Source of the DNA: Candidatus Moraniibacteriota bacterium
GTDB taxonomy: Bacteria > Patescibacteriota > Minisyncoccia > Moranbacterales > GCA-2747515
DNA: 64,000 nucleotides
NCBI GenBank assembly: GCA_046116545.1
Contig: CP175956.1
Location: 321,734-385,733, forward strand
Reading direction: 5' to 3'
Shown: positions 1 to 64,000 of the stretch, one piece after another
How positions within the stretch are numbered: position 1 is the stretch's first letter
How the letters are laid out: each line of letters opens with the position of its first letter
The notes under the pieces: model-generated
The model's input: only the letters and a program-made list of their open reading frames with translations
Database searches by the model: none
Told to the model about the DNA's origin: nothing
Translations under genes and position numbers: made by a program

Positions 1-498
1 TGATTTAAAGCTTCAAATGCCATTCCTCCAGTAAGAGCTCCATCACCAATAATCGCCACTGCATGTGGTGGATTTTTTCTATCCATATTTGCCCGTTCCA
101 TTCCAATAACTGCACTTATAGATGTCGCACTGTGTCCCACACTAAATGCATCGTATTTACTTTCATCTCTTTTGGGAAAAGGTGACAATCCATCCTTTTG
201 TCGTATAGTACAAAGTTCATCTTTACGCCCAGTCAAAATTTTATGAGGATAAGCTTGATGCCCTACATCCCAAACTAATCTATCACGTGGCGTATCAAAT
301 ACATGATGAAGAGCAACTGACAATTCGACAACTCCCAAATTTGAACCAAAATGTCCTCCAGTCTGAGAAACACTATCAATCAAAAAATCCCTAACCTCAT
401 CACTAAGCTCAGATAATTGACTTATGCTTAATGCACGCACATCTGATGAATTATTTATATCACAAAGTATATTATATTTTTCTTGTTTTTCATTATTC
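1..498 (-). CDS. dxs: 1-deoxy-D-xylulose-5-phosphate synthase, N-terminal part (gene continues beyond window start)
   Basis: Not in ORF track because there is no in-window stop. Reverse translation from ATG (cat at 496-498) gives [92 protein letters not shown]... and then [16 protein letters not shown], matching the conserved DXS N-terminus and TPP-binding region. Confidence 0.8.
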
Positions 499-606
499 AT
501 ATTCATTAATATTAGCAAAATTATCTAATAAAATCCATAAATGTATGCCTCATTTGCATAAATAAATATCTAAATATTTCATCAATAAATTATATATGAA
601 AATAAA

Positions 607-653
607 AAACTCATATATTTCTGATATTTATATATCAGAAATATATGAGTTTT
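607..653 (-). terminator. Perfect 21-bp-stem palindrome (AAACTCATATATTTCTGATAT/ATATCAGAAATATATGAGTTT) followed by T-run on minus strand; intrinsic terminator downstream of 678..1271
   Basis: Inverted repeat read directly from sequence; lies just 3' of the minus-strand ORF stop at 678. Confidence 0.6.
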
Positions 654-677
654 ATCTTTGTGACTTGTTTTATATTC

Positions 678-1271
678 TTAAATTGAATATATCATGCCAG
701 CCTCTTCTGCATTACGCATCCATTCAGGCGTAACTGTAAGTAATTTACTTTTACCCTTTTTCTTCCCTGTCACACCTGTTATATCCATTTTTATCAACTG
801 ATCCTGTTCAGAAACATGAAACTCTCCGAGTTTCTCAATTTCAATTGTCACCGACTCACGATACTTTTTCTTATTATTTTCATATCCAATATAATCTTTT
901 GGATTTAAAAAAGTAATCCTAAATTGTGTTCCCTTAGGAATGACATATGCTACTCTTTTTACTGCCTCCTTAGGAATTAAACCTCTATTCACTTTGCCAA
1001 TGGCTAAGATACTTGACCAACCATTTTTAAAATCAACTGGTTTATCTACGATGAATCGTTGTCCTTTAGCTACACAATAGCTATCATCACACAGAATGGT
1101 TTCCCCATTTATTGAGTCAATAAACCATGATAATGCAACTCCACCAACTAGACAAATGCAACCTGCTATCATAAATATCTTTACAAACTGCCCTAATGTC
1201 TTTTTTTTCATTCTATGCTCTCCATTGTATATTTTTAGAGTAACGACTATCATCACTCTGGATTTATTCAA
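678..1271 (-). CDS. hypothetical membrane-anchored protein (N-terminal TM helix, soluble C-terminal domain)
   Basis: 197-aa ORF; hydrophobic segment LGQFVKIFMIAGCICLVGGVALSWFI; no recognisable catalytic motif. True start may be the internal M at MKKKTLGQ (about 1211). Confidence 0.45.
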   Translation of the reverse strand: MNKSRVMIVVTLKIYNGEHRMKKKTLGQFVKIFMIAGCICLVGGVALSWFIDSINGETILCDDSYCVAKGQRFIVDKPVDFKNGWSSILAIGKVNRGLIPKEAVKRVAYVIPKGTQFRITFLNPKDYIGYENNKKKYRESVTIEIEKLGEFHVSEQDQLIKMDITGVTGKKKGKSKLLTVTPEWMRNAEEAGMIYSI

Positions 1272-1385
1272 ATATTAAAAAACCATACTATACAATAGCA
1301 TATTATATCCAATTTGTCAAATCTACTGCTTGAATACCTACTTTAAGATTTCATTGTATACGCTATTATATTATACTTTTTCACT

Positions 1386-2648
1386 TTGACTTTTACTACT
1401 AAATCACATAAAGTAACAGATATGCATACAGATACTATAAAAAGAGATTACGATATTTTTACACGAGATGAACGACTTGTTTATCTTGATTCTTCGGCTA
1501 CTTCATTAACTCCCAGAGTAGTTACATCTAAGATCTTAGAATACTATAATTCTTATAATGCTAACGTTGCAAGAGGTGCTTACAAATCTAGTGCAAAGGC
1601 AACTGAAGAATTTGAGAACTCTAGACAAGTTGTCGCTAATTTTATTGGTGCTGACTCTGACGAAATTATTTTTACTTCTGGCACAACTGAAAGTCTTAAT
1701 CTAGTTGCTCATGGTTTAACAGATTATTTATCTTTTGGTGATAATATTATAACCACTGAGATGGAACATCATGCAAATTTTTTACCATGGCAGCAACTAG
1801 CTTTACGCTCTGATGCTGATTTTATAGTAACACCCATTACAGATGCCGGACTTCTTGATATTGAAAAACTTTTGAAATTAGTAAATGAAACTACAAAAAT
1901 TTTTGCTTTTACACATGTTTCTAATGTGCTCGGAACTATAAATCCTATCAAAGAAATTATACAAAAGGTACGTGCAAAAAATCCCAATGTTATAATCGTT
2001 ATAGACGCTGCTCAATCAGTTGCTCATTTACCAATTGATGTTGTTGATATTGACTGTGATTTTTTAGCTTTTTCAATGCATAAATTATTTGGACCTACTG
2101 GCGTAGGCGTTCTTTATGGCAAAAAAGATAGATTGGAAAAACTAACGCCTCTCATAACTGGCGGTGAAATGATAGAAGAAGTAACAACAACATGTACAAA
2201 ATTTAGAGAGTTACCTTATAGACTTGAAGCAGGTACTCCTAATATAGCTGGAGTGATTGCATCTGGTGCAGCAATTGAATATGTAACTGATATAGGGCTT
2301 GAAACAATTAGAAATCATGAAAAAGAATTGTTAGTTTATTGTACTAATAAACTGACAACAGAATTTGGTAATGATATAAAAATATTTGGACCTACTGATA
2401 TAAATTTACGTTCTGGTGCAATAAGTTTCACATACAAAAACTATCATCCTCATGACATTGCTTCGATACTAGATGACAAAAAAAATGTAGCCATAAGATC
2501 AGGACAACATTGCGCGATGCCTCTTCACCTAGAAACTTTAAAGGTTTCCGCAACTGCACGAGTAAGTTTTTCAATTTATAACTCAAAAAAAGATATTGAT
2601 AAATTAATTGAAGGACTGCAAGAAGTTGATGATATTTTAAAACACTAA
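1386..2648 (+). CDS. sufS: cysteine desulfurase, SufS/Csd family (class V aminotransferase)
   Basis: 420 aa; PLP-lysine motif SMHKLFGPTGVGVLYGKK, RSGQHCA active-site cysteine loop, followed by sufU- and sufT-like genes. Confidence 0.9.
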   Translation: MTFTTKSHKVTDMHTDTIKRDYDIFTRDERLVYLDSSATSLTPRVVTSKILEYYNSYNANVARGAYKSSAKATEEFENSRQVVANFIGADSDEIIFTSGTTESLNLVAHGLTDYLSFGDNIITTEMEHHANFLPWQQLALRSDADFIVTPITDAGLLDIEKLLKLVNETTKIFAFTHVSNVLGTINPIKEIIQKVRAKNPNVIIVIDAAQSVAHLPIDVVDIDCDFLAFSMHKLFGPTGVGVLYGKKDRLEKLTPLITGGEMIEEVTTTCTKFRELPYRLEAGTPNIAGVIASGAAIEYVTDIGLETIRNHEKELLVYCTNKLTTEFGNDIKIFGPTDINLRSGAISFTYKNYHPHDIASILDDKKNVAIRSGQHCAMPLHLETLKVSATARVSFSIYNSKKDIDKLIEGLQEVDDILKH

Positions 2649-2656
2649 AAAATGTA

Positions 2657-2679
2657 GTGACACCCCTTGTGGGTGTCAT
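2657..2679 (+). promoter_or_regulatory. hairpin GTGACACCC-CTTGT-GGGTGTCA immediately after the sufS stop
   Basis: 9-bp inverted repeat read from sequence; sits between sufS and sufU, adjacent to the GGACAG repeat copy. Confidence 0.4.
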
Positions 2680-2706
2680 GGACAGGCACAAAGCACTGTC
2701 CCTACA
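2680..2706. repeat. GGACAGGCACAARGCACTGTCCCTACA palindromic repeat, copy 1 of 3
   Basis: Near-identical 27-nt sequence at 2680-2706, 51936-51962 and 57231-57256 (the third copy carries a compensatory change that keeps the GACAGG/CCTGTC stem); all intergenic. Confidence 0.7.
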
Positions 2707-2716
2707 ATCTAATCAT

Positions 2717-3094
2717 ATGGACCTATACCAAGAAGAAATACTAGAGCACTATCATGAACCACATAACAGTGGTAGACTTGATAATCCCACACATGAACAT
2801 TGTGCAAACAATCCCACATGTGGTGATAAAATCTGTGTAACTATTGATATTATTAATGACCATATTAATGATATCAATTTTACAGGAGACGGCTGTGCAA
2901 TATCACAAGCAGCAACTTCTATGATTACAGATGAAATTAAAGGAAAAGAAATATCCTATGCTCTCAAATTAACTAGAGATGATATAATAGAATTATTAGG
3001 AATCGAAATAGGAATGGGCAGGATAAGATGCGCACTACTAGGAATAGAAACAATTCAAAAAGCAATTGAATTTGGAAAAATCAATAAAGAATAA
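2717..3094 (+). CDS. sufU: Fe-S cluster assembly scaffold, SufU/IscU (NifU N-terminal domain) family
   Basis: ORF 2657..3094 starts with GTG and overlaps two hairpin elements; the ATG at 2717 (MDLYQEEILEHYHEPHNSGRL...) is the likely start. Conserved GDKICV...GDGCAISQA...MGRIRCALLG cysteines typical of SufU/IscU. Confidence 0.8.
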   Translation: MDLYQEEILEHYHEPHNSGRLDNPTHEHCANNPTCGDKICVTIDIINDHINDINFTGDGCAISQAATSMITDEIKGKEISYALKLTRDDIIELLGIEIGMGRIRCALLGIETIQKAIEFGKINKE

Positions 3095-3109
3095 CTCGCT
3101 ACAAACACC

Positions 3110-3201
3110 CGTCTTTGCGAGGAGGTACGACGAAATATTCTCTATAAGTTTTATATAATCTGTACGAGATTGCCACGTCGACTACCGTCTCCTCGCAATG
3201 A
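3110..3201. repeat. MITE-like element, family GTCWTTGCGAGGAGGTACGACGAA...(TIR), copy 1 of 4
   Basis: Left end GTCTTTGCGAGGAGGTACGACGAA, right end reverse-complement GTCATTGCGAGGAGACGGTAGTCGACGTGGCAATCTC; homologous copies at 6469-6586, 29231-29333 and 58297-58389 (inverted orientation). Sits between sufU and sufT and overlaps the spurious N-terminal extension of ORF 3170..3517. Confidence 0.7.
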
Positions 3202-3214
3202 CACTAAAAATATC

Positions 3215-3517
3215 ATGAAAAAAGATAAGAACTTAATAAAAAAACTAGACGCAGTCATTGACCCTGAATTAAACATCCCCATAACAGAAATGGGTCTAAT
3301 TTATGGTGCCGAACAAATTGATACTGAAAATATTAAAATCACTATGACACTCACAACAATAGGATGTCCCCTATACGAAGTGATTCATGATGATATTGTA
3401 CGTGTATTAAAAGAAGATAAAAATATCAAAGAAGTGAAAATAAAGCTAACCTTCGACCCACCATGGTCCCCAGAAATGATGACCGACAGTGCAAAAATGG
3501 AAGTTGGACTTTTGTAA
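3215..3517 (+). CDS. sufT: SufT-like Fe-S assembly protein (DUF59/MIP18 family)
   Basis: MKKDKNLIKKLDAVIDPELNIPITEMGLIY...TMTLTTIGCPLYEVI...KIKLTFDPPWSPEMM matches the DUF59 signature; ATG at 3215 chosen because the upstream extension lies inside the MITE-like copy. Confidence 0.7.
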   Translation: MKKDKNLIKKLDAVIDPELNIPITEMGLIYGAEQIDTENIKITMTLTTIGCPLYEVIHDDIVRVLKEDKNIKEVKIKLTFDPPWSPEMMTDSAKMEVGLL

Positions 3518-3526
3518 AACTTCGTA

Positions 3527-3566
3527 GCAACCAGGTCGCTAAGCCTAACGACTTGGTTGCTTTTTA
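3527..3566 (+). terminator. rho-independent terminator of the suf operon (GCAACCAGGTCG...CGACTTGGTTGC + TTTTT)
   Basis: 12-bp GC-containing stem, 10-nt loop, followed by T5 on the plus strand, 10 nt after the sufT stop. Confidence 0.75.
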
Positions 3567-3662
3567 GATTTTTGTAACCAAAAAAATATATCTTTTTTAT
3601 TACAGACTTATTTTACCAAAACAATTTACTGCCTATAAAAAACTACTATATTTTAAAGACAT

Positions 3663-3686
3663 GTCATACCTGCGTAGGCAGGTATC
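3663..3686. repeat. 24-nt palindromic repeat, family GTCATTCCYGCGAAGGCRGGAATC (variant GTCATACCTGCGTAGGCAGGTATC), + orientation
   Basis: Hairpin ATACCTGC-GTAG-GCAGGTAT; sits 7 nt downstream of the GIY-YIG gene stop; inverted relative to the copy at 3997-4020. Confidence 0.7.
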
Positions 3687-3692
3687 TTATAC

Positions 3693-3977
3693 TCACAGAG
3701 TTTCATATAAATCCTTCCAATAAGGATTCTCTTTTTCTATCAAGTTCACCTTCCATTCCCTTTTCCATTTCTTCAACTGTTTTTCACGCAATAAGGCAGA
3801 ATTAACATCCGTAGTTTGTGCAAAATATACCAATCTGTGCACGAAATATTTTTTTGTAAATCCATCTACAACATTATTTTTATGTTCCCAAACTCTTTTT
3901 TGCAAATTAGAAGTAACTCCAATATACAATATGCCATTTTTCTTACTTGCTAAAATATATACACAATACTGTTTCAT
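3693..3977 (-). CDS. GIY-YIG nuclease family protein (small stand-alone GIY-YIG domain, COG2827-like)
   Basis: MKQYCVYILASKKNGILYIGVTSNLQKRVWEHK... carries the GIY-YIG hallmarks (Y-x-Y...YIG...R...E). ORF track extends to 4022 with a TTG start across the palindromic repeat; the ATG at 3977 is preferred. Confidence 0.75.
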   Translation of the reverse strand: MKQYCVYILASKKNGILYIGVTSNLQKRVWEHKNNVVDGFTKKYFVHRLVYFAQTTDVNSALLREKQLKKWKREWKVNLIEKENPYWKDLYETL

Positions 3978-3996
3978 ATTTATTATCTTACAGAAA

Positions 3997-4020
3997 GATT
4001 CCTGCCTTCGCAGGAATGAC
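3997..4020. repeat. 24-nt palindromic repeat (GATTCCTGCCTTCGCAGGAATGAC), - orientation
   Basis: Reverse complement of GTCATTCCTGCGAAGGCAGGAATC; hairpin ATTCCTGC-CTTC-GCAGGAAT. Confidence 0.7.
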
Positions 4021-4086
4021 AAATCTTAATATTTATCCCTACACAACAATAACCACTTCTAGTAATGAAGCATACTTTGCCCGATT

Positions 4087-4110
4087 GTCATGCCTGCGAA
4101 GGCAGGTATC
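4087..4110. repeat. 24-nt palindromic repeat (GTCATGCCTGCGAAGGCAGGTATC), + orientation
   Basis: Same family; about 65 bp upstream of the previous copy. Confidence 0.7.
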
Positions 4111-4124
4111 TTATATTTGTAAAA

Positions 4125-4580
4125 TTAATTAAAATATTCCTTTAATTTTTCATCAGAATATTCAATTTCACCTTTATTATCAAGTTTTTTTATTTTTTCA
4201 AAATCAGAGGTGATTTTAGAAATTAAAACCTTATTTTTCTTGTTACAATTTGAAATAACAATCTGCTCAGTTTTTCTTCTTATAGTTAAAATTGTGTATC
4301 TCGGTCTTGAACTATAATCCATAATTGTCTTTGTGTTTCTAGAAAATATTTTCTTTTTTAACAACAAAATAGAATTGAAAACAAATGAAGTATTTGAAAC
4401 TGCACTAAAGTAGTCATTGTTTAGCAAGTCAATAACTATTTGAACATCAACAGCACCTGCAACTATTCCATTCGTCCTATTTTTCTCAAAATTCAAATTA
4501 TCTTTTCCAAAAACATCTTCAAATATTTTTATCTCATCCTTATCAATTTTTGGCGTATATATAATATTTAATTTTGACAT
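4125..4580 (-). CDS. hypothetical protein
   Basis: 151-aa ORF, no motif I can assign. Confidence 0.4.
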   Translation of the reverse strand: MSKLNIIYTPKIDKDEIKIFEDVFGKDNLNFEKNRTNGIVAGAVDVQIVIDLLNNDYFSAVSNTSFVFNSILLLKKKIFSRNTKTIMDYSSRPRYTILTIRRKTEQIVISNCNKKNKVLISKITSDFEKIKKLDNKGEIEYSDEKLKEYFN

Positions 4581-4599
4581 ACTATATTAAATTAATTCA

Positions 4600-5109
4600 T
4601 TAACTAACTTTTGTGTCAAAAGCATTATAGTATTCTTTTATACTAGGTATATTTTTACCAATAATATTTTCTGAAAAATACTTTTTATTTTCTAGTTCTC
4701 TTTCAACACTTTTGTCTATATCCTTCCGTTTGTCCCAAATGGTACTGGCTATTTTTGATGAATCCATTTTCGAATCTTGTAAAAAATATTCATTCATTAA
4801 TACTTGCGAAAAATCACTAATCATGACAACTTCATCTTTCAGAGATGAACAAGACTCTGCAGCAATGTAAATTTTTTCGATAAGTCCTTCATCTGCTTGA
4901 ATATACATTTTTGCATTTATCATTCCTGCGATAAATAATAATTCTGCATCACTATCATATTCATCATCAAATTTAATTTTTACAGTCTTATACACATTTG
5001 TTATATTTTTTGGAATTAAATGAAAATTACCACCCCTCAATACAAATAAAAATATTTTCCAAGCTATAAATATTACTAATATTATAAAAATCCCCCAAAT
5101 AAAATTCAT
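4600..5109 (-). CDS. hypothetical membrane protein (N-terminal TM helix)
   Basis: 169 aa; MNFIWGIFIILVIFIAWKIFLFVL hydrophobic N-terminus. Confidence 0.4.
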   Translation of the reverse strand: MNFIWGIFIILVIFIAWKIFLFVLRGGNFHLIPKNITNVYKTVKIKFDDEYDSDAELLFIAGMINAKMYIQADEGLIEKIYIAAESCSSLKDEVVMISDFSQVLMNEYFLQDSKMDSSKIASTIWDKRKDIDKSVERELENKKYFSENIIGKNIPSIKEYYNAFDTKVS

Positions 5110-5169
5110 AATGTTTTTTAAAAAATAAATTATTTTCTACAATTTGTTTTTACGTGTAATAAAGACTCC

Positions 5170-6363
5170 TTAAGCATCAATCCACTTTCCCTCCTTCTTA
5201 ATAAGTTCAATCAAAGCGTCAATTGCTCCTTCTTCTGGGATGTTGTATTCTATTACTTCTTTGTTTTTGTATAGGCTGATTTTGCCTGGTGCCCCACCAA
5301 CGTAACCAAAGTCTGCGTCTGCCATTTCTCCTGGGCCGTTTACTATGCAACCCATTACGGCGATTCTTAACCCTGTAAGGTGTCCTAGTCTTTCTTTGAT
5401 TTGTTTTGTTACTGTTTCTATGTCAAACAATGTTCGTCCGCATGATGGGCATGATATGAATTCTGCTTTTGTAATTCTTCTTTGAGTTGCTTGTAGTATT
5501 GTGAAACACACTGGTATCTCGTCCTCTGGCGGTTCTGTAAGTGATACTCTAAGTGTGTCTCCTATCCCCTCCATCAATAATGTTCCAATCCCAAGAGTTG
5601 ATTTTGCACGACCATCATCTTGACTACCAGCCTCTGTCACACCTAGGTGAATTGGATAATCCATCTCTTCGGCGTCCATCTTATCAACCAAGATTCTATT
5701 TGCTTCTATCATTATCATCGGATCAGATGATTTGATAGCTACTACTATATTATGATAATCATGTTTTTTGAAAACTCTCAAATACTCCATCACACTCTCT
5801 GCAAGTCCAAGTGGTGTATTGCCATAACGAGCAAGGACTCTACCAGAAAGTGAACCCCAGTTTGTTCCAATTCTAATAGGCTTCCCCGTCTCTTTTAATT
5901 TATCTATAAATGGTATTAAACCTTCTTCTATTCTTTCTAATTCTTTAGCATATTCTTCATCTGTTAGAATTTTGTCGTCATTTGCTCTAGAGTCTAATAA
6001 ATTTCCAGGATTCAGTCGAATTTTATCAGCCTCTTCAAGTGCTGCAAAAGCTGCTTTTTTATCAAAATGAATGTCAGCAACAAGTGGTACTGTGCAATCA
6101 TAATCATTTAACAATTTCTCTTTAATTTCTTTCAATGCCTTTACATGTTTAACTGTCGGAGTTGTTAATCTCACAATCTCACTTCCAGCATCTACGCATC
6201 TCATAATCTGAGCAACTGTCGCATCAATATCAAGTGTATCAGTATTTGTCATAGTCTGTACAACAACTGGATTATCTCCACCAATAGCAATATTACCTAC
6301 TTGTACAACTCTTGTTTTTCTTCTTGGTTTTAATGCTTTGAATTCATCGTAATTGTTTGTCAT
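5170..6363 (-). CDS. ispG: 4-hydroxy-3-methylbut-2-en-1-yl diphosphate synthase (MEP pathway)
   Basis: 397 aa; N-terminal TIM-barrel region (VQVGNIAIGGDNPVVVQTMT) and C-terminal 4Fe-4S cysteine motif CPSCGRT...MGCIVNGPGEMADADFGYVGG. Confidence 0.9.
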   Translation of the reverse strand: MTNNYDEFKALKPRRKTRVVQVGNIAIGGDNPVVVQTMTNTDTLDIDATVAQIMRCVDAGSEIVRLTTPTVKHVKALKEIKEKLLNDYDCTVPLVADIHFDKKAAFAALEEADKIRLNPGNLLDSRANDDKILTDEEYAKELERIEEGLIPFIDKLKETGKPIRIGTNWGSLSGRVLARYGNTPLGLAESVMEYLRVFKKHDYHNIVVAIKSSDPMIMIEANRILVDKMDAEEMDYPIHLGVTEAGSQDDGRAKSTLGIGTLLMEGIGDTLRVSLTEPPEDEIPVCFTILQATQRRITKAEFISCPSCGRTLFDIETVTKQIKERLGHLTGLRIAVMGCIVNGPGEMADADFGYVGGAPGKISLYKNKEVIEYNIPEEGAIDALIELIKKEGKWIDA

Positions 6364-6468
6364 ATGTTTTATAACTAAATACTTACATTACTATAAGTTT
6401 ACGAAAGAATAGGCCCATTGTCAAAGCATAAATAATAATTTTTTATCTAAAAGCTTACTTAAAGATAA

Positions 6469-6586
6469 CGTCTTTGCGAGGAGGTACGACGAAGCAATCT
6501 CAAACGTGTATACTAAATATAGACTTACACCGATTGCTTCGCTAATCACATAAAATATCACCACTGCTCACAAAGACGCTAGCAGT
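6469..6586. repeat. MITE-like element, copy 2 of 4 (in the ispG/manC divergent intergenic region)
   Basis: GTCTTTGCGAGGAGGTACGACGAAGCAATCTC...GATTGCTTCG...CTCACAAAGAC; nested inverted repeats read from sequence. Confidence 0.7.
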
Positions 6587-6670
6587 TTCCTGTAAAGTTA
6601 CTTTTCATGAAAATGACAACTATAGTAAAAAAATGATATAATATACCAGTAAAAATATATATTCAAATAA

Positions 6671-7747
6671 ATGCAAAATAACTACATAGTAATAATGGCA
6701 GGTGGAAGTGGGACTCGTCTCTGGCCACTGTCTCGCAAAGAAAATCCAAAACAGTTTCAATGTCTGACAAGTGATGAAGATACTTTAATTCAAGAAACAT
6801 ACAAGAGAGTTTATCCGCTTGCAGATGCTGATAAAATATTTGTTTCTACAACGGCTCAGTATGCTGATTTGGTTAAAGAGCAACTTCCTAACTTACCCGT
6901 TGAAAATATCATCATAGAGCCTTGTGGTCGCGATACAGCGCCTGCTATGGGACTTGTGGCTCATACTATATACAAAAGAGATAAAGATGCTGTGATAACA
7001 ACTACACCGTCTGATCATGCAATTAAAAATCCTGAAAATTATGTTTGTACAGTTCAGACAGCTTTAAAAGTAATTGGAGATTATCCTGAAAGATTTGGAC
7101 TCATAGGAATTAATCCTACTGAGCCTAGCACTGAATTAGGCTACATCCAACTTGGCGATGAATTAAATAAAAAATATAAACATAAAGTATTTGAAGCTAA
7201 TGCATTCAAAGAAAAACCTGATGCTAAAACAGCAAAGGAGTACTTATCACATTGGTCATATTTATGGAATGCTGCTTATTTTGTTTTTAAAGCATCTACA
7301 TTTATCGAAATGATGAAAACTTATACACCTCATATTTTGACTGCACTAGATGAAATGGATGGAAAATCAGAATCTGAACAAAATGATATTTACAAATCAC
7401 TTCCCCGTGAACCTGTTGATACTGTTATTTTAGAAAAACTTTCCAAAGAAGAAAGATTTGTTGTCCCTGCTGATTTGGTTTGGAGTGATGTAGGAAACTG
7501 GAGAACATTACATGAATTTTACCAAAATGGTGATAGTAATGTATCTCGAGGATCTGTCCAAAAAGTTGATACTGAAAATTGTTTAATATTTGGTAAAAAA
7601 TCAAAAACTATTGCAACGATAGGATTGAAAGATATTATTGTCATTGATACTGATGATGCAATACTTATTGCACATAGAGATAAAGTGCATGATGTCAAAA
7701 AGATTATTGAAAAACTCAAAGATGACGATATGGAAGAATTATTATAA
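6671..7747 (+). CDS. manC: mannose-1-phosphate guanylyltransferase (GDP-mannose pyrophosphorylase)
   Basis: 358 aa; N-terminal nucleotidyltransferase motif IVIMAGGSGTRLWPLSR...PKQF typical of ManC/CpsB. Confidence 0.8.
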   Translation: MQNNYIVIMAGGSGTRLWPLSRKENPKQFQCLTSDEDTLIQETYKRVYPLADADKIFVSTTAQYADLVKEQLPNLPVENIIIEPCGRDTAPAMGLVAHTIYKRDKDAVITTTPSDHAIKNPENYVCTVQTALKVIGDYPERFGLIGINPTEPSTELGYIQLGDELNKKYKHKVFEANAFKEKPDAKTAKEYLSHWSYLWNAAYFVFKASTFIEMMKTYTPHILTALDEMDGKSESEQNDIYKSLPREPVDTVILEKLSKEERFVVPADLVWSDVGNWRTLHEFYQNGDSNVSRGSVQKVDTENCLIFGKKSKTIATIGLKDIIVIDTDDAILIAHRDKVHDVKKIIEKLKDDDMEELL

Positions 7748-7786
7748 AAATAAAAAAACACTTATTTTTAAATAAGTGTTTTTTTA

Positions 7787-8236
7787 TTATGCTTTTTGTA
7801 TAAATGCTACTCCGTAAACATCAATGTCGTCATCACATAACCATCCATACGTAGTTCTAGAATCCATAGATTGTTTTCTTTTTCCATCTTCCTCCCATAT
7901 ATCATAACGTCCCTCAACCCAAAGGCAAGTCTCTTTTTTATCTGTAACTTTTTTAATATAAGCACCATCACATTTACTATGAAAACACTCAAAAGCAATT
8001 ACATCTCCAACATTAAAATCAGATGCTGGAACTACATCTATCAATACATCATGACCAAATCCAAGATGCTCCATAGAATGTCCTTCTACCTGATATGTTT
8101 TTATATTGTCTACGTCATAAACAACCTTACCAGCAATCTCAGCTGATATATCATTTGCACTGACTTCACCGGCAAGTACGCCAAAAGGAAGCATTGTGCT
8201 AAACAAGAATATAATAATAATACTAATGTAATACAT
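7787..8236 (-). CDS. signal peptidase I-like (S26/S24 family) membrane protein
   Basis: 149 aa; N-terminal TM; catalytic-serine box VEGHSMEH (GDSM-like) and downstream S-x-DSR-like MDSRTTYGW. Confidence 0.5.
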   Translation of the reverse strand: MYYISIIIIFLFSTMLPFGVLAGEVSANDISAEIAGKVVYDVDNIKTYQVEGHSMEHLGFGHDVLIDVVPASDFNVGDVIAFECFHSKCDGAYIKKVTDKKETCLWVEGRYDIWEEDGKRKQSMDSRTTYGWLCDDDIDVYGVAFIQKA

Positions 8237-8400
8237 AATTCTATAAATTAATATTTATAGTCTAATTGCAATATCTATTTGCAATTAACAAATTACATTA
8301 GCACATTTTTGTTTTTATGTCAATAGCTCATTTTTCCCCCAATTTTGATGCCTCTATTTATAATACAAATAGAATATTAACTATATTTCAAAAATACTCC

Positions 8401-9333
8401 TTAAAAATCTATTTCCAATGTTTCAAGTCGTTTTTTATACTCACTAAACACTTTTGGTCCATGCGGACTTGGTAAAAATACCAGATGTTCATTATTACAC
8501 ATAATTAACGAACCTTCTTTATATGTCTTTGGATTTTTTTTAATTTTGTTATATTGAAGTTTTCTTAACCTTCTTTCAATTAATTTGCTTGAGTAAATTA
8601 TTTCAAAAAACTTCCTAATATTTTTTGTAAAAAAATTATCTGAAGCTGTTAACTCATGTTTTATAGTTGGACATTTGTGATGTGGTTTAAAACTTTTTAT
8701 CCACTTATTTTTTTCACAGAATTCCTCAAAATATCCAGTATCAAAAACTGGAATGATAAATGTATATTCATGTGCAGCAAATATGTCTTGAGTTGGCACT
8801 GTTAGAGATTCTGTAGTTATATGATAATTAAGACAAATTCTATTATTAGTTTTATTTCCATATCTTCTAACTCCTAATATTTGAGTTAATGCTACCATCA
8901 TAAATCTACCTACCCAGATATGTCCGTACTTATATACAATTAAAACATCTAAATCACTATCCTTCTCACAATTATAATAAGATAATCTACCAGTTACACA
9001 AATAGTCCTAACAAATGGACTAATTCGCAAAATAGATACTATTTTTTGTAGTTTTTTCATTTTTATGAAACTAATATATTCCCTACTTCTGCGATAATTA
9101 ATCAAAATATCACGTCCAGCCAAAAAATAAAGTCCATTTTTTTGTGCAATGTATTTTCTAACATGCTTACTGCCCATGGCCTCAATAACACTTGAGAGTT
9201 CCCAAATTTTATTACTATTATCAGAGCTATGCCTTATCAAATATTTCCAAATTTCAAAAGACGTAAGGGGATAATCCAAAACATCATAATAGGTTATTGT
9301 TGCAATTATATTTTTATATAAAATTCTATCCAC
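8401..9333 (-). CDS. hypothetical protein (possible nucleotidyltransferase-fold motif)
   Basis: 310 aa; VTGRLSYYNCEKDSDLDVLIV resembles a G[SG]...DxD pol-beta-type NTase motif; weak. Confidence 0.4.
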   Translation of the reverse strand: MDRILYKNIIATITYYDVLDYPLTSFEIWKYLIRHSSDNSNKIWELSSVIEAMGSKHVRKYIAQKNGLYFLAGRDILINYRRSREYISFIKMKKLQKIVSILRISPFVRTICVTGRLSYYNCEKDSDLDVLIVYKYGHIWVGRFMMVALTQILGVRRYGNKTNNRICLNYHITTESLTVPTQDIFAAHEYTFIIPVFDTGYFEEFCEKNKWIKSFKPHHKCPTIKHELTASDNFFTKNIRKFFEIIYSSKLIERRLRKLQYNKIKKNPKTYKEGSLIMCNNEHLVFLPSPHGPKVFSEYKKRLETLEIDF

Positions 9334-9410
9334 TTTTTTTAAGTAAAAAATAAAATGAGCTTTGCATATTAAATATATGCGAAATACTCATTTTATTTTT
9401 TGTATTTATG

Positions 9411-12242
9411 TTATAAAAACTTTGCTGTTTGACTATTCTTACTTTTTTTCAAATCTTGAGGAGTTCCCTCAAATATAATTTCTCCTCCTCGTACTCCACC
9501 TCCGTGCCCTAGTTCAATTACATGATCTGAATTATTTATCACATCTGAATTATGCTCTACTACTAAAACTGTATTTCCTTTTTCAACTAATGCATCTAGC
9601 ATTTTAAGCAATCTTTTTACATCGTCAAAATGAAGCCCCGTAGTTGGCTCATCCAGAATATACAATGTATTTCCAGTCGTCTTTCTGGCTAATTCAGTTG
9701 CTAATTTTACTCTTTGAGCTTCACCGCCTGAAAGATTTGTAGCGCTTTGACCTAATTTGATATATCCAAGACCAACGTCCTTCATTGCCTTGAGCTTTGC
9801 ACTTATAAGTTTATGCTCTGCAAAAAAAGCTGCTGCATATTCAACACTCATATCCAAGACATCTGCGATAGTTATTCCATTATATTCAACATCTAATACT
9901 TTGCTACTATATCTACTGCCAGAACAAGCCTCACAAGGAGAATACATATCTGGAAGCATATACATCTCAACTTTCACTGAGCCCTCTCCATGACAAACCT
10001 CACATCTGCCACCCTTCATATTAAAACTAAAATAACTAGCGTCAAACTTCTTTTCAATCGCCATTTCAGTTTGTGCAAATAATTCTCTTATATGAGCAAA
10101 TACTCCAGTATATGTAGCTGTGTTTGACCTAGGAGTTCTTCCTATTGGGTCTTGATTTATCATTATAACTTTTTTCACATTCTTTATGCCTTCAATTTTT
10201 TTATGTTTTCCTGGCTCAACCTTAGACCTATGAAATTTCTTTGCTAGTGCTCTTGATAAAATATTATGCACTAAGGTTGATTTCCCACTACCTGACACAC
10301 CACAAACAGTTGTAAAAGTTCCTAATGGAAAATCAACAGATATATTTTGTAGATTATTTTGACTAGCTTCTTTTACTGACAATACCTTACCATCTCCTTT
10401 TCGTATCTGACTCTTTTCTACTACTTTTAAATTACCTGATAAATATTTTGCTGTTGTTGTCTTTGCTTTTTTCATTTCTTGCAAAGTTCCTGCAAAGATG
10501 AGCTCTCCGCCTTCATCTCCAGCTCCTGGACCCATATCAACAATCCAATCCGCTTCTTTCATAACGTCAGAATCATGTTCCACTACAATTAGTGTATTTT
10601 CTGCGCTCTGTAACCCCCTCATAGCTTTAATCAACCTAATGGTATCTTTACTGTGCAAACCTGCTGTAGGCTCATCTAACACATAAATAACACCTGTTAG
10701 ATCTGATTTTATTTGCACTGCCAATCTAATCCTCTGCGCCTCACCACCTGATAACGTACTACTTGTTCTTGAAAGCGATAAATAATCAACTCCAACATCA
10801 CAGAGAGCCTTTACTCGCGAAGTTACCTCATCAATAAGTGAACCAACGGCTTTTTTTTCTTCATCACATAAACCTTCCAATTCCTTAATGGCTGTGATCA
10901 TTTTATAAAAATCACAAAGAGGAGCTTTAACTAAATCATCTATTGACCAATCATTTATTGTAACTGATAAATATTCTTTTTTTAGTCTTTTCCCATCACA
11001 TGTTGAACATTCTTTTTCAATCATGTATTGTTCTAATTCTTTTCTTATATAATCAGATTTTGTATTTTTATATCTTTCTTCTAATTCAAAAACAATACCT
11101 TTGAAGTCACCTTCAAACTCTTTTGGAGCTCCAAAAAAAACAATTGCTAAGCTCTCTTTTGAGAATTTACTCATCGGAGTCGATAACGAAAATTTATATT
11201 TTTTTGCTAGCTTTTGTAAAACACTCTTGTTCTTATTAAAGGCTGTATTTTTACCTCCTGATTTACTCCAAATTTGAATCGCACCCTCTTCCAAAGACAA
11301 TGCTTTATTAGGAATCAAGAGTGCAGCATCTATTTCATTTTTTTTGCCAAGTCCATCACAATCACTACATGCACCCTCTGGGTTATTAAATGAAAAACAT
11401 CTTGGAGTTATTTCAGGCATAGTAAAACTAGTCTCTTTGCAATGAAAATGTTGAGAAAATTCTTGTTCGAAATCTCCTGTTTTTATAATACATAATCCAC
11501 CAGATAATTTCATGGCTGTTTCAATAGAATCCATCACACATTCTCTATCAAAATTCTTTTTCTTGTAAAAAAATCTGTCTACTACTACATCTATTGATAC
11601 AGATACATCATCACTAACAATAAGCATTGCATCAACTACTGGCATTATTTTTCCATTAAATCTAACCCTAGCATAGCCATTCTGTTTTATATTTTTCAAT
11701 ATTTTACTATTTTTCTTATCCTCATCAGTCATTGGCGCAAGTATTACCACACGATCACCATCCTTCATGTTCATAATTCTTGCAACGATTTCACGTGTAC
11801 TTTTCCTCTTAAGAGGTCTACCAGATACTGGGCAATGTGGTACACCTATAACAGTATATAAGATTCTCAAATAGTCATAGACTTCTGTCATTGTCCCCAC
11901 TGTAGATCGCACTGATTTCCCCACACTCTTTTGATCTATTGCAATCGCTGGAGAAATATTTTCAATCTTATCCACATCTGGTTTAGTCATGACACCCATC
12001 ATACTTCTGGCATGTGTAGACAAGCTCTCCATAAATCTTCTATTACTTTCTGCATAAATCACATCAAAAGCTATCGAGCTTTTTCCAGAACCAGAAAGCC
12101 CCGTAACAACAGTTAGTTTATTACGAGGAATATCAACAGAAACATTTTTTAGATTATTTACACGAGCATTAATTATTCGGATGTGGTTTTTTTTATTTTT
12201 TCCAGAAGTTACTTTTTTATTAATTACTTTTTTAGCCACCAT
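9411..12242 (-). CDS. uvrA: excinuclease ABC subunit A
   Basis: 943 aa; two ABC ATPase modules (GLSGSGKSS / GVSGSGKST Walker A; LSGGEAQR signatures twice) and zinc-finger CxxC motifs (CEVCHGEG). Confidence 0.95.
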
Positions 12243-12332
12243 ACAATAACAAAAATTTACAAAAATTTAACAACGTTTAGTTATATATACTAAAGCATTT
12301 ATACCAACTGGTCAAGGTAAGCTATTTTTAGT

Positions 12333-12767
12333 TTATTCTATTAATCCCCTTGTCATAAGAGAATCATGTAATTCATCGGACAAAAGTCTATCATGCAATT
12401 GATCAAGAACATAATAATCTTCTGCTTTTTGTGCGACTTTAACAGCATGTGCTACACCTTTAGACATTGCAAGATCAATTAAATTTGTGATTTGTGATTC
12501 TCTATCAACTTCCTTGTGTAAATCACTAGCATCTTGCATTACTGTTTTTTCATCATGGTCTTCTTTTTGTGTTTTGACTTTAGATAATATAGTCTGATAT
12601 GAAGTATCTTTTTCAGATGAACTTTTTTCAAAGGAATGCACTACTTCTTTTTGTTCATTTATCTCATGACCAAAATCATCCTCCGTAATACCAAAACGTT
12701 CTTCTAAACTTAAATGTTCTGAAGATTTAGATTCCATAGAGTTTGAACTTTGAATTTGATCTGCCAT
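12333..12767 (-). CDS. hypothetical acidic protein
   Basis: 144-aa ORF, acidic, no motif. Confidence 0.35.
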   Translation of the reverse strand: MADQIQSSNSMESKSSEHLSLEERFGITEDDFGHEINEQKEVVHSFEKSSSEKDTSYQTILSKVKTQKEDHDEKTVMQDASDLHKEVDRESQITNLIDLAMSKGVAHAVKVAQKAEDYYVLDQLHDRLLSDELHDSLMTRGLIE

Positions 12768-12780
12768 ACTAAAAAATAAA

Positions 12781-13098
12781 TTACAGGTTAGAATCTATCA
12801 TATTCTTTTTTAGGTCTTCAACAGCTTTATTTACTACCTCATCATAATCAGTAAGTTTTTCTCGCAAAAATTCTTCTATACTATCTGGTTCTATATTTTC
12901 AATATTTTCCATCATTTCTTCAAAGTTTTTTCTATCTGATTCAGACAACTTAGTATACGCATCAACTAAGACTCTTTTGATAACTGATTCTGTCATTTTC
13001 TCTATCAATTGTTTTTGATTTTCATCACCAACATCTTCAAAACCAAATTCAGTTGCTATCATCATTTGTATACTTTGTGACATCTCTTTTTGTTCCAT
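12781..13098 (-). CDS. hypothetical acidic protein
   Basis: 105-aa ORF, acidic, no motif. Confidence 0.35.
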   Translation of the reverse strand: MEQKEMSQSIQMMIATEFGFEDVGDENQKQLIEKMTESVIKRVLVDAYTKLSESDRKNFEEMMENIENIEPDSIEEFLREKLTDYDEVVNKAVEDLKKNMIDSNL

Positions 13099-13131
13099 AT
13101 ATTTATATTTTAAATTTTTATTATATTAATT

Positions 13132-16100
13132 TTATGCTGAATAACTAAATACTTCATTAAACTTACCTTGTTCCTTTGCTATTTGAGCTAATCTTTTATA
13201 AAAAGATTTGACTGACTCGTCACCTTGCACTGTTAAATAGTTATCAACATCACTATCATAATTTAACACATTCATTGCATTTTGTTCAAAGGTAAAAAAG
13301 TTTTCTGAAAATGTTCCCTGTAAATTGCCCGTGCTATATATTGGCATATTTAAAATTTCAGAAAAATTCTGTCCATTGCCGAGATTATCCTTAAACATAT
13401 CAGCCATTTGCTCTGCAAATAATTTACTTTCTGTTGGTGTTAATGAATTAAAATCAAATTCAACACTTGCCTCAGCGCTTGATTCAGGTTGCATGTTTGC
13501 AACATCACCTTCACTTTGTTCTACTGCTAACATTCTATCTAGATACTGTCCTACGGTTTCTCCAGACTTTACAATTCCGCCACCATTCTCTTGTCTTATT
13601 GTCTCGCTCTCTTCAACAAATTGGAGAAATTTCTCATCTTCATTCATGAATTGCCCTGCGTTCTTGCTTATAAGAGATTCATAATCAACTCCTGGATACA
13701 TATTTTCCATCAAAGATCTTTTTTCCATATCAATTGATGCTGCTATCATTTCAGCATTTGCTTGCGTTCCTGCATTTCCTGGTTCTGTAATATTTATTTC
13801 ATCTCCACTTACTGCAGTATTTTCACCATTTAATCCAACTATATCTTCACTTCCGCCAGGTTTAACATCTCCCAGTTCTGGTGTTATACTCTCTGTCGCT
13901 AGTATTCCATCAAAATTTTGCCCTGTTTCAATCGCATTCTGTATTGTTTCAGTACTTCCCATTACACTTGTCAAATTCAAATTATTTCCTGGGTAAATTT
14001 TATGTATATCTCCGCTTTCAAATCCAATTCCTTTCAAATTTTCTGAACTCATTGCTGCAAATTTATCTTTCAATTCATCTATGGCCATGGTTTGTTGATC
14101 TTGAGTCATTCCCGCAAGTTGACTATTTGTTTCTAACTGATTTTTTATTATTCCCCAAAGAGTGTCTCCAGATTTTACACCTACAGATACCTCCATCAAT
14201 TCCACATCACTGCCAATCTCTTCAGCAATAGTTGACTCAACTACTGTGCTTTCAGGTAAAGATTCCTCTACCACTACATCACTTTCATAAACACTTGTAT
14301 CAATACTTGTGTCAGATTCTAACACAACCTCTTTCGGAGGTATATTTGCTGTGATATTTTCATCCACTACACCACCTGCAAACATTTTCCCAATATAACC
14401 AGTTGATAACATTGCTGCAGTAGCTCCTAAGCCATATAAAACACGTCGACTTCTTCCAGCAATTTTACCATGAAATTCTTTTTCTAATATTTTGAAGGAA
14501 TCTTCGTCATATCCTTTCAAGCTAGCTAATTGTTGTTCTAAATCCATTTCCTTAAATGCATCTAATGATTTTGTAATATCATTACCCTCTTTATGTTGTG
14601 CTCTAGCCTCAAAACCAGCTGTTACACCAGTACCTAATACGCCAGCTCCCAAGGCTCTTTTTGCAAATGCCATACCCCCAAAAACTGCAGCACCTGTGCC
14701 TGCACCAGTTGCTAGACCTGCCACGAGCAAAGCACCCGATAAAGCTATTTTATATTTTGTATCCCAACCTTTGTATGACTCAATCACCTTTAAGGCCATT
14801 TTTCCAGCACGTGGATATTTTTCCACCTTCACTGCTACTCTATCAGAATATAGATTAATTTTTTCATTTAAGTCAAAAATTTTCAATTCAATCATTGCAT
14901 CTTTTTTCTGCTCTTCTGAAAGCCCTTCTAAACTATCCAATTTTGCATTTCTAAAATTATTTAATGCTTTTTGATAATCATCCCTCATGGAAACTACGTC
15001 ACGATCTTTGTCTGTATTGATATGTCCAAAAGCAGCTTTAATTTTATTTACCATTCCTTCGCTTTTGTAATGGGTTCTTGTGTATAATCTACGAGCATCA
15101 TCAAGAAGCTCTTGTAATTCTTCTAAATTAGATTCGCTCTCTATTTTTTTTGCACCTTCTTTAAATCCATCGTATTCTATTTGCTTCATTTCATTACCCT
15201 CACCCTCAATGATATCTTTCTCTTCATTTCTTACAACTTCAAGTCCGCGTTCATTGACTTCAGAATCAATTTCAACTTCATTTTCTTCCTGTATTTCCTC
15301 AACTACTATACCCGCCTTTTCCAAAATTTCTTTAGCTTTTTTCCCTTGTTGTACAAGTACTTCTACTCTTTTTATATCATTTTCTAACGCATCTCTTTTT
15401 TTGATCAAAACAGCATTCTTATCTGCAGCTAAATCTTCTGCTCCAAATGCTTGTTTACTCTCATAATTTTGTCCACTTGCAATACGTTCATCTATATTTG
15501 CAATCTCATCACGCATTTCTCCAAGCTCTTTCTCTTTGTTTGCAACATCAATGCTGGCATTTTTATGTACAAACTCTGAAATCAACTCCCTTTTCTTCAA
15601 CAGCTCTTTTTGTGCATTTAATTCATCTTTATTTTTTGTTACTGTTTCTTGCCTCTTTAATAACTTATCAACATCTTCTTGTGTTGTAGCTCCTTTATCT
15701 CCCATATCTTTAGTTGATGCTTTCAATGTGCTTTCCATATCAGATACTCGTTTTTTGATATCACTTAATTCATCATTGATTTCTGCTAGATTATTATCAA
15801 TATTTTTTGTATCTTTTTGTTTTAATATATCAGCTATTTCCTCTACTGAAGCAGAATTAACTATATCTGCTGCACTCTGTGGCTTGTACTCTTGAGATTC
15901 TTTTTGTTCAGTTTGATCTTTTGCATTATTTTGTGAAGTTTCAGATTTCATATTTTTTTGTTCTTTATTTTTTTTACCACCATGTTTATCTACTGCTATG
16001 TTTATAGTACTATAAACAGCACCATTAGACAAAATGTCATTAACATACTCAGTTATATCATCAAATTCAATCTCTTCTCTTACAATTCTATTTGAAATTG

Positions 16101-17040
16101 AAACTATTGCACGATCAAAATGTTTTGCCTTTTTCTCCAACTCACTTGCTTCAGTAAATTGGTTTAAATATTTATTTTTTACATCTTCAGATAAAATGAT
16201 TCTAACCTCATTTTTAATTTTGTTCAGGCTAATATGATTATCTATATCTTTGTTTTCTGGACTATCTTGCAACACACCATCTCGTAATTTTATACTTGTC
16301 ATTGCATGTAACTCATTTGCAATTTTTTCTAATTCTACACTTTGTTTATTTGGACTTTTAATTTTAAATGCATTTTGTTTATTTTCTTTTAATTCTGTCA
16401 ATTTTTCATCCAATCTTCTGTTTACAATATCACTATTATTTGTTGCTTTAATATTTTCAAAATGTTTTTTTACATCTTTTTCTAATTGTGCTATTTCATT
16501 TTTTAAGATAACTACCTCTGTTTTTACATCCAGTCTAATATCTTTCTTTCCTTGACTTGCATCACTATGCACTGCTTTATTCACCATTCCGGATAAACCT
16601 TGCGCTAAATCTTTGTTCAAAGCTTTTTGTGCTGTTAACTGCCTCACACTACTATTATTTTTTACATTTTCTTTTAGAGTCTTTATAACTTTATTCAATT
16701 CACTATTTCTAAATCCACCCTCCTCCCTCATCTCATCTCTTATACTATCCCAAAAAATATTTTTATCTTCATTCTTTTTTAGTGTTTCTTGGTACAAATT
16801 AATAGTTTTAATTAAGTGTTGTGAAATTAATTCTTGCTGTTGCGTTGTCAAATTTTCTGCATTGATAATATCAATATTCTCAACTGCAACAACACTATCT
16901 CCATCTTTTATTCGTTTTTCTTCAGCTTCTTCAGCTTTTTGAAAATCACCATCATTAAACTTCAAAGAGTTGCCCGTATCTTGCATAGGATTACTTCCCT
17001 TCAATCCATTTTTCAACATTTCTTCTTGCGATATTCCCAT
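13132..17040 (-). CDS. giant (1302 aa) coiled-coil-rich protein with central Gly-rich TM segments and a LysM-like segment
   Basis: Long uninterrupted ORF; extensive K/E-rich heptad-like stretches; hydrophobic glycine-zipper region ALSGALLVAGLATGAGTGAAVFGGMAFAKRALGAGVLGTGVTAG; LysM-like GDTLWGII. Confidence 0.6.
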   Translation of the reverse strand: MGISQEEMLKNGLKGSNPMQDTGNSLKFNDGDFQKAEEAEEKRIKDGDSVVAVENIDIINAENLTTQQQELISQHLIKTINLYQETLKKNEDKNIFWDSIRDEMREEGGFRNSELNKVIKTLKENVKNNSSVRQLTAQKALNKDLAQGLSGMVNKAVHSDASQGKKDIRLDVKTEVVILKNEIAQLEKDVKKHFENIKATNNSDIVNRRLDEKLTELKENKQNAFKIKSPNKQSVELEKIANELHAMTSIKLRDGVLQDSPENKDIDNHISLNKIKNEVRIILSEDVKNKYLNQFTEASELEKKAKHFDRAIVSISNRIVREEIEFDDITEYVNDILSNGAVYSTINIAVDKHGGKKNKEQKNMKSETSQNNAKDQTEQKESQEYKPQSAADIVNSASVEEIADILKQKDTKNIDNNLAEINDELSDIKKRVSDMESTLKASTKDMGDKGATTQEDVDKLLKRQETVTKNKDELNAQKELLKKRELISEFVHKNASIDVANKEKELGEMRDEIANIDERIASGQNYESKQAFGAEDLAADKNAVLIKKRDALENDIKRVEVLVQQGKKAKEILEKAGIVVEEIQEENEVEIDSEVNERGLEVVRNEEKDIIEGEGNEMKQIEYDGFKEGAKKIESESNLEELQELLDDARRLYTRTHYKSEGMVNKIKAAFGHINTDKDRDVVSMRDDYQKALNNFRNAKLDSLEGLSEEQKKDAMIELKIFDLNEKINLYSDRVAVKVEKYPRAGKMALKVIESYKGWDTKYKIALSGALLVAGLATGAGTGAAVFGGMAFAKRALGAGVLGTGVTAGFEARAQHKEGNDITKSLDAFKEMDLEQQLASLKGYDEDSFKILEKEFHGKIAGRSRRVLYGLGATAAMLSTGYIGKMFAGGVVDENITANIPPKEVVLESDTSIDTSVYESDVVVEESLPESTVVESTIAEEIGSDVELMEVSVGVKSGDTLWGIIKNQLETNSQLAGMTQDQQTMAIDELKDKFAAMSSENLKGIGFESGDIHKIYPGNNLNLTSVMGSTETIQNAIETGQNFDGILATESITPELGDVKPGGSEDIVGLNGENTAVSGDEINITEPGNAGTQANAEMIAASIDMEKRSLMENMYPGVDYESLISKNAGQFMNEDEKFLQFVEESETIRQENGGGIVKSGETVGQYLDRMLAVEQSEGDVANMQPESSAEASVEFDFNSLTPTESKLFAEQMADMFKDNLGNGQNFSEILNMPIYSTGNLQGTFSENFFTFEQNAMNVLNYDSDVDNYLTVQGDESVKSFYKRLAQIAKEQGKFNEVFSYSA

Positions 17041-17070
17041 TTTATTTTTATAAATTTAATATTTCATTTT

Positions 17071-17142
17071 TATGGTATAATTATAGCATATAATAATACT
17101 TACATAGAAACAAAATGGACAAAAATAATAAAATTATACATT
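17071..17142. repeat. duplicated 72-bp segment (promoter plus first 9 codons of the GT39-like gene); remnant copy
   Basis: About 85% identical to 19158-19229; contains TATAAT-like box and a truncated ORF ATGGACAAAAATAATAAAATTATACATTAA (MDKNNKIIH*) paralogous to MNKKNKIIHF of ORF 19203. Confidence 0.6.
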
Positions 17143-17159
17143 AAACTTCGTAATTTTAT

Positions 17160-19136
17160 TTATAAAGAAGCAATAAAATCTTCTTGTTCTTGAATCGTAC
17201 TATCTAATTCTCCCAGACGTCGAAATGTTCCTTTACCAAAGGTGCTGTCAATTAATTTTCCAATTGGAATTATATTACCTGTCATCATACTTTTTACAAA
17301 AACATCAAAAACATCTTCCCTATCTTTAAATGAAGATTTCTTTTTTTTATATATTTTATCGATAATTGTATTCAAAACATGTCTTTCTGTCTCATAAGAA
17401 AGTTTTTGTGTAATTATATCCGGATGAACTCCCATCAATCTCCTTTTTATACTCTGTAATATATTTTCATCTTGAATGGTTGCATATACAGTATCATCAT
17501 CAACCACAGGAACATTATTACTACCTACCACGTCACAATACTTTTTTTTAATCTTCTCAGTTTGTTTTAATTCTTTCTCGAATAAACTATTATGAGAATT
17601 TTGTGAAACAAATCGCTTTGTTAGCTCTTCTGTTAATGCCTCATTTAAATTTACAAAAAACCTTGACTGTCCATCTCTTGAAACTACTTCCAAACCAGTT
17701 CGATAGCTACTTATAATTGGATCAGTTTCTTTTGTGAGCTGTAAAGCTTGATAAGCTTTGAAATGGATTATTTCATGAAATACTACCTGAGCAAATTCAA
17801 TATTAGATTTTTGCTCTTGTAAGGCTACTGCTTGAAAATGCGCACTAAACACTCCTGAACAATCATTTCTATGTTCTGGCCATTTTTCAGCAGGAATGAC
17901 ATGTATATTTTGTGATGGAATATCAAACTCATCCAACCCTTGTTCAGGTCTAATTTTATTAGTCACCTCATTTACAAGAGAAATGATTTGTAATTCCTTC
18001 TCTGTTTTTTCTCTTTCCTTATCTTGCAAATCATCAAAAACTTGATTATTATTAAATACTTCCTTCATGTCCCGAAAAATCTTTTTTCTCTCTAAAGGCG
18101 ATTTAAACCCTACCATGCGATCAATTGAAGATTCTTTTTTATCATCAAGGGTATTATTTTGAAACTCTTGATATAATTTACCAGAAACAACCTTATAACT
18201 ATCATCATCAATCAAGTTTTCAAATGAAAAAATATTTAATATTTCAGAGCTACCTTTTATTTCTAGAATTAAAAAATCTTCCGCTGGATTTTTCATTGCT
18301 ACATATTTTTTTATTTTAAACCCATATTTCAAAGGGCTGTTTCCTACCAGGATATTTGATGTATTGTTCTTTGCGTTTATACAATATGCATCATTCAAAT
18401 TTATATCATATTTTTTCTCAAATTCACGTTCACGTTCCATCTGACTTTGTTCATCACGCTGATTTTCAATCAAATCTCCTTCCGTTTCTTCAGTATTTAT
18501 TGTATCTTTAACAACTTTTTTTTCTTCCTTTACGTCTTTTTCATGACCTTTTTCATTATTCTTAGAAATCTCAATTTCTTCTAGTTCCTTTTCTCTCTCA
18601 TATCCAACACCAACCCAAAGGTTTTCAAATTCGTATTTTGTTATTTGTTTCTCTTCCCCATCCTTTTCTATTACTATATAGTCATCTTCTAGGTATTCTT
18701 CTGATACATATTTTTGTAAGATGAATCCATCAACTGGAAATTCATCTTCATATTTTATATAATCAGCATCAACTCCATATTTTTTTTCAAATTCACGTCG
18801 TCGATTCATTTGATATGGTGTTTCTTCTTTTTCAGACTCAGATTTACTTTTTTCTTCAAGTTTTATATCCTCTTCAATTGATTTAATACCAATAGATTCT
18901 TTAACTTTCTCAATTTTTGCATCTATTTTTTCCTTTTCTGTTTCTTTTTTTTCAATCTTTTCCATAACCTGTATCTTTTTTTCTTCAGCTCTTTTTTTAT
19001 CCATTTTTGCATATAATTCATTCTCACGCACTAAAGAAGCCTCCGATTGACTGATTAATTTGCCTTCTTCAGATTTATTGCGCACCTCTTGTGCTCCTGC
19101 AGCAACCTCTTTTCTAATCTTATCCCAATCTTTCAT
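17160..19136 (-). CDS. coiled-coil protein (658 aa) with a C-terminal-half HExxH motif (possible zincin-like domain)
   Basis: K/E-rich N-terminal half; FAQVVFHEIIHFKAY contains HExxH; otherwise uncharacterised. Confidence 0.5.
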   Translation of the reverse strand: MKDWDKIRKEVAAGAQEVRNKSEEGKLISQSEASLVRENELYAKMDKKRAEEKKIQVMEKIEKKETEKEKIDAKIEKVKESIGIKSIEEDIKLEEKSKSESEKEETPYQMNRRREFEKKYGVDADYIKYEDEFPVDGFILQKYVSEEYLEDDYIVIEKDGEEKQITKYEFENLWVGVGYEREKELEEIEISKNNEKGHEKDVKEEKKVVKDTINTEETEGDLIENQRDEQSQMEREREFEKKYDINLNDAYCINAKNNTSNILVGNSPLKYGFKIKKYVAMKNPAEDFLILEIKGSSEILNIFSFENLIDDDSYKVVSGKLYQEFQNNTLDDKKESSIDRMVGFKSPLERKKIFRDMKEVFNNNQVFDDLQDKEREKTEKELQIISLVNEVTNKIRPEQGLDEFDIPSQNIHVIPAEKWPEHRNDCSGVFSAHFQAVALQEQKSNIEFAQVVFHEIIHFKAYQALQLTKETDPIISSYRTGLEVVSRDGQSRFFVNLNEALTEELTKRFVSQNSHNSLFEKELKQTEKIKKKYCDVVGSNNVPVVDDDTVYATIQDENILQSIKRRLMGVHPDIITQKLSYETERHVLNTIIDKIYKKKKSSFKDREDVFDVFVKSMMTGNIIPIGKLIDSTFGKGTFRRLGELDSTIQEQEDFIASL

Positions 19137-19162
19137 GTAAAATTCAAAAATATAAATTTATG

Positions 19163-19168
19163 ATATAA
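19163..19168 (+). promoter_or_regulatory. candidate -10 box (TATAAT) about 35 nt upstream of the 19203 start
   Basis: Sequence GATATAATTATAACATATAATAATACTTAC in an AT-rich divergent intergenic region; conserved in the duplicated copy at 17071-17142. Confidence 0.3.
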
Positions 19169-19202
19169 TTATAACATATAATAATACTTACTTTAAAATA
19201 AA

Positions 19203-20765
19203 ATGAACAAAAAAAATAAAATCATACATTTCACAATACTTGCAATCATAATAATATTAGCTATAACTGTACGAGTATGGAATATTGATACTGTTCCTAG
19301 TGGCATATACCCTGATGAAGCAAATAACGGCACAAATGCCTACGATGCTCAATTAACTGGTGATTATCAATGGTTTTACCCTGATAATAATGGTCGTGAA
19401 GGACTTTATCTTAATTTGATGGCTATTACATTCAAATTTTTTGATGTTAGCATGTTAACCATCAAAATTCCTTCCATTATCATGGGAGCTCTTACCGTTG
19501 TTGGTGTATATTTACTTTCTCGTGAATTATTTATTTCAAAACCACGATTAGCACTTATTGCCAGTTATCTCACAGCTGTTAGCTTCTGGGCCATAAATTT
19601 TTCTCGCATTGCCTTTCGCGCAATAATGATGTTACCAATTTTAACTTTTTGTTTTTATTTCATATTTCGTGGTATTCGCACAAATAAGTGGTGGAACTTT
19701 GCACTTGCTGGATTTATTTTTGGACTTGGATTTCATACTTATATTGCCTTTCGCATTGCACCCGCATTATTATTTGTCATATTCATCTTACTATTACTAC
19801 AATATGGGATTGTATTGTTCAAAAAATACTGGAAAGGCGCTCTTATATTTATATTATTTGCAGTCCTTAGTGCTGCACCAATATTTTATACATTCCACAC
19901 ACATCCAGAATACTTAAATTCTCGAACGGGTGATGTTTCTGTATTTGCAAATAGCGAAGATGGACTTGTATCTACATTAACAACAACTGTTTCAGCATCA
20001 CTGTTGAAATTTAATTTTTATGGTGATCAAAATTGGAGACACGGATTTCCACCAACGCCAACGCTTGAAAGTTTTGTTGGCATCATGTTTGTAGGAGGTC
20101 TATTACTTTCAATTATTATATTTCTAACTTATTTATATCGTAGATTTTTCAAAAAAATTCATAATAGAAAATTAGTAACACATGGATTATTGATTGCCTG
20201 GTTCTTTGCATTTCTAGCACCCGAGTTTCTCACAACTGAAGGACTTCCTCATTCTTTGAGATCAATAGGGGTTTTACCTGTTGTTTATATATTTGCAGCA
20301 TTCTTTATAAATTTCATCATAGAGCGCTCAAAAAAACATTCACTTATTACTTATAAGATCACACTAACACTTATGGTTATACTGATGTTAACTTCAGGAA
20401 CCTGCAATGTTTTGAAATATCATAAATATTGGGCAACCTCTCCGCTACAAGCACAAGCCTTTAATAAATCACTTACTGATATAGCAAATTATATAAAAAT
20501 CATTCCAGATGATGCTACTAAATATGTTGTTGCTGGCCCTCTAGAAAGACTACCTGTAAAACTACTAAATGAATCTACTTCAAATTTATATTTTCTATAT
20601 GAAGATGAACTACATAAAATAGATAACACAAAAGATTTCTATGTATTTTTACCAAACAAAAATGATACTGTCTTAAATGAAATATTAAATTCTTATTCAA
20701 TTGTTTTAGAAGTTGTCCCCAGCGAATTAGAAACTGAATTTTTAATATTAAGACATATTCAGTAA
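19203..20765 (+). CDS. polytopic membrane glycosyltransferase, GT39/GT83 (PMT/ArnT)-like
   Basis: 520 aa, more than 10 predicted TM helices, N-terminal loop with GIYPDEANNG (DE motif) as in dolichyl/undecaprenyl-phosphate-sugar-dependent transferases. Confidence 0.65.
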   Translation: MNKKNKIIHFTILAIIIILAITVRVWNIDTVPSGIYPDEANNGTNAYDAQLTGDYQWFYPDNNGREGLYLNLMAITFKFFDVSMLTIKIPSIIMGALTVVGVYLLSRELFISKPRLALIASYLTAVSFWAINFSRIAFRAIMMLPILTFCFYFIFRGIRTNKWWNFALAGFIFGLGFHTYIAFRIAPALLFVIFILLLLQYGIVLFKKYWKGALIFILFAVLSAAPIFYTFHTHPEYLNSRTGDVSVFANSEDGLVSTLTTTVSASLLKFNFYGDQNWRHGFPPTPTLESFVGIMFVGGLLLSIIIFLTYLYRRFFKKIHNRKLVTHGLLIAWFFAFLAPEFLTTEGLPHSLRSIGVLPVVYIFAAFFINFIIERSKKHSLITYKITLTLMVILMLTSGTCNVLKYHKYWATSPLQAQAFNKSLTDIANYIKIIPDDATKYVVAGPLERLPVKLLNESTSNLYFLYEDELHKIDNTKDFYVFLPNKNDTVLNEILNSYSIVLEVVPSELETEFLILRHIQ

Positions 20766-20802
20766 ATCATCACTTTAAATAATTAATATTCAAAATAATA
20801 TT

Positions 20803-22608
20803 ATGATTACAAAATATCACAAATTAATAATAGTTTTTATAATACTATTCATGGCAATTGTATCTTTTTCTTTAGCTTGGACTGATTCGCTCACATTTGA
20901 TGAAGTGGCTCATATACCTGCTGGTTATAGCTACGCAGCGAAACATGACTATCGGCTAAATCCAGAGCATCCACCCCTACTTAAAGCCCTCTCAGGCATT
21001 GCTATATTACCTCTACAGCCAAACTTTGACTGGAGTGCTGACTTTTGGACAACCGCTAATAACTATGGTGAATACGGACAATGGGCTGCTGGTAGGCATT
21101 TGCTACATCAAGCAAATAATAATGTTGATTTAATTGTATTTTGGGCACGAGTCCCAGTGGTTATAATATCAATTTTATTTGGATTATTCTTGTTCATGTG
21201 GGGCAAAAAACTTGGAGGTATTATAACTGGATTATTTGCATTCATCTTATATGCATTTGATCCAAATATTTTAGGCCACAATCATTTTGTAACAACTGAC
21301 ATAGCAATTGCTGCTGCTATTGGTGTTGCCTTTTATTTCTTTTTACAATTTATCAAAAAGCCAACTTGGACAAATGCACTATTTGGCGGACTTGCTTTAG
21401 GACTTGCACAAGTTACAAAGTTTTCTGCAATTATCCTACTACCACTTTTTGCACTTATCTTAATTACATATCCCATAATCAAGTATTACAAAAGAGATGA
21501 GAGTAGGTGGAAAACTCTTGGACTTTATTTGACAAAAGGCATCTTCTCAATTGTTATTATGTTTTTTACTGTATGGCTTGTTTACTTACCAGTATCCTAC
21601 AAAATGCCACCCGATGTCCTACCTCCCATAACCGAGATAAAAAGCCAACCAGAAAAATATGCTCGTGATAAATACCTTACAAATTTCATCTACGCAGCTA
21701 ATAATTATACAATTACTCGCCCACTAGCAGCATACACGCAGGGACTCATGCAAGTACTTAGTCGTGTAAATGATGGTAACGTTACATTTTTCCTTGGGAA
21801 TGTGTCATCTGAAGCATCAACAATATATTTTCCATTCGTATTCATAGCAAAACAAACTCTTCTACATTTATTTTTTTACTGCATTGCACTTACGCTTATA
21901 GCAATTACATTTGTACGTGGTGGATTTAACTTATTCACTCAAAAGCTACAAACATCACTTATACAATTTCGTAAATTCATATTGAATAGATTCCATGAAA
22001 TCGTCTTAGGTATATTTATATTATTTTATAGTTACTTATCGATAACTGGAAACCTTAATATAGGATTCAGACATTTATTCCCAATGATGCCACTCATATA
22101 TATCCTCACAGCAAAGATAATCATTGATTCTTATAAAAACTTACGAAATCCTATTAGAAAAAATATAATAAGAAATATATTTATAGCTCTCATAATTACA
22201 TTAATTGCTACAGTAATAAGTGTATACCCTTATTATATGTCCTATTTTAATGTACTCTTTGGAGGGCCTACTAATGGCTGGCATTATGTAACTGACTCAA
22301 ATGCTGACTGGGGTCAAGATCTAAAACGACTAAAAATATATCTAGATAATCATCCTGAGATAGACAAGGTTCGTATAAGTTATTTTGGAGGAGACGATAT
22401 ACATAACCGATTAGGTGAAGATAAATACATATTATGGTGGGATAGTAAAAGACCTATAGAACCCGGTTACTATGCGCTCTCGACTTTTTTCATACAAGAA
22501 TCCATATATGACAAAAATAAATCTTATGATGATAGCTACCGATGGTTAGCAGATTACGAACCTATAGATCAAGTGGGTACATCATTTTTAATTTATAAGA
22601 TTGACTAA
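20803..22608 (+). CDS. polytopic membrane glycosyltransferase, protein O-mannosyltransferase (GT39/PMT_2)-like
   Basis: 601 aa; TFDEVAHIPAGYSY...NPEHPPLLKAL matches the PMT-family DE...EHPPL.K loop-1 signature; many TM helices. Confidence 0.7.
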   Translation: MITKYHKLIIVFIILFMAIVSFSLAWTDSLTFDEVAHIPAGYSYAAKHDYRLNPEHPPLLKALSGIAILPLQPNFDWSADFWTTANNYGEYGQWAAGRHLLHQANNNVDLIVFWARVPVVIISILFGLFLFMWGKKLGGIITGLFAFILYAFDPNILGHNHFVTTDIAIAAAIGVAFYFFLQFIKKPTWTNALFGGLALGLAQVTKFSAIILLPLFALILITYPIIKYYKRDESRWKTLGLYLTKGIFSIVIMFFTVWLVYLPVSYKMPPDVLPPITEIKSQPEKYARDKYLTNFIYAANNYTITRPLAAYTQGLMQVLSRVNDGNVTFFLGNVSSEASTIYFPFVFIAKQTLLHLFFYCIALTLIAITFVRGGFNLFTQKLQTSLIQFRKFILNRFHEIVLGIFILFYSYLSITGNLNIGFRHLFPMMPLIYILTAKIIIDSYKNLRNPIRKNIIRNIFIALIITLIATVISVYPYYMSYFNVLFGGPTNGWHYVTDSNADWGQDLKRLKIYLDNHPEIDKVRISYFGGDDIHNRLGEDKYILWWDSKRPIEPGYYALSTFFIQESIYDKNKSYDDSYRWLADYEPIDQVGTSFLIYKID

Positions 22609-22614
22609 AAAAAT

Positions 22615-22655
22615 CCTACCGTATCTTTAAAAGTACGGTAGGGGGTTTTATTTGC
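22615..22655 (+). terminator. rho-independent terminator (CCTACCGTA...TACGGTAGG + GGGTTTTATTT)
   Basis: 9-bp perfect stem immediately after the 22608 stop, followed by a T-rich run. Confidence 0.7.
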
Positions 22656-22956
22656 ACATGTATTTATATTTGTTTGCAAATTTTTTAATTACACTTATCA
22701 CAATATCTTTTTGCGATGTATATATCCTTATCTCTTGAATACTTGCACTTCCCCGTATTTTTAATAATAATCCACTTTCCATTTCCATTATTTTGATAGA
22801 ATGTTTACCGCTTTTTATTCCGTGTTTTATAAATCCTACTGATATTTTATTCACACTGTCCTCTCTGCTCAAAAAATCAACAACTCTTTCTGCTGCTGGT
22901 ATAACCGTTGTATGACTTCCTATCATTTTTCCACCTTGTCTATGACCTTTTGACAT
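22648..22956 (-). CDS. hypothetical protein (possibly cell-division associated given the ftsQ neighbour)
   Basis: 102-aa ORF downstream of the ftsQ-like gene; no secure motif (weak RVVDFLS resemblance to SepF). Confidence 0.35.
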   Translation of the reverse strand: MSKGHRQGGKMIGSHTTVIPAAERVVDFLSREDSVNKISVGFIKHGIKSGKHSIKIMEMESGLLLKIRGSASIQEIRIYTSQKDIVISVIKKFANKYKYMCK

Positions 22957-22988
22957 AATTCTAGTATGTTAATGAGTATTCTTTAAAC

Positions 22989-23954
22989 TTATTCATTACT
23001 TTCATCAGTATCTTTTTGCTCTTCATCGTTCTCAGATTCTTTATCCAAATTCTCCTCAGGTTGCTCAACACCATCTTTCATTTTATAAAAAATCTTTTCT
23101 GGGAATCTCATATCTATATATTCTAAATCATTTCTACTACTCGGTAATTCTACTTTTTTTATAAATAATTTTGCAATGTTCAATATCTCCTCTGTATCAT
23201 GTGTTACATCCACTACTATATACCAGTTTTCATCAGTATTAAATCGCACCTCATTTGAACCTCTTGATACTATCTTATATGGTGTCTCTATACCTACATT
23301 TATGTTATATATAAACTCCTTACCCAAAAAATCTATTTTATCTAACTCATTTTGATCTATAACATGACTACCAATTTCAATACTTTCGCCGCTCTCATCA
23401 ACTACTATGAAATAATTATTATTAATTAAAACTTCATCATTAAGGGGTATCTGTTTTAATGCGTTACCCCCATCAATCACAAAACATTCTCCACTAATAT
23501 CATGTAAACACCAAACTGCTATTACATCATGCTCTACTACATTTACACTAATTTTATTTGGAAATTGTTTTTTAACCTTAATGGATTTAATTCTTTTGTC
23601 TTTTAAAATATTTTCAATTATCTCCTTTTTATCAATGAAGAAGTAATTATCTTTAGAAATACAACCGGTAAGACTTCCAGTGATAAGATTTTTTATAGTA
23701 TCATTTATATCTTCACTGTTAATACGAGTATTGCCACTTATGCTTATTTCTGTAACTTTACTAAGTCCAGAACACAAAAACATATATGCTATACTCCCAA
23801 TAAAAATAGTAAGAATAAAAATAAACAACCATTGCTTCCAGGTACGTCTCTCTTCATCTTGTGTATTTTTTATACGTTTCTTAGGAATTTTCTTCCTACC
23901 ACGTACAATTTTACTATTACTCTTCTGCCTCATTTCAATTTGTAGGACTTTCAC
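22989..23954 (-). CDS. ftsQ: cell division protein FtsQ/DivIB-like (TM plus POTRA domain)
   Basis: 321 aa; basic N-terminus, single TM (WLFIFILTIFIGSIAYMFL), then a POTRA-like start VTEISISGNTRINSEDINDTIKNL. Confidence 0.55.
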   Translation of the reverse strand: MKVLQIEMRQKSNSKIVRGRKKIPKKRIKNTQDEERRTWKQWLFIFILTIFIGSIAYMFLCSGLSKVTEISISGNTRINSEDINDTIKNLITGSLTGCISKDNYFFIDKKEIIENILKDKRIKSIKVKKQFPNKISVNVVEHDVIAVWCLHDISGECFVIDGGNALKQIPLNDEVLINNNYFIVVDESGESIEIGSHVIDQNELDKIDFLGKEFIYNINVGIETPYKIVSRGSNEVRFNTDENWYIVVDVTHDTEEILNIAKLFIKKVELPSSRNDLEYIDMRFPEKIFYKMKDGVEQPEENLDKESENDEEQKDTDESNE

Positions 23955-24067
23955 ACTTTAGTACAATGCGAGGCACGAATATATATTTTACATGAAACAT
24001 ATATGTATATGTTGTTGGAAAATATACATTCAGTAACGAAGTAGTGTGCAAAGTGCGAAAGTCCTAT

Positions 24068-24940
24068 CTACATATTTATAAATAAATCTTCTAATATCAA
24101 TTTCTTATTTACATTTGTATTTTGCATTTTGTTCATAACATCCTCAACCTTATCCGAAAGCTTAAGTAAATTAAATTTTTTTGTTTTATGAGCAGCTGCC
24201 CAAATCCTATAAATCCAAATTTGAAAGAATATATTCAAATATTCATCATCTTTTTTTGATAACTCATCAGCCAATTTCATTCTTTCAGATATACTTGTCT
24301 GAAAAAATCCTTGCAGTGATTCTCTGGCGAATTCTACAATTTCCTTAAATTCCTCATCATTATCAATTCTACTCAAGAATCCAGGCCGTCCATTTATATC
24401 CTTCAAGAATTCATTATTTTCATATTTCGAGGTTAACTCAGCATCTCCAACTATATCAAATTGTAAATCAAAACATCTTGATTTAATCGTTGCAAGTAGT
24501 GCATCACTACTATTTGTAACAAGTATTATGAATCTTTTTTCTCTTGGTTCTTCTAAATTTTTTAGAAGTGCATTTTGAGCAGATGTTGTCATCCTATGTG
24601 CATCATTTATTATGAGTACCTTCGCATCCCCAATTGGAGCTGTTGCTGCCCATTTATTTGCTTCTTTTATAGCATCGATTGAGATATCTCTAATCACAAT
24701 CTTTTTCTTTTTTTCTACTCTTTCAGGTTCCACTACAAACACGTCTCCATTTATATTATTACTAATTGTCCATTTACTTGTAGAGCAAGCTAAGTTATCT
24801 GCAAATGTTTTTGCTATAGTAAACTTGCCAATGCTCTCGGGACCCCAAAAAATGAAGCTATTATGTATGCTTCTGTCATTTATTATCTTACTAAGAGTTT
24901 CTAGATTTTTTCTGTGTCCTATTATATTACTCATTTTCAA
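24068..24940 (-). CDS. holB: DNA polymerase III delta-prime subunit (clamp loader AAA+)
   Basis: 290 aa; HSFIFWGPESIGKFTIAKTFADNL P-loop-like; KVLIINDAHRMT (DExx box region); SRC motif (KSRCF). Confidence 0.7.
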   Translation of the reverse strand: MKMSNIIGHRKNLETLSKIINDRSIHNSFIFWGPESIGKFTIAKTFADNLACSTSKWTISNNINGDVFVVEPERVEKKKKIVIRDISIDAIKEANKWAATAPIGDAKVLIINDAHRMTTSAQNALLKNLEEPREKRFIILVTNSSDALLATIKSRCFDLQFDIVGDAELTSKYENNEFLKDINGRPGFLSRIDNDEEFKEIVEFARESLQGFFQTSISERMKLADELSKKDDEYLNIFFQIWIYRIWAAAHKTKKFNLLKLSDKVEDVMNKMQNTNVNKKLILEDLFINM

Positions 24941-26078
24941 ATACTTTATTTACAGCGTTTATAATTCCTTTTTTAAAATTTTCTTTAGAATATTTATTTG
25001 CTGATTCAATAATTTCAGCTCTGTTATATTGGTTTTCTTTCTCTATAAATCTTCGCAAAGCATCTGCAAGCATTTCAACTGTTGGAGCCTCAAATAATTC
25101 TCCATTTTTACCGCTATGTATGATTTCTTTTGCACCACCCTTTCCCAATCCTATTACTGGAACACCTGCTCTCAATGCCTCTACACAAGTAATCCCAAAA
25201 TCGTCTTCCGATGGAAATATGAATGCTCTAGCACTTGCTAAATATTTTTTCTTCTGTTCTTCACTTACCCAACCAACCATATCAATAGTATCTCCTGCCA
25301 TCTTTTTTAACACCTTTTCTTCCCTGCCTTGGCCTATTACAGTTAATGGCAATTGTAATTTATTACATGCTTCAATTGCTAATGCTACATTTTTATATTC
25401 TGATAATCTTGATATTATCACAAACTTATCCCTTTTTACAACACTTTCAACATCTAGTTCAACAGCTGGATATACAACTTGAGCATCTCTACGATAATAT
25501 TTTTCAATTCGTTTTTGCGTATAAATAGAATTAGCGACTAATACATCAGGTCTCTGAGCCGCTTGATTATCCCATACACGTAAATAACTTAACAGTGCTC
25601 TTACACAAAAATTATTTTTTTTACCCATTCTTCTTTTTGCGTAATATTCATTTTCATCCCATACATATCTCATTGGCGAATGCACATAAGCAACATGCTT
25701 TGTATTTAGTCTTGTCACAATTCCTTTACTCCATGCCCCTGAGCTAGAGATAACCAAATCAAAATCTCTCAAATCAAAACTTTCAATGGCAGTTCCAAAA
25801 AAAGGTAATAACCACTTATGATTTTTTCTAAAAACTTTTGGCCACCTTTGCAAGAAACTTGTACATACTTTCTCACTATCAAAAAACTCTCCCATCACAC
25901 TTTTGTCATAAAGTAATGTAAAGATATGTGCATCTGGGTACAACTCACAGATATCACCAAGAACTTTCTCTGCTCCACCAGGATACAACAAGAAATCATG
26001 TACAATTGCTACTTTTAATTCTTTATTTCCCTGGTCTTGACTTTTTTGTATTTTTGTGCTATTATTATTGGAAGTCAT
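24927..26078 (-). CDS. glycosyltransferase family 4 (GT-B fold)
   Basis: 383 aa; C-terminal E-x7-E-like region FPSEDDFGITCVEALRAGVPVIG typical of GT4. Confidence 0.75.
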   Translation of the reverse strand: MTSNNNSTKIQKSQDQGNKELKVAIVHDFLLYPGGAEKVLGDICELYPDAHIFTLLYDKSVMGEFFDSEKVCTSFLQRWPKVFRKNHKWLLPFFGTAIESFDLRDFDLVISSSGAWSKGIVTRLNTKHVAYVHSPMRYVWDENEYYAKRRMGKKNNFCVRALLSYLRVWDNQAAQRPDVLVANSIYTQKRIEKYYRRDAQVVYPAVELDVESVVKRDKFVIISRLSEYKNVALAIEACNKLQLPLTVIGQGREEKVLKKMAGDTIDMVGWVSEEQKKKYLASARAFIFPSEDDFGITCVEALRAGVPVIGLGKGGAKEIIHSGKNGELFEAPTVEMLADALRRFIEKENQYNRAEIIESANKYSKENFKKGIINAVNKVFENE

Positions 26079-26154
26079 AAAAATAAAATGATTTTGAATA
26101 TATAGTATATTCTATCATTTTTTACAGTTTTTTTACAACTACAAGGAGCGTAAG

Positions 26155-26409
26155 ATGAAAAAGAATTGGAATAGCTACATTGGAAAGGCTTTACCTAAAA
26201 GAAGACCTCTTGGGGAACTCTGGGATAATTTTACATCTACTGGCAAAATTTTTATTGTGATGTTTACATTTTTGATTATCACATCACCAGTTACCATTCA
26301 AGTCGGACAACTAGTTCATTACATAGTTGTTCATGGTGAAGAAATTGAAAGTTTTGAACCCTACACGATGGAGCAATATCGTAAAGATTTTACAAAATAT
26401 ACCGATTGA
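26155..26409 (+). CDS. hypothetical small membrane protein
   Basis: 84 aa, one TM; SD-like AAGGAGCG upstream. Confidence 0.3.
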   Translation: MKKNWNSYIGKALPKRRPLGELWDNFTSTGKIFIVMFTFLIITSPVTIQVGQLVHYIVVHGEEIESFEPYTMEQYRKDFTKYTD

Positions 26410-26421
26410 GGAGGTTACTGT

Positions 26422-26877
26422 ATGGGATACTCAGAAAATAATTCCTGTTGTCGGGATGACTCCTCTGGAATGTTACCAGCTTTATTTTGGTGTTTTATTT
26501 TTTCAATAATTATGATTACTATTGTAAATATGGACCTCAATAATAAGAGTGTTCAGAACTTGGACTATTATCCAATGATTTCAACAATGAATGTTCACAG
26601 TCAAAATAGTGGACTCTGCTACAAAATTGTCACACACTTTAGTCATGCTGATATTACAAAATCACCCACATTGCTCACTAGAGCAAAATGTGATGATGCC
26701 TTATCATCTAAAGAACTAATCTGGAATTTTATTAATATTCCAGAGACAGGATCTGTTGCAGAACAATGCTTTGAAACAGTTATTGTACAGCAAGAAGTTT
26801 TTACTGGTCACGATGACTTAAAAATCGAAGTAACTGGGATGGCACAAATATCCTGTGCTGACTTGCCAAATGGTTAG
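26422..26877 (+). CDS. hypothetical membrane-anchored protein
   Basis: 151 aa; GAGGAGGT SD 6 nt upstream of ATG; TM near N-terminus. Confidence 0.35.
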   Translation: MGYSENNSCCRDDSSGMLPALFWCFIFSIIMITIVNMDLNNKSVQNLDYYPMISTMNVHSQNSGLCYKIVTHFSHADITKSPTLLTRAKCDDALSSKELIWNFINIPETGSVAEQCFETVIVQQEVFTGHDDLKIEVTGMAQISCADLPNG

Positions 26878-26886
26878 TCAAATTCC

Positions 26887-26931
26887 AAAAACCACCAACG
26901 AGATAATATTCTCGATGGTGGTTTTAATTTT
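26887..26931 (+). terminator. rho-independent terminator (AAAACCACCAACGAGA...TCTCGATGGTGGTTTT + T-run)
   Basis: Imperfect 12-bp stem flanked by A-run and T-run; follows the 26877 stop. Confidence 0.65.
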
Positions 26932-26959
26932 TATAATAACTGCTACCCTACTAGATACA

Positions 26960-26981
26960 GTGGACGGATATGTCCGTCCAC
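26960..26981 (-). terminator. hairpin GTGGACGGA-TAT-GTCCGTCCAC downstream of minus-strand gene 26986..28089
   Basis: Perfect 9-bp GC-rich stem read from sequence. Confidence 0.55.
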
Positions 26982-26985
26982 TACA

Positions 26986-28089
26986 TTAAAATTTGATTAG
27001 CACCTTAGCAGTAAGTCTTGCACATTTATCCCAACTAAATCTTTCTATATTTTTAAACCCTCTGTCTATAATTTCAGACCGCATTGCATCATTTGTAACT
27101 AGTACATTTATTTTTTCTGCTATGTCTGATGCTAATGCTGGATTTACCAGTGCAGCACTATCACGTGCAATTTCTTTTAACGATGAATTACCACTTGTTA
27201 CAACTGGTACGCCAACTTGTTGTGCCTCCAATACAGGCAAACCAAATCCTTCGTAATTTGTAGGAAAAACAAATACAGATGCATTTCTTAGAAGTGCCCA
27301 TTTCTCATCACTAGGTACAAAACCTGTAATTATTATGTCATCCACAAAAGAATGTTCTTCTATTTCATTCTGAATTTTTTCCCATCCAAAACCACCCTTG
27401 CCTACCAAAACCAATTTTTGAGTTATCCCAAAATGCTTTCTCAAAATATCATAGGCATTCAGAATATTTGTAATATTTTTACGTTCTTCTAACCTTCCTA
27501 TAAATATAAGATATCCTTGTTTTCTCACGCCATACTTATTCAATATTTCAATGCTTTTTTGAACATTATCATTTGGTGCAGGATTCACTCCCTCATATAC
27601 AACTCTTATTTTTTCTTTTGCCACTCCGTATAACCTCATCAAATCTTTTTTGGTATTATTTGATACACAGATTATATTTTTTGACCATTTACAAGAATTC
27701 TTTATGCCCCTACGCATTGCCCTTTGCTCGTGTTTTGAATATGCTTCTGGAGTAATTTCATACTCTAATCCATGCACTACAACAACAGTGTCTTTTGGAT
27801 GAATTGGCGGTACAATATGGCCTGGAACAAGTAATTTATTTGGTCTACGAAAAAACATAGATATTGATAATCTGAAATAAGTCCAAAATCTCAATGCCCA
27901 TAATGAACGAACTTTCCAAGTCTCTGGCAAATCAAAGTCAATATTTTCTTTTGTCCCACTACGAATATATAAAACTACCTGATAGTTTTCAAGTGGTTTC
28001 CTCAAATGTTTTACAAGTTGATATGAATATTCTTCTATTCCAGTTCTCTCATGTAAAAATGCACGAGATGCATCAATGGCTATTTTCAT
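26986..28089 (-). CDS. glycosyltransferase family 4
   Basis: 367 aa; FPTNYEGFGLPVLEAQQVGVPVVTS is the GT4 EX7E motif. Confidence 0.8.
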   Translation of the reverse strand: MKIAIDASRAFLHERTGIEEYSYQLVKHLRKPLENYQVVLYIRSGTKENIDFDLPETWKVRSLWALRFWTYFRLSISMFFRRPNKLLVPGHIVPPIHPKDTVVVVHGLEYEITPEAYSKHEQRAMRRGIKNSCKWSKNIICVSNNTKKDLMRLYGVAKEKIRVVYEGVNPAPNDNVQKSIEILNKYGVRKQGYLIFIGRLEERKNITNILNAYDILRKHFGITQKLVLVGKGGFGWEKIQNEIEEHSFVDDIIITGFVPSDEKWALLRNASVFVFPTNYEGFGLPVLEAQQVGVPVVTSGNSSLKEIARDSAALVNPALASDIAEKINVLVTNDAMRSEIIDRGFKNIERFSWDKCARLTAKVLIKF

Positions 28090-28093
28090 TTTG

Positions 28094-29110
28094 TTATTTT
28101 TTTGTTGCTAAAATTGTTTTTTTGTATATGTCTAGATTATCCAAAACCTTACCAGTTCCCCTTACAACACACCTAAGCGGATCATCTGCCACATAACATG
28201 GCACACCTATAGTCTTTGTTATCAACTGATCAAGATTTCTCAATAGTGCACCACCTCCAGACAACACAGTTCCCTTGTCCATTATATCAGCTGACAACTC
28301 TGGTGGAGTTTCTTGTAAAACTTTCTTTACTGCATTTATAACCTCCCGAAGCTCATCCTGCAATGCCTCTGTAACTTCATTTGATGTAATTATAATAGTT
28401 TTTGGCAATCCTCCCATCAAATCTCTACCTCGTATATCCATACTTTCTTCTTTTGTTTGAGCTATAGCACTTCCTATCTTTTTCTTTATATCCTCTGCCA
28501 TTTGCTCACCTATCGCTAAAGAATATTTTCTTTTAATATAATCTGCGATTGCTTGATCAAACTTATTTCCACCAACTCGTGCACTATGAGCGGACACTAC
28601 ACCTCCCAATGATATAACTGCTATTTCACTAGTACCTCCTCCAATATTTATTATCATATTTCCTTGAGCAGAGTGGATTTTAATTCCTGCCCCTATCATA
28701 GCAAGAATAGGTTCTTTTACTACATATGCTTTTTTTGCTCCAGCTTTCTCTGCAGCATCAACAACTGCCCTTCTTTCTGTTGATGTTATGCCTGCTGGAA
28801 TTGATATCATAACTTCTGGTCGTATTAAAAAGACTCTACCTGTTACTTTTCTTATAAAATATTTAAGCATTGCCTCTGTTACCCGGTAATCTGCTATCAC
28901 ACCATCCCTTAAAGGTTTGTAAGCTGTTATTGTATCGGGAGTTCGTCCAAGCATTTCTTTTGCTTCATTTCCTACTGCAAGAACCTTATTTTCAAGCATT
29001 GAAACTGCAACAACAGAAGGCTCATCCACTACCACACCGGTACCCGGCAAAAATACCAGCGTATTTGCTGTTCCTAAATCAATTCCAATTTTCTTAACAA
29101 ACATACTCAT
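28094..29110 (-). CDS. mreB: rod shape-determining actin homologue MreB
   Basis: MSMFVKKIGIDLGTANTLVF... actin-fold phosphate-1 motif, DIGGGTSEIAVISLGG phosphate-2; ORF track N-terminal extension to 29212 is probably spurious. Confidence 0.9.
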   Translation of the reverse strand: MSMFVKKIGIDLGTANTLVFLPGTGVVVDEPSVVAVSMLENKVLAVGNEAKEMLGRTPDTITAYKPLRDGVIADYRVTEAMLKYFIRKVTGRVFLIRPEVMISIPAGITSTERRAVVDAAEKAGAKKAYVVKEPILAMIGAGIKIHSAQGNMIINIGGGTSEIAVISLGGVVSAHSARVGGNKFDQAIADYIKRKYSLAIGEQMAEDIKKKIGSAIAQTKEESMDIRGRDLMGGLPKTIIITSNEVTEALQDELREVINAVKKVLQETPPELSADIMDKGTVLSGGGALLRNLDQLITKTIGVPCYVADDPLRCVVRGTGKVLDNLDIYKKTILATKK

Positions 29111-29230
29111 ACAGCTTTTATCAATCTTTAACTTGCAACCTTGCTTAAATAATAGACAAAAAAATCCTATTTGTAAACAAAATACCTTGTAATCCCTCAC
29201 ACACTCAAACAAGCCTCCAAAAAAAAGTGC

Positions 29231-29333
29231 GTCATTGCGAGGAGGTACGACGAAGCAATCTCTGTCAGATTATTTATAAACTTTTGAGATTGCTTCACAT
29301 AATACAGCAATCATTACTTCTGTTCGCAAAGAC
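29231..29333. repeat. MITE-like element, copy 3 of 4
   Basis: GTCATTGCGAGGAGGTACGACGAAGCAATCTC...GAGATTGCTTCAC...TTCGCAAAGAC. Confidence 0.7.
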
Positions 29334-29503
29334 TGGTTGTGTGTTTTGTTTAGATCTGTGAGAGTTTGCAATAACTTGACAATAGAAATTATAATGTTAT
29401 TATCACATCATGAATAATAGATTGATGGCAATTAAGCAAGGCAAGCGAATCGAATTTTTCGAGAGAAGTTTGTAGTGCTTTTGTTTCAATCAACAACCTT
29501 ACA

Positions 29504-29530
29504 ATCTTCTCTTGAGAGAAGATTTTTTGT
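29504..29530 (+). terminator. rho-independent terminator (ATCTTCTC-TTGA-GAGAAGAT + TTTTTT) after a 21-codon ORF
   Basis: Perfect 8-bp stem plus T6; preceded by ATGAATAATAGATTG... (MNNRLMAIKQGKRIEFFERSL*). Confidence 0.55.
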
Positions 29531-29605
29531 TTTTTAAAATATCTAATAGCATTGTAGAATATTATTTCTACAAATAGAATTTCACTTACACAATGGGGTT
29601 ACATC

Positions 29606-30187
29606 ATGAAAAATATCACGTTTATTTGTACAAAAAAAGCCTTTACTAAGTTAAATGGATGGGCAAAAGAAATTTCAAATGCTACATTTCATGAACCAAA
29701 TTTGCTTCACAAGACAGAAACTGAGCTTGTGACAATTGCTAATTCTGAGCGTGCAATTATCGCGCTTAATAAAGACAAACAAATAGTTGGATTTGTAGTA
29801 CTGTGGTCACTAGGCATAGATTCTATAGGCAATAATTGGAATGAGATTGGCACTGTGTACGTACCCAAACATTACAGAGGTCAGGGCATTGGTAGTAAAA
29901 TCATGAATTATGCATTTAAACGTTGGGATAATCATAAAATTATGTCCACATCAAAAAATGTAAAATTTATACACATTGCTTTGAAGTCCATGATTCCTGT
30001 TTCTTCTGAGAAAGAGATGTTATGTGTAGTCCCACTAACATGTATTTGTGATGAATCCGATGGAGTTGCTGATGCAGTTAATTGTCCATTTCGCAACGAT
30101 AAATGCGTCTTCTTGATTTCAATAGCAACATCACTTACTGTAAATCACATCATAAGAAAAGATTCTATTGTACAAGCTGCTATTTAG
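29606..30187 (+). CDS. GNAT family N-acetyltransferase with Cys-rich C-terminal tail
   Basis: 193 aa; VGFVVLW...IGTVYVPKHYRGQGIGSKIMNYA is the GNAT motif A (R/Q-x-x-G-x-G/A). Confidence 0.6.
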   Translation: MKNITFICTKKAFTKLNGWAKEISNATFHEPNLLHKTETELVTIANSERAIIALNKDKQIVGFVVLWSLGIDSIGNNWNEIGTVYVPKHYRGQGIGSKIMNYAFKRWDNHKIMSTSKNVKFIHIALKSMIPVSSEKEMLCVVPLTCICDESDGVADAVNCPFRNDKCVFLISIATSLTVNHIIRKDSIVQAAI

Positions 30188-30255
30188 ATATACAAAAACA
30201 AAATGTGGTTGCCAATTAAAATTGGCAACCACATCTAACTACTTTTTTTAAAATT

Positions 30256-31140
30256 ATGAATATACAAAAAAAAGCTTCCAACATATATACTATTTCAAGC
30301 ACTCTTCCTGGAACAAGTATAATGATTCTCGGAGGAACTCATGGAAATGAATTAACTGGAATTATAGTTGTGCGCAAATTATTACAATTATTTTTAAATA
30401 AAAATATTATTTTAACACGTGGTTCTATCACTCTTGGATTTGGAAATGAAGAAGCTATTGCTCAAAATTCTAGGTGGACAAAATCTGGAAATAATTTAAA
30501 TAGATTTTTCACCAAAGAACAACTAAATAATACTGATTACTCCTACGAATCTTTACGTGCAAGAATTCTTGCCAACTTAATGCAAGAATCTGATATTCTG
30601 ATTGATTTACATTCAGTCAATATTCCATCAAAACCATTTTTAGCTTGTGAAAACACAATCAATCATCAAGAAATTACAAAATGGTTTACTGGTGCAACTG
30701 ATATAATAACTGATCCAGACTATATTTTGAGTGGTGGCCAATATTCAACAACTGATGAATATATGAACTCACTTGGCAAAATTGGAATTTGTTTTGAAAC
30801 AGGTTACTCAAAAGATACATCTTCAATTAAAACTGTACTGAAAAATATTTTATCAATTCTAAATGACCAAGGTCTTACAAAAAATAATACTGGACAAAGT
30901 CCAGTATTAAATAGAAATATTTATAAAATGCATTCACAGATAATCTTAACAGAAGCTGGTTTTGAATATATTGATAATTTTGCAGATGGTGAATTTGAAC
31001 CAGTCACAAAAAATCAAACAATAGGCTACGCAGGAAGTGCTCCCTACAAATCTCCAATTGATGGCATAGTACTTTTACAATCTCCACAAAATTTATGGAG
31101 ACTAAATGATGAGATAGGCTATATTGCTGAGAAAATATAA
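30256..31140 (+). CDS. succinylglutamate desuccinylase/aspartoacylase (AstE/AspA, M14-like) family protein
   Basis: 294 aa; MILGGTHGNELTGI zinc-binding H-x-x-E motif and downstream DLHS. Confidence 0.6.
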   Translation: MNIQKKASNIYTISSTLPGTSIMILGGTHGNELTGIIVVRKLLQLFLNKNIILTRGSITLGFGNEEAIAQNSRWTKSGNNLNRFFTKEQLNNTDYSYESLRARILANLMQESDILIDLHSVNIPSKPFLACENTINHQEITKWFTGATDIITDPDYILSGGQYSTTDEYMNSLGKIGICFETGYSKDTSSIKTVLKNILSILNDQGLTKNNTGQSPVLNRNIYKMHSQIILTEAGFEYIDNFADGEFEPVTKNQTIGYAGSAPYKSPIDGIVLLQSPQNLWRLNDEIGYIAEKI

Positions 31141-31149
31141 ATTATATTT

Positions 31150-31614
31150 CTACAATTTTATATATTTACCATTTTTGTAATTTTCAATTGGTTCCAGGGT
31201 TGTCTGTGTAGTTTTTGCTGGTAATTTATCTAAAGCAATCCATCTTATTTCATCACATTTTTCAGGCTCCATGTTTCTTGGTTCTCCTTTTGTGATATAT
31301 GCAATAAAATTAAAAGATGCCCAATGCTGTTTATCTAATTCGACAAAATGATCAGTATGTGGTAAATAACCCGTTATTTCTATTTCAATATCTAATTCCT
31401 CTTTAATTTCACGCTTCATAGCATCAATTGCTATTTCACCAAAATGTACACCGCCACCTGGTTTTGACCAAAAACCGACCTCATTACGAACTTTTTTTCC
31501 TCTTTTCATAAGAAGCGCTTCACCTTTGTCATTTAAAATCAGAACACCGCCACCCACACCTATGCAGTCTTTTCCACTTATTATTTTGCTCATTTTTTTA
31601 TAAACTTTACTCAT
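31150..31614 (-). CDS. NUDIX hydrolase
   Basis: 154 aa; Nudix box GGGVHFGEIAIDAMKREIKEELDIE (GX5EX7REUXEEXGU). Confidence 0.8.
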   Translation of the reverse strand: MSKVYKKMSKIISGKDCIGVGGGVLILNDKGEALLMKRGKKVRNEVGFWSKPGGGVHFGEIAIDAMKREIKEELDIEIEITGYLPHTDHFVELDKQHWASFNFIAYITKGEPRNMEPEKCDEIRWIALDKLPAKTTQTTLEPIENYKNGKYIKL

Positions 31615-32911
31615 TAACTAAGGTAATATCAACGCCAATACTTCGTAATCTTTCTTCCAAGTCTTCATAACCCCGATTTATGGAGTATACTCCACGAAGA
31701 ATTGATTTACCTTTTGCACCAATCATAGCAACTAACATAATGGCCGCTGGACGAAGTGCTGGCGGTGACATCAAATCTGCACTTTGTAATTTGGTTGGTC
31801 CAGTAACCTCAACACGATGTGAATCAATAAGTGTTATATTGCCACCAAGTCTATTCAACTCTGTGAAATATACAGCCCTGTTTTCATATACCCAATCATG
31901 GATTAAAGTTTTACCCTTAGCCATCATTGCAATCGGTACAAAAAATGGAAGGTTATCCATATTCAATCCAGGAAATGGTAATGCATGAATTTTATCTTCT
32001 AATGCTTTCAATCTTGAAGGAATCATTTTTATATCAACTAATACTGTCTTCTTATTTTTTGATTTATATTTTTTCAAGATTTCAAATTCTTGTCCCATTT
32101 TTGAAAGTTTTAATAGTTCCAATTCCAAAAATTCTATTGGGCATCTCTTCACTGTAAGTTCACTCTTTGTTGTAATTGCTAATGACAAAAAGAACATCGC
32201 TTCAATAGGATCCTCACTTATTTCATATGTAACATTTTTCTTTAACTTCTTCTTTCCTTTTATCTCTAAAGTTGTAGTACCTATTCCTTTTATTTTTACA
32301 CCTAGCTTCTCAAGGTAAAAACATAAATCTTGAACCATGTAATTTGAAGTAGCCATTTTTATAACTGTCTTACCAGGAATTTGTGCTGCTGCCATAATAG
32401 CTGTTTCCGTAACAGTATCTCCAGACTCATACAACACGTTACTTTCAATTGGCTTCAAAGTTCCTACTGATATATCAAACCCTTCTTTTTTTGTATCAAT
32501 ATTAATTCCATAATTTTCTAGTGCAAATAAATGTGGCTTTATAGTTCTCTCTCCCAACTTACATCCACCTGCCTGAGGTATGAAATATTTCTTATGACTT
32601 CCGCTCAAAGAGCTTATTAACATAATTGCACTCCTAGTTTTTTCTGCAGCTTCTTTATTAATTTTTTTCAAAGAAAAACTTTTTGGTGCATTTATTATTA
32701 ATGTACTTCCTTTTTTTTCAATCTTAACTCCAATACTTTCTAGTATCTCAATCCATCTATTCACTTCCTCTATTTGAGGAACATTTTTAAATGTTGTGGT
32801 TCCTGCATTCATCACAGAAGCAGCTAACAGCGCAACTGCTGCATTTTTTGAACCATTTACAGATATATTTCCACTCAACTTTTTACCACCATTAATTTCA
32901 AAATATTGCAT
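31607..32911 (-). CDS. murA: UDP-N-acetylglucosamine 1-carboxyvinyltransferase
   Basis: 434 aa; NGGKKLSGNISVNGSKNAAVALLAA N-terminus and catalytic-loop cysteine AGGCKLGERTIKPH. Confidence 0.9.
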   Translation of the reverse strand: MQYFEINGGKKLSGNISVNGSKNAAVALLAASVMNAGTTTFKNVPQIEEVNRWIEILESIGVKIEKKGSTLIINAPKSFSLKKINKEAAEKTRSAIMLISSLSGSHKKYFIPQAGGCKLGERTIKPHLFALENYGINIDTKKEGFDISVGTLKPIESNVLYESGDTVTETAIMAAAQIPGKTVIKMATSNYMVQDLCFYLEKLGVKIKGIGTTTLEIKGKKKLKKNVTYEISEDPIEAMFFLSLAITTKSELTVKRCPIEFLELELLKLSKMGQEFEILKKYKSKNKKTVLVDIKMIPSRLKALEDKIHALPFPGLNMDNLPFFVPIAMMAKGKTLIHDWVYENRAVYFTELNRLGGNITLIDSHRVEVTGPTKLQSADLMSPPALRPAAIMLVAMIGAKGKSILRGVYSINRGYEDLEERLRSIGVDITLVNE

Positions 32912-33011
32912 ATTTACATAATAAATTTATTGATATCTTTACCCTGAAGTATATGTTAAAACCCTCTTTTTTTCAAGGAAGTCTTTAGGATAATCTATTA
33001 CATTTAAGAGC

Positions 33012-33085
33012 CTTATTTACACTTCTGTCATTCCGGAAGTTACAAGTTCTTTTCGAACGAAGTGAGAAACCAGAACTTCAACTGT
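33012..33085. repeat. about 74-bp hairpin element with TGTCATTCCGGAAG... / ...CTGTCCGGAATC ends
   Basis: Imperfect long inverted repeat (TTCCGGAAGTTACAAGTTCT / AGAACTTCAACTGTCCGGAA); related ends at 61188-61262. Confidence 0.5.
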
Positions 33086-33542
33086 CCGGAATCTTTCAAA
33101 TAAATTTTTAAAAACTCCTTTATGACTAGATAAAAAGAAAATCGCCACAAATTTACTGTTGTAATTTAGTGGCGATAATTTAAATCAATTTCAATGAGAT
33201 TAATGTCCCTAAAAATCTCTTTGAAATGAGATGCGAAGATTTTCACATCTAGATGTAAGATATCAAAAAACATTGTTTTGATATTATTAGTTTTTATATT
33301 CTATTGTGTAAAGAACAAAAAATCGGTCTGAGCACTTAAAATTGCTCACCCGATTACTATGTAATTATAGCATGCCTAAACACAAAAGTCAACCTTCCCA
33401 CTTTAAGCTTAAACTCAAGTTCTAATTATAAAAAAGAATAAGCTTTAGCATTCCGTAAAATAGATTTCTTTTGTGAGGTGTACCCAGCTAAGGAATCCTT
33501 TGTACGGAATCTAATCATTACTATTATTGTGTACTATTAACA

Positions 33543-35540
33543 TTACCCAAGACCCCTAATGACCGTGTCAACAATCACCCATCCAAGCAATGATATAACT
33601 AGTCCTATTATTGCGTATAATATCCATTGCTTTGCAGTGTTAACTTTTGTATCATCACCAGCTGATGTTATATACATGACACCTGCAATAACAATAACGA
33701 GTACACTTAATCCTCCCACAAAACCAAGTATGACTTTCATAATGTCACCTATAATGTCTGCAATATTTGATGTTCCCCCTGAACCGTTATTTAATCCTAA
33801 TCCATATTTTTTATTACTAGTTTTAGATGGTGTTACATTTTTGTTATTTTGTATAGTCCCAGCATTAATGATATTTTGATCTTGATCATTTTTTGCAGTA
33901 TTTGTAGTAGTTACTTGTTTATAAAATGGGTTATTTAAATCACTATCAACTTTTGTATTATCTTTTTGTACATAACTCTTATTTATATTATCCTGATTAT
34001 CTGCTATTTCTAATTGATCTTTGTCAACTGAGCTCGTGCTATAAAAACTACTACTAACGTCAGCGCCTACATCACTTAGAAGTTTACGATAATTCATATC
34101 ATCATCAATATATCCAACTGGATATGTTTTTCCATTTTTATCAACAATCTTATTTTTTTCAAATTTATACCCTACTTGTAATAATTCACCAACTCGCAAA
34201 GCTCTGTTAAATGAGGCTTTATCATATTTTTTTGCATTATCTGATGTAATTGATATTCCTGTTTTTTCCCATTTATCACCAACTTTCTTATAATGACTAT
34301 ATTCTCCACTATTCTTATCATAAACCCAACTATTTTCCTTCAACTCTACTCCTCTGTGATACAAAACTTGTGAGTAATAACCATCCATATTTATTACACC
34401 TGAACTGTTTTTAAATATAGCTAAATTTCTTCCCATTTTTACATATGTATTATATCTATCATCCTCTTGTTTTGAATTACTTAATTCAATCCAAGTTCCA
34501 TCTAATGTACTAGCACTTTGTTTTTCCTCTTCTATCTCCTTTATGAAGCCATTCATTTTATATTCAATCATCTCTTTATCTTCTATTTCATGCAAAACCA
34601 ACTCTGATATAGTATTTTTCTTTTCTCCATTTTTGCCTGGTAAATAAAAGTTTCCATTTTCTTTATCATATTTATAACCCATTTTTGTCAAAACTTTATA
34701 CTGCGCTTTATCCGCTCCTATAATTTTTTGTTTATCTGAAATATCAGGGCTACTTATAAAACTCCTTGCTTCATATACATCTATTATTCCATCAGCATCT
34801 TTGTCATATTTTTCTGATACATTTCCTTCCAAGAATTCATTCGCAATAGTTGCCCCTGTATATGCAGCTGCTGAAGATGTTCCTCCATTTTGTGTTACCG
34901 AAGTAGCATACACATCAATGCTTCCGGTTTTTTGTCCTGAAGAATAGCCTTGTATTTTGTTATTATTATACTTAGGATCTAAGGCTCCCACAGAAATTAA
35001 AGAATAATTATTTGCCTGATTGTCAAAAAATTTTCCACCCTCCATTACATCACCTTTATTACCTGCTGCATTAACCACTATAGTACCATCTTCTGTTAAA
35101 TTATTTATTTCTTCTGTAAATTTTTTACTCATATAATCTGCACGAGATACACCGAAGCTCATATTTACAATATTTGCTCCATCATTTTTTGCAAGTTTAG
35201 TAGCTTCAATTAGCTGTTGATTTGAGAGGTTACCATCTCTATCAGTTGCATTAATAGAATGTAACTCAACTTCACCACTTTCTATTTTGTCTTTTAACTT
35301 ATCGTAATAAATCTTTGTCATAGTAGTTCCATGAGTTTCCTTTCCTCGTGCCATTCCATCAGTAAAACCACCAGTATCATGTAAATGCACTGCATCTTTA
35401 GGTAATCCCATTCCACTATTATACCCTGTGTCTATTATATAAATTTTTATAGGCTCTCCTTTTTTCAATCCTGCAGCAAATAATTGTATCGGCACCAACA
35501 CTATTATTATAAATGCTATTACACTAAATTTAATAAACAT
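33543..35540 (-). CDS. subtilisin-like serine peptidase (S8) with C-terminal two-helix hydrophobic (pilin-like) anchor
   Basis: 665 aa; signal/TM N-terminus; catalytic triad motifs IIDTGY (Asp), HGTTM (His), GGTSSAAAYTGA (Ser); C-terminal 70 aa with two hydrophobic helices (ILGFVGGLSVLVIVIAGVMYI...ILYAIIGLVISLLGWVIV). Confidence 0.75.
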   Translation of the reverse strand: MFIKFSVIAFIIIVLVPIQLFAAGLKKGEPIKIYIIDTGYNSGMGLPKDAVHLHDTGGFTDGMARGKETHGTTMTKIYYDKLKDKIESGEVELHSINATDRDGNLSNQQLIEATKLAKNDGANIVNMSFGVSRADYMSKKFTEEINNLTEDGTIVVNAAGNKGDVMEGGKFFDNQANNYSLISVGALDPKYNNNKIQGYSSGQKTGSIDVYATSVTQNGGTSSAAAYTGATIANEFLEGNVSEKYDKDADGIIDVYEARSFISSPDISDKQKIIGADKAQYKVLTKMGYKYDKENGNFYLPGKNGEKKNTISELVLHEIEDKEMIEYKMNGFIKEIEEEKQSASTLDGTWIELSNSKQEDDRYNTYVKMGRNLAIFKNSSGVINMDGYYSQVLYHRGVELKENSWVYDKNSGEYSHYKKVGDKWEKTGISITSDNAKKYDKASFNRALRVGELLQVGYKFEKNKIVDKNGKTYPVGYIDDDMNYRKLLSDVGADVSSSFYSTSSVDKDQLEIADNQDNINKSYVQKDNTKVDSDLNNPFYKQVTTTNTAKNDQDQNIINAGTIQNNKNVTPSKTSNKKYGLGLNNGSGGTSNIADIIGDIMKVILGFVGGLSVLVIVIAGVMYITSAGDDTKVNTAKQWILYAIIGLVISLLGWVIVDTVIRGLG

Positions 35541-35544
35541 TATT

Positions 35545-36354
35545 TTAATTTATATTATATTCTACGTGTGAAAAATATTCATATAGTATGTCTACATCCT
35601 TCTCATTTAATACACCTCGCTTTGCCTGTCTAATTAAATAATCATCTAACAGTTCTCTTTCTACAGGCTCATCAAAAAATAACATAATCAATCGTGGATC
35701 TCCTTCAATTTTTGAATAATCTATACTTCTTTGAGACATGATAGCCATTTCCGCATAAGTAAATCCTATGAATTTATCCAGTATTTTTGGAATAATAACT
35801 TCATTTATTTGTTTTTCTTGTTCTGGTGATAGATTTATTTTCTCGCTTGACTTTTGTTCTTTTGGCTTTGTGTCTTGAATTATTTCTCCCAAATTCACCA
35901 TTACAGTATCTGGATTATCTTTTATTTTTTTTAAATCAACATGTTCACCATAAGCATTTGACGTAATCATTAAAAATCCAATAGTTGCCATGACTAACTG
36001 TTTTGGTGTTATATATTTTTTTGCTATTTCTAAAAATGTTCGCTCATTACTTTTTATAATTTCTTGTTGATTTTCTTCTGTTAGTTTATTGAAAAACTTT
36101 TTTGTTTCTAAAATTGCCTGTTCCTTTGAAGTATTTGTATAAATTGATTCAATTTCTTCATAACTAAGTCCTGAAATTTCTTCTAGAAGCTCTAGCTCTA
36201 TATTTAACTTATCTGCTTTGTCTATTAACTTTTCTTTTTCTACATTATCTAATCCTAAATGTTCTGAATTTTCCGCTAATCGATTTAGTTTTTCTATTTT
36301 TTTTGATTTATCTTCTAAATCGCTTGATATTACTGGGTTTTCAAAATTTTTCAT
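35545..36354 (-). CDS. hypothetical protein (one internal TM)
   Basis: 269-aa ORF; MATIGFLMITSNAY hydrophobic segment. Confidence 0.4.
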   Translation of the reverse strand: MKNFENPVISSDLEDKSKKIEKLNRLAENSEHLGLDNVEKEKLIDKADKLNIELELLEEISGLSYEEIESIYTNTSKEQAILETKKFFNKLTEENQQEIIKSNERTFLEIAKKYITPKQLVMATIGFLMITSNAYGEHVDLKKIKDNPDTVMVNLGEIIQDTKPKEQKSSEKINLSPEQEKQINEVIIPKILDKFIGFTYAEMAIMSQRSIDYSKIEGDPRLIMLFFDEPVERELLDDYLIRQAKRGVLNEKDVDILYEYFSHVEYNIN

Positions 36355-36377
36355 ACTTTTTTAGTTAACGTCTATTT

Positions 36378-37646
36378 TTATAACTTTTTTTCATAATTAT
36401 CAGCCCACCATAAAACATCTTCACAATAAAATTTTGTGTTTGCTGTACTACATGTGCCCAAGTATCTACTTGCTGCCTTCCATTCACCGCTCTTTTTAGT
36501 TGCACCATCATTTGCTAGTTTCAATGCCATTGCCATAACACCATCTGTCAGACTCCATGGATCTGGAGGATTGTGTCCCGTCGCTCGTGCAATCTTTGAT
36601 TCATAACCTTTCCATGTATCTGACATAAATTGAGCAACACCCATGGCACCACCAGTACCTTTATAATTTGCTGGCGGACATGAAACCTTTTGTTTTTTAT
36701 AATTATAATCTAAGCCCTTACAGATATCTTTGAAAATATCTTTACGATAATCACTCATTCTACTTTCTTTATAATTACAGCCTCCTGTAAATCGCCCAAG
36801 ATTTGTTTCTACCACAAGCATGCCTAATATAAAATCCTTACGTACTCCTGTTTTCTTGCTTGCAAATTTTGCGGCTTTTACAATATCATCTGTATCAAAT
36901 GATATTCCAAGTAAAGAAGAAAGTTGATTTTCTACCGCGGAAAGTTTTGCATTAAGCTCAGCTATTGATGCATCAACCCTACCTATCTCTGTTTGTACAT
37001 TTGTAGATTGTACAAGAAGTGTTGATTCTATTTCTTTATGTTCAACTAACAATTTTTCTTTTTCTTTTTTAAGCTCGATTAATTCATTTTTCTTCTTTTC
37101 TTGTAATTGTTTTGCACTTTCAACTTTATTAACTACGTCTATAATTTTTTGACGCATATCATCTAAACTATCTATTTTTTTCAAAAATCTTTCTGAGCCA
37201 TCATTTTCAATTACATGAAGCAATGACTGATTTCCTGATGCAAAATATGCCCGCCTTATAGTATCTGCTAGTGAACTTTTGTATAATTCCACTTCATTGT
37301 TCAATGACTTTATTTGTGCGTCATGTCTATCCATGTCATCTTCTTTTTTCTCAATATCTGTTATGACTTCGTTTATTGTTCTTTTAGTTTTTCCAAGTGA
37401 CTGTTTAACTATATTCAAATCTCCTTGCAAAGATGCTTTCTTCTGCTCTTCTTTTTTTACTTTTTTTTCATATTTTTCTGCTTTTTCTTCATATTCATCT
37501 TCTTTTTCTTCAAGCTCTTCTTTTTCTTCTTCTGTCATTTCTTCATCTTCAGCATATACAAAGTTATTTCCTGCAAGAATAACGCAAAAAATTGCAAAAA
37601 TAAATACAAATATCCCAAATTGTTTTATGTAATTTTTATTTTTCAT
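36378..37646 (-). CDS. secreted coiled-coil protein with C-terminal lytic transglycosylase (MltB/SLT_2-like) domain
   Basis: 422 aa; signal peptide; long E/K coiled coil; C-terminal GAMGVAQFMSDTW resembles the MltB-family GxMQFMPSTW motif. Confidence 0.6.
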   Translation of the reverse strand: MKNKNYIKQFGIFVFIFAIFCVILAGNNFVYAEDEEMTEEEKEELEEKEDEYEEKAEKYEKKVKKEEQKKASLQGDLNIVKQSLGKTKRTINEVITDIEKKEDDMDRHDAQIKSLNNEVELYKSSLADTIRRAYFASGNQSLLHVIENDGSERFLKKIDSLDDMRQKIIDVVNKVESAKQLQEKKKNELIELKKEKEKLLVEHKEIESTLLVQSTNVQTEIGRVDASIAELNAKLSAVENQLSSLLGISFDTDDIVKAAKFASKKTGVRKDFILGMLVVETNLGRFTGGCNYKESRMSDYRKDIFKDICKGLDYNYKKQKVSCPPANYKGTGGAMGVAQFMSDTWKGYESKIARATGHNPPDPWSLTDGVMAMALKLANDGATKKSGEWKAASRYLGTCSTANTKFYCEDVLWWADNYEKKL

Positions 37647-37800
37647 TTACCCAGTTAAATTGCTTTGCACCAACAAATGATACTAACAACTTTCATTATT
37701 CAATATACTTATATTAACTTTTAGTCTACCCCTATATAACTAAATACAGTTGTTGGATTTAACAGGGTAACTACACTTATAATAACATGCTTTAACCAAT

Positions 37801-37831
37801 AAAAAAACCGGCCTTAACGGCCGGTTTTTTG
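37801..37831. terminator. bidirectional rho-independent terminator AAAAAAACCGGCC-TTAAC-GGCCGGTTTTTT
   Basis: GC stem flanked by A7 and T6; 16 nt downstream of the bL25 gene stop. Confidence 0.8.
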
Positions 37832-37846
37832 AATATGAAATATAAA

Positions 37847-38539
37847 TTATTTCTTTTCAGTTTTTTCTTCTTCTTTCTTTTCTTCACCTTCTTCACCATC
37901 CTCACCTTCTTCATCTTTATCAGCCATTCCTTCAATCTTTGATACATCTGCATCAACTTCACTATCAAGCTCTGCCATTTCTTCTTCTGTTCTAGGAGCA
38001 ATAACTGAAGCAATTGTTGCATTCTCATCTAATATAATTTCAACTTTATCACTAACTGAAACATCACCAACTGAAATACTATCGTCAAATGTAGCTAGTC
38101 CTGATAAATCAACTTCGATTTCATGAGGTAATTCAGCTGGAAGAGCTTTTACAACCAATGAATCATTATTCTTTATAAGAGTTCCACCTAATTCTTTTAC
38201 AGCAGCAGAAACTCCAACAAATACCAATGGCACTTCAGCTTCAACAGCCTCTTTCATATTTACTGCATAAAAATCAATATGTGTAAATTCATCTGAAATT
38301 GCATCTAATTGATAATCATATACCAAAACATTAACTTTTTTTCCATCTACATCAAGAGATACAACTGTGTTTGTTCCAGCCTTATCAAATAATCTTTTAA
38401 ATTCTGTAGCATCAACCCATATGCTTCCAGATTCGATAGCATTACCATACATTACTGCAGGCACGTTATTTTCAGCTTGTTTTCGAGCTTCTCGCCCTGT
38501 AACTTCTCTTTTTTTTGCTTTTAATACAATTGTTTCCAT
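37847..38539 (-). CDS. rplY: 50S ribosomal protein L25 / general stress protein Ctc, with acidic C-terminal extension
   Basis: 230 aa; METIVLKAKKREVTGREARKQ...VPAVMYG typical bL25 N-terminus; E/K-rich tail. Confidence 0.75.
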   Translation of the reverse strand: METIVLKAKKREVTGREARKQAENNVPAVMYGNAIESGSIWVDATEFKRLFDKAGTNTVVSLDVDGKKVNVLVYDYQLDAISDEFTHIDFYAVNMKEAVEAEVPLVFVGVSAAVKELGGTLIKNNDSLVVKALPAELPHEIEVDLSGLATFDDSISVGDVSVSDKVEIILDENATIASVIAPRTEEEMAELDSEVDADVSKIEGMADKDEEGEDGEEGEEKKEEEKTEKK

Positions 38540-38630
38540 AATATAAAAAATAATTACTTAATAAAAATCGATTATCTGTACACAATATCAGATCAAAATA
38601 TTTGCATCCAAATAATCTCTACTTATTTTT

Positions 38631-38957
38631 TTAGAACATATCACTTGCATATCCATCACATGTATCAAGATAATCATGCACAGCAATAACATCATTATCA
38701 GATATTGTATCTGACTCAAAAAATGTTCTAGCTTCTGTTGGATTTGTATCAGTAAGTACTCCTACTGTCATCATCCCGCCTTCATTTTGAGAAACAAAAA
38801 TCATAGCAGCTCCTGTACATTTCATGCATGAAACATGCATCACAGTTTTATCCTCATCAAAACCAAGTGGCACATATGACAAATTATTCCGCTCTGCACC
38901 GCAAACCGGACATTTTTGTGGAATTATACGATTTTGTTCTCCTCGTTCTATGTCCAT
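38631..38957 (-). CDS. hypothetical zinc-ribbon protein
   Basis: CPVCGAER...CMKCTG cysteine pairs; ATG at 38957 preferred over 39017, which overlaps the rodA stop. Confidence 0.4.
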   Translation of the reverse strand: MDIERGEQNRIIPQKCPVCGAERNNLSYVPLGFDEDKTVMHVSCMKCTGAAMIFVSQNEGGMMTVGVLTDTNPTEARTFFESDTISDNDVIAVHDYLDTCDGYASDMF

Positions 38958-39003
38958 ATAAACAATATAATAGTATAAAAAATGAAAAAATGCAAGTCTC
39001 CAA

Positions 39004-40116
39004 CTAGTATGACTCAATATAATTTTTCATAGTAACTTCCCTTCGCAAATATACACTCATCACAAGCCCACAAGCTATCATCACACTTATAAGTGAACTT
39101 CCACCATAACTAACAAGTGGCAATGGAATTCCAGTTACTGGCATCACTCCTATGTTCATTCCTATATTAACAGTAAAATGTATGAAAAACAAAATCATCA
39201 CACCCACAACCAAGAAATATCCAAATGAATCTCTAGCCTGACTCGCTATAAAGAAGAATCTTGTGAATAATAAACCAAACAAACCAATTAGCAATAAAAC
39301 GCCTGCAAAACCTACTGATTCTGCTATTGTTGCAAATATAAAGTCAGTATGTTTTTCTGGTAAAAAGTTTAACTGTGATTGAGAACCATATCCAAATCCT
39401 TGACCAATCATGCCACCATTACCAACTGCAATTATTGACTGAATGACATTATATCCTGTGCCTTGTGGATCGAGTTCAGGATGTAAAAAGTTTGTAATAC
39501 GTGCTCTCTGATAAGGTGCAAATAAGCTCCATGCGATAATAGCAAAAATAGCACCTACCAAAATAAATGATAGTAAATATCTTTTTTTGATACCTGATAC
39601 AAAAATCATTCCAAACCAGATACCAAAAATCACAAGAGCCGAACCAAAATCAGGCTGTAATAATACCAAAAATCCCACTACAGCTGTTAACAAAAAAGAA
39701 ACTATTATTGTAGTCACCTCTCCCAATTCACCTCTTTTCTTTGAAATGAAGTGTGCAAGAAAAATAACCATAAATATTTTGACAATTTCTACTGGCTGTA
39801 TATAAGCAAATCCCAAATTCAACCATCCAGACGTACCGCGTAAAGTTGTTCCAAATACAATTGTAGTTATGAGTAAACCAATTGAACCAAAATATAAAAA
39901 AGTACTATATGACTTAAGAATTCCATAATCCATAAGTCCAAACATTATAAATATAACGCAGCCTATCACTGCATATATTATATGTCTTGTAAAAATTTCA
40001 TTTCCTGCACCACCACCTTGAAATAAAATGCTCCAAAGCGCGATTGAACCAAATCCAATCAATAATATTACAGCAAAGAAAAAAATAAAATCAAACTCAA
40101 AGAATTTACGAATCAT
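39004..40116 (-). CDS. rodA: SEDS-family peptidoglycan polymerase (RodA/FtsW)
   Basis: 370 aa, about 10 TM helices; conserved C-terminal PLPLVSYGGSSLISVMIACGLV. Confidence 0.85.
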   Translation of the reverse strand: MIRKFFEFDFIFFFAVILLIGFGSIALWSILFQGGGAGNEIFTRHIIYAVIGCVIFIMFGLMDYGILKSYSTFLYFGSIGLLITTIVFGTTLRGTSGWLNLGFAYIQPVEIVKIFMVIFLAHFISKKRGELGEVTTIIVSFLLTAVVGFLVLLQPDFGSALVIFGIWFGMIFVSGIKKRYLLSFILVGAIFAIIAWSLFAPYQRARITNFLHPELDPQGTGYNVIQSIIAVGNGGMIGQGFGYGSQSQLNFLPEKHTDFIFATIAESVGFAGVLLLIGLFGLLFTRFFFIASQARDSFGYFLVVGVMILFFIHFTVNIGMNIGVMPVTGIPLPLVSYGGSSLISVMIACGLVMSVYLRREVTMKNYIESY

Positions 40117-40140
40117 ACTATTAATCCAATCTCTAATATC

Positions 40141-40989
40141 TTACTCATTTGTCATCTCTTGATACCTTCCTCCTGGGAGATATTTTTTCATAAAATTCAA
40201 CGAATCGAATGTGTTTGTCTCTGCTTGCATTTGAGCTGTTTTGATATTGCCTGGAAATTTATGTGGCCAAATCAATCTAAAATCTCTCTTTGCACCAGAA
40301 TCCAAAGTCCTCATTTCAGTAGAATTTACAGCAACTGGGATACCTCTCTCGTCCTCGAGGATAACATATATTGTTACATTGTTAAAATCGTATACACTAT
40401 CATTAGAAACTAATCCAAATGCTTCAGCATAATTTGTTCCATTTTGAACAAAGCCAAATTTTTGATTCTTTACTAAAATTTGAGGACTATCAAACTCAGT
40501 AAACTTAACCCATTCAACATTATTAATTGAAACCTTTAATTTTGTTGGCTTTTTATCTGTTTCTAATCCAATTTCTACTAAATACTTAGTTTCATTTGGT
40601 AAAATAAATGTTTCATCACTTACACTACCCAATACCGTCCCATTATCATCTAAAATTTCAACTGTATAATAAACTTTTTCACCACCATACAATATATTTG
40701 GATTATTAATTTGAGCAACTACATCATACTTATTTTCACCTCCATAAACTAAATGCTCATTTTGCACAATCAAATCTTTTCCAATTAGCTCCTCTGGACA
40801 TTTTGTACAAACCCCCCCACAATCAATCTGCTCTTCATTTTGATTTTTCTTACCATCAAAACAAGTCGGATCAGTTTTCATCATAGACACAATCATCCAC
40901 ACAAACAATAAAAATAATACTGCATAGATCGCTACAATTAACATTTGTTTATTTTTTCTTATCATAAAAATTATTTTAAATATATACAA
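40141..40989 (-). CDS. hypothetical membrane-anchored Cys-rich protein
   Basis: 282 aa; N-terminal TM then CFDGKK...CGGVCTKCPEE. Confidence 0.4.
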   Translation of the reverse strand: MYIFKIIFMIRKNKQMLIVAIYAVLFLLFVWMIVSMMKTDPTCFDGKKNQNEEQIDCGGVCTKCPEELIGKDLIVQNEHLVYGGENKYDVVAQINNPNILYGGEKVYYTVEILDDNGTVLGSVSDETFILPNETKYLVEIGLETDKKPTKLKVSINNVEWVKFTEFDSPQILVKNQKFGFVQNGTNYAEAFGLVSNDSVYDFNNVTIYVILEDERGIPVAVNSTEMRTLDSGAKRDFRLIWPHKFPGNIKTAQMQAETNTFDSLNFMKKYLPGGRYQEMTNE

Positions 40990-41039
40990 CCATTATACAC
41001 GATAGCAATCGAATTTAAAAATAACTATCTTTACTACAA

Positions 41040-41065
41040 TAAAAAGCCCTTGAATAAGGACTTTA
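41040..41065 (-). terminator. candidate intrinsic terminator of the RT operon (minus strand: AAGUCCUU-AUUC-AAGGGCUU with one G-U pair, then UUUUU)
   Basis: Read from the reverse complement of 41043-41062; followed by a T-run on the minus strand. Confidence 0.45.
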
Positions 41066-41123
41066 TTTATATGCGGGGAGGATGGGACGATATTGGAACT
41101 TTTTTGATGGAGAAATATCTTAT

Positions 41124-41942
41124 TTAATCAAGAAACTCTTCTTCATCTTTCAATTTATCAATAATTAAGGCAACACTTTTTTTATCATCAGCACTCAAAT
41201 CTTTTAGCATTAAGCCAAATATTGAGATTGAAAATGTTTTACATATATTTAATTGAAATCGTATCATACCCCTATACTCATCATATTGTTTAACATACAA
41301 TTCTGATGCATATTCAGTTGATGCATCTGGCCCACCATGAACAAAAGACGAGAGCTCTGAATATTCTGGCAAAATTATGGGCATCCACTCTGATCCAGGC
41401 GCCTCATTATCAATTAAAAATTTAATCATATTTCTATACTTAAATTTTTTTGCATTTTTACTTATCTTGTTTTTATCTAAATCTTTAATATTAGGATGAT
41501 CATTACAAAATGATTCCCATGCATCAGAATATACTTCTTCATTTCCAGAAAGCTTAGTAGCACATTTCACAGATTCCACATAAGACAGTGCCTCATTCAT
41601 TGAAGAATTTTTATATTCTTCTCCAACAACATCACTATTTTCCCTTGTATATCTAGTCCAAATATAATTACCTTTCAGCCAATGCTCCAAAAAAATTCTA
41701 TATAAAACTTTAGCACTGTAAATATTATTATCCCTAGCTAAAACAATTGTTCCATTCTTCAATGTAAATAGATGAGTGTGTAATCCAGCCAAGGCAAACC
41801 AAGTGCTTTTATGCGTACTTTTCTTAATAAATTCTGAAAAAATTGGTAGAACTTGATCTATTAAATCAAAATAATCATCATTTTTTTCCTCAGCAATCTC
41901 AAGCCATTTATCAAAATCTTTTTGATTCATATGTTTTTTCAT
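41124..41942 (-). CDS. hypothetical protein, downstream partner of the retron-type RT
   Basis: 272-aa ORF starting 33 nt after the RT stop on the same strand; no recognisable domain. Confidence 0.45.
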   Translation of the reverse strand: MKKHMNQKDFDKWLEIAEEKNDDYFDLIDQVLPIFSEFIKKSTHKSTWFALAGLHTHLFTLKNGTIVLARDNNIYSAKVLYRIFLEHWLKGNYIWTRYTRENSDVVGEEYKNSSMNEALSYVESVKCATKLSGNEEVYSDAWESFCNDHPNIKDLDKNKISKNAKKFKYRNMIKFLIDNEAPGSEWMPIILPEYSELSSFVHGGPDASTEYASELYVKQYDEYRGMIRFQLNICKTFSISIFGLMLKDLSADDKKSVALIIDKLKDEEEFLD

Positions 41943-41974
41943 AATTATAATAATATCACAAAAAAATTTTAATA

Positions 41975-42907
41975 TTAAACAATTTCTCCAAGCTCATTCA
42001 TGAGAAAACGTGCAAAATCAGGCTCAATACTTTCTGCATATGCAGCCCATCCTTCTATTTTACATATAAATTTCAATGATGTCATTTGTTGATTGCCTGT
42101 TCTTTTGCAATGACTTTCTAATCCAAATTTCTTAACGTAATATAGTTCTAATCGTAAATTTTTCTTTATATATCTTGGTAATCGTGGTTGTTTCAAATCG
42201 CAAACCGTTAGTCCTGTCACATATTGATTACCACCTTTTTTTTGTATTTTATTCTTTTTTGTATTTAAGGATAATTTTTTTTTATTTAAAATACTTTCAA
42301 TTTCTTCAAAACTCAATGGGACAATTCCATTTGTTGAAAAAGTTAAGTCATCCGCATATCTTGTATAAACATATCCCTTATCTTGTGCAAGTTTCAAAAA
42401 ATCTATATCTACCTCTTTCATGAAAATATTTGCGAGAATTGGACTAGTAGAAAAACCCTGAACCAATTTATCATTCAAAGTTACTGTTTCTGCTAAAAAA
42501 TATGAATGTTCTTCATTAAATTTTAATGCATGAAAAATTTGAAATACATCATCAATATTCACTGATTCAAAAAAATTCTCAATATCAGCATTTATAATAA
42601 TTTTTTTTCCTAAGTGTTTTTCTGCATTAGTTTTAATATTTTTATTTTTAACAAATCCCTGTACATGTTCAGAAAACGAATGATTTCTTTGTAAAAAATC
42701 ATTAATTTTTTTAACAAACTCCTTTTTAGCAGGATACCATATATCATAGACAACTCTCAATCCTCCATTTTTTTTCATTAAATGTATTTCCCTTTGAAAA
42801 GAGTCTTGATCATTTTTGATTTTTTTTAATTTTGCGTTAGGTATGCCAAAAAAATTAGATAAATCACTTTGGGTTTTTATTATTTTTATTCTTGTATTAT
42901 CGTTCAT
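41975..42907 (-). CDS. retron-type reverse transcriptase
   Basis: 310 aa; RT motif A IINADIENFFESV (compare Ec86 NIDLEDFF), motif B-prime LVQGFSTSPILANIFM, motif C VYTRYADDLTFS (YADD), and the retron-specific downstream QYVTGLTV (VTG) motif; size typical of retron RTs. Confidence 0.85.
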   Translation of the reverse strand: MNDNTRIKIIKTQSDLSNFFGIPNAKLKKIKNDQDSFQREIHLMKKNGGLRVVYDIWYPAKKEFVKKINDFLQRNHSFSEHVQGFVKNKNIKTNAEKHLGKKIIINADIENFFESVNIDDVFQIFHALKFNEEHSYFLAETVTLNDKLVQGFSTSPILANIFMKEVDIDFLKLAQDKGYVYTRYADDLTFSTNGIVPLSFEEIESILNKKKLSLNTKKNKIQKKGGNQYVTGLTVCDLKQPRLPRYIKKNLRLELYYVKKFGLESHCKRTGNQQMTSLKFICKIEGWAAYAESIEPDFARFLMNELGEIV

Positions 42908-42910
42908 AGT

Positions 42911-43017
42911 AATTGAAATATAAAAAATCCCTCATTATGCTCATAAATTGGAATGCTCTACAACGAATACGAACTCGTACCCTAATAAATAATAAGGGAT
43001 ATTTTATATTTCAAATT
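42911..43017 (-). ncRNA. candidate retron ncRNA / structured element: 107-bp segment bounded by about 29-nt imperfect inverted repeats, immediately upstream of the RT start
   Basis: Left AATTGAAATATAAAAAATCCCTCATTAT (42911-42938) versus reverse complement of right ATAATAAGGGATATTTTATATTTCAAATT (42989-43017), about 26/29 matches; internal 50 nt contains small hairpin TACGA-AC-TCGTA. Position (between upstream ORF stop and RT ATG) matches the a1/a2 arrangement of retron msr-msd but the interior is short. Confidence 0.35.
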
Positions 43018-43020
43018 TTA

Positions 43021-43746
43021 CTACATCTCTTCAATAAAAACAATATAATCAGACTTTTTTTTAAAATCATACCATTTAGTAGTAGCTTTTTCATGAACTA
43101 CTCTTACCATACTAATATTTTTCTTTATTTTATCTAAATTAGTTCTCACCAATGATCCTGCATCTTTATTTTCATTCTCTTTCACAAAACAGAGGACTCC
43201 CCCTAATATATAATCAGGTAAAAATGATAGCTCATTTTCCTTTTTTATTATTTCTATATTTAAAAAATTTTCAGTTATTTTTTCTTTTAAAAACTCATCT
43301 TTCATTAACAAATCTCGCATCCAAATTTTATCGCTCTCTATTTTATCAGAAAAATTTTCTACCTTTAAATTTATTTTTTCATATCCGCTTTTTTCATATC
43401 TCCTTACAATTGGACTCAAGAAACCAAGACTAATATTTTCGTAAATACTCTTATTTTCAAAATTATTTGACTGAGTCTTGATACACAAATAGGCTTGGAT
43501 ATCCGTATTAGAAATATGTTCTAATAATTTTGTTTGTATTGATTTAGAATCTTCTGAAAAATGATAGTTGATTTTTTCAATTACGTCATCGTCCTCATTC
43601 AACATCATTTTTTCCTTAATTCTAATAATGTTTTTTATTAAATTTGTATCAGCAACAACCAAAGCTACTGCTGTAATTTGATTTTTTTTACACGCTGATT
43701 CATCCATAATAAAATCTATTTCACCAAAGTTTTTTTGTCCTACCAT
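43021..43746 (-). CDS. hypothetical protein with DUF3800-like N-terminus (retron-associated candidate effector)
   Basis: 241 aa; N-terminal IDFIMDESACKKNQITAVALVV resembles the DUF3800 DESG-plus-hydrophobic-strand start; otherwise unassigned. Confidence 0.45.
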   Translation of the reverse strand: MVGQKNFGEIDFIMDESACKKNQITAVALVVADTNLIKNIIRIKEKMMLNEDDDVIEKINYHFSEDSKSIQTKLLEHISNTDIQAYLCIKTQSNNFENKSIYENISLGFLSPIVRRYEKSGYEKINLKVENFSDKIESDKIWMRDLLMKDEFLKEKITENFLNIEIIKKENELSFLPDYILGGVLCFVKENENKDAGSLVRTNLDKIKKNISMVRVVHEKATTKWYDFKKKSDYIVFIEEM

Positions 43747-43783
43747 AAAAAATTGTAACCTTTACATATTAAATATTTTATTC

Positions 43784-44614
43784 TTAATCTTCTATTTGAA
43801 CGACTACTTCCTCCATCGTATAATGCACAAATTGCTTTCCAAGTTCGGTTAAAAAATATGACTTTGAATCATCAAAAGCAGATTTCATTGTTTTTGATCC
43901 ACGATTTAGCTTAACTTTTTTTTGTTTCAAAAAATTCCCCGCATTATCTGTAGCTCGCTCTTGTCTAATAACACTACCTGTACTCAAATCACGAATTAAT
44001 AATTTAAATAAATCTGCTTCAGCAGAGTCTTCTCGTGGTCTTTCATCTTTTATATTATCCCAAATTTTACCTCGAGTTATACCTGGATTTTGATAAATTT
44101 CTCTAATAACTTTAAAATGAGCTTCATGGTACATATCTATCCAATCAAGAAACAATCTAACAAGATCATCTGGACAAAGATTAACAGCTCCTGCATTTGT
44201 TAATAATTTTCTAATTAATTCTCGCTTTTCTTCTGTATCTGATTGATCCCAGGACCTGAATCCTTTTCTAACAAGATCCAAATATTCTGATGAACTGATT
44301 CTCGCTTGAACTTCTTCATCAAATTTGTCTAGTCGCGAAAGTATTTGAAATAATGTATATCCAAGTTTATTTACCTTTTCCTCATGTTCCTGAAGCCATA
44401 ATTGTTGAAAAAGATTTGTTTCTTTTTGTTCTTTCTCAGCGTCTTTTGCGGCCATTGCACCAAGAAAACCTCCTACCCACGGTATACTACCTAAAGCTGC
44501 TAAAATAAATCGCACATGACTCTTACGCTTATCTTCATCCATAAATTCAGCCAATTGATCTTGTATTGATTTGGGAATTTTTTTACTAATTTTTTCAAGT
44601 TTATTTTTTACCAT
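43784..44614 (-). CDS. hypothetical protein with one TM segment (retron operon, first gene)
   Basis: 276 aa; FILAALGSIPWVGGFLGAMAA hydrophobic segment; no known domain. Confidence 0.45.
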   Translation of the reverse strand: MVKNKLEKISKKIPKSIQDQLAEFMDEDKRKSHVRFILAALGSIPWVGGFLGAMAAKDAEKEQKETNLFQQLWLQEHEEKVNKLGYTLFQILSRLDKFDEEVQARISSSEYLDLVRKGFRSWDQSDTEEKRELIRKLLTNAGAVNLCPDDLVRLFLDWIDMYHEAHFKVIREIYQNPGITRGKIWDNIKDERPREDSAEADLFKLLIRDLSTGSVIRQERATDNAGNFLKQKKVKLNRGSKTMKSAFDDSKSYFLTELGKQFVHYTMEEVVVQIED

Positions 44615-44686
44615 ATTCTCTTTGAAATAAGGAATAGTTCAATAATTTTATAATCTAAGTATAGTCCCCTCTTCATTACTATGCAA

Positions 44687-44713
44687 ACAGCAGAAAATCC
44701 CACTTTCTGCTGT
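44687..44713. promoter_or_regulatory. perfect 10-bp hairpin ACAGCAGAAA-ATCCCAC-TTTCTGCTGT in the 207-bp region upstream of gene 43784..44614
   Basis: Read from sequence; no adjacent U-tract on the minus strand, so not a classical terminator. Confidence 0.4.
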
Positions 44714-44821
44714 AATTGTTTTCAAATATATTATTGCCTACGGTCAAAGTGGAGGCAAAACGGAATTTTATCCTACCAGAAAATAAAACTTAAAAAAACC
44801 CTCAAACTATATTGACTGACT

Positions 44822-45325
44822 CTACTGTATTACTGGTTGTTGCAATATCTCGGCAATATTGTATGTAGATGTAACAGGCACATGTACAAGTCGCATATTT
44901 GCACTTTCAAATACTTGATCCACAAGCTCATCACGTTCTTTTCTTTTTTGGTTAAGGTGTGATTTTCCATCTAACTCAATTGCAATAATAGGTTTCAATG
45001 TATCTTTTTCACATAATAAAAAATCAACATGTTTTGATTGAACATAATTTTTTAATGTTTGTTTGTGACCATATTCAAGATACTTTGGAATTGTAAAAAT
45101 ATCTAAAATTCGTACTTTTGAAAATACATGATATTGATCTTGTACAGCATTACTGAGAATATTAAAAAATTCTTTCTCTGTTTTGTTCATGAAAGAATTT
45201 ACTGTATTGTACTTTAATGTTACTCGTTTCTTTTTTTCTTTTTTTGTAATAACCTCTTTTATTACATTTAATATAATAATGGTAAAAACAAACAAAAAAA
45301 CTATTATGTATGATTCTGTATTCAT
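44822..45325 (-). CDS. DUF2726-like protein (restriction-endonuclease-like fold), N-terminal TM
   Basis: C-terminal region NKTEKEFFNILSNAVQDQYHVFSKVRILDIF...HVDFLLCEKDTLKPIIAIELDGKSH...RKERDELVDQVFESANMRLVHV matches the DUF2726 pattern; ATG at 45325 preferred because the longer ORF runs through GC-rich hairpins. Confidence 0.55.
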   Translation of the reverse strand: MNTESYIIVFLFVFTIIILNVIKEVITKKEKKKRVTLKYNTVNSFMNKTEKEFFNILSNAVQDQYHVFSKVRILDIFTIPKYLEYGHKQTLKNYVQSKHVDFLLCEKDTLKPIIAIELDGKSHLNQKRKERDELVDQVFESANMRLVHVPVTSTYNIAEILQQPVIQ

Positions 45326-45354
45326 AATCCTAAATTTTGCAAACAAAAAAGGTC

Positions 45355-45450
45355 TTCCGATGGCGGAAGCTCTTTCGAGCGACCCTACTCCCTTTCGAGA
45401 ATAGACCATGAATACAAGTACCAGTCAGAAGACCGTCTTTGTATTCATGG
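45355..45450. promoter_or_regulatory. cluster of GC-rich hairpins (CTTCCG-ATGG-CGGAAG; CCATGAATACAA-21nt-TTGTATTCATGG; direct CTTTCGAG x2)
   Basis: Perfect 12-bp stem at 45408-45452 and 6-bp stem at 45351-45366; compositionally distinct from surrounding AT-rich DNA. Confidence 0.35.
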
Positions 45451-45671
45451 ATTTCAGACCATATCCTATTTTATAAAAATAGGGGTTAGGTCATGCTTAA
45501 ATTGTAATTTAATTTTATATTACTATAACACTAAAATCAATATGTGCTTTTTCAGGATATTCTTTGTAATTACGATGGAAAATCCTTTTTCTTCCGCAAT
45601 TGTATTTCAAGTATGTTATTATCTGTGGTCAAGATAGAGACGGCGCGAAGTGAAGTTCTGCCTTTATCACA

Positions 45672-45699
45672 AAAGCCACACAATAAATTGTGTGGCTTT
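45672..45699 (-). terminator. hairpin AAAGCCACACA-ATAAATT-GTGTGGCTTT downstream of minus gene 45721..47103
   Basis: Perfect 10-11-bp stem 20 nt after the stop codon; weak U-tract. Confidence 0.5.
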
Positions 45700-45720
45700 G
45701 TCTCTGCAATATAATCTTAA

Positions 45721-47103
45721 TTACATTTCAACTTTTATATTATTGCTATAAGTGCCACATTTACCTCCTTTGTAAATACAAACTCTGAAATAATAGGTTT
45801 TATCATCACTCAAGTCTTTCCATGTATATTTTCGTGTGTCTCCGTCAGATAAGTATTTGTAATCGTCTCCTGGATATACTGGATTTTTACTTTTTGACTT
45901 TACGACTTTAAATCCTTTGGGAGCACTCCCACCTGATATATCCCATTTTAATTTAACATCATCTCCGTCTTTACTAGCACTAAGAGATACTTTGCTTGCA
46001 TATCCATCATCATTGTCATCACCACTATCTCCACTTGGAGTATCCACGTATACATCATTACTATATATGCCACATTTGCCATCTCCTTGGTAAGCACACA
46101 CTCTGAAATGATATTTTTTACCAGTATCAATTTTCCATTTATAATCTCGTACTCCACTATCTGACAGATATTTGTAATCATTTCCTGGATAAACTGGATT
46201 CACCTCTTTTGATTTTATAACTTTAAATCCGTGACCTGTATTAACGCCACTAGTATCCCAATGTAATCTCACTCCACTACTAGATTTTTCACCTGATAAT
46301 TTAATTGTGCCTGTTGTATATACTTTTTCATCTTCTTCTTTTTCTTTTTTCTCTACCTTCTTTTCTTTTTCTTTTTTTATTTCTTTATTATCACTCTTGG
46401 CTATATTCCAAGCAACAAAGTCATCTTCCAGATCCTCTTGAGTTAGATTTTCTTTTTCAACTTTTCCATCCTTCACACTTGCCTTACTGCCCTCTGAAAT
46501 TTCTTCTATTATTTCTTCATTATCATTTGTTACTTGTACAGAACTCTCTACAACCATCACATCAACTTCACTACCATCATTTTCTACACTAAATTCAGTT
46601 CCAAGTGCAGTTACTGTATATTCACCAGTTTTTACAGAATATTCACGTTTATCATTTTTTGCAACCTTGTTATATACAAAGCCTCTGTCCATACCAATAT
46701 CTATATTTCCTCCACTACCATCAAATAATATAGATGTATTTTCATCTAATCTAACAGTGCTTCCATCTTCAAATGTAACTATCGCCCTACTGTCTGCAAG
46801 AGTTCTTATTTCCTCTCCACTTTTTACGATGTCACTTTTTTCTACCTTAAACCATCCTAAATCTTTATTACTTCTTTTTTCAACACTTCCTTCTAAATAT
46901 TCAATTTGACCATTGTACTCTTTTTTTTGTACGATCTGTGCCATTGATTTATTAGTATTCTCAACAATTTTGTCCATTTGTGACACTTCTTTATTAAATG
47001 ATATAAACCCATTCCATATGAGCACAAAAGATGTCATCACAACCAATCCAATTACGACTACTGTAAATATTCTTCGTCCTTTTTTTTCGTAAAAATCTAA
47101 CAT
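45721..47103 (-). CDS. membrane-anchored protein with FecR-like domain and two tandem about 90-aa C-terminal repeats
   Basis: 460 aa; N-terminal TM; AIVTFEDGSTVRLDENTSILFDG (FecR-like); duplicated module ...YKWKIDTGKKYHFRVCAYQGDGKCGIYSN... / ...YTWKDLSDDKTYYFRVCIYKGGKCGTYSN... Confidence 0.5.
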   Translation of the reverse strand: MLDFYEKKGRRIFTVVVIGLVVMTSFVLIWNGFISFNKEVSQMDKIVENTNKSMAQIVQKKEYNGQIEYLEGSVEKRSNKDLGWFKVEKSDIVKSGEEIRTLADSRAIVTFEDGSTVRLDENTSILFDGSGGNIDIGMDRGFVYNKVAKNDKREYSVKTGEYTVTALGTEFSVENDGSEVDVMVVESSVQVTNDNEEIIEEISEGSKASVKDGKVEKENLTQEDLEDDFVAWNIAKSDNKEIKKEKEKKVEKKEKEEDEKVYTTGTIKLSGEKSSSGVRLHWDTSGVNTGHGFKVIKSKEVNPVYPGNDYKYLSDSGVRDYKWKIDTGKKYHFRVCAYQGDGKCGIYSNDVYVDTPSGDSGDDNDDGYASKVSLSASKDGDDVKLKWDISGGSAPKGFKVVKSKSKNPVYPGDDYKYLSDGDTRKYTWKDLSDDKTYYFRVCIYKGGKCGTYSNNIKVEM

Positions 47104-47113
47104 ATTTTTAAAA

Positions 47114-47992
47114 TTATTTCTGAGAAGCTAATAATGCACTTCTAACTGAACAGTTCATATCCCTTTCATACAGAGGTCTATCATCAATATCATAGATTCC
47201 TACAGCATCCTCAAACACTTCACGTCTATCGTGAGCATACAAAACACCAAGTGGAAATTTTTCTTCTTCGATTGCTTTTGCAAATGCCTTTGCTCTATCA
47301 CTTTTATCATAATCATCTTCCATGTAATAAGTTCGTTCTTTGAACCACTGATATGTATTCACTTTATTAAATACTACACATGCTTGGAAAATATCAACAA
47401 GTGAAAATCCTTTGTGCTCAATAGCTTGTTTTATAATGTCTTGTGTTTCTTTTGGATCACCTGCATTCGCCCTTGCTACAAAAGGTGCATCCAGAGAGAT
47501 TGCAAGTGCAACAGGATTAATAGGCTCATCTATTACTCCCTGTGGTTGTGTAGGTGTAACTAATCCTTCTTGTGAAGTTGGAGCTGCCTGACCTTTTGTA
47601 AGTCCATAAATCATATTGTCATGCACAATAACTGTAATGTTGGGATTTCTACGAATTGTATGTATAAGATGATTTCCACCTTCCCCGTATACATCTCCAT
47701 CGCCACTTGTCACTATCACAGTTTGTTTTGGATTTGATGCTTTAATTCCTGTTGCTACAGGTAGTGCTCTACCATGCAAGCCATTGAAAAAATTTGCTTT
47801 AAAATATTGTGGTAATTTTGCTGCTTGTCCTATTCCAGAAACAAGTGTTATATCTTTTGGTTCAACGTCAATATCTTGCATAACTTTTTTCAAAGTTTGC
47901 AAAATAGGAAAGTTTCCACATCCAGGACACCATTGATTTTCAACTGATGCTGGAACATTAAAATCTTTTTTTGTTTGTGATGCTGTAATCAT
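47114..47992 (-). CDS. korB: 2-oxoacid:ferredoxin oxidoreductase beta subunit (TPP-binding)
   Basis: 292 aa; WCPGCGNFPIL and TSGDGDVYGEGGNHL TPP-binding motifs. Confidence 0.85.
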   Translation of the reverse strand: MITASQTKKDFNVPASVENQWCPGCGNFPILQTLKKVMQDIDVEPKDITLVSGIGQAAKLPQYFKANFFNGLHGRALPVATGIKASNPKQTVIVTSGDGDVYGEGGNHLIHTIRRNPNITVIVHDNMIYGLTKGQAAPTSQEGLVTPTQPQGVIDEPINPVALAISLDAPFVARANAGDPKETQDIIKQAIEHKGFSLVDIFQACVVFNKVNTYQWFKERTYYMEDDYDKSDRAKAFAKAIEEEKFPLGVLYAHDRREVFEDAVGIYDIDDRPLYERDMNCSVRSALLASQK

Positions 47993-48028
47993 ATTTTTAG
48001 TATTTTAGTATATTAATTTTACCTACTT

Positions 48029-48052
48029 GTCATTCCCGCGAAGGCGGGAATC
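48029..48052. repeat. 24-nt palindromic repeat GTCATTCCCGCGAAGGCGGGAATC (+ orientation)
   Basis: Hairpin ATTCCCGC-GAAG-GCGGGAAT; in the korB/korA intergenic spacer. Confidence 0.7.
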
Positions 48053-48084
48053 TATCGTACGGTATCAATATAATCTTACGGGAA

Positions 48085-48108
48085 GATTCCTGCCTTCGCA
48101 GGAATGAC
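48085..48108. repeat. 24-nt palindromic repeat GATTCCTGCCTTCGCAGGAATGAC (- orientation); forms an inverted pair with 48029-48052
   Basis: Together the pair (48029-48108) resembles the termini of the GIY-YIG cassette at 3663-4020 without the ORF. Confidence 0.7.
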
Positions 48109-48113
48109 ACCTT

Positions 48114-49820
48114 TTATAAAACATTTTTAATTTTTTCTGTTAATTCCTCAACACTAAACAACTCACCATTCCATTTGAGAATTCTCTTATCAATCTTTCT
48201 TTCACATTCTTTTTCTAATAAATCAGCAAATTGACCCGTTGCATTATTTTCAATAACTATAACCTTATCTGCCTTAGTTATCATTTTCTTTGCATTTTTA
48301 TTCAATGGAAAAACTTGCACGAATTGCACAACACTAACTTCTTTATCATCAATATTTTCCACTGCTTCTGTGATTACGTTTTTATTTGAGCCCCAACATA
48401 CAACAAGTGTTTTAGCAGATTTCTTGCCCATAATTTCTGGCTCTAGAGCAGTATCTTCTAACAATTTCTTTCTTTTGAAATATCTTTTTTCCATCATCTG
48501 CATACGCAAACCATCCATGTCTTCTGTTATGCGACCATGTTCATCATGCTCATCACTATCTGCACAAACTAATCCATCACCAAACCCAGGTACGCTCCTC
48601 GGAGAGATCCCATCATCAGTGATTGCATATCGCTTGTATTCCCTATCAGATTCCACAATATATTTTTGATGTGGTAAAACTGCAAATTCTTCTTTATCAA
48701 TAGTATAAAGGGCATCTACAAAATATTGATCAATGAGAATGAATGTTGGAATTTGATATTTGTCGGCAACATCAAGTGCATGTGCTGCTATTTCATAAGC
48801 TTGAACAGGAGTTCCTGGTGCATAAATTGCTCGTACAAATTCCCCATGACCTGCATACAAGACTAGATTTAAATCTTCTTGTGCGGTTTTTGTCGGCAAT
48901 CCTGTTGCTGGACCAGGCCTCTGAGCGATGTGTATTGTTATTGGTGTTTCAGTCATTGCTGCAAGTGATACAGCTTCACACATAAGTGCAAATCCTCCAC
49001 CAGCAGTTGTGACTATCCCACGGGCTCCTGCGTAACTTGCTCCAATTGTCATATTAATCGCTCCCAATTCATCCGTTGCCTGTTCAACAACAACTCCACA
49101 ATCTTTTCCATGTTGTGCCAAAAATGTTAAAAGTCCAGTAGATGGAGACATCGGATAAGAAGAACAAAAATCCACACCTCCCGCAAGAGCTCCAAACCCA
49201 ACAGCATCAATTCCAGAAATAAACAAATCATCCATCACTCCTTCATCCGTTTCAAATGAACATGTCACATCATTGCTAAATGCAAAGTGTTCTCCCATTT
49301 TATAACCTTTTTCAAGTGCTTCCTGATTTTTTTTAATAATATCTTCACCTTTTTTCATGAAAAATTCTCTCAGATATTCTTTTGGACGATCTATTTCAAC
49401 TCCCATAAGTCCAAGTATTGCGCCTGCTGCTACAGTGTTTGCAAATACTCTATGTCCGATTGCTTGTGCGATATTTATAAAATCAACTTCCATTATACAA
49501 GTTGAACAAAAGTCATTATTCTTAAATCCCAAAAACATTGTGTCATCAGTAAATCGTTTTTCACTATGTTTATATCCATTTGGGTCCAATGGCACAAATA
49601 AATCGATACTAGACTTATAAGCATCTCGTTTTTTACTTGAAATTCTAATAGTAGTAGAGTTCATTCCACCTCGAACACGAGACATATATTCTTTTGTAGC
49701 AAATACATGATAACCTTCACGCTTTAGCACATGAGTCAAAATATGAGAAACACTCTGAATTCCCTGACCAGCCTGACCTGCAATAACCAACGAGAAATCA
49801 TCTTTAATATGTCGTGACAT
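48114..49820 (-). CDS. korA: 2-oxoacid:ferredoxin oxidoreductase alpha subunit (with N-terminal gamma-like domain)
   Basis: 568 aa; N-terminal VIAGQAGQGIQS gamma-domain motif, then pyruvate-flavodoxin/ferredoxin oxidoreductase core (GYPITPST-like MSPSTGLLTFLAQ). Confidence 0.85.
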   Translation of the reverse strand: MSRHIKDDFSLVIAGQAGQGIQSVSHILTHVLKREGYHVFATKEYMSRVRGGMNSTTIRISSKKRDAYKSSIDLFVPLDPNGYKHSEKRFTDDTMFLGFKNNDFCSTCIMEVDFINIAQAIGHRVFANTVAAGAILGLMGVEIDRPKEYLREFFMKKGEDIIKKNQEALEKGYKMGEHFAFSNDVTCSFETDEGVMDDLFISGIDAVGFGALAGGVDFCSSYPMSPSTGLLTFLAQHGKDCGVVVEQATDELGAINMTIGASYAGARGIVTTAGGGFALMCEAVSLAAMTETPITIHIAQRPGPATGLPTKTAQEDLNLVLYAGHGEFVRAIYAPGTPVQAYEIAAHALDVADKYQIPTFILIDQYFVDALYTIDKEEFAVLPHQKYIVESDREYKRYAITDDGISPRSVPGFGDGLVCADSDEHDEHGRITEDMDGLRMQMMEKRYFKRKKLLEDTALEPEIMGKKSAKTLVVCWGSNKNVITEAVENIDDKEVSVVQFVQVFPLNKNAKKMITKADKVIVIENNATGQFADLLEKECERKIDKRILKWNGELFSVEELTEKIKNVL

Positions 49821-49889
49821 AGATATTTATATTATTTTTTATATTATACCTAGTATACCACTAACTAGTATTGTGTTCAAAAAAATAAA

Positions 49890-49925
49890 AACCACAACTT
49901 ACTATTATAGTGAGTTGTGGTTAAA
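49890..49925. terminator. hairpin AACCACAACT...AGTTGTGGTT flanked by A/T runs
   Basis: 10-bp stem read from sequence between korA start and ORF 49928..50209 stop. Confidence 0.5.
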
Positions 49926-49927
49926 TC

Positions 49928-50209
49928 CTATCGCTTTTCTATAGGAGCAATTGTGATTGTGGGAAGTTTTGATTTGTCCGTATTTTGATACTCTGACAAA
50001 TCAATTTCCTGGCGACGATGCACGCTCATTTGATATTTCACATCATGTGGTATTGGTGGCAATACTTCTTCAATCATTGCACGTTTAGCTAAATTAATTG
50101 GACACTGCTTTAAATGAATAAATTTACTTATCACAATGAATTTCACATCAATTGTTAACTTCGACTGTTCTGAGCTAAAACTGGCATCAATATAGTAATA
50201 CTTACTCAT
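49928..50209 (-). CDS. hypothetical protein
   Basis: 93-aa ORF, no motif. Confidence 0.3.
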   Translation of the reverse strand: MSKYYYIDASFSSEQSKLTIDVKFIVISKFIHLKQCPINLAKRAMIEEVLPPIPHDVKYQMSVHRRQEIDLSEYQNTDKSKLPTITIAPIEKR

Positions 50210-50437
50210 GCATGGATCTCCTTATTTTTTTATACTTCTTTTTAAAAATTATACGCTTTTTAAATAACCTCGAATTCACCACTATAGCACTTATTTCATG
50301 TTTTAACAATACCTCAACTCCTCACATCTCATTTTTCTATTGAAAACTTTTTTTGCTTATGGTAATGTTCTTATTATCAAGTTTTTTAAAATATACTAGA
50401 TTGGATTTAAAACTCTACTTAACCAAAGGAGTGATTT

Positions 50438-50791
50438 ATGCAACAACAACTGCATCAAGTTACGTATTGCAATAGATTCCGAAATAGACGACGATCTACA
50501 AAAAAGAAATATTGGTTCAAGTGCCTACATGCCTTACCTGAAAATCCACGTTTTGAATATCTACGTAGTAACCAAATTACTTTCAACATTTACTTGGGAC
50601 ACTACAATGCGCCAGTAGCTGTGGAAATAAAAAAGATTCGACATCTACGAAGGTCCCGATTTGGAAAACGAGTTGAATTAAGTTTAATTCATGTACGAGG
50701 TGATAAATCTTACAAAATAACAGCAATTTACAATATAAATAATGGCTCAATGGTAATTCACCCTGTGCCAAAATTTCTATTTGCAAACTAA
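50438..50791 (+). CDS. hypothetical basic protein
   Basis: 117 aa, strongly basic N-terminus (NRFRNRRRSTKKK); strong SD AAAGGAGTGA 7 nt upstream of ATG. Confidence 0.4.
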   Translation: MQQQLHQVTYCNRFRNRRRSTKKKYWFKCLHALPENPRFEYLRSNQITFNIYLGHYNAPVAVEIKKIRHLRRSRFGKRVELSLIHVRGDKSYKITAIYNINNGSMVIHPVPKFLFAN

Positions 50792-50838
50792 TACTTAAAT
50801 GCCATGATATTTATACAAATATCATGGCATTGTTTTTT

Positions 50839-51654
50839 TTATTTCAAAATAAATCCAACATTAAAACATCCTGTACTAATCAAAAATACTATCATTAATA
50901 TTGTGATTATAATTGTAATAAAAAGATATATCCCTGCTGATCTTTTAGAAAGTTGTGTTTTAGGTGGTATTTTCTTCATTTTCTTAGGCAACAAGTACAA
51001 AAAGAAAGGCAAAACCAAACATTGCAAAACACCAAATGTACACCACACTGAAGGATAAGTTACACAAATATTAACTCCATTAGTATAATGACTTCCTATA
51101 GAATAGGCTGCAGCAATCAAAAAAGAAATTGTCATTGAAAACAACAGATACATCCAAGACAATGATTTTGAAATATATTGTCCTACATTTTTTTGTTCAA
51201 ATAAAATACAAATATTCCAATACATAAATAACACAAACCATGCAAGTGACCACAAAAATATCGAGTGATGTTCTAAATGGAAGTCTAACACTGTAAACTC
51301 TACTGGTTTTAAAAATAAATAGATCGCCACAATAGCTACGACAATACTTAATTCCCTGACATATAACTTACGATTATAAAATTTTTCCAAAGAAAAAAGA
51401 TAAAACACCATTCCAGTTAATGAAATTAAAAGACCTATTTTATAAACTATTACACTCCCAGTAACTAAAGAAAGAAATTCGAAAATCTGATGAGTACCAA
51501 TCATTGAACCTGCTATCATCAAATACTTCAAAAAAGGTATTAGCTCTTCTCTATTTATTTTTTTGTAATAAATGGAAGCGCTTAAATATCCGATTAACGC
51601 ACCAGCCCAAACAACAAGACCTGTCATTAATTGCACTTTTTCTACATAATTCAT
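50839..51654 (-). CDS. hypothetical polytopic membrane protein (about 7 TM)
   Basis: ATG at 51654 (MNYVEKVQLMTGLVVWAG...); ORF-track start at 51702 is TTG. Confidence 0.45.
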   Translation of the reverse strand: MNYVEKVQLMTGLVVWAGALIGYLSASIYYKKINREELIPFLKYLMIAGSMIGTHQIFEFLSLVTGSVIVYKIGLLISLTGMVFYLFSLEKFYNRKLYVRELSIVVAIVAIYLFLKPVEFTVLDFHLEHHSIFLWSLAWFVLFMYWNICILFEQKNVGQYISKSLSWMYLLFSMTISFLIAAAYSIGSHYTNGVNICVTYPSVWCTFGVLQCLVLPFFLYLLPKKMKKIPPKTQLSKRSAGIYLFITIIITILMIVFLISTGCFNVGFILK

Positions 51655-51706
51655 AATATTTATTTTTATATTGACCTTGTTACGTAGCCTACTATGTACC
51701 AAGCAT

Positions 51707-51913
51707 TTATTCTCCTAATTCTTTTTTCACTTCTTCAAATTCATTTTCAATTTCTTTTAATCGTTTTTTTGAATCTTTAATAAGTTTAGCTCCATCTTTC
51801 ACTTTTTTGATTCCTTCTTCAACATCAATCTCATCTTGCCCATCAAACCATGTCACTATTTCTTCAATTTCTTTTAATGATTTCGTTAAATTATCTTTTT
51901 TTTGCGCTGCCAT
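51707..51913 (-). CDS. xseB: exodeoxyribonuclease VII small subunit
   Basis: 68 aa helical protein LKEIEEIVTWFDGQDEIDVEEGIKKVKDGAKLIKDSKKRLKEIE directly downstream of xseA on the same strand. Confidence 0.65.
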   Translation of the reverse strand: MAAQKKDNLTKSLKEIEEIVTWFDGQDEIDVEEGIKKVKDGAKLIKDSKKRLKEIENEFEEVKKELGE

Positions 51914-51935
51914 ATTATTTATAATTATTAATTAT

Positions 51936-51962
51936 GGACAGGCACAAGGCACTGTCCCTACA
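51936..51962. repeat. GGACAGGCACAAGGCACTGTCCCTACA palindromic repeat, copy 2 of 3 (xseA/xseB spacer)
   Basis: Identical to copy 1 except A/G at one position. Confidence 0.7.
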
Positions 51963-51970
51963 GTTTAAAT

Positions 51971-53629
51971 TCACTTTACTATTGTATCTATCTTACCATC
52001 ACTCACTTGTATATTCATCTTATCACCTTTCTTTACATCTTTCACACTGCGAATCACTTTTCCACTTTTATCTGTTGTTATGCTATACCCAAGCATTAAC
52101 TGCCTTTCTGGATTATTGTTCTCTAATGCTTTTTCTAGAAATACTATTTGTTTTTTACTTATCTCAATTGTATTTTGAAAATTCAATACAGTACTTGTGG
52201 CTCTACTTATTATCTGAGTATAATTTAATACTATTTTATCTAAAGAATACGATAATTGTTTTAAATTATTTTGTAAATTTCTTTTTTTATTTATAATTTC
52301 ATTATCTAATTTTTGTACAGAAAAATTAAATTTTATAAATAAATCTTTTGCTCTTTGTAAAATTGTATCAAAAATATTTTTTATATAATATTCTTGATCT
52401 TTTAATTTTGATTTTTTGTTTTGCAATACTTTATCAAATGAATTCAATATCAATTGTTCACTATTACCCAAAAATTTATCCACATTATCCCAACTCTCTC
52501 TCACGCAATGAGCTGCTGCTGTTGGTGTACTTGCACCGTAATCGGCTACAAGTGTTGTTATGGTTTCATCTTGCTCATGCCCAACTCCTGCAACTACTGG
52601 CACTGGAAAGTCCGCTATCATTCTTACAATTTTTTCATTATTAAATGCCTGCAAACTTTCCAAACTTCCACCACCTCTTACAATCACTAATAAATCTAAA
52701 TCTTTATTTGCCATTGTGGTAAGTGCATTTTTTATATCTATAAGTGCATTTGCCCCCTCGACAGTTGAATGATGAAATATTATTTTGTATCCGTAATCTC
52801 CAACATTTGTAGTAAAATCTCCTATTGCCGCACCACTTCTAGAAGTTATTAACCCTATCCTACGAGGTAATTGTGGCAATTCTCTTTTTCTCTCATCTGC
52901 TAGCAATCCCTCTGCATCAAGCTTTTTCTTCAAGTCATCATATGCTTTTTTTAATGCGCCTTCTCCATAAAGTTCTACAGTCTGACCTATAAAACTAAAT
53001 CCATATTGTTTATGATAATTTGGATGCCCTGTCACAATCACCTCCATACCATCTTCCAAATTTATTCCAGAAAGTTCATAACTATTTTTAAACACCGCAC
53101 ATCGCAAAACACTTTCCCTATCTTTAATTTCAAAATATGCATGTCCATTTGGATTTCTTTTGAATCCAGTTATTTCCCCTTGTACACGAGTATTTCTAAA
53201 ATTTGTCTGTAACATTGTATCAACCATGGTTACAAACTGAGTAACAGAGATTGCATCGTCACCCTTCTCTTCTATTATCTCACCAGTTACTTCATCTACT
53301 CTAATTTCTTTTTTAATAGGATTTTTACTACTAAGTACCGCATCATTAACGCTATCAGCTTCATCAAATAAATTTCCAGAATCTCCTGACGAAATTATAA
53401 CACCTCCACCAGTAACTCCATCACCTCGCACTAGCTTTAAAATGTCATCACCATACTTCCGCACCTTTACAGCACCAATACCCTTAATACGTAAAAGTTC
53501 ATCAGCTGTTTTTGGCTCAAGTCTTACAATCTCTTTTATAGTATTAAATTGTAAAATCATATACGGCTCCAGATGACTCTTGCGAGCAGTATCTTGTTGC
53601 CATGCTATGAGTTTTTGAATTAATGACAT
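51971..53629 (-). CDS. xseA: exodeoxyribonuclease VII large subunit with N-terminal helix-hairpin-helix extension
   Basis: 552 aa; OB-fold region ISVTQFVTMVDTMLQTNFRNTRVQGEITGFKRNPNGHAYFEIKD typical of XseA; extra N-terminal about 100 aa with HhH-like LLRIKGIGAVKVRKYGDDIL. Confidence 0.8.
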   Translation of the reverse strand: MSLIQKLIAWQQDTARKSHLEPYMILQFNTIKEIVRLEPKTADELLRIKGIGAVKVRKYGDDILKLVRGDGVTGGGVIISSGDSGNLFDEADSVNDAVLSSKNPIKKEIRVDEVTGEIIEEKGDDAISVTQFVTMVDTMLQTNFRNTRVQGEITGFKRNPNGHAYFEIKDRESVLRCAVFKNSYELSGINLEDGMEVIVTGHPNYHKQYGFSFIGQTVELYGEGALKKAYDDLKKKLDAEGLLADERKRELPQLPRRIGLITSRSGAAIGDFTTNVGDYGYKIIFHHSTVEGANALIDIKNALTTMANKDLDLLVIVRGGGSLESLQAFNNEKIVRMIADFPVPVVAGVGHEQDETITTLVADYGASTPTAAAHCVRESWDNVDKFLGNSEQLILNSFDKVLQNKKSKLKDQEYYIKNIFDTILQRAKDLFIKFNFSVQKLDNEIINKKRNLQNNLKQLSYSLDKIVLNYTQIISRATSTVLNFQNTIEISKKQIVFLEKALENNNPERQLMLGYSITTDKSGKVIRSVKDVKKGDKMNIQVSDGKIDTIVK

Positions 53630-53654
53630 AATAAAATATGTTTTTAAAATTTAC

Positions 53655-54686
53655 TTACGGCAATGATTGTAACATGTCGTCAATTTCATGTGCACTCTCC
53701 AACTCATTATCCAGTTCAATTCCTGTCACTGTGAGATAAGTTTTAAAATCATTATAAAGACCACAATTCAATGAAATATATTCATCTGGTTTCAATTTTT
53801 GTTCATCTTTTATATTAGCGTCACCTTGTGCGCTCAACTTATTAATTGCGTCATTTATATAATCAACAGAAACATCTGCTATACCTGGTAATCCACCAGC
53901 CATAAGTGATGCGATACGTGTCCCAAACTCCATGATAGCAACATTTGTCATATCAGCAATCCCATTAATACAATTTTTATTTGCATCAAGCATAAGAGTT
54001 TGCAGCTCCTGCCTCCTCGCATTTGTAAGTTTTACATCTTGAGACACTTCTTCTTTTAACGCTTGTAATTCAATTTTCATTTGTTCTATACTTTCTGTAT
54101 CTCGCATGCATTCTCCACCGCTACATACTTTTGGAAAATTTAAACCACCAAATATTTCTACGTCACTACTACAATTTGTATCAAATGTTTTAATGCATTC
54201 ACCCACACGTGGATTACAACCCATTTTCCATGCAACATCACCCTCACAAATTGCATCACACTCATTATCATACTGACATTTTTTCTCAACATCCTCTTTT
54301 ACTTCTTCCTCTACATCCTCTACATCCTCTTCTACAACAACTTCTTCTATTTCTTCTTCAACTTTTGGTACACACTTATTATCATTTACAACTTCATTTT
54401 GATCACATAACATACATGTCCGTCCAAAAAGTGCACCATTCTTTGCATTACACTCTTCTTTTAACTTGTCCATGTCAGGATTTTTCCATTCATCATATTT
54501 TTCATACACATAATCTTTTGCCTCTCCCTTACTCATGTTCAGATTGTCACAATATTCTCCATGAAAAGCACACTTACAATACCGAGCATCTACACCCAAG
54601 CCACAGAAGGTATCTTTTATATTACTCTTTTCACCACATCCACTCAATATGATGAAAAAAAATGGAATTATTAAAAACTTTTTCAT
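53655..54686 (-). CDS. Cys-rich acidic lipoprotein, hypothetical
   Basis: 343 aa; lipobox LSGC after signal peptide; multiple Cys pairs; EEIEEVVVEEDVEDVEEEVKEDVEKK acidic stretch. Confidence 0.45.
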   Translation of the reverse strand: MKKFLIIPFFFIILSGCGEKSNIKDTFCGLGVDARYCKCAFHGEYCDNLNMSKGEAKDYVYEKYDEWKNPDMDKLKEECNAKNGALFGRTCMLCDQNEVVNDNKCVPKVEEEIEEVVVEEDVEDVEEEVKEDVEKKCQYDNECDAICEGDVAWKMGCNPRVGECIKTFDTNCSSDVEIFGGLNFPKVCSGGECMRDTESIEQMKIELQALKEEVSQDVKLTNARRQELQTLMLDANKNCINGIADMTNVAIMEFGTRIASLMAGGLPGIADVSVDYINDAINKLSAQGDANIKDEQKLKPDEYISLNCGLYNDFKTYLTVTGIELDNELESAHEIDDMLQSLP

Positions 54687-54748
54687 AATAATTTATTAAA
54701 AACGATACCTGTATCATACCACACACAACATAATATGAAATAAAAAAA

Positions 54749-54782
54749 AGACCGAAGTATCTCGTTAGAGAAACTTCGGTCT
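54749..54782 (-). terminator. rho-independent terminator AGACCGAAGT-loop-ACTTCGGTCT with A9/T9 run
   Basis: Perfect 10-bp stem; T-run follows on the minus strand, downstream of gene 54840..55130. Confidence 0.7.
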
Positions 54783-54839
54783 ATCACATCAAGCTACGCT
54801 TGAAAATAATTTCAAACATACCTGATGCCACTCAGAAGA

Positions 54840-55130
54840 CTATCTTACAAAGTCAGCAGACAGGGATCCGTCCAGAATATCAATGGCCTTATTAGCAAGT
54901 GCCAAATCTTCCTTAGTCAGAGAACCTGCATGGGCAGCAATACCGGTAATGCCTTTCTTCTTATGACAAGTGATCACAGGACATTCTCTTACCGCTGTAC
55001 CGTCTGACAGCATGCCTGACAACTTACGTTTACCGTTTTTCATCTTGTGACATACGATAACATCATTGTCGGCTGTTAAGAGTGTACTGGCACCTTTTTT
55101 TGTAAGCATCTTCTTTTGAATATTGTCCAT
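54840..55130 (-). CDS. hypothetical protein (Cys/His-containing, 96 aa)
   Basis: ORF in GC-richer DNA; no secure motif. Confidence 0.3.
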   Translation of the reverse strand: MDNIQKKMLTKKGASTLLTADNDVIVCHKMKNGKRKLSGMLSDGTAVRECPVITCHKKKGITGIAAHAGSLTKEDLALANKAIDILDGSLSADFVR

Positions 55131-55269
55131 TGGATTATTCCTCTTTTGAACTTTTATAAAATGGTCATTATGACCGCTTCTTAAATAGCAAATTGATATT
55201 CAATAAATTGAACACCAACTTAGCATTAATCGATATTACATGATATACCCAATATTGTCAAGACAAGTT

Positions 55270-56181
55270 TTATACCAACTCTTGTTTAAATTGTATTAGA
55301 AAGTTTCGCAATTCATCATCACTGTAATTTTCTAAATGTGAAATTTCTAATACAATTGGCGAACGATGTCGTCGAAAATACCGTAAAAAATTTCCGTATG
55401 CATTTTTGTTTGCACTAACATTATCCTTTGTTGGCAAAACATGATGATCATCACTCCAATCAATCGGATTGAAAACGCCATCATTTCCATGAAAGTGAAA
55501 ATTATTTACTGTAAATCCAAGTGACAGAAACTTTCCAATAGAAAAGTCCTGCGCCAGTCGACGATGCCCAGTGTCAATCGTGATACCGATTGTACGAGTG
55601 TCTTGTAGCATTCGCTTGAAATGACTCGGTAGAAATCCAAGTGTACCAGCTTTTTGCTTCAAGTCAGTTTGATTTTCGATACCAATTAATGTTTGATGAT
55701 TAAAATCTATACGAAACTTATCCAGTCGATCAAAAAGTATCTTTGAATTAGCAATAGCATCCCTTTCTGATAAAAATTCACATCCATCAACTGAAATTGT
55801 CACTGGATGCATCGTAATAACACTGCCAATACCATACTTACGATATATTTCTTCCAACATAATAAATCGACTAACAATCAATGAATGATGTGAAATAACA
55901 CCAGCATTAAAACCGTTTTCGACAGCAGGATTCATTCTACCTTCTACTGGTAAATGCCACTGAATAGCAACATCATTATCACGAGAAAACTCTGACATCA
56001 TTTTTAATACACCCTCATTTTGATGAAAAGCTGTCCCCTTAAGAAAATAAGGTGCAGCACCGCTATTTGCAAATTTTTCTACCTTTGCTTCTATTAAATT
56101 TACACCAAGCCTAACTACTCTTTCAGCCTCATACATGTTTCGCACAGAAAATCCAACTTTTTGAACTTTATCCCATTCCAT
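55270..56181 (-). CDS. sugar phosphate isomerase/epimerase (xylose isomerase-like TIM barrel, AP endonuclease family 2)
   Basis: 303 aa; metal-ligand motifs ITIDTGH and HFHGNDG typical of the family. Confidence 0.65.
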   Translation of the reverse strand: MEWDKVQKVGFSVRNMYEAERVVRLGVNLIEAKVEKFANSGAAPYFLKGTAFHQNEGVLKMMSEFSRDNDVAIQWHLPVEGRMNPAVENGFNAGVISHHSLIVSRFIMLEEIYRKYGIGSVITMHPVTISVDGCEFLSERDAIANSKILFDRLDKFRIDFNHQTLIGIENQTDLKQKAGTLGFLPSHFKRMLQDTRTIGITIDTGHRRLAQDFSIGKFLSLGFTVNNFHFHGNDGVFNPIDWSDDHHVLPTKDNVSANKNAYGNFLRYFRRHRSPIVLEISHLENYSDDELRNFLIQFKQELV

Positions 56182-56292
56182 GATTTACACCCCCTTCTGA
56201 ATGTTTTTGTTAAATAACAATTTATTTTTCACTATAAAAATAGTATGTAATCGTATCATTTCGTACAACGCTAGTCAATGACAAATATTATA

Positions 56293-56330
56293 AAACCCTT
56301 GCAATATATTATATATTGCAAGGGTTATTT
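56293..56330. terminator. bidirectional terminator: perfect palindrome AACCCTTGCAATATAT/TATATATTGCAAGGGTT flanked by A/T runs
   Basis: 16-bp perfect inverted repeat read from sequence, directly after the stop of 56333..57007. Confidence 0.7.
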
Positions 56331-56332
56331 TA

Positions 56333-57007
56333 CTACTGTAGTACCCTAGTATTTTCCAGTTTTTGTATTTTAGCCAAAGTCTCTGATGCAAATGACAATG
56401 ACGGTATCTTTCTATCAAATATAAATAAATAATCCAAAGACTCTTTACCTCCAGCATCTAGAGTATAACTACCTGCATCACATCTGTAAAAAATTGTAAG
56501 CAGTTGAAAAAAATCTCTTGTATTCATTTCAATACGAGTTGCTGAATAATTAATCATTTGTGCTATTGTGTCTATATCTTTATTACCACGGATATATTCA
56601 CCCAGAGAGTCTTCTTCTATAAGTGCTACTGCAATATCTTTGTACTTATTTGAGATGACCAAAGTATCAAAAATATTTTTCAATTTCTCAACAGTATAAA
56701 CATGTTGTTGATTTTTATCACCATATGCAATTGCTTCTGGCTTTCCGATATCATGCAATACCAATATCAAACGAAATATTCCTAGATCAAAATTAGCTGG
56801 TAATTCATTACTACGGAAATATTTCTCAAACTGTCGCATCATCATGATAGTATGCTCACCAATGGTGTAGCCTTCCCAAACACCCGCATCAGCATTGTAA
56901 ATATCACCCAAATCACCTGATAAAAACTGAATGAGTTTTTCTGGTGTAAATTGTTTGTCATATAATATTTGATCTAATTCTTTTTTTGTAACCTGTAAAT
57001 TTTTCAT
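56333..57007 (-). CDS. HD-domain phosphohydrolase
   Basis: 224 aa; H...HD motif (GEHTIMMM ... LVLHDIGKPEA). Confidence 0.65.
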   Translation of the reverse strand: MKNLQVTKKELDQILYDKQFTPEKLIQFLSGDLGDIYNADAGVWEGYTIGEHTIMMMRQFEKYFRSNELPANFDLGIFRLILVLHDIGKPEAIAYGDKNQQHVYTVEKLKNIFDTLVISNKYKDIAVALIEEDSLGEYIRGNKDIDTIAQMINYSATRIEMNTRDFFQLLTIFYRCDAGSYTLDAGGKESLDYLFIFDRKIPSLSFASETLAKIQKLENTRVLQ

Positions 57008-57100
57008 AAATCAATCTCCTAAATTAAAACTCTCCTGCAAATATTATTGCAAGAGAGTTGTGTTTACCTTATCACTATCTACAATTACTACAGGCAATTG

Positions 57101-57118
57101 CCTGTGCAATTTTCCACT
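57101..57118. promoter_or_regulatory. perfect palindrome ACAGGCAATTGCCTGT (related to the ACAGGCA...TGCCTGT core of the GGACAGG repeats)
   Basis: 16-bp perfect palindrome in the 296-bp spacer upstream of the HD-domain gene. Confidence 0.35.
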
Positions 57119-57230
57119 CTCTCAATTTATATTCACGATTAAGTCTTAAATCGTACTTCACCATGTAATACAAATCTTTTGCACGTTGAGAAAAATTAAT
57201 GCGTAACATTTTACATTTCATTTTTTGTTC

Positions 57231-57256
57231 TCCTATAGACAGGCACAAGACCTGTC
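57231..57256. repeat. AGACAGGCACAAGACCTGTCCCTACA palindromic repeat, copy 3 of 3, followed by GC hairpin GGCGGG-TCTTGTG-CCCGCC (57269-57287)
   Basis: Compensatory substitutions preserve the 6-bp stem; located just downstream (minus strand) of nadE. Confidence 0.7.
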
Positions 57257-57303
57257 CCTACATAACCATAGTTGTAGTGGCGGGTCTTGTGCCCGCCCAT
57301 TGA

Positions 57304-58275
57304 TTAATCCACAAGACCTTGCTCACGGAGCTCCCAGCGTTCTACACCTGGAATTCCAAGCTCTTTGTGTCTTGTTGCCTTTTCGATTACCCGTGCAAAC
57401 ATTATTAATTGCACCTGATTCTCTGTGTATCCAAGTACACGAGCAAGAGACTCTGCATCAAAATTTTCTCGACAACCATTGATCACTTCTTGATCAAGAT
57501 TTTGTCTTACAATCCAGGCAATATTACCTTCAGTAAAAAGATCACCATAAGATAATCGAATATTAAATCCCATGTTCTGCGCCCAAGATGTAAGTTCATC
57601 TTCATCATTGTGTGCGTCACCATTAGCATTAAGATCAGCTGATGGAGTTTTCCGCGCAATTCGCATAAACACTTCTGCACCGTATACTTCACTAAACCAC
57701 ATGGCAATTTGTCTCACTTCGACTTTCATGAGACCGACAAGAATATTATTGTCTACTGCACCATCACCAAATTTGTCATAGTACCGAAAGATCAAATCTT
57801 CCTCAGCATTACCAGTGCCATATATCCGTCCAGCACCACCGTCAACAATTTTAGATAACAGTCCAGCAATTGGAACTGCAGCACGAGACTTAAAGGATGC
57901 ATAACCACTTTCCCAGCCATTTGCTGTTGAATCAATAGTACCCTCATCAAACCACTCATCACCTTCAGCTAATGCTTGTTCCTTCAGCTGACGAAGAATT
58001 TCATCATACATTGGATTTGCATCTATAACTCTCAACTTAAATCCTACTGCTTTTTCTAAATCTCTTACATCAACTAGGTGTTTTGGATTACTACGAAGAT
58101 CCCTATACATTGCAACAACATTCTCTGGACCAAATGCCCGAGCTAGTATTGTCACAACTACTGCAGAATCAACGCCTCCAGAAAGTGACACGTACACTTT
58201 TTTGCATCCTGCACCAAAGTCTTGTGCTCGTTTTTCCAAATATTTCACTGTTTGTTCAACTGGTTTTATAAACAT
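57304..58275 (-). CDS. nadE: NH3-dependent NAD+ synthetase
   Basis: 323 aa; PP-loop VSLSGGVDSAVV. Confidence 0.85.
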   Translation of the reverse strand: MFIKPVEQTVKYLEKRAQDFGAGCKKVYVSLSGGVDSAVVVTILARAFGPENVVAMYRDLRSNPKHLVDVRDLEKAVGFKLRVIDANPMYDEILRQLKEQALAEGDEWFDEGTIDSTANGWESGYASFKSRAAVPIAGLLSKIVDGGAGRIYGTGNAEEDLIFRYYDKFGDGAVDNNILVGLMKVEVRQIAMWFSEVYGAEVFMRIARKTPSADLNANGDAHNDEDELTSWAQNMGFNIRLSYGDLFTEGNIAWIVRQNLDQEVINGCRENFDAESLARVLGYTENQVQLIMFARVIEKATRHKELGIPGVERWELREQGLVD

Positions 58276-58296
58276 AATATTATCTCCTATTTAATT

Positions 58297-58389
58297 GTCA
58301 TTGCGAGGAACGAAGTGACGTGGCAATCTCAACAATACCTTCTACAATCTTCAGGAATTGCTTCGTCGTCGTACCTCCTTCTCACAAAG
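58297..58389. repeat. MITE-like element, copy 4 of 4 (inverted orientation), in the nadK/nadE spacer
   Basis: GTCATTGCGAGGAACGAAGTGACGTGGCAATCTC ... GAATTGCTTCGTCGTCGTACCTCCTTCTCACAAAGAC (reverse complement of the family left end). Confidence 0.7.
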
Positions 58390-58421
58390 ACATCATTTAT
58401 GTTATGCACAATTTACTGTAA

Positions 58422-59153
58422 TTACTTGTTATAACGCCGTTGTTCGAAGTTTTCTTTGGCATCAAAACAAATTGATGTACTATACCGACTTGGTACAATC
58501 CGCACACTGTGTACTTCACAAAATAATTTGTTATCCGTAACAGCAATTGCGCTTCCGCGTATAACTTTAATTTGAATCTCTCGTTGCAAAACTGTTGCTT
58601 GCAATCTATTTTGAGTACAAATTCCAGTTACACACCAGAGTTTACTACCAAGTGGCAGAATTGTTCCTCCAGCAGTACGATTATACGCAGTTGAACCTTG
58701 TGGAGATGATACTATCAGTCCATCACCAGATACAGTCTCATCTTTGTACTCTAGAGTATTTAATTTTACTTCCACAATACCCGTTGGATCTACTGATTTT
58801 ATGTAAATATCATTAAATGCTATTCCGTTTTTAAAACCATTTTCAGTTTCTATATATGCTCGCATTCCACGCTCTGCGAAAGTATTCCACTGAGCATTTT
58901 GTAATTTTGCATATAACTGAAATGGTGTCGTAATCGTACGATTGAGTAAAAAGTTAACACTTCCAAACCCAATCCCTACAAAAGGAATATGTCTCTTATA
59001 ATATTTACGCTGAGCACCCAAGAGTGTTCCATCGCCTCCAAGTACAACAATTGCTTCAGGATTATCATAATCTTCCTCCACACCAAGCATCTGAAGTTCT
59101 TTCCAAAACTCGCCAACACCATCTTGTCTACCTAAAACTGGTAATATTTTCAT
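58422..59153 (-). CDS. nadK: NAD kinase
   Basis: 243 aa; GGDGTLL motif (VVLGGDGTLLGAQ) and NDIYI region. Confidence 0.85.
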   Translation of the reverse strand: MKILPVLGRQDGVGEFWKELQMLGVEEDYDNPEAIVVLGGDGTLLGAQRKYYKRHIPFVGIGFGSVNFLLNRTITTPFQLYAKLQNAQWNTFAERGMRAYIETENGFKNGIAFNDIYIKSVDPTGIVEVKLNTLEYKDETVSGDGLIVSSPQGSTAYNRTAGGTILPLGSKLWCVTGICTQNRLQATVLQREIQIKVIRGSAIAVTDNKLFCEVHSVRIVPSRYSTSICFDAKENFEQRRYNK

Positions 59154-59270
59154 ATCCTTTCCTTATATAATTGTTAATGAACTTTTTTCATCCTCATATA
59201 ATCACCAATTTAATAATTGATAATTACATGTAGATGGGCGAGAGAATTTATCTCTCGCCACAGTTATTTA

Positions 59271-60518
59271 TCAATACACACATTTTTCATCAAGAATTAC
59301 ATCGTAACCAAATAGTTTTTTATTACGAGCAATTGCCTCAGTCTGTCCGATAGCTTTGGCGACATTGTCACTGAGCTTCACAGCATCATTTCCACCTGCT
59401 TTTACAAGTTTCATCACGATAGAGAGTGGCTTCACAAATCCAGTATCATTACTAAAATTTGTACCCCAACCAAACAACACGTTAGTTTTATTACCAAACT
59501 CACCATAGAGTTCGATCATTTTCCCCGCATTAAGCCCATCACTGAAAAATATTGTCTTGTCAGCAGGATTGATACCAAATCGTTTCCACATGTCCAACAC
59601 CATATTTCCAAACTCAATTGGGTCGCCAGAGTCCTGACGGAAACCATTTGCCTGATAAGCAAGTTTTTCAGGAATATTATTCAAAAACTGCTCAGAACCA
59701 AAAGTATCTGGAAGAATAATCCGAAGCGGATCATCGAAAAGCTCAAACCACTTTTCGAATACTTCATATTGAGAATTCCAAGCAATATTAGGTCCCTCAT
59801 GCCAACGCAATGCATTAAGTGCCATAGATAATTCATGCGCATTAGTGCCTCCATATGGGACACCCAATTCTTGTGCTAATTTCATATTGGAAACTACAGG
59901 CATTACATCTGGCATCAGATCTAGTGCCATTTCGGTCATGTGTTTTTCCCACGCGCCAGAGAGACGTCTACGCAGACCAAACTGCAAAGCTCTTACTCCA
60001 GTTCCACGCAACATCTGTGCCTTTTCTCGCAAACGTCGCTCACCTTCCCTAATAAGTTCTACCTCAGAAATATTATTACACTTCACCATTTCTCTGACAT
60101 AAAGTTCATTCACAATTGGCAGAACTATAAGCTCCCACAGAGTTGTCTTGAACCAATAGTCTTCAGTAGTTTCAATATTTAATTGAAACTGTAATATCCT
60201 AGACACAGCAATATCTGATAATTTTAAACCTCGTAAAAAGTTAAAAAATTCTTCTGGATAATTTTCGTTTTCTCGTAAAAATTCAATCTCATCATCATTG
60301 AACTCCAGTGTTTGTTGTGCAAAATCAAGCTCCTGACGAATACGCTCAACACCAATTTCTTCAACCAATTTCACAAATGACGTACGATTTGTAAAAGCAA
60401 ACTTTGTTTTGAGCGTTGGAAAGAACTTCCAGATGAAATAAAGCATGCGAATCTTGTACGTATCAGTTTCCAATAAACTTGTTATGATTGGTTGATCAAA
60501 ATCAAATAATTTTTTCAT
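59271..60518 (-). CDS. pncB: nicotinate phosphoribosyltransferase
   Basis: 415 aa; N-terminal LLETDTYKIRM (LDTDxYK signature of PncB). Confidence 0.8.
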   Translation of the reverse strand: MKKLFDFDQPIITSLLETDTYKIRMLYFIWKFFPTLKTKFAFTNRTSFVKLVEEIGVERIRQELDFAQQTLEFNDDEIEFLRENENYPEEFFNFLRGLKLSDIAVSRILQFQLNIETTEDYWFKTTLWELIVLPIVNELYVREMVKCNNISEVELIREGERRLREKAQMLRGTGVRALQFGLRRRLSGAWEKHMTEMALDLMPDVMPVVSNMKLAQELGVPYGGTNAHELSMALNALRWHEGPNIAWNSQYEVFEKWFELFDDPLRIILPDTFGSEQFLNNIPEKLAYQANGFRQDSGDPIEFGNMVLDMWKRFGINPADKTIFFSDGLNAGKMIELYGEFGNKTNVLFGWGTNFSNDTGFVKPLSIVMKLVKAGGNDAVKLSDNVAKAIGQTEAIARNKKLFGYDVILDEKCVY

Positions 60519-60531
60519 AATAGATTCTCCT

Positions 60532-61137
60532 TTATTTTTGATACATTTTATTATTTTGAATATATTTCACAATCTCACACTCTGTAAGTTCATTAACAAA
60601 CTTTCCCTGTTTAATTCGATTACGAATATCAGTACTAGAGATTTCTGGAATTTCCACATCGAGAATTTTATAATCACTAGGTAATTGCAACGTATTCATA
60701 TTGATGCCTCTACGTGGAATAATGAGAAATTTTTGATTTTCAAAAAGATATTCTCCTTCATTCCAAAAACCTAGAACATCACACTTACCATCAAATTGCT
60801 CACGTGGTACAAAATGATCTGCGCCACAGTACCATACGATTTCTACATCTGGATAGCATTGCTTCAAATTTTCTATCACAACCACAGTTGGCACTGCACA
60901 CTCAGTTTCATATAAAACTGATACATTTTCATTATTAGCAAAAAGTAATTTACCCATTTCCCAACGCACTCTTGATGCAATCATTCCCGGTTTATCAGGT
61001 CTATCACCCGATACTGTCCAACGTACTTGATCAAATTCCCCCGTCGCAACAACTGCTCCAACGAGTTTTTTATGACCAATGTGAGGTGGATTTGCTGCAC
61101 TGCCTCCAATAGCTATTTTCATAATATTATCCTCCAA
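60532..61137 (-). CDS. nadD: nicotinate/nicotinamide mononucleotide adenylyltransferase-like nucleotidyltransferase
   Basis: MKIAIGGSAANPPHIGHKKL (GGxFxPxHxGH-like); probable start at the internal ATG about 61122. Confidence 0.65.
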   Translation of the reverse strand: MEDNIMKIAIGGSAANPPHIGHKKLVGAVVATGEFDQVRWTVSGDRPDKPGMIASRVRWEMGKLLFANNENVSVLYETECAVPTVVVIENLKQCYPDVEIVWYCGADHFVPREQFDGKCDVLGFWNEGEYLFENQKFLIIPRRGINMNTLQLPSDYKILDVEIPEISSTDIRNRIKQGKFVNELTECEIVKYIQNNKMYQK

Positions 61138-61187
61138 ATATTTATGTGTATATTTTCAAAGAACTTGTAGTCACCCAATATTGTCAT

Positions 61188-61262
61188 TCCAGAAATTTTT
61201 ATTTATCCAAGAGCGTTTAGCAATTGGTAATAAATATGATTGTCCGGAATCCAGTCTCTAAG
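61188..61262. repeat. about 75-bp element with TGTCATTCCAGAA... / ...TTGTCCGGAATCC ends (second member of the 33012-33085 type)
   Basis: Ends conserved with 33012-33085, interior unrelated. Confidence 0.35.
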
Positions 61263-61384
61263 ACTAAATGAGTATCTACAAATTATTTAAAAAGTTATGT
61301 TACAAGAACTAGAATTTTCTAGCTCTTGTAACTTTAGTGTATTAGTTACACTATCTCAGTGTAAAAAAATTTGCGTAAATCCAC

Positions 61385-61612
61385 CTACTGTTGATATCTG
61401 TCGATGAGTTCTTGCGCCCTCTCTTCATTACCTTGCCTACGCATCCGATTTACCACTGGACCAAGTCCATTTTTCTGAACTTCCTGATCAAGGGTCATCA
61501 TTGGCATCTGCATTTGCACAAAGCCATTTGCCCAATCACCCACACCCATTATTCTTCCCATTTGATTACGTACAATATTCATATCTCCAATCTCCTTTGT
61601 TTTGTGAGGCAT
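61385..61612 (-). CDS. hypothetical Met-rich small protein
   Basis: 75 aa (QMQMPMMTL); no motif. Confidence 0.35.
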   Translation of the reverse strand: MPHKTKEIGDMNIVRNQMGRIMGVGDWANGFVQMQMPMMTLDQEVQKNGLGPVVNRMRRQGNEERAQELIDRYQQ

Positions 61613-61834
61613 TTTACGCTTACACTTATTTATATAAAAGAACTACTTTTTTATTACTTAGTGTATCTATTACACCACTAACTATAATTTAGCATACTCC
61701 CTAAATCGTGTCAAGCATACACTAAGCCTATTCTATAAATAACTATTACTTATTAATTAACCAAAACAAAAACAGGTCTTAAAATTAATTTAAGTCCTGT
61801 TTCTTTATACTAAAAATATCCAGCTATGGCATTT

Positions 61835-62173
61835 TCAAGCCCAACCTATAGAATTAGGTAATCCAGCCATCTTACATGGCACGATTATTGGATCATGAAA
61901 AGCAATACACAATTTTCTTATGGTCATATCCATTCCATTATCGTTCAACCTCTTGATGAGAATTCTCATCATTGGAGCAACACCATTCTTTGCATAATAT
62001 AATCGTAATTCATCAATAACTGCCCAATGAATATCATTAAGCTCTTCAATGCCTGCTTTCTCGGCCACATAATCAGCAAATGTTTCCAGCTCTCCTGTTG
62101 AAAAATTAAAGTTCACTGAATACCCCTCCGCATTTACTTTAAACATTTTACCTTTATGTTTTATCACTGGCAT
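61835..62173 (-). CDS. DsrC/TusE-family sulfur-relay-like protein lacking the penultimate cysteine
   Basis: 112 aa; HWAVIDELRLYY and C-terminal PCKMAGLPNSIGWA align to the DsrC/TusE ...HW.VI.FLR.YY... / ...CK.AGLPKPTGCV end, but GCV is replaced by GWA. Confidence 0.65.
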   Translation of the reverse strand: MPVIKHKGKMFKVNAEGYSVNFNFSTGELETFADYVAEKAGIEELNDIHWAVIDELRLYYAKNGVAPMMRILIKRLNDNGMDMTIRKLCIAFHDPIIVPCKMAGLPNSIGWA

Positions 62174-62354
62174 AACTGATGCTCCTCTTTATTAAGAATT
62201 GTTAAGTTAACTACATTTCAAATAATATTATCTCACAAGCATCAAAAAATCAAGTGTTTTAATTCATATTTTTACAAATAAAAAAGATGAGAAACGCCTT
62301 TTGTAGTTATACAAAATTTGTTTCTCACCCACTTGAATCCCTGTTAAGGAATTA

Positions 62355-63041
62355 CTATTTGTTCAGTTTAGCTCTTCGTGCAGCGATACGCTTGCGAGAT
62401 TTTTCAGCAAGCACATCATCTTGAAGATCACTGCCAAATCCAGCAAGTGCTCTCTTCAAACGAGCATCTGCAACGGCAGCTTTTTTATCAATGCGTTCAT
62501 TGATACTGTCAACGGAGGCATCCATATTAGCCAAACCGCCAATCTTATCAAGTGCTTCAGCAGCCTTACCTTTTGCAACAGCTGAGCGTTCTTTGATTTC
62601 TACTTCACGTACCTGACGTACGTTATGCACCAAGGCTTTGTTAAGTTTATCAAATACCTTGTCCAACGTTTGAGATGTCTCTATTGCATCAGCAAGTTCA
62701 GTATCCATGTCTTCCAGCTGCTGTTCTAAGCCAACAAGTTCCATGTCCAGGCTTTCAGCCAGATGGTCATTAGATGGATCATTATCCGAAAGGAAAAGAT
62801 CGATATCATCATTCATCTGATCAAGCCGTTTTTGCAACATTTCCTTTGCGTTTACCAAACGTTGCTGGTGACCCTCAGAAATTGCAAGAGCATCACCATA
62901 GTCATCAACAGCTGCTTCCAAATCACGAATTTTTTGCTTAAGAACTGGAATTGACAGTTCATCGATTCCTTTGTCCAAAAGTTCATGAAGTCCAGCCTTT
63001 GCCAAAAGTCTTGCTTTACTAAAAAGTGTTTCTGCTGCCAT
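62355..63041 (-). CDS. pspA: PspA/IM30 (phage shock protein A / Vipp1) family protein
   Basis: 228 aa, all coiled coil; N-terminal LFSKARLLAKAGLHELLDK...IRDLEAAVDDYGDALAISEGHQQRL typical of PspA; strong SD AAGGAGGT upstream. Confidence 0.8.
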   Translation of the reverse strand: MAAETLFSKARLLAKAGLHELLDKGIDELSIPVLKQKIRDLEAAVDDYGDALAISEGHQQRLVNAKEMLQKRLDQMNDDIDLFLSDNDPSNDHLAESLDMELVGLEQQLEDMDTELADAIETSQTLDKVFDKLNKALVHNVRQVREVEIKERSAVAKGKAAEALDKIGGLANMDASVDSINERIDKKAAVADARLKRALAGFGSDLQDDVLAEKSRKRIAARRAKLNK

Positions 63042-63128
63042 GATATATACCTCCTTAAGGTATGTTAGATTTGGATCAATATGATCCTTTGATTTGATAC
63101 AGGATTACTACATCTTTTTATTTATAGG

Positions 63129-64000
63129 TTACCATCCACCAGATGAGCCGCCGCTTATTCCACCACTGCTACTGCCCCAACTGCCAGATGATCCTCCACT
63201 TATTCCACTACCACTCCAACTACCTGATGAACTACCACCAATTGAACCAATCGATGTCCCCCACGTGGAACTTCCACCAGAAATACTGGACTGCGCGTCA
63301 GACACATCGCTTTGCGCAATATCTAATGCACTATCAACCATATTACTCACACTTTGAATACGTGTAATAGCTTCACTGATATTAGTAAAATTTTTTGCAT
63401 TATCAAATCTCTCTCGTGCATTACTAATCTTATTACGTGCTCGAGAACTAATGTCTGACCGATGGTCTTGCAAATATTCCTCTGCTACTGACAATGATTG
63501 TTCTGCAGTAATACGAGCAGTTGCTAATCGACGTCTTTTACGAACCATCGTTTCACGCTCATTTTCTGCCTGATCCAAAATATGATCTGCAGACTTGTTT
63601 GCGCTAATTGCAAGTCGCATAGCACGCACATAATCTGGTTTTACATCTTGCAAAATTACTTTTGCCATTTCCAGATTTTCACGCGCCTTGGTCAAATCAT
63701 TCCACCAACCATCATCAATATCAGCATCATACATCGAAATGTACTCATCTGTTTTTTCAATGTCAGCCTGTGCATCACGTATTTCTTTATGCACATTTGC
63801 TTTGGCAATATCCAAATTATTACTAAGTTCCGTAATGGAATGGACCAGCGATTGTGCTTTAGCAATCAATAAATTTGATTGATTGACTAAAGATTGTGCC
63901 TGTTCCCAATTCTGCTCATTCATCGTGACAAATTGTTTTGCTTGTTGCACGAGTTGCATTGCATCAATTACTGCATTTTCAGCCTCTGTGCCATTACCAC
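63129..64000 (-). CDS. coiled-coil protein with Gly/Ser/Trp-rich C-terminal tail (partial; reading frame stays open to the window end)
   Basis: Frame remains open upstream of the ATG at 63959 to position 64000; C-terminal GGSSGSWSGSGISGGSSGSWGSS low-complexity tail resembles tails of TPM/LemA-like envelope-stress proteins; sits upstream of pspA on the same strand. Confidence 0.5.
   Translation of the reverse strand, partial: GNGTEAENAVIDAMQLVQQAKQFVTMNEQNWEQAQSLVNQSNLLIAKAQSLVHSITELSNNLDIAKANVHKEIRDAQADIEKTDEYISMYDADIDDGWWNDLTKARENLEMAKVILQDVKPDYVRAMRLAISANKSADHILDQAENERETMVRKRRRLATARITAEQSLSVAEEYLQDHRSDISSRARNKISNARERFDNAKNFTNISEAITRIQSVSNMVDSALDIAQSDVSDAQSSISGGSSTWGTSIGSIGGSSSGSWSGSGISGGSSGSWGSSSGGISGGSSGGW

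Follow-up and report, generated by a model that had tools for sequence, protein, structure and literature searches.

Repeat elements in the window

The window, i.e., the whole 64-kb stretch of DNA that was analyzed (5% of the 1.29-Mb genome), carries four gene-less inverted-repeat elements of 92 to 108 bp, with ends defined by GTC...GAC and all located in intergenic regions. These elements, referred to here as A-type, are listed below together with an orphan fragment.

3111..3202, plus strand: A-type dimer, copy 1, in the sufU-sufT spacer
6470..6577, plus strand: A-type dimer, copy 2, in the spacer that separates divergently oriented ispG and manC
23961..23979, plus strand: putative remnant, one A-type half (AGTACAATGCGAGGCACGAA)
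29231..29333, plus strand: A-type dimer, copy 3, upstream of mreB
58297..58391, minus strand: A-type dimer, copy 4, between nadK and nadE

The original prediction placed the four copies at essentially these coordinates, except that copy 2 was extended by 9 nt, to 6586, beyond its GTC...GAC end at 6577. The gene contexts that it gave agree with the Pfam assignments of the neighboring proteins (NifU_N/FeS_assembly_P for copy 1, GcpE/ManC for copy 2, MreB downstream of copy 3, and NAD_synthase/NAD_kinase for copy 4). Transcription would be expected for copies 1 and 4, which are located within operons; copy 2 is bracketed by predicted promoters at 6424-6396 (minus strand) and 6613-6642 (plus strand). 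The inverted orientation proposed for copy 4 relative to copies 1 to 3 is borne out by the asymmetry between the ‘GGAGGTACGAC’ half and the ‘ACG..GT.GACGTG’ half.

Each element is a head-to-head pair of half-sites of the form [C/T]GTC-ATTGC-GA-(variable middle)-GAA-GCAAT-C, with a core that can also be written as GTCATTGCGAGG..GAAGCAATC. The 30-mer GTCWTTGCGAGGAGGTACGACGAAGCAATC has three matches in the window at up to 3 mismatches and none in 100 shuffles, a relaxed two-block scan of the window recovered 6 halves versus 0.26 expected, and inspection by eye gave 8 halves, which make up the four dimers. The tips (∼11 to 14 nt) and an inner GAAGCAATC/GATTGCTTC block are common to the copies; the intervening length differs, and the ∼30-nt terminal inverted repeats described earlier are imperfect. 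The interiors were said to vary and are indeed unrelated among the four copies. In copy 1, the left half (3111-3142, GTCTTTGCGAGGAGGTACGACGAA...) lacks the inner block, and the right half, read on the minus strand from 3202, is GTCATTGCGAGGAGACGGTAGTCGACGTGGCAATC. Copies 2 and 3 have perfect left halves and decayed right halves, which in copy 2 retain only GTCTTTGTGAG and GAAGCAATC; strong decay of the partner half is thus seen in two of the four copies. Against a background G+C content of 32%, three left halves share 24 to 30 nt of identical sequence with one another and with copies from other phyla.

A decayed relative was also proposed at 23961-24065, which is borne out in part. It contains the 13-mer TGCGAGGCACGAA (at 23967), identical to a short A-type form from other genomes; no partner (right) half is recognizable, and the fold of this segment is weak (z = −2.4). 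The segment 23961..23979 is a probable remnant of a single A-type half.

Half-site sequence and folding

All eight halves in the window begin with [C/T]GTC[A/T]T, and in five of them this tag reads GTCTTT, which breaks the first stem pair. Among 125 copies from other genomes, GTCA is found in 107, preceded by C in 62% and by T in 30%, and the tail is CT in 95 and CC in 20. The basal stem ATTGC/GCAAT, followed by an unpaired C, is always present; partner halves retain GTCATTGCGA(G) and (C)GAAGCAATC around a middle of 4 to 30 nt, and many of them have an added distal stem. The variable middle often forms stems of unrelated sequence, with covariation in the distal stems, which argues that the halves fold independently. 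Taken alone, the commonest half in the window is a weak hairpin, whose stem has 5 bp and whose loop has 16 nt; its DNA fold is −1.7 kcal/mol, compared to −8.9 for the canonical site (see below). The whole unit of copy 1 folds at −35.5 kcal/mol (z = −6.0). The head-to-head organization, seen in all four window copies, is also prevalent elsewhere, with an inverted partner found within 175 nt in 83 of the 125 copies (66%).

Presence and absence in related genomes

In relatives whose flanking proteins are 83 to 91% identical, all four A-type copies are missing from the orthologous spacers. The copy 1 spacer carries no element in the relatives L212 (where it is empty, at 39 bp), L211, and L214. The copy 2 spacer spans 307 bp here and 126 to 168 bp in four relatives, all without the element, and the copy 4 spacer is 146 bp here versus 74 bp in L248 and 67 bp in L249, both also without it. 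The spacers upstream of mreB in L251 to L254 are 5 to 96 bp long and lack the copy 3 element, although the local gene order differs there. All four copies were therefore gained in the lineage of this candidate phyla radiation (CPR) bacterium. The suggestion of recent or ongoing proliferation holds as far as lineage-specific gain is concerned; the strongly decayed partner halves in two of the four copies do not fit with it.

In relatives, the spacers that correspond to copies 1 and 4 are occupied by unrelated palindromes, a hint that hairpins are tolerated or useful at these sites.

These data bear on the possibility that the elements are structured RNAs (leaders, terminators, or processing or stabilizing hairpins) retained for gene regulation. 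Whole units do fold strongly, with z values down to −6, copies 1 and 4 are intra-operonic, and the same two spacers contain palindromes in the relatives. However, no Rfam family matches at E ≤ 1, the promoters on either side of copy 2 are divergent, and a terminator-like T run follows none of the copies. In addition, the elements occur in both orientations, are absent from the orthologous spacers, and have the same sequence beside unrelated genes in several phyla, which makes retention as RNA most improbable. On this point, the original view of the copies as small gene-less inverted-repeat DNA is upheld by the Rfam result and the position of copy 2.

Canonical SRM hairpins and the ssnA cassette

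Members of the Ssn family, described by Chenal (2025, PMC11893778), are small GIY-YIG single-stranded DNA (ssDNA) nucleases that target the hairpins known as Ssn-related motifs (SRM; NTS). According to that paper, an SRM consists of an oriented 5′ HGTC tag followed by W-Y, a hairpin palindrome of 20 to 50 nt, and a C directly 3′ of it; the cognate Ssn enzyme binds the SRM as ssDNA and cuts a few nucleotides upstream, the tag and the C after the stem both being critical for cleavage and binding; SsnA is inactive on RNA, which also speaks against the structured-RNA explanation. The ssn genes, which encode cd10448-type GIY-YIG proteins, are SRM-flanked, often on both sides (PMC11893778). The window contains the following features of this kind.

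3662..4021, minus strand: SRM-ssnA-SRM cassette, hairpins plus a GIY-YIG open reading frame
3663-3686, plus strand: canonical SRM, left end of the cassette (GTCATACCTGCGTAGGCAGGTATC)
3693-3977, minus strand: predicted ssnA homologue, 94-aa GIY-YIG protein (Pfam PF01541, E = 5.5e-15, residues 3-78 of 94)
3997-4020, minus strand: canonical SRM, right end of the cassette (GTCATTCCTGCGAAGGCAGGAATC)
4087..4110, plus strand: solo canonical SRM adjoining the cassette (GTCATGCCTGCGAAGGCAGGTATC)
33027..33093, plus strand: SRM-like site with a long loop (GTC-ATTCCGGA-47 nt-TCCGGAAT-C; DNA fold, −14.8 kcal/mol)
∼33452-33510: decayed site similar to 33027..33093
48029..48108, no strand assigned: gene-less head-to-head dimer of canonical SRMs, 80 bp

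The canonical family and the ssnA gene (3662-4110 and 48029-48108), as well as the further SRMs, were absent from the original prediction.

The open reading frame at 3693-3977 is a predicted Ssn nuclease homologue; its product matches no specific NCBIfam model and has no relative in the PDB by sequence. The canonical hairpins in the window (at 3663, 4020, 48029, and 48108) correspond to the NTS itself of PMC11893778, and the only window match to the published SRM pattern, HGTCWYN(0-2)YYVSBRHN(0-5)WNVSBRGN(0-2)RNCYNB, is at 48028-48055. The SRM-ssn-SRM layout is repeated in most of 80 homologous loci. A cassette in the relative L211, which occupies another site and is oppositely oriented, aligns with that of the window end to end (76% identity over 363 nt), with the homology stopping exactly at the outer TGTCAT/ATGACA. 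The ssnA cassette is thereby shown to be a discrete unit whose location varies among related genomes. The gene-less dimer at 48029..48108, which folds at −50.4 kcal/mol (z = −11.3), is 88% identical to the right end of the cassette over 48 nt, including ∼16 nt of the interior, and is probably a deletion derivative of an ssnA cassette.

Copy 1 of the A-type elements lies 460 bp from the cassette and ∼500 bases from the ssnA gene. The sole ssn gene in the 64 kb is nevertheless flanked by canonical hairpins and not by A-type ones, and no cognate enzyme for the A-type motif was seen in the 64-kb window. This leaves room for an explanation in which the A-type elements are inert relics of Ssn-linked descent, decaying and no longer recognized by any enzyme here. 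Such a reading would accommodate the heavy decay of two of the four partner halves, the GTCTTT tags in five of the eight halves, the orphan fragment, the differing interiors, and the canonical-hairpin type of the local ssnA, but not the identity of three left halves over 24 to 30 nt, including that to other phyla, at 32% G+C. Because that identity points to recent gain or continuing constraint, and because the window covers 5% of the genome, inert relics appear unlikely.

Distribution of the A-type motif and its association with ssn genes

The exact 25-mer of the window elements occurs in at least 120 places in Bacteroidota, CPR, Cyanobacteria, and Proteobacteria; the motif is commonest in Bacteroidota and CPR, and its sequence adjoins unrelated genes in several phyla. 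In the ∼870 kb flanking 120 exact 25-mer matches, only one genuine protein family recurs, the GIY-YIG family of Ssn type (5 loci), and in all five an A- or D-type repeat lies no more than ∼100 bp from the ssn gene. Converging A-type motifs surround ssn, in a motif-gene-motif arrangement, in L216 and also in L197, whose Ssn shares 63% identity with that of the window; clusters of the motif lie on either side of ssn in L215, L036, and L017, and the motif also flanks ssn in L095. In a quick neighbor-joining tree of 119 homologues, without support values, the Ssn proteins adjoining A-type motifs mostly fall into one clade. The ssn genes adjoin only ∼4% of the sampled A-type copies, the orientation of the motif around them is not uniform, and the association could be inflated by the tendency of different repeat families to be clustered and nested.

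No target-site duplication was found at the window copies (flanks ACACCC|..|ACTAAA for copy 1, GATAAC|..|GCTAGC for copy 2, AAGTGC|..|TGGTTG for copy 3, and TTAATT|..|ATCATT for copy 4) or in 83 complete units of other genomes, where the few 4-nt flank identities are palindromic extensions of the repeat. Whole units with an identical interior recur in Sphingobacterium tenebrionis.

The original interpretation was that of MITE-like repeats. A classical MITE would be a nonautonomous deletion derivative of an insertion sequence (IS), with ∼30-nt terminal inverted repeats recognized by a DDE-type transposase that makes target-site duplications. The size of 92 to 108 bp, the terminal inverted repeats, the intergenic sites, the presence/absence differences between related genomes, and the recurrence of whole units with the same interior in some genomes, such as that of S. 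tenebrionis, all agree with it. On the other hand, the expected 2- to 9-nt direct flank duplications are seen neither in the window nor in the 83 units, no transposase family recurs near the 120 copies and none with matching ends is found in the ∼870 kb of flanks, the window interiors are unrelated, and the presumed terminal repeats are tagged hairpin sites that have an orientation and whose distal stems covary. A classical MITE is thus very unlikely. The gene-carrying partner type that the MITE interpretation called for does exist, but it encodes a 94-aa GIY-YIG nuclease in place of a transposase.

Comparison with known repeat systems

The repeats known as REPINs or BIMEs carry a GTAG tag and depend on RAYT, an HUH tyrosine transposase (IS200/IS605 family) whose substrates are ssDNA hairpins. 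A-type elements resemble them in being inverted doublets of tagged hairpins without duplications, linked to an enzyme whose single-copy gene has the repeats on its flanks. They differ in the tag, in the enzyme (GIY-YIG, not HUH), and in having no RAYT nearby.

The CGTC-tagged REPs (families CGTC-1 to -4, including dRS3 and Rickettsia RPE-4/RPE-6) have, in the descriptions given by Di Nocera (2013, PMC3733652), 8- to 9-bp stems, 4- to 5-nt loops, and a CCA tail. These stem and loop sizes and a CCA-like tail are shared by the canonical family in the window. A-type elements have in common with these REPs the terminal CGTC/TGTC tag, a stem opening with A-T pairs, the predominance of head-to-head dimers, the absence of an associated transposase, and the occurrence in several phyla, including Bacteroidetes, and are set apart from CGTC-1 to -4, as described there, by the 5-bp stem, the long variable middle (10 to 32 nt), and the CT or CC tail; identity with one of these four families is improbable.

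Mobilization of A-type elements by RAYT as REP/REPIN-type doublets would account for their very similar architecture (tagged hairpins, 66% of them in head-to-head doublets, intergenic and without duplications), and the mobilizing enzyme of the CGTC-tagged repeats was left open in the account of Di Nocera (PMC3733652). However, that account reports no RAYT gene flanked by CGTC units, the tag is CGTC/TGTC instead of GTAG, no RAYT-like open reading frame recurs in the ∼870 kb of flanks, and the consistent neighbor is a GIY-YIG gene, all of which renders the involvement of RAYT highly unlikely.

Like MITEs such as Correia/NEMIS, RUP, and Nezha, A-type elements are small, bounded by terminal inverted repeats, and dispersed in intergenic regions, and they may affect neighboring transcripts; they differ from MITEs in the lack of a target-site duplication and of a transposase-bearing parent IS and in having ends that are self-folding oriented sites.

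A-type elements share with SRM/NTS sites the GTCATT...AATC frame, in which AT comes after the 5′ [C/T]GTC tag and a C after the stem of a putative hairpin, as well as the dispersed, mostly intergenic distribution and the position on both sides of small ssn genes in other genomes. Unlike these sites, the A-type motif has just a 5-bp basal stem, conserved GA/GAA, and a variable middle, and it mostly forms ∼92-bp head-to-head dimers. None of the eight window halves matches the published SRM pattern, since purines occupy the positions where YY is required. Bacteroidota and CPR, the main taxa of the A-type motif, are unnamed in the main text of PMC11893778. By sequence, the A-type motif is probably a previously undescribed variant among the hairpin motifs that Ssn nucleases cut.

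Proposed origin and possible mobility

The four elements are likely to be head-to-head pairs of this unusual Ssn-related motif and gene-less satellites of SRM-ssn-SRM cassettes, a link to Ssn that is one of association. By analogy with the NTS/SsnA pair, we infer recognition of the A-type motif by an Ssn enzyme. At an ssDNA stage, each half could fold alone, or both could pair into a hairpin of 90 to 110 nt; a small Ssn-family ssDNA endonuclease with a single GIY-YIG domain would bind to the A-type half-site and, again as in the NTS/SsnA pair, cleave a few bases 5′ to the GTC tag. As a guess, new copies might arise by cut-and-rejoin at the ssDNA stage or by repair-templated copying, neither of which would leave a duplication. 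For the host, the consequences could include restriction of incoming ssDNA, as in Neisseria, and mRNA side effects of the two copies located inside operons.

A broader conjecture, possible but rather unlikely, is that SRM-ssn-SRM cassettes and gene-less dimers, including the A-type class, constitute a true family of mobile elements, in which a ∼94-aa GIY-YIG ssDNA nuclease replaces the transposase and movement takes place at an ssDNA stage without target duplication, across phyla from Bacteroidota to CPR, Cyanobacteria, and Proteobacteria. If so, this family would account for the presence of 25 to 30 nt of identical noncoding sequence in distant genomes.

A-type repeats in the window

The repeat family referred to here as A-type (half-site ends GTCATTGCGAG...GAAGCAATC) is present in the window in all four predicted copies, whose claimed gene contexts agree with Pfam. 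Delimited by the outer GTC...GAC, they are:

A-type dimers of the window
3111-3202, copy 1, sufU-sufT spacer
6470-6577, copy 2, manC-ispG spacer
29231-29333, copy 3, upstream of mreB
58297-58391, copy 4, nadK-nadE spacer

Each copy consists of two inverted half-sites and, between them, 25-35 nt of AT-rich spacer that is unrelated among copies. The half-site reads [C/T]GTC[A/T]TTG[C/T]GAG, a variable middle and GAAGCAATC; the tag GTCTTT is found in 5 of the 8 window halves. Three of the left halves match one another exactly over 24-30 nt; of the partner halves at 6577(-) and 29333(-), just the two end blocks remain. Copies 1 and 4 combine a 'GGAGGTACGAC' half with an 'ACG..GT.GACGTG' half in opposite order, so copy 4 is inverted, as had been claimed.

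In this window of a Candidatus Moraniibacteriota (CPR) genome (G+C 28-37%), the 30-mer of the original prediction has 3 matches with up to 3 mismatches, versus 0 in 100 shuffles. A two-block scan (GTCWTTGYGAG followed by GAAGCAATC no more than 50 nt away) detected 6 halves versus 0.26 expected, and inspection by eye gave 8 halves, i.e., 4 dimers. A search for a fifth copy across the 64 kb returned none, only an orphan fragment at 23961-23979. The "decayed relative" proposed there stands in part: the fragment contains the 13-mer TGCGAGGCACGAA, a short motif form of other genomes, but the remainder is unrecognizable.

Whole A-type units have strong predicted folds (-25 to -35 kcal/mol, z -2.4 to -6.0). 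A structured RNA family was nevertheless rejected, given the lack of Rfam matches to the four copies (at the gathering threshold and at E<=1), the location of copy 2 between predicted divergent promoters, the absence of a T-run 3' of any of the four copies, the occurrence of both orientations, and the unrelated neighbor genes in several phyla. The lack of T-runs also led to rejection of a terminator, and the lack of GTTRRRY cores to rejection of an attC/integron site. Six-frame peptides of the four copies, checked for kinship with Rickettsia RPE-type peptide families, had no NCBIfam match at E<=10, and ARAGORN predicted neither tRNAs nor a tmRNA anywhere in the window. Copies 1 and 4, located inside operons, may affect the transcripts of these operons.

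Several other elements of the window were recorded. The Rfam LOOT RNA (RF03000) is matched over its full length at 45365-45492(-) (71.8 bits versus a gathering threshold of 46.4, E = 1.6e-11), directly upstream of the ORF 44822-45409 and overlapping its start. Near-perfect inverted repeats with 4-nt loops at 600-659 and 50778-50851 (28 nt at 93% and 35 nt at 74% complementarity, respectively) are found at gene ends, are terminator-like and show no kinship with the repeat families. A 108-nt direct repeat (17035-17142 and 19123-19230, 78% identity) lies on either side of the gene 17160-19136, in the upstream regions of the flanking genes.

Distribution and half-site structure

A scan of one genome per species with the exact 25-mer TTGCGAGGAGGTACGACGAAGCAAT identified at least 120 stretches in at least five phyla. 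Among the matches listed, Bacteroidota form the majority, along with CPR (Magasanik-, Peri-, Berkel- and Uhrbacteria), Cyanobacteria (a Rivularia chromosome) and Gammaproteobacteria (a Methylophaga chromosome); the few MAGs of further phyla are possibly mis-binned. An inverted partner was found within 175 nt in 83 of the 125 copies with room on both sides (median unit, 92 bp). In these 125 copies, GTC is mostly preceded by C (62%) or T (30%).

In the partner halves of the 83 dimers, which are free of search selection except for their last 10 nt, GTCATTGCGA(G) and (C)GAAGCAATC are conserved around a middle of 4-30 nt. Folded as DNA, most of them leave GTC unpaired, form the 5-bp stem ATTGC/GCAAT and, past two unpaired bases, a distal stem-loop, and have a final C unpaired. 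In sequence, these distal stems differ widely (e.g., GCG/CGC, GGCT/AGCC, AGCAGAT/ATCTGCT, AGCTGA/TCAGCT). This combination of a fixed base with differing distal stems argues for each half as a self-contained, oriented hairpin site rather than a mere arm of a transposon end. The commonest window half is a weak hairpin (-1.7 kcal/mol).

Repeat families are inserted within or beside one another. In Sphingobacterium (L019, L037, L062, L099, L111 and L115), loops of A-type dimers enclose an element of another tagged family (GTCATCCTGAGC...CGAAGGATC...), and tandem arrays of halves occur in the loci L130, L035 and L099.

Canonical hairpins and the ssnA cassette

The first description of Ssn nucleases dates from 2025. 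That work (Chenal et al. 2025, PMC11893778) showed that the Neisseria repeat CGTCATTCCCGCGMAVGCGGGAATCYRG (NTS, formerly dRS3) and the related SRM hairpins flank ssnA genes and occur as hundreds of dispersed copies. SsnA has 94 aa, consists of a single GIY-YIG domain and belongs to the cd10448 family. It binds the hairpin solely in the form of ssDNA, cutting a few nucleotides upstream; the three bases 5' of the palindrome are important for cutting, and the C 3' of it for binding. The same paper likens NTS-ssnA-NTS to an insertion sequence, leaving the repeats' mode of spread and the status of NTS-ssnA-NTS as a mobile element as hypotheses. Such repeats had been classed earlier as CGTC-tagged REPs, described as mainly head-to-head dimers without a transposase (Di Nocera et al. 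2013, PMC3733652).

The window carries a second family of perfect hairpins, GTCATTCCYGCGAAGGCRGGAATC, overlooked in the original prediction. The features in these two papers identify it as canonical NTS/SRM and the ORF 3693-3977 as an ssnA homologue:

Canonical hairpins and associated features of the window
3663, plus strand, canonical SRM
3693-3977, minus strand, ssnA homologue, 94 aa, single GIY-YIG domain (PF01541, E = 5.5e-15), between SRMs 3663(+) and 4020(-)
4020, minus strand, canonical SRM
4087, plus strand, canonical SRM
33027-33093, long-loop SRM-like site
48029(+) to 48108(-), 80-bp dimer of two canonical SRMs without a gene

The right end of the 80-bp dimer is 88% identical over 48 nt to that of the cassette (the ssnA homologue between its two SRMs), ~16 nt of the interior included. 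The long-loop site lies in a 630-bp stretch (32912-33542) that lacks ORFs of at least 80 aa, tRNAs and Rfam matches, and carries a decayed SRM-like site at ~33452-33510 as well.

Most of the 80 metagenomic loci with the closest homologues of the window Ssn (58-73% identity) have a [C/T]GTCAT-hairpin-ATCCA ~40 bp upstream and an inverted copy downstream; the stem sequences vary and the pairing is always kept. The canonical SRMs resemble the A-type half in having a base fixed in sequence and a free top, and the two families have a common frame, GTCATT...AATC. The published SRM pattern (PMC11893778) gave 0 matches to the A-type halves of the window, because purines occupy positions where it demands pyrimidines.

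Association of A-type repeats with ssn genes

Assumption-free clustering of all ORFs in ~870 kb around the listed 25-mer matches yielded a single genuine protein family that recurs, the Ssn-type GIY-YIG, found at 5 loci; all five ssn genes have an A- or D-type repeat within ~100 bp. No recurrent transposase or RAYT was found in these flanks. Viral contigs were scanned with these five Ssn proteins, and the hits were combined with the metagenome set. The clear cases of an ssn gene beside the A-type motif are:

Clear cases of ssn genes beside the A-type motif
L216, GTCATTGCGAGGAACGAAGCAATC upstream of ssn, inverted copy downstream
L197, AT-rich contig, Ssn 63% identical to that of the window, CGTCATTGCGAGTGTAGCGAAGCAATCCAG on both sides
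L215, dimers on either side of ssn

In a neighbor-joining tree of 119 Ssn homologues, the proteins encoded beside the A-type motif, together with those beside the similar GTCATTTCGA type, group in a single clade, with L197 as an exception. Other Ssn homologues in viral contigs (L217-L223 and L228) lie between tagged hairpins whose middles are long and structured and whose tail is ACCCA, e.g., CGTCATCCCGCGCGCAGCGAAGCGGAGACGCGGGACCCA; these hairpins are further motif classes.

Gain and mobility

Comparison with relatives whose IspG, NadE or MreB are 83-91% identical, and whose local gene order is kept but rearranged upstream of mreB, revealed the sites of all four copies without the element:

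Spacers with A-type dimers in the window and their counterparts in relatives
manC-ispG, window 307 bp; four relatives 126-168 bp, without element
nadK-nadE, window 146 bp; relatives 74 and 67 bp, without element
sufU-sufT, window with A-type dimer; relative's contig L212 39 bp, empty
upstream of mreB, window with A-type dimer; relatives 5-96 bp, without element, local order rearranged

A-type sites were absent from the ~100 kb of relatives' DNA searched. The contrast between filled and empty orthologous spacers indicates that the dimers are gains of the window lineage. The mechanically called mreB ORF (28094-29212(-), 372 aa, TTG start) extends ~34 codons beyond its homologues (335-338 aa, 90-91% query coverage); its true start is probably near 29110, which would make the upstream intergenic region ~495 bp.

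The sufU-sufT spacer of another relative, L211, contains an SRM-ssnA-SRM cassette (76% identity over 363 nt to that of the window), with homology ending precisely at the outer TGTCAT/ATGACA. The window cassette lies downstream of sufT, and its orientation relative to the operon is the reverse of that in L211. These sharp ends and different sites indicate that the cassette is a discrete unit that changed place. A single additional T within a T-run breaks the L211 ssnA (L211:14104-14466) into two frames, reflecting either a pseudogene or an assembly error.

The perfect palindrome ACTATCATACTACGTAGTATGATAGT is found in the sufU-sufT spacer of L214 (L214:3478) and the nadK-nadE spacer of L248 (L248:2935), and the nadK-nadE spacer of L249 carries a different palindrome again. 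Both intra-operon spacers thus have A-type dimers in the window and ACTATCATACTACGTAGTATGATAGT in relatives, and seem to attract or tolerate varied hairpin elements.

The strain-level contigs L001-L010 do not differ from the window at the element sites and are therefore uninformative on recent mobility. They differ solely outside the element, by a 19-bp indel: 6408-6426, where the best predicted ispG promoter (6424-6396, -) has its TTGACA, is missing from L009; this contig, which comes from a different sample, is 100% identical otherwise.

A check for target-site duplications of 2-9 nt found none in the window and none in the 83 units elsewhere; apparent 4-nt duplications were rejected as palindromic tetramers extending the inverted repeat. 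With no such duplications and no recurrent transposase, the MITE label gives way to a grouping with CGTC-tagged REPs and Ssn-related motifs.

Implications

The A-type repeats form a genuine family that is strikingly widespread and, in the evolutionary sense, mobile. Judged by sequence, it is a variant outside the published definitions, as these appear in the main text of PMC11893778 and the description in PMC3733652, from which it differs in its 5-bp base, conserved GA/GAA, variable top and mainly head-to-head dimers. Sub-strings of the A-type motif matched only unrelated primers in the full text of the literature. The link to Ssn nucleases is one of genomic association; recognition and cleavage of A-type sites by an Ssn, and the way in which these sites are copied, are inferred.

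The A-type class widens the repertoire of Ssn-linked sites. The two-tier reading of the half-site (sequence-fixed base, free distal stem), the orthologous sites that are filled or empty among related CPR genomes, and a sharp-edged cassette at two different sites in related genomes are contributed here, and together with the motif class they make the mobility hypothesis testable. A possible practical use is a new specificity for site-specific ssDNA cutting. For genome annotation, the A-type family accounts for a "junk" repeat that is very common in the genomes of Bacteroidota and CPR, where it is frequently mistranslated as short ORFs.

Follow-up and report, generated by a model that had tools for sequence, protein, structure and literature searches.

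Is the small GIY-YIG nuclease gene that lies between inverted hairpin repeats in this Candidatus Moraniibacteriota genome part of a mobile element, or is it a resident gene? The earlier note on this DNA had proposed a minimal mobile cassette with ORF-less, MITE-like derivatives, and had suggested that the protein could be a mobilising or homing nuclease. We analyzed the locus within the window (the whole 64-kb stretch of DNA) and compared it with loci fetched from other genomes (designated by L numbers). Judging from its sequence features, the locus is very probably a member of the known Ssn/SRM system and not a new kind of element.

Ssn proteins are site-specific nucleases of single-stranded DNA (ssDNA). 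They are 94-aa, single-domain GIY-YIG proteins (CDD cd10448), and their pairing with NTS hairpins was described in 2025 in Neisseria and many other bacteria (Chenal et al., Nat Commun 2025, PMC11893778). In that study, 71% of Ssn homologues had at least one motif nearby and 42% had motifs on both sides. The proteins bind the hairpin only as ssDNA and cleave only one strand, a few nucleotides upstream of the hairpin; this ssDNA-only, strand-specific cleavage was shown for four homologues. The catalytic residues of the N. meningitidis SsnA are Y6, Y17 and E64. The 3 nt immediately 5' of the palindrome are critical for cleavage and the C just 3' of it is critical for binding. Changing the sequence of the palindrome while keeping its structure abolished activity of the Neisseria enzyme, and N. 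meningitidis Ssn lowers transformation by NTS-containing DNA (PMC11893778). The hairpin corresponds to the dRS3/NTS repeat of Neisseria, CGTCATTCCCGCGMAVGCGGGAATCYRG, one of the tagged REPs of the "CGTC-1" class (Di Nocera et al. 2013, PMC3733652). Our search of the available literature found no follow-up work on Ssn.

The window contains the following features at the nuclease gene and at a second, distant site.

3663..3686, plus strand: downstream SRM hairpin, inverted relative to the upstream unit, 6 nt past the stop codon, with its tagged end pointing away from the gene
3693..3977, minus strand: ssnA-like gene for a single-domain GIY-YIG nuclease (Pfam PF01541, E=5.5e-15)
3997..4020, minus strand: upstream SRM/NTS-type hairpin, GTCATTCCTGCGAAGGCAGGAATC, forward on the coding strand, 19 nt 5' of the ATG
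4087..4110, plus strand: third SRM hairpin (1 mismatch), forming a head-to-head dimer with 3997-4020 across a 66-nt spacer
47114-47992: oxidoreductase beta subunit gene
48029..48108, no strand assigned: ORF-less heads-out doublet, REPIN-like, made of an SRM unit on the plus strand (48029-48052), a 32-nt spacer and an SRM unit on the minus strand (48085-48108)
48114-49820: oxidoreductase alpha subunit gene

The GIY-YIG ORF called in the earlier note is borne out; it encodes 94 aa plus a stop codon, and the PF01541 match covers residues 3-78. A longer ORF of 109 aa starting at TTG 4022 merely reads through the repeat. Among mis-called homologues, the terminal extensions are translated hairpin (e.g., IPAFAGMT, HSRVGGNP, SYPRRRVS). 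The 94-aa protein has catalytic-type residues Y7, Y18, R28, H32 and E65, all invariant in an alignment of 24 sequences. The spacings between Y7, Y18 and E65 (11 and 47 residues) are identical to those of Y6, Y17 and E64 in the published SsnA, and both proteins are 94-aa single-domain GIY-YIG proteins. An AlphaFold2 model gave a compact single domain (pLDDT 95.3), and the solved folds closest to the model are UPF0213, Slx1 and the N-terminal GIY-YIG domain of UvrC. A search of PDB sequences with the protein gave no match, and NCBIfam had no specific model for it.

The protein is 100% identical to one from a Ca. Moraniibacteriota MAG. Orthologues that are approximately 70% identical (69-73%) occur in other phyla: in Zixibacteria, in Anaerolineae and in the gammaproteobacterium Parashewanella. 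By the published features of length, catalytic spacing and flanking hairpins, the protein is most likely the counterpart of SsnA. The host differs from those described before: it is a MAG of the Moraniibacteriota (CPR/Patescibacteria) and the window is AT-rich (32% GC), whereas Chenal et al. took RefSeq reference genomes and CPR is unmentioned there (PMC11893778).

We found that the repeat occurs in the window far more often than expected by chance. The earlier note had described five copies of a 24-mer, GTCATWCCYGCGWAGGCRGGWATC, and all five are present at the positions and in the orientations listed above (5 matches with at most 3 mismatches, compared to 0.00 expected from 100 dinucleotide shuffles). 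In the orientation of the gene, the layout is: reverse hairpin, 66 nt, forward hairpin, 19 nt, ATG to stop, 6 nt, reverse hairpin. The earlier note had given the two spacers next to the gene as one nucleotide longer (20 and 7 nt). It had also described each 24-mer as a hairpin, and every unit is indeed predicted to fold stably as ssDNA into a hairpin, with 8 bp in the stem and 4 nt in the loop (-7.4 to -8.9 kcal/mol; z -3.6 to -6.0). The pair at 3993-4114 folds at -26 kcal/mol (z = -7.5). The doublet at 48029-48108 folds as a single long hairpin (-27.5 kcal/mol; z = -8.6) and sits in the alpha-beta spacer of a 2-oxoacid:ferredoxin oxidoreductase operon, for whose beta and alpha subunit genes the labels korB and korA are acceptable in a generic sense. 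The conserved tail of the upstream hairpin reaches to approximately 3981, and the copy at 48069-48116 has the same extended tail (88% identical over 48 nt; family D14).

The units in the window have a stem that the published patterns largely miss. The strict NTS pattern matched none of the five copies, and the published SRM search pattern matched one (48028-48055; 0.02 expected). Because these patterns recovered 0 and 1 of the 5 copies, we used a relaxed pattern and a generic finder of tagged hairpins. The copy at 48028, TGTCATTCCCGCGAAGGCGGGAATCTAT, has the ATTCCC-N8-GGGAAT core of dRS3; approximately two of its positions depart from the published NTS (a TGTC start instead of CGTC, and A at the last R position). 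The other four copies miss the SRM pattern solely through one compensated stem pair, T:A for C:G, which gives CCTGC/GCAGG in place of CCCGC/GCGGG. Like the published system, the window has a tagged hairpin on both sides of the gene and dispersed ORF-less copies, with the core GTC-ATTCC[C/T]GC-loop-GC[G/A]GGAAT-C, in which the positions critical for cutting and binding are kept. Unlike it, most copies carry the CCTGC/GCAGG stem, the tail is TTA/TTT instead of CCAG, and the copy number seen is low (five in 64 kb). Given this stem and the sequence requirement of the Neisseria enzyme for its palindrome, we infer that the window enzyme would have to have a specificity shifted from that of the Neisseria enzyme.

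The units also share the features of CGTC-1 REPs: an unpaired CGTC/TGTC tag, an 8-bp stem whose first bases are AT, a loop of 4 nt, and pairing into head-to-head or tail-to-tail dimers separated by 20-100 nt. In contrast to the CCA consensus of the short 3' tail in that class, the tails in the window are CTTA, CTTT and CTAT; a CCAG tail was found in GC-richer relatives. The study that defined the class left CPR genomes unsampled, concluded that there was no dedicated transposase, and made no link to GIY-YIG proteins (PMC3733652).

We found that the hairpin is tied specifically to the ssnA family of GIY-YIG genes. The earlier note had raised the question of a preferential association, and the association is clear: a hairpin adjoins the gene in 11/11 of the ssnA-bearing loci fetched, and no true copy of it was found in 49 loci without ssnA (approximately 260 kb). 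These control loci were relatives of korB that had been fetched for an unrelated reason. The arrangement is conserved as well. A forward hairpin 5' of ssnA and a reverse hairpin 3' of it were present in 8/8 independent lineages (window/L004, L008/L009, L011, Parashewanella L001, Zixibacteria L003, Anaerolineae L182, L187 and L190). The reverse hairpin lies 1-60 nt 3' of the gene in these eight, and variants of stem and loop are lineage-specific. A ninth lineage, L184, has hairpins 8 nt upstream and 4 nt downstream, both forward, and a degenerate reverse-oriented hairpin-like sequence farther 3'. The position and orientation of the upstream hairpin are the same in L008, L009 and L011, the downstream hairpin is kept 1-8 nt past the stop codon in L009, L011, L187 and L190, and the third hairpin (4087-4110) is kept in L008 and L009. 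The CCTGC/GCAGG stem also flanks the closely related Parashewanella and Zixibacteria genes.

We compared 27 distinct copies, drawn from the window and from nine loci (10 sources in all). None varied in the GTC tag, the first A of the stem or the C just 3' of the palindrome, positions that the 2025 study found critical for cutting and binding (PMC11893778). Three of the eight stem pairs had changed on both sides (23 cells), and none had in slid controls. The units used here had been preselected for at least 7 of 8 pairs, which biases the percentage paired and leaves the covariation unbiased.

These results bear on two explanations in which the pairing of nuclease and repeat means little. It is improbable that the hairpins act mainly in RNA, as terminators, attenuators or mRNA stabilizers like REPs, with the adjacency of the nuclease being secondary. 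Roles of this kind are documented for REPs in part of the literature, the copies lie in intergenic spacers 3' of genes, and the oxidoreductase doublet would give a strong RNA hairpin. Two units, 3998-4017 (minus strand) and 4090-4109 (plus strand), have weak terminator-like scores. However, the hairpin is not a generic or ubiquitous terminator, because it is absent from the approximately 260 kb of loci without ssnA. Although a structural RNA hairpin would need neither, the tag and the 3' C, both outside the stem, are invariant across phyla. The neighboring suf operon has its own classical terminator (3527-3567), strong termination between alpha and beta, which are co-transcribed, would be harmful, and SsnA does not bind RNA (PMC11893778). 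Still less credible is a housekeeping DNA-damage nuclease of the YhbQ/UPF0213 type, or a homing endonuclease, that has nothing to do with the repeats. The nearest solved fold is UPF0213, both are single-domain GIY-YIG folds of approximately 100 aa, and there is weak similarity to E. coli YhbQ (E=2e-6). However, identity to YhbQ is 23%, compared to approximately 70% for the hairpin-flanked orthologues in other phyla, and we therefore rejected YhbQ orthology. To our knowledge, no tagged hairpins flank YhbQ genes. We also rejected a homing endonuclease of the I-TevI type, the other role that the earlier note had suggested for the protein. NCBIfam gave a match to a group I intron endonuclease that was weak and far below the cut-off, there is no intron, intein or additional DNA-binding domain at the locus or in the protein, the gene is intergenic and free-standing, and the association with the hairpin is specific.

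Within the Ssn/SRM assignment, we found that ssnA in this Moraniibacteriota lineage behaves as a stable, vertically inherited resident that is single-copy in the 64 kb examined. In L008, L009 and L011, whose SsnA is 87-94% identical to that of the window, both gene and hairpins are found at this same locus (ispG ... ssnA ... FeS-assembly/nifU/sufS), although the neighboring hypothetical genes vary. The earlier note had regarded a conserved, single-copy housekeeping orthologue in conserved synteny as evidence against a mobile cassette. The gene is not a YhbQ orthologue, but only one copy of it occurs in the window and its synteny is kept in these relatives.

In contrast, the ORF-less doublets turn over between close relatives. 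The orthologous alpha-beta spacer of the closest relative, L012, is approximately 40 nt long and lacks the doublet; L012 and L009 come from one MAG, and the KorB of L012 is 91% identical to that of the window. Over long timescales, the ssnA cassette itself has moved or been lost. The sister L193, which is related to the window as closely as L011 (IspG 84%, FeS 71%, SufS 62%), keeps the backbone and has patatin, hypothetical and Mrr genes instead of ssnA, with no hairpins. The cassette has probably also spread horizontally. SsnA keeps approximately 70% identity from one phylum to another, a level that KorB (53-57%) does not reach among many Moraniibacteriota. In the comparison of L011 with the window, SsnA (88%) is conserved above its neighbors (IspG 80%, FeS 69%, SufS 63%). 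The genomic context of ssnA differs between lineages, and a groundwater study lists GIY-YIG proteins among the genes exchanged between Patescibacteria and other bacteria.

Is the cassette then an active or recent transposable element, with the doublets as non-autonomous, MITE- or REPIN-like derivatives mobilized in trans? Much of the comparative evidence above could be read in this way: the missing doublet in L012, the syntenic site of L193 without ssnA or any SRM, the high identity of SsnA across phyla and relative to its neighbors, and the changing genomic contexts. The inverted-hairpin layout is IS-like, and the doublet carries the 16-nt leader/tail of the ssnA-proximal unit (D14). Doublets of a second repeat family (family B, described below) are also present or absent among close relatives with conserved flanks. 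Chenal et al. noted the IS-like look of NTS-ssnA-NTS and raised the analogy with RAYT and REP as a hypothesis (PMC11893778). We nevertheless consider an active or recent transposable element unlikely. There is one ssn copy in 64 kb, and inspection by eye gave no target-site duplication at any unit. Relatives with SsnA identities as low as 87% have the gene in the same position and with the same flanking hairpins, even though the neighbors changed. The shared tail could be part of an extended repeat unit instead of the mark of a deletion derivative. In the literature on characterized members, transposition has never been shown for the Ssn family, and the demonstrated activities are ssDNA cleavage and the restriction of transforming DNA. 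The parts of the earlier note's proposal that stand are the specific tie of the hairpin to this gene family and the gain and loss of doublets among relatives, which MITE- or REPIN-like units would be expected to show; the single-copy, syntenic gene and the lack of target-site duplications do not fit an autonomous IS, yet the cassette is absent from a sister lineage.

The overall pattern looks more like that of a domesticated nuclease of the RAYT/REPIN type than that of an active IS. As with RAYTs, a largely vertical nuclease gene, single-copy in the 64 kb examined here, lies between inverted hairpins; dispersed doublets fold into long hairpins and vary among relatives; and the hairpins recognized are ssDNA hairpins with a short unpaired tag. 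The chemistry and the tag differ: a hydrolytic GIY-YIG nuclease here and an HUH/Y1 (IS200/IS605-like) transposase there, with CGTC instead of GTAG. We know of no strand-transfer or covalent-intermediate chemistry for GIY-YIG enzymes, which are hydrolytic nucleases. Going further, SsnA might be the GIY-YIG counterpart of RAYT, such that cuts by the hairpins drive the copying and loss of REPIN-like doublets and, in the long term, the spread of the cassette across phyla, including CPR. We regard this extension as doubtful, although if it were true it would amount to hairpin-directed mobilization of ssDNA by a hydrolytic GIY-YIG enzyme and not by HUH/DDE chemistry.

By analogy with the characterized enzymes, the window protein would bind the tagged hairpin (GTC, an 8-bp stem starting with A, a 4-nt loop, C) only in ssDNA. 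Binding and cutting would be restricted to the tagged strand, with the cut a few nucleotides 5' of the tag. From the mapping of cut sites in Neisseria, cuts are predicted at approximately 4024-4027 on the minus strand and approximately 3658 on the plus strand. The tags of the hairpins on either side of the gene point outward and lie on opposite strands, so that the predicted cuts would bracket the gene. Dispersed copies such as the oxidoreductase doublet may be further chromosomal targets, cleaved when they become single-stranded during DNA uptake, replication or repair. By the same analogy, the cellular role in this organism is likely to be the processing or restriction of motif-bearing ssDNA, e.g., transforming DNA or intermediates of replication or repair.

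These results add modestly to what was known. They place an Ssn/SRM pair in a Moraniibacteriota (CPR) genome, and they show a CCTGC/GCAGG stem variant, which the published pattern misses and which tracks one highly conserved, cross-phylum clade of Ssn. The comparative evidence that the position of the gene is stable while ORF-less doublets turn over bears on the question, raised in 2025, of whether Ssn is a domesticated mobilizing nuclease for its own repeats. For biotechnology, each new pair of Ssn and hairpin is a candidate site-specific cutter of ssDNA with a distinct specificity.

The window also contains a second repeat family, family B, with three ORF-less heads-out doublets (3110-3199, 6469-6579 and 29230-29344). 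The unit is CGTC-ATTGC-GAGGA-[short variable inner stem and loop]-GACGAA-GCAAT-C. It has the CGTC tag, a stem starting with AT and the 3' C in common with NTS, and the SRM pattern does not match it. No stable ssDNA fold is predicted for a lone unit. A scan of metagenomes (120 loci, 649 kb) did not reveal an Ssn gene or any other recurrent gene adjoining B units, as judged by clustering of the ORFs within 1 kb. An Ssn-like ORF was present in 2/120 of these loci, 564 and 1351 nt away, and the one in L086 is flanked by A-type units. We did not assign family B as a target of the window SsnA, since it has no recurrent Ssn neighbor and the lone unit is not predicted to be stable. Family B occurs widely in metagenomes with GC contents of 28-70%, where its inner stem covaries. 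Its doublets are present or absent among close relatives with conserved flanks, as in the spacer upstream of ispG, which we compared with that of L009 by flank-anchored pairwise alignment. If cuts by SsnA did drive the turnover of the Ssn doublets, which we regard as doubtful, these orphan CGTC-tagged repeats might be mobilized in the same way.

We found that the window contains a second family of CGTC-tagged repeats (family B), separate from the SRM (A) units, the 24-nt tagged hairpins that bracket ssnA. Three family B doublets of 90-115 nt are present:

Window 3110-3199, family B doublet, ORF-less, heads-out
Window 6469-6579, family B doublet, ORF-less, heads-out
Window 29230-29344, family B doublet, ORF-less, heads-out

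The left arm is GTCWTTGCGAGGAGGTACGACGAAGCAATC, and the right arm is inverted and degenerate. The family consensus is CGTC-ATTGC-GAGGA-(inner stem and loop, covarying)-GACGAA-GCAAT-C-CAG, and the family occurs widely in metagenomes spanning 28-70% GC. The published SRM search pattern did not match family B. Among 120 family B loci checked for neighbors, there was no adjoining Ssn gene and no other recurrent gene.

Repeats of both families had lengthened gene calls. The longest ORFs at window 3170-3517 and 3693-4022 are too long, each gene being extended by read-through of a repeat. The 115-aa ORF of the FeS-assembly gene (3170-3517) starts within a family B repeat, which appears in translation as PRRLPSPRND; the true start is the ATG at 3215, giving 100 aa. 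Likewise, the 109-aa version of ssnA (3693-4022) starts within the SRM, and SFLRRQES is the SRM in translation.

Where a spacer of the window has an A or B doublet, the same spacer in relatives carries unrelated elements, either hairpins or inverted repeats (e.g., CCCTCTCCCTGAGGGAGAGGG... and GTAGAGACGCATTGCAATGCGTCTCTAC):

L008 (close relative with ssnA at the same locus) 1256-1396, unrelated spacer element
L009 (likewise) 4662-4806, unrelated spacer element
L013 and L016 (korB loci of relatives), unrelated elements upstream of korB, the oxidoreductase beta subunit gene

In CPR genomes, several families of repeats have hot spots in the spacers that carry A or B doublets.

In L011, another close relative with ssnA at this locus, ~190 nt inserted at 3806-4000 separates the upstream SRM from the ssnA start. 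Within the insert is an inverted repeat with long arms, ccatcctcaactaaccact ... agtggttagttgaggatgg; the insert is possibly a further small element. In L011, ssnA was called from a later start (89 aa).

The interval between the FeS-assembly gene and ispG, syntenic in L009, L011 and the sister lineage L193, is a variable slot:

Window 3518-5169, ssnA and two hypothetical genes encoding 151- and 169-aa proteins
L009, ssnA and one 276-aa gene
L011, ssnA alone
L193, patatin-like, hypothetical and Mrr restriction genes, without ssnA

The 151- and 169-aa proteins had no family hits. An intrinsic terminator of classical form lies 3' of the FeS-assembly gene (window 3527-3567; GCAACCAGGTCG-loop-CGACTTGGTTGC, then a T run); its 10-nt loop caused the scan to overlook it.

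In Parashewanella spongiae (L001 1877-3530), an array of alternating hairpins of ~1.7 kb, GTCATACCTGC... (+) and GTCACTCCAGC... (-), surrounds ssnA, with flagellin genes on both sides. This arrangement recalls the clusters of NTS, the Neisseria counterpart of the SRM, adjoining surface-antigen genes.

Two other direct repeats are present in the window: an internal duplication of ~315 nt (45765-46230) within the ORF at 45721-47103, and a 108-nt repeat (17035-17142 and 19123-19230; 78% identity) flanking the gene at 17160-19136.
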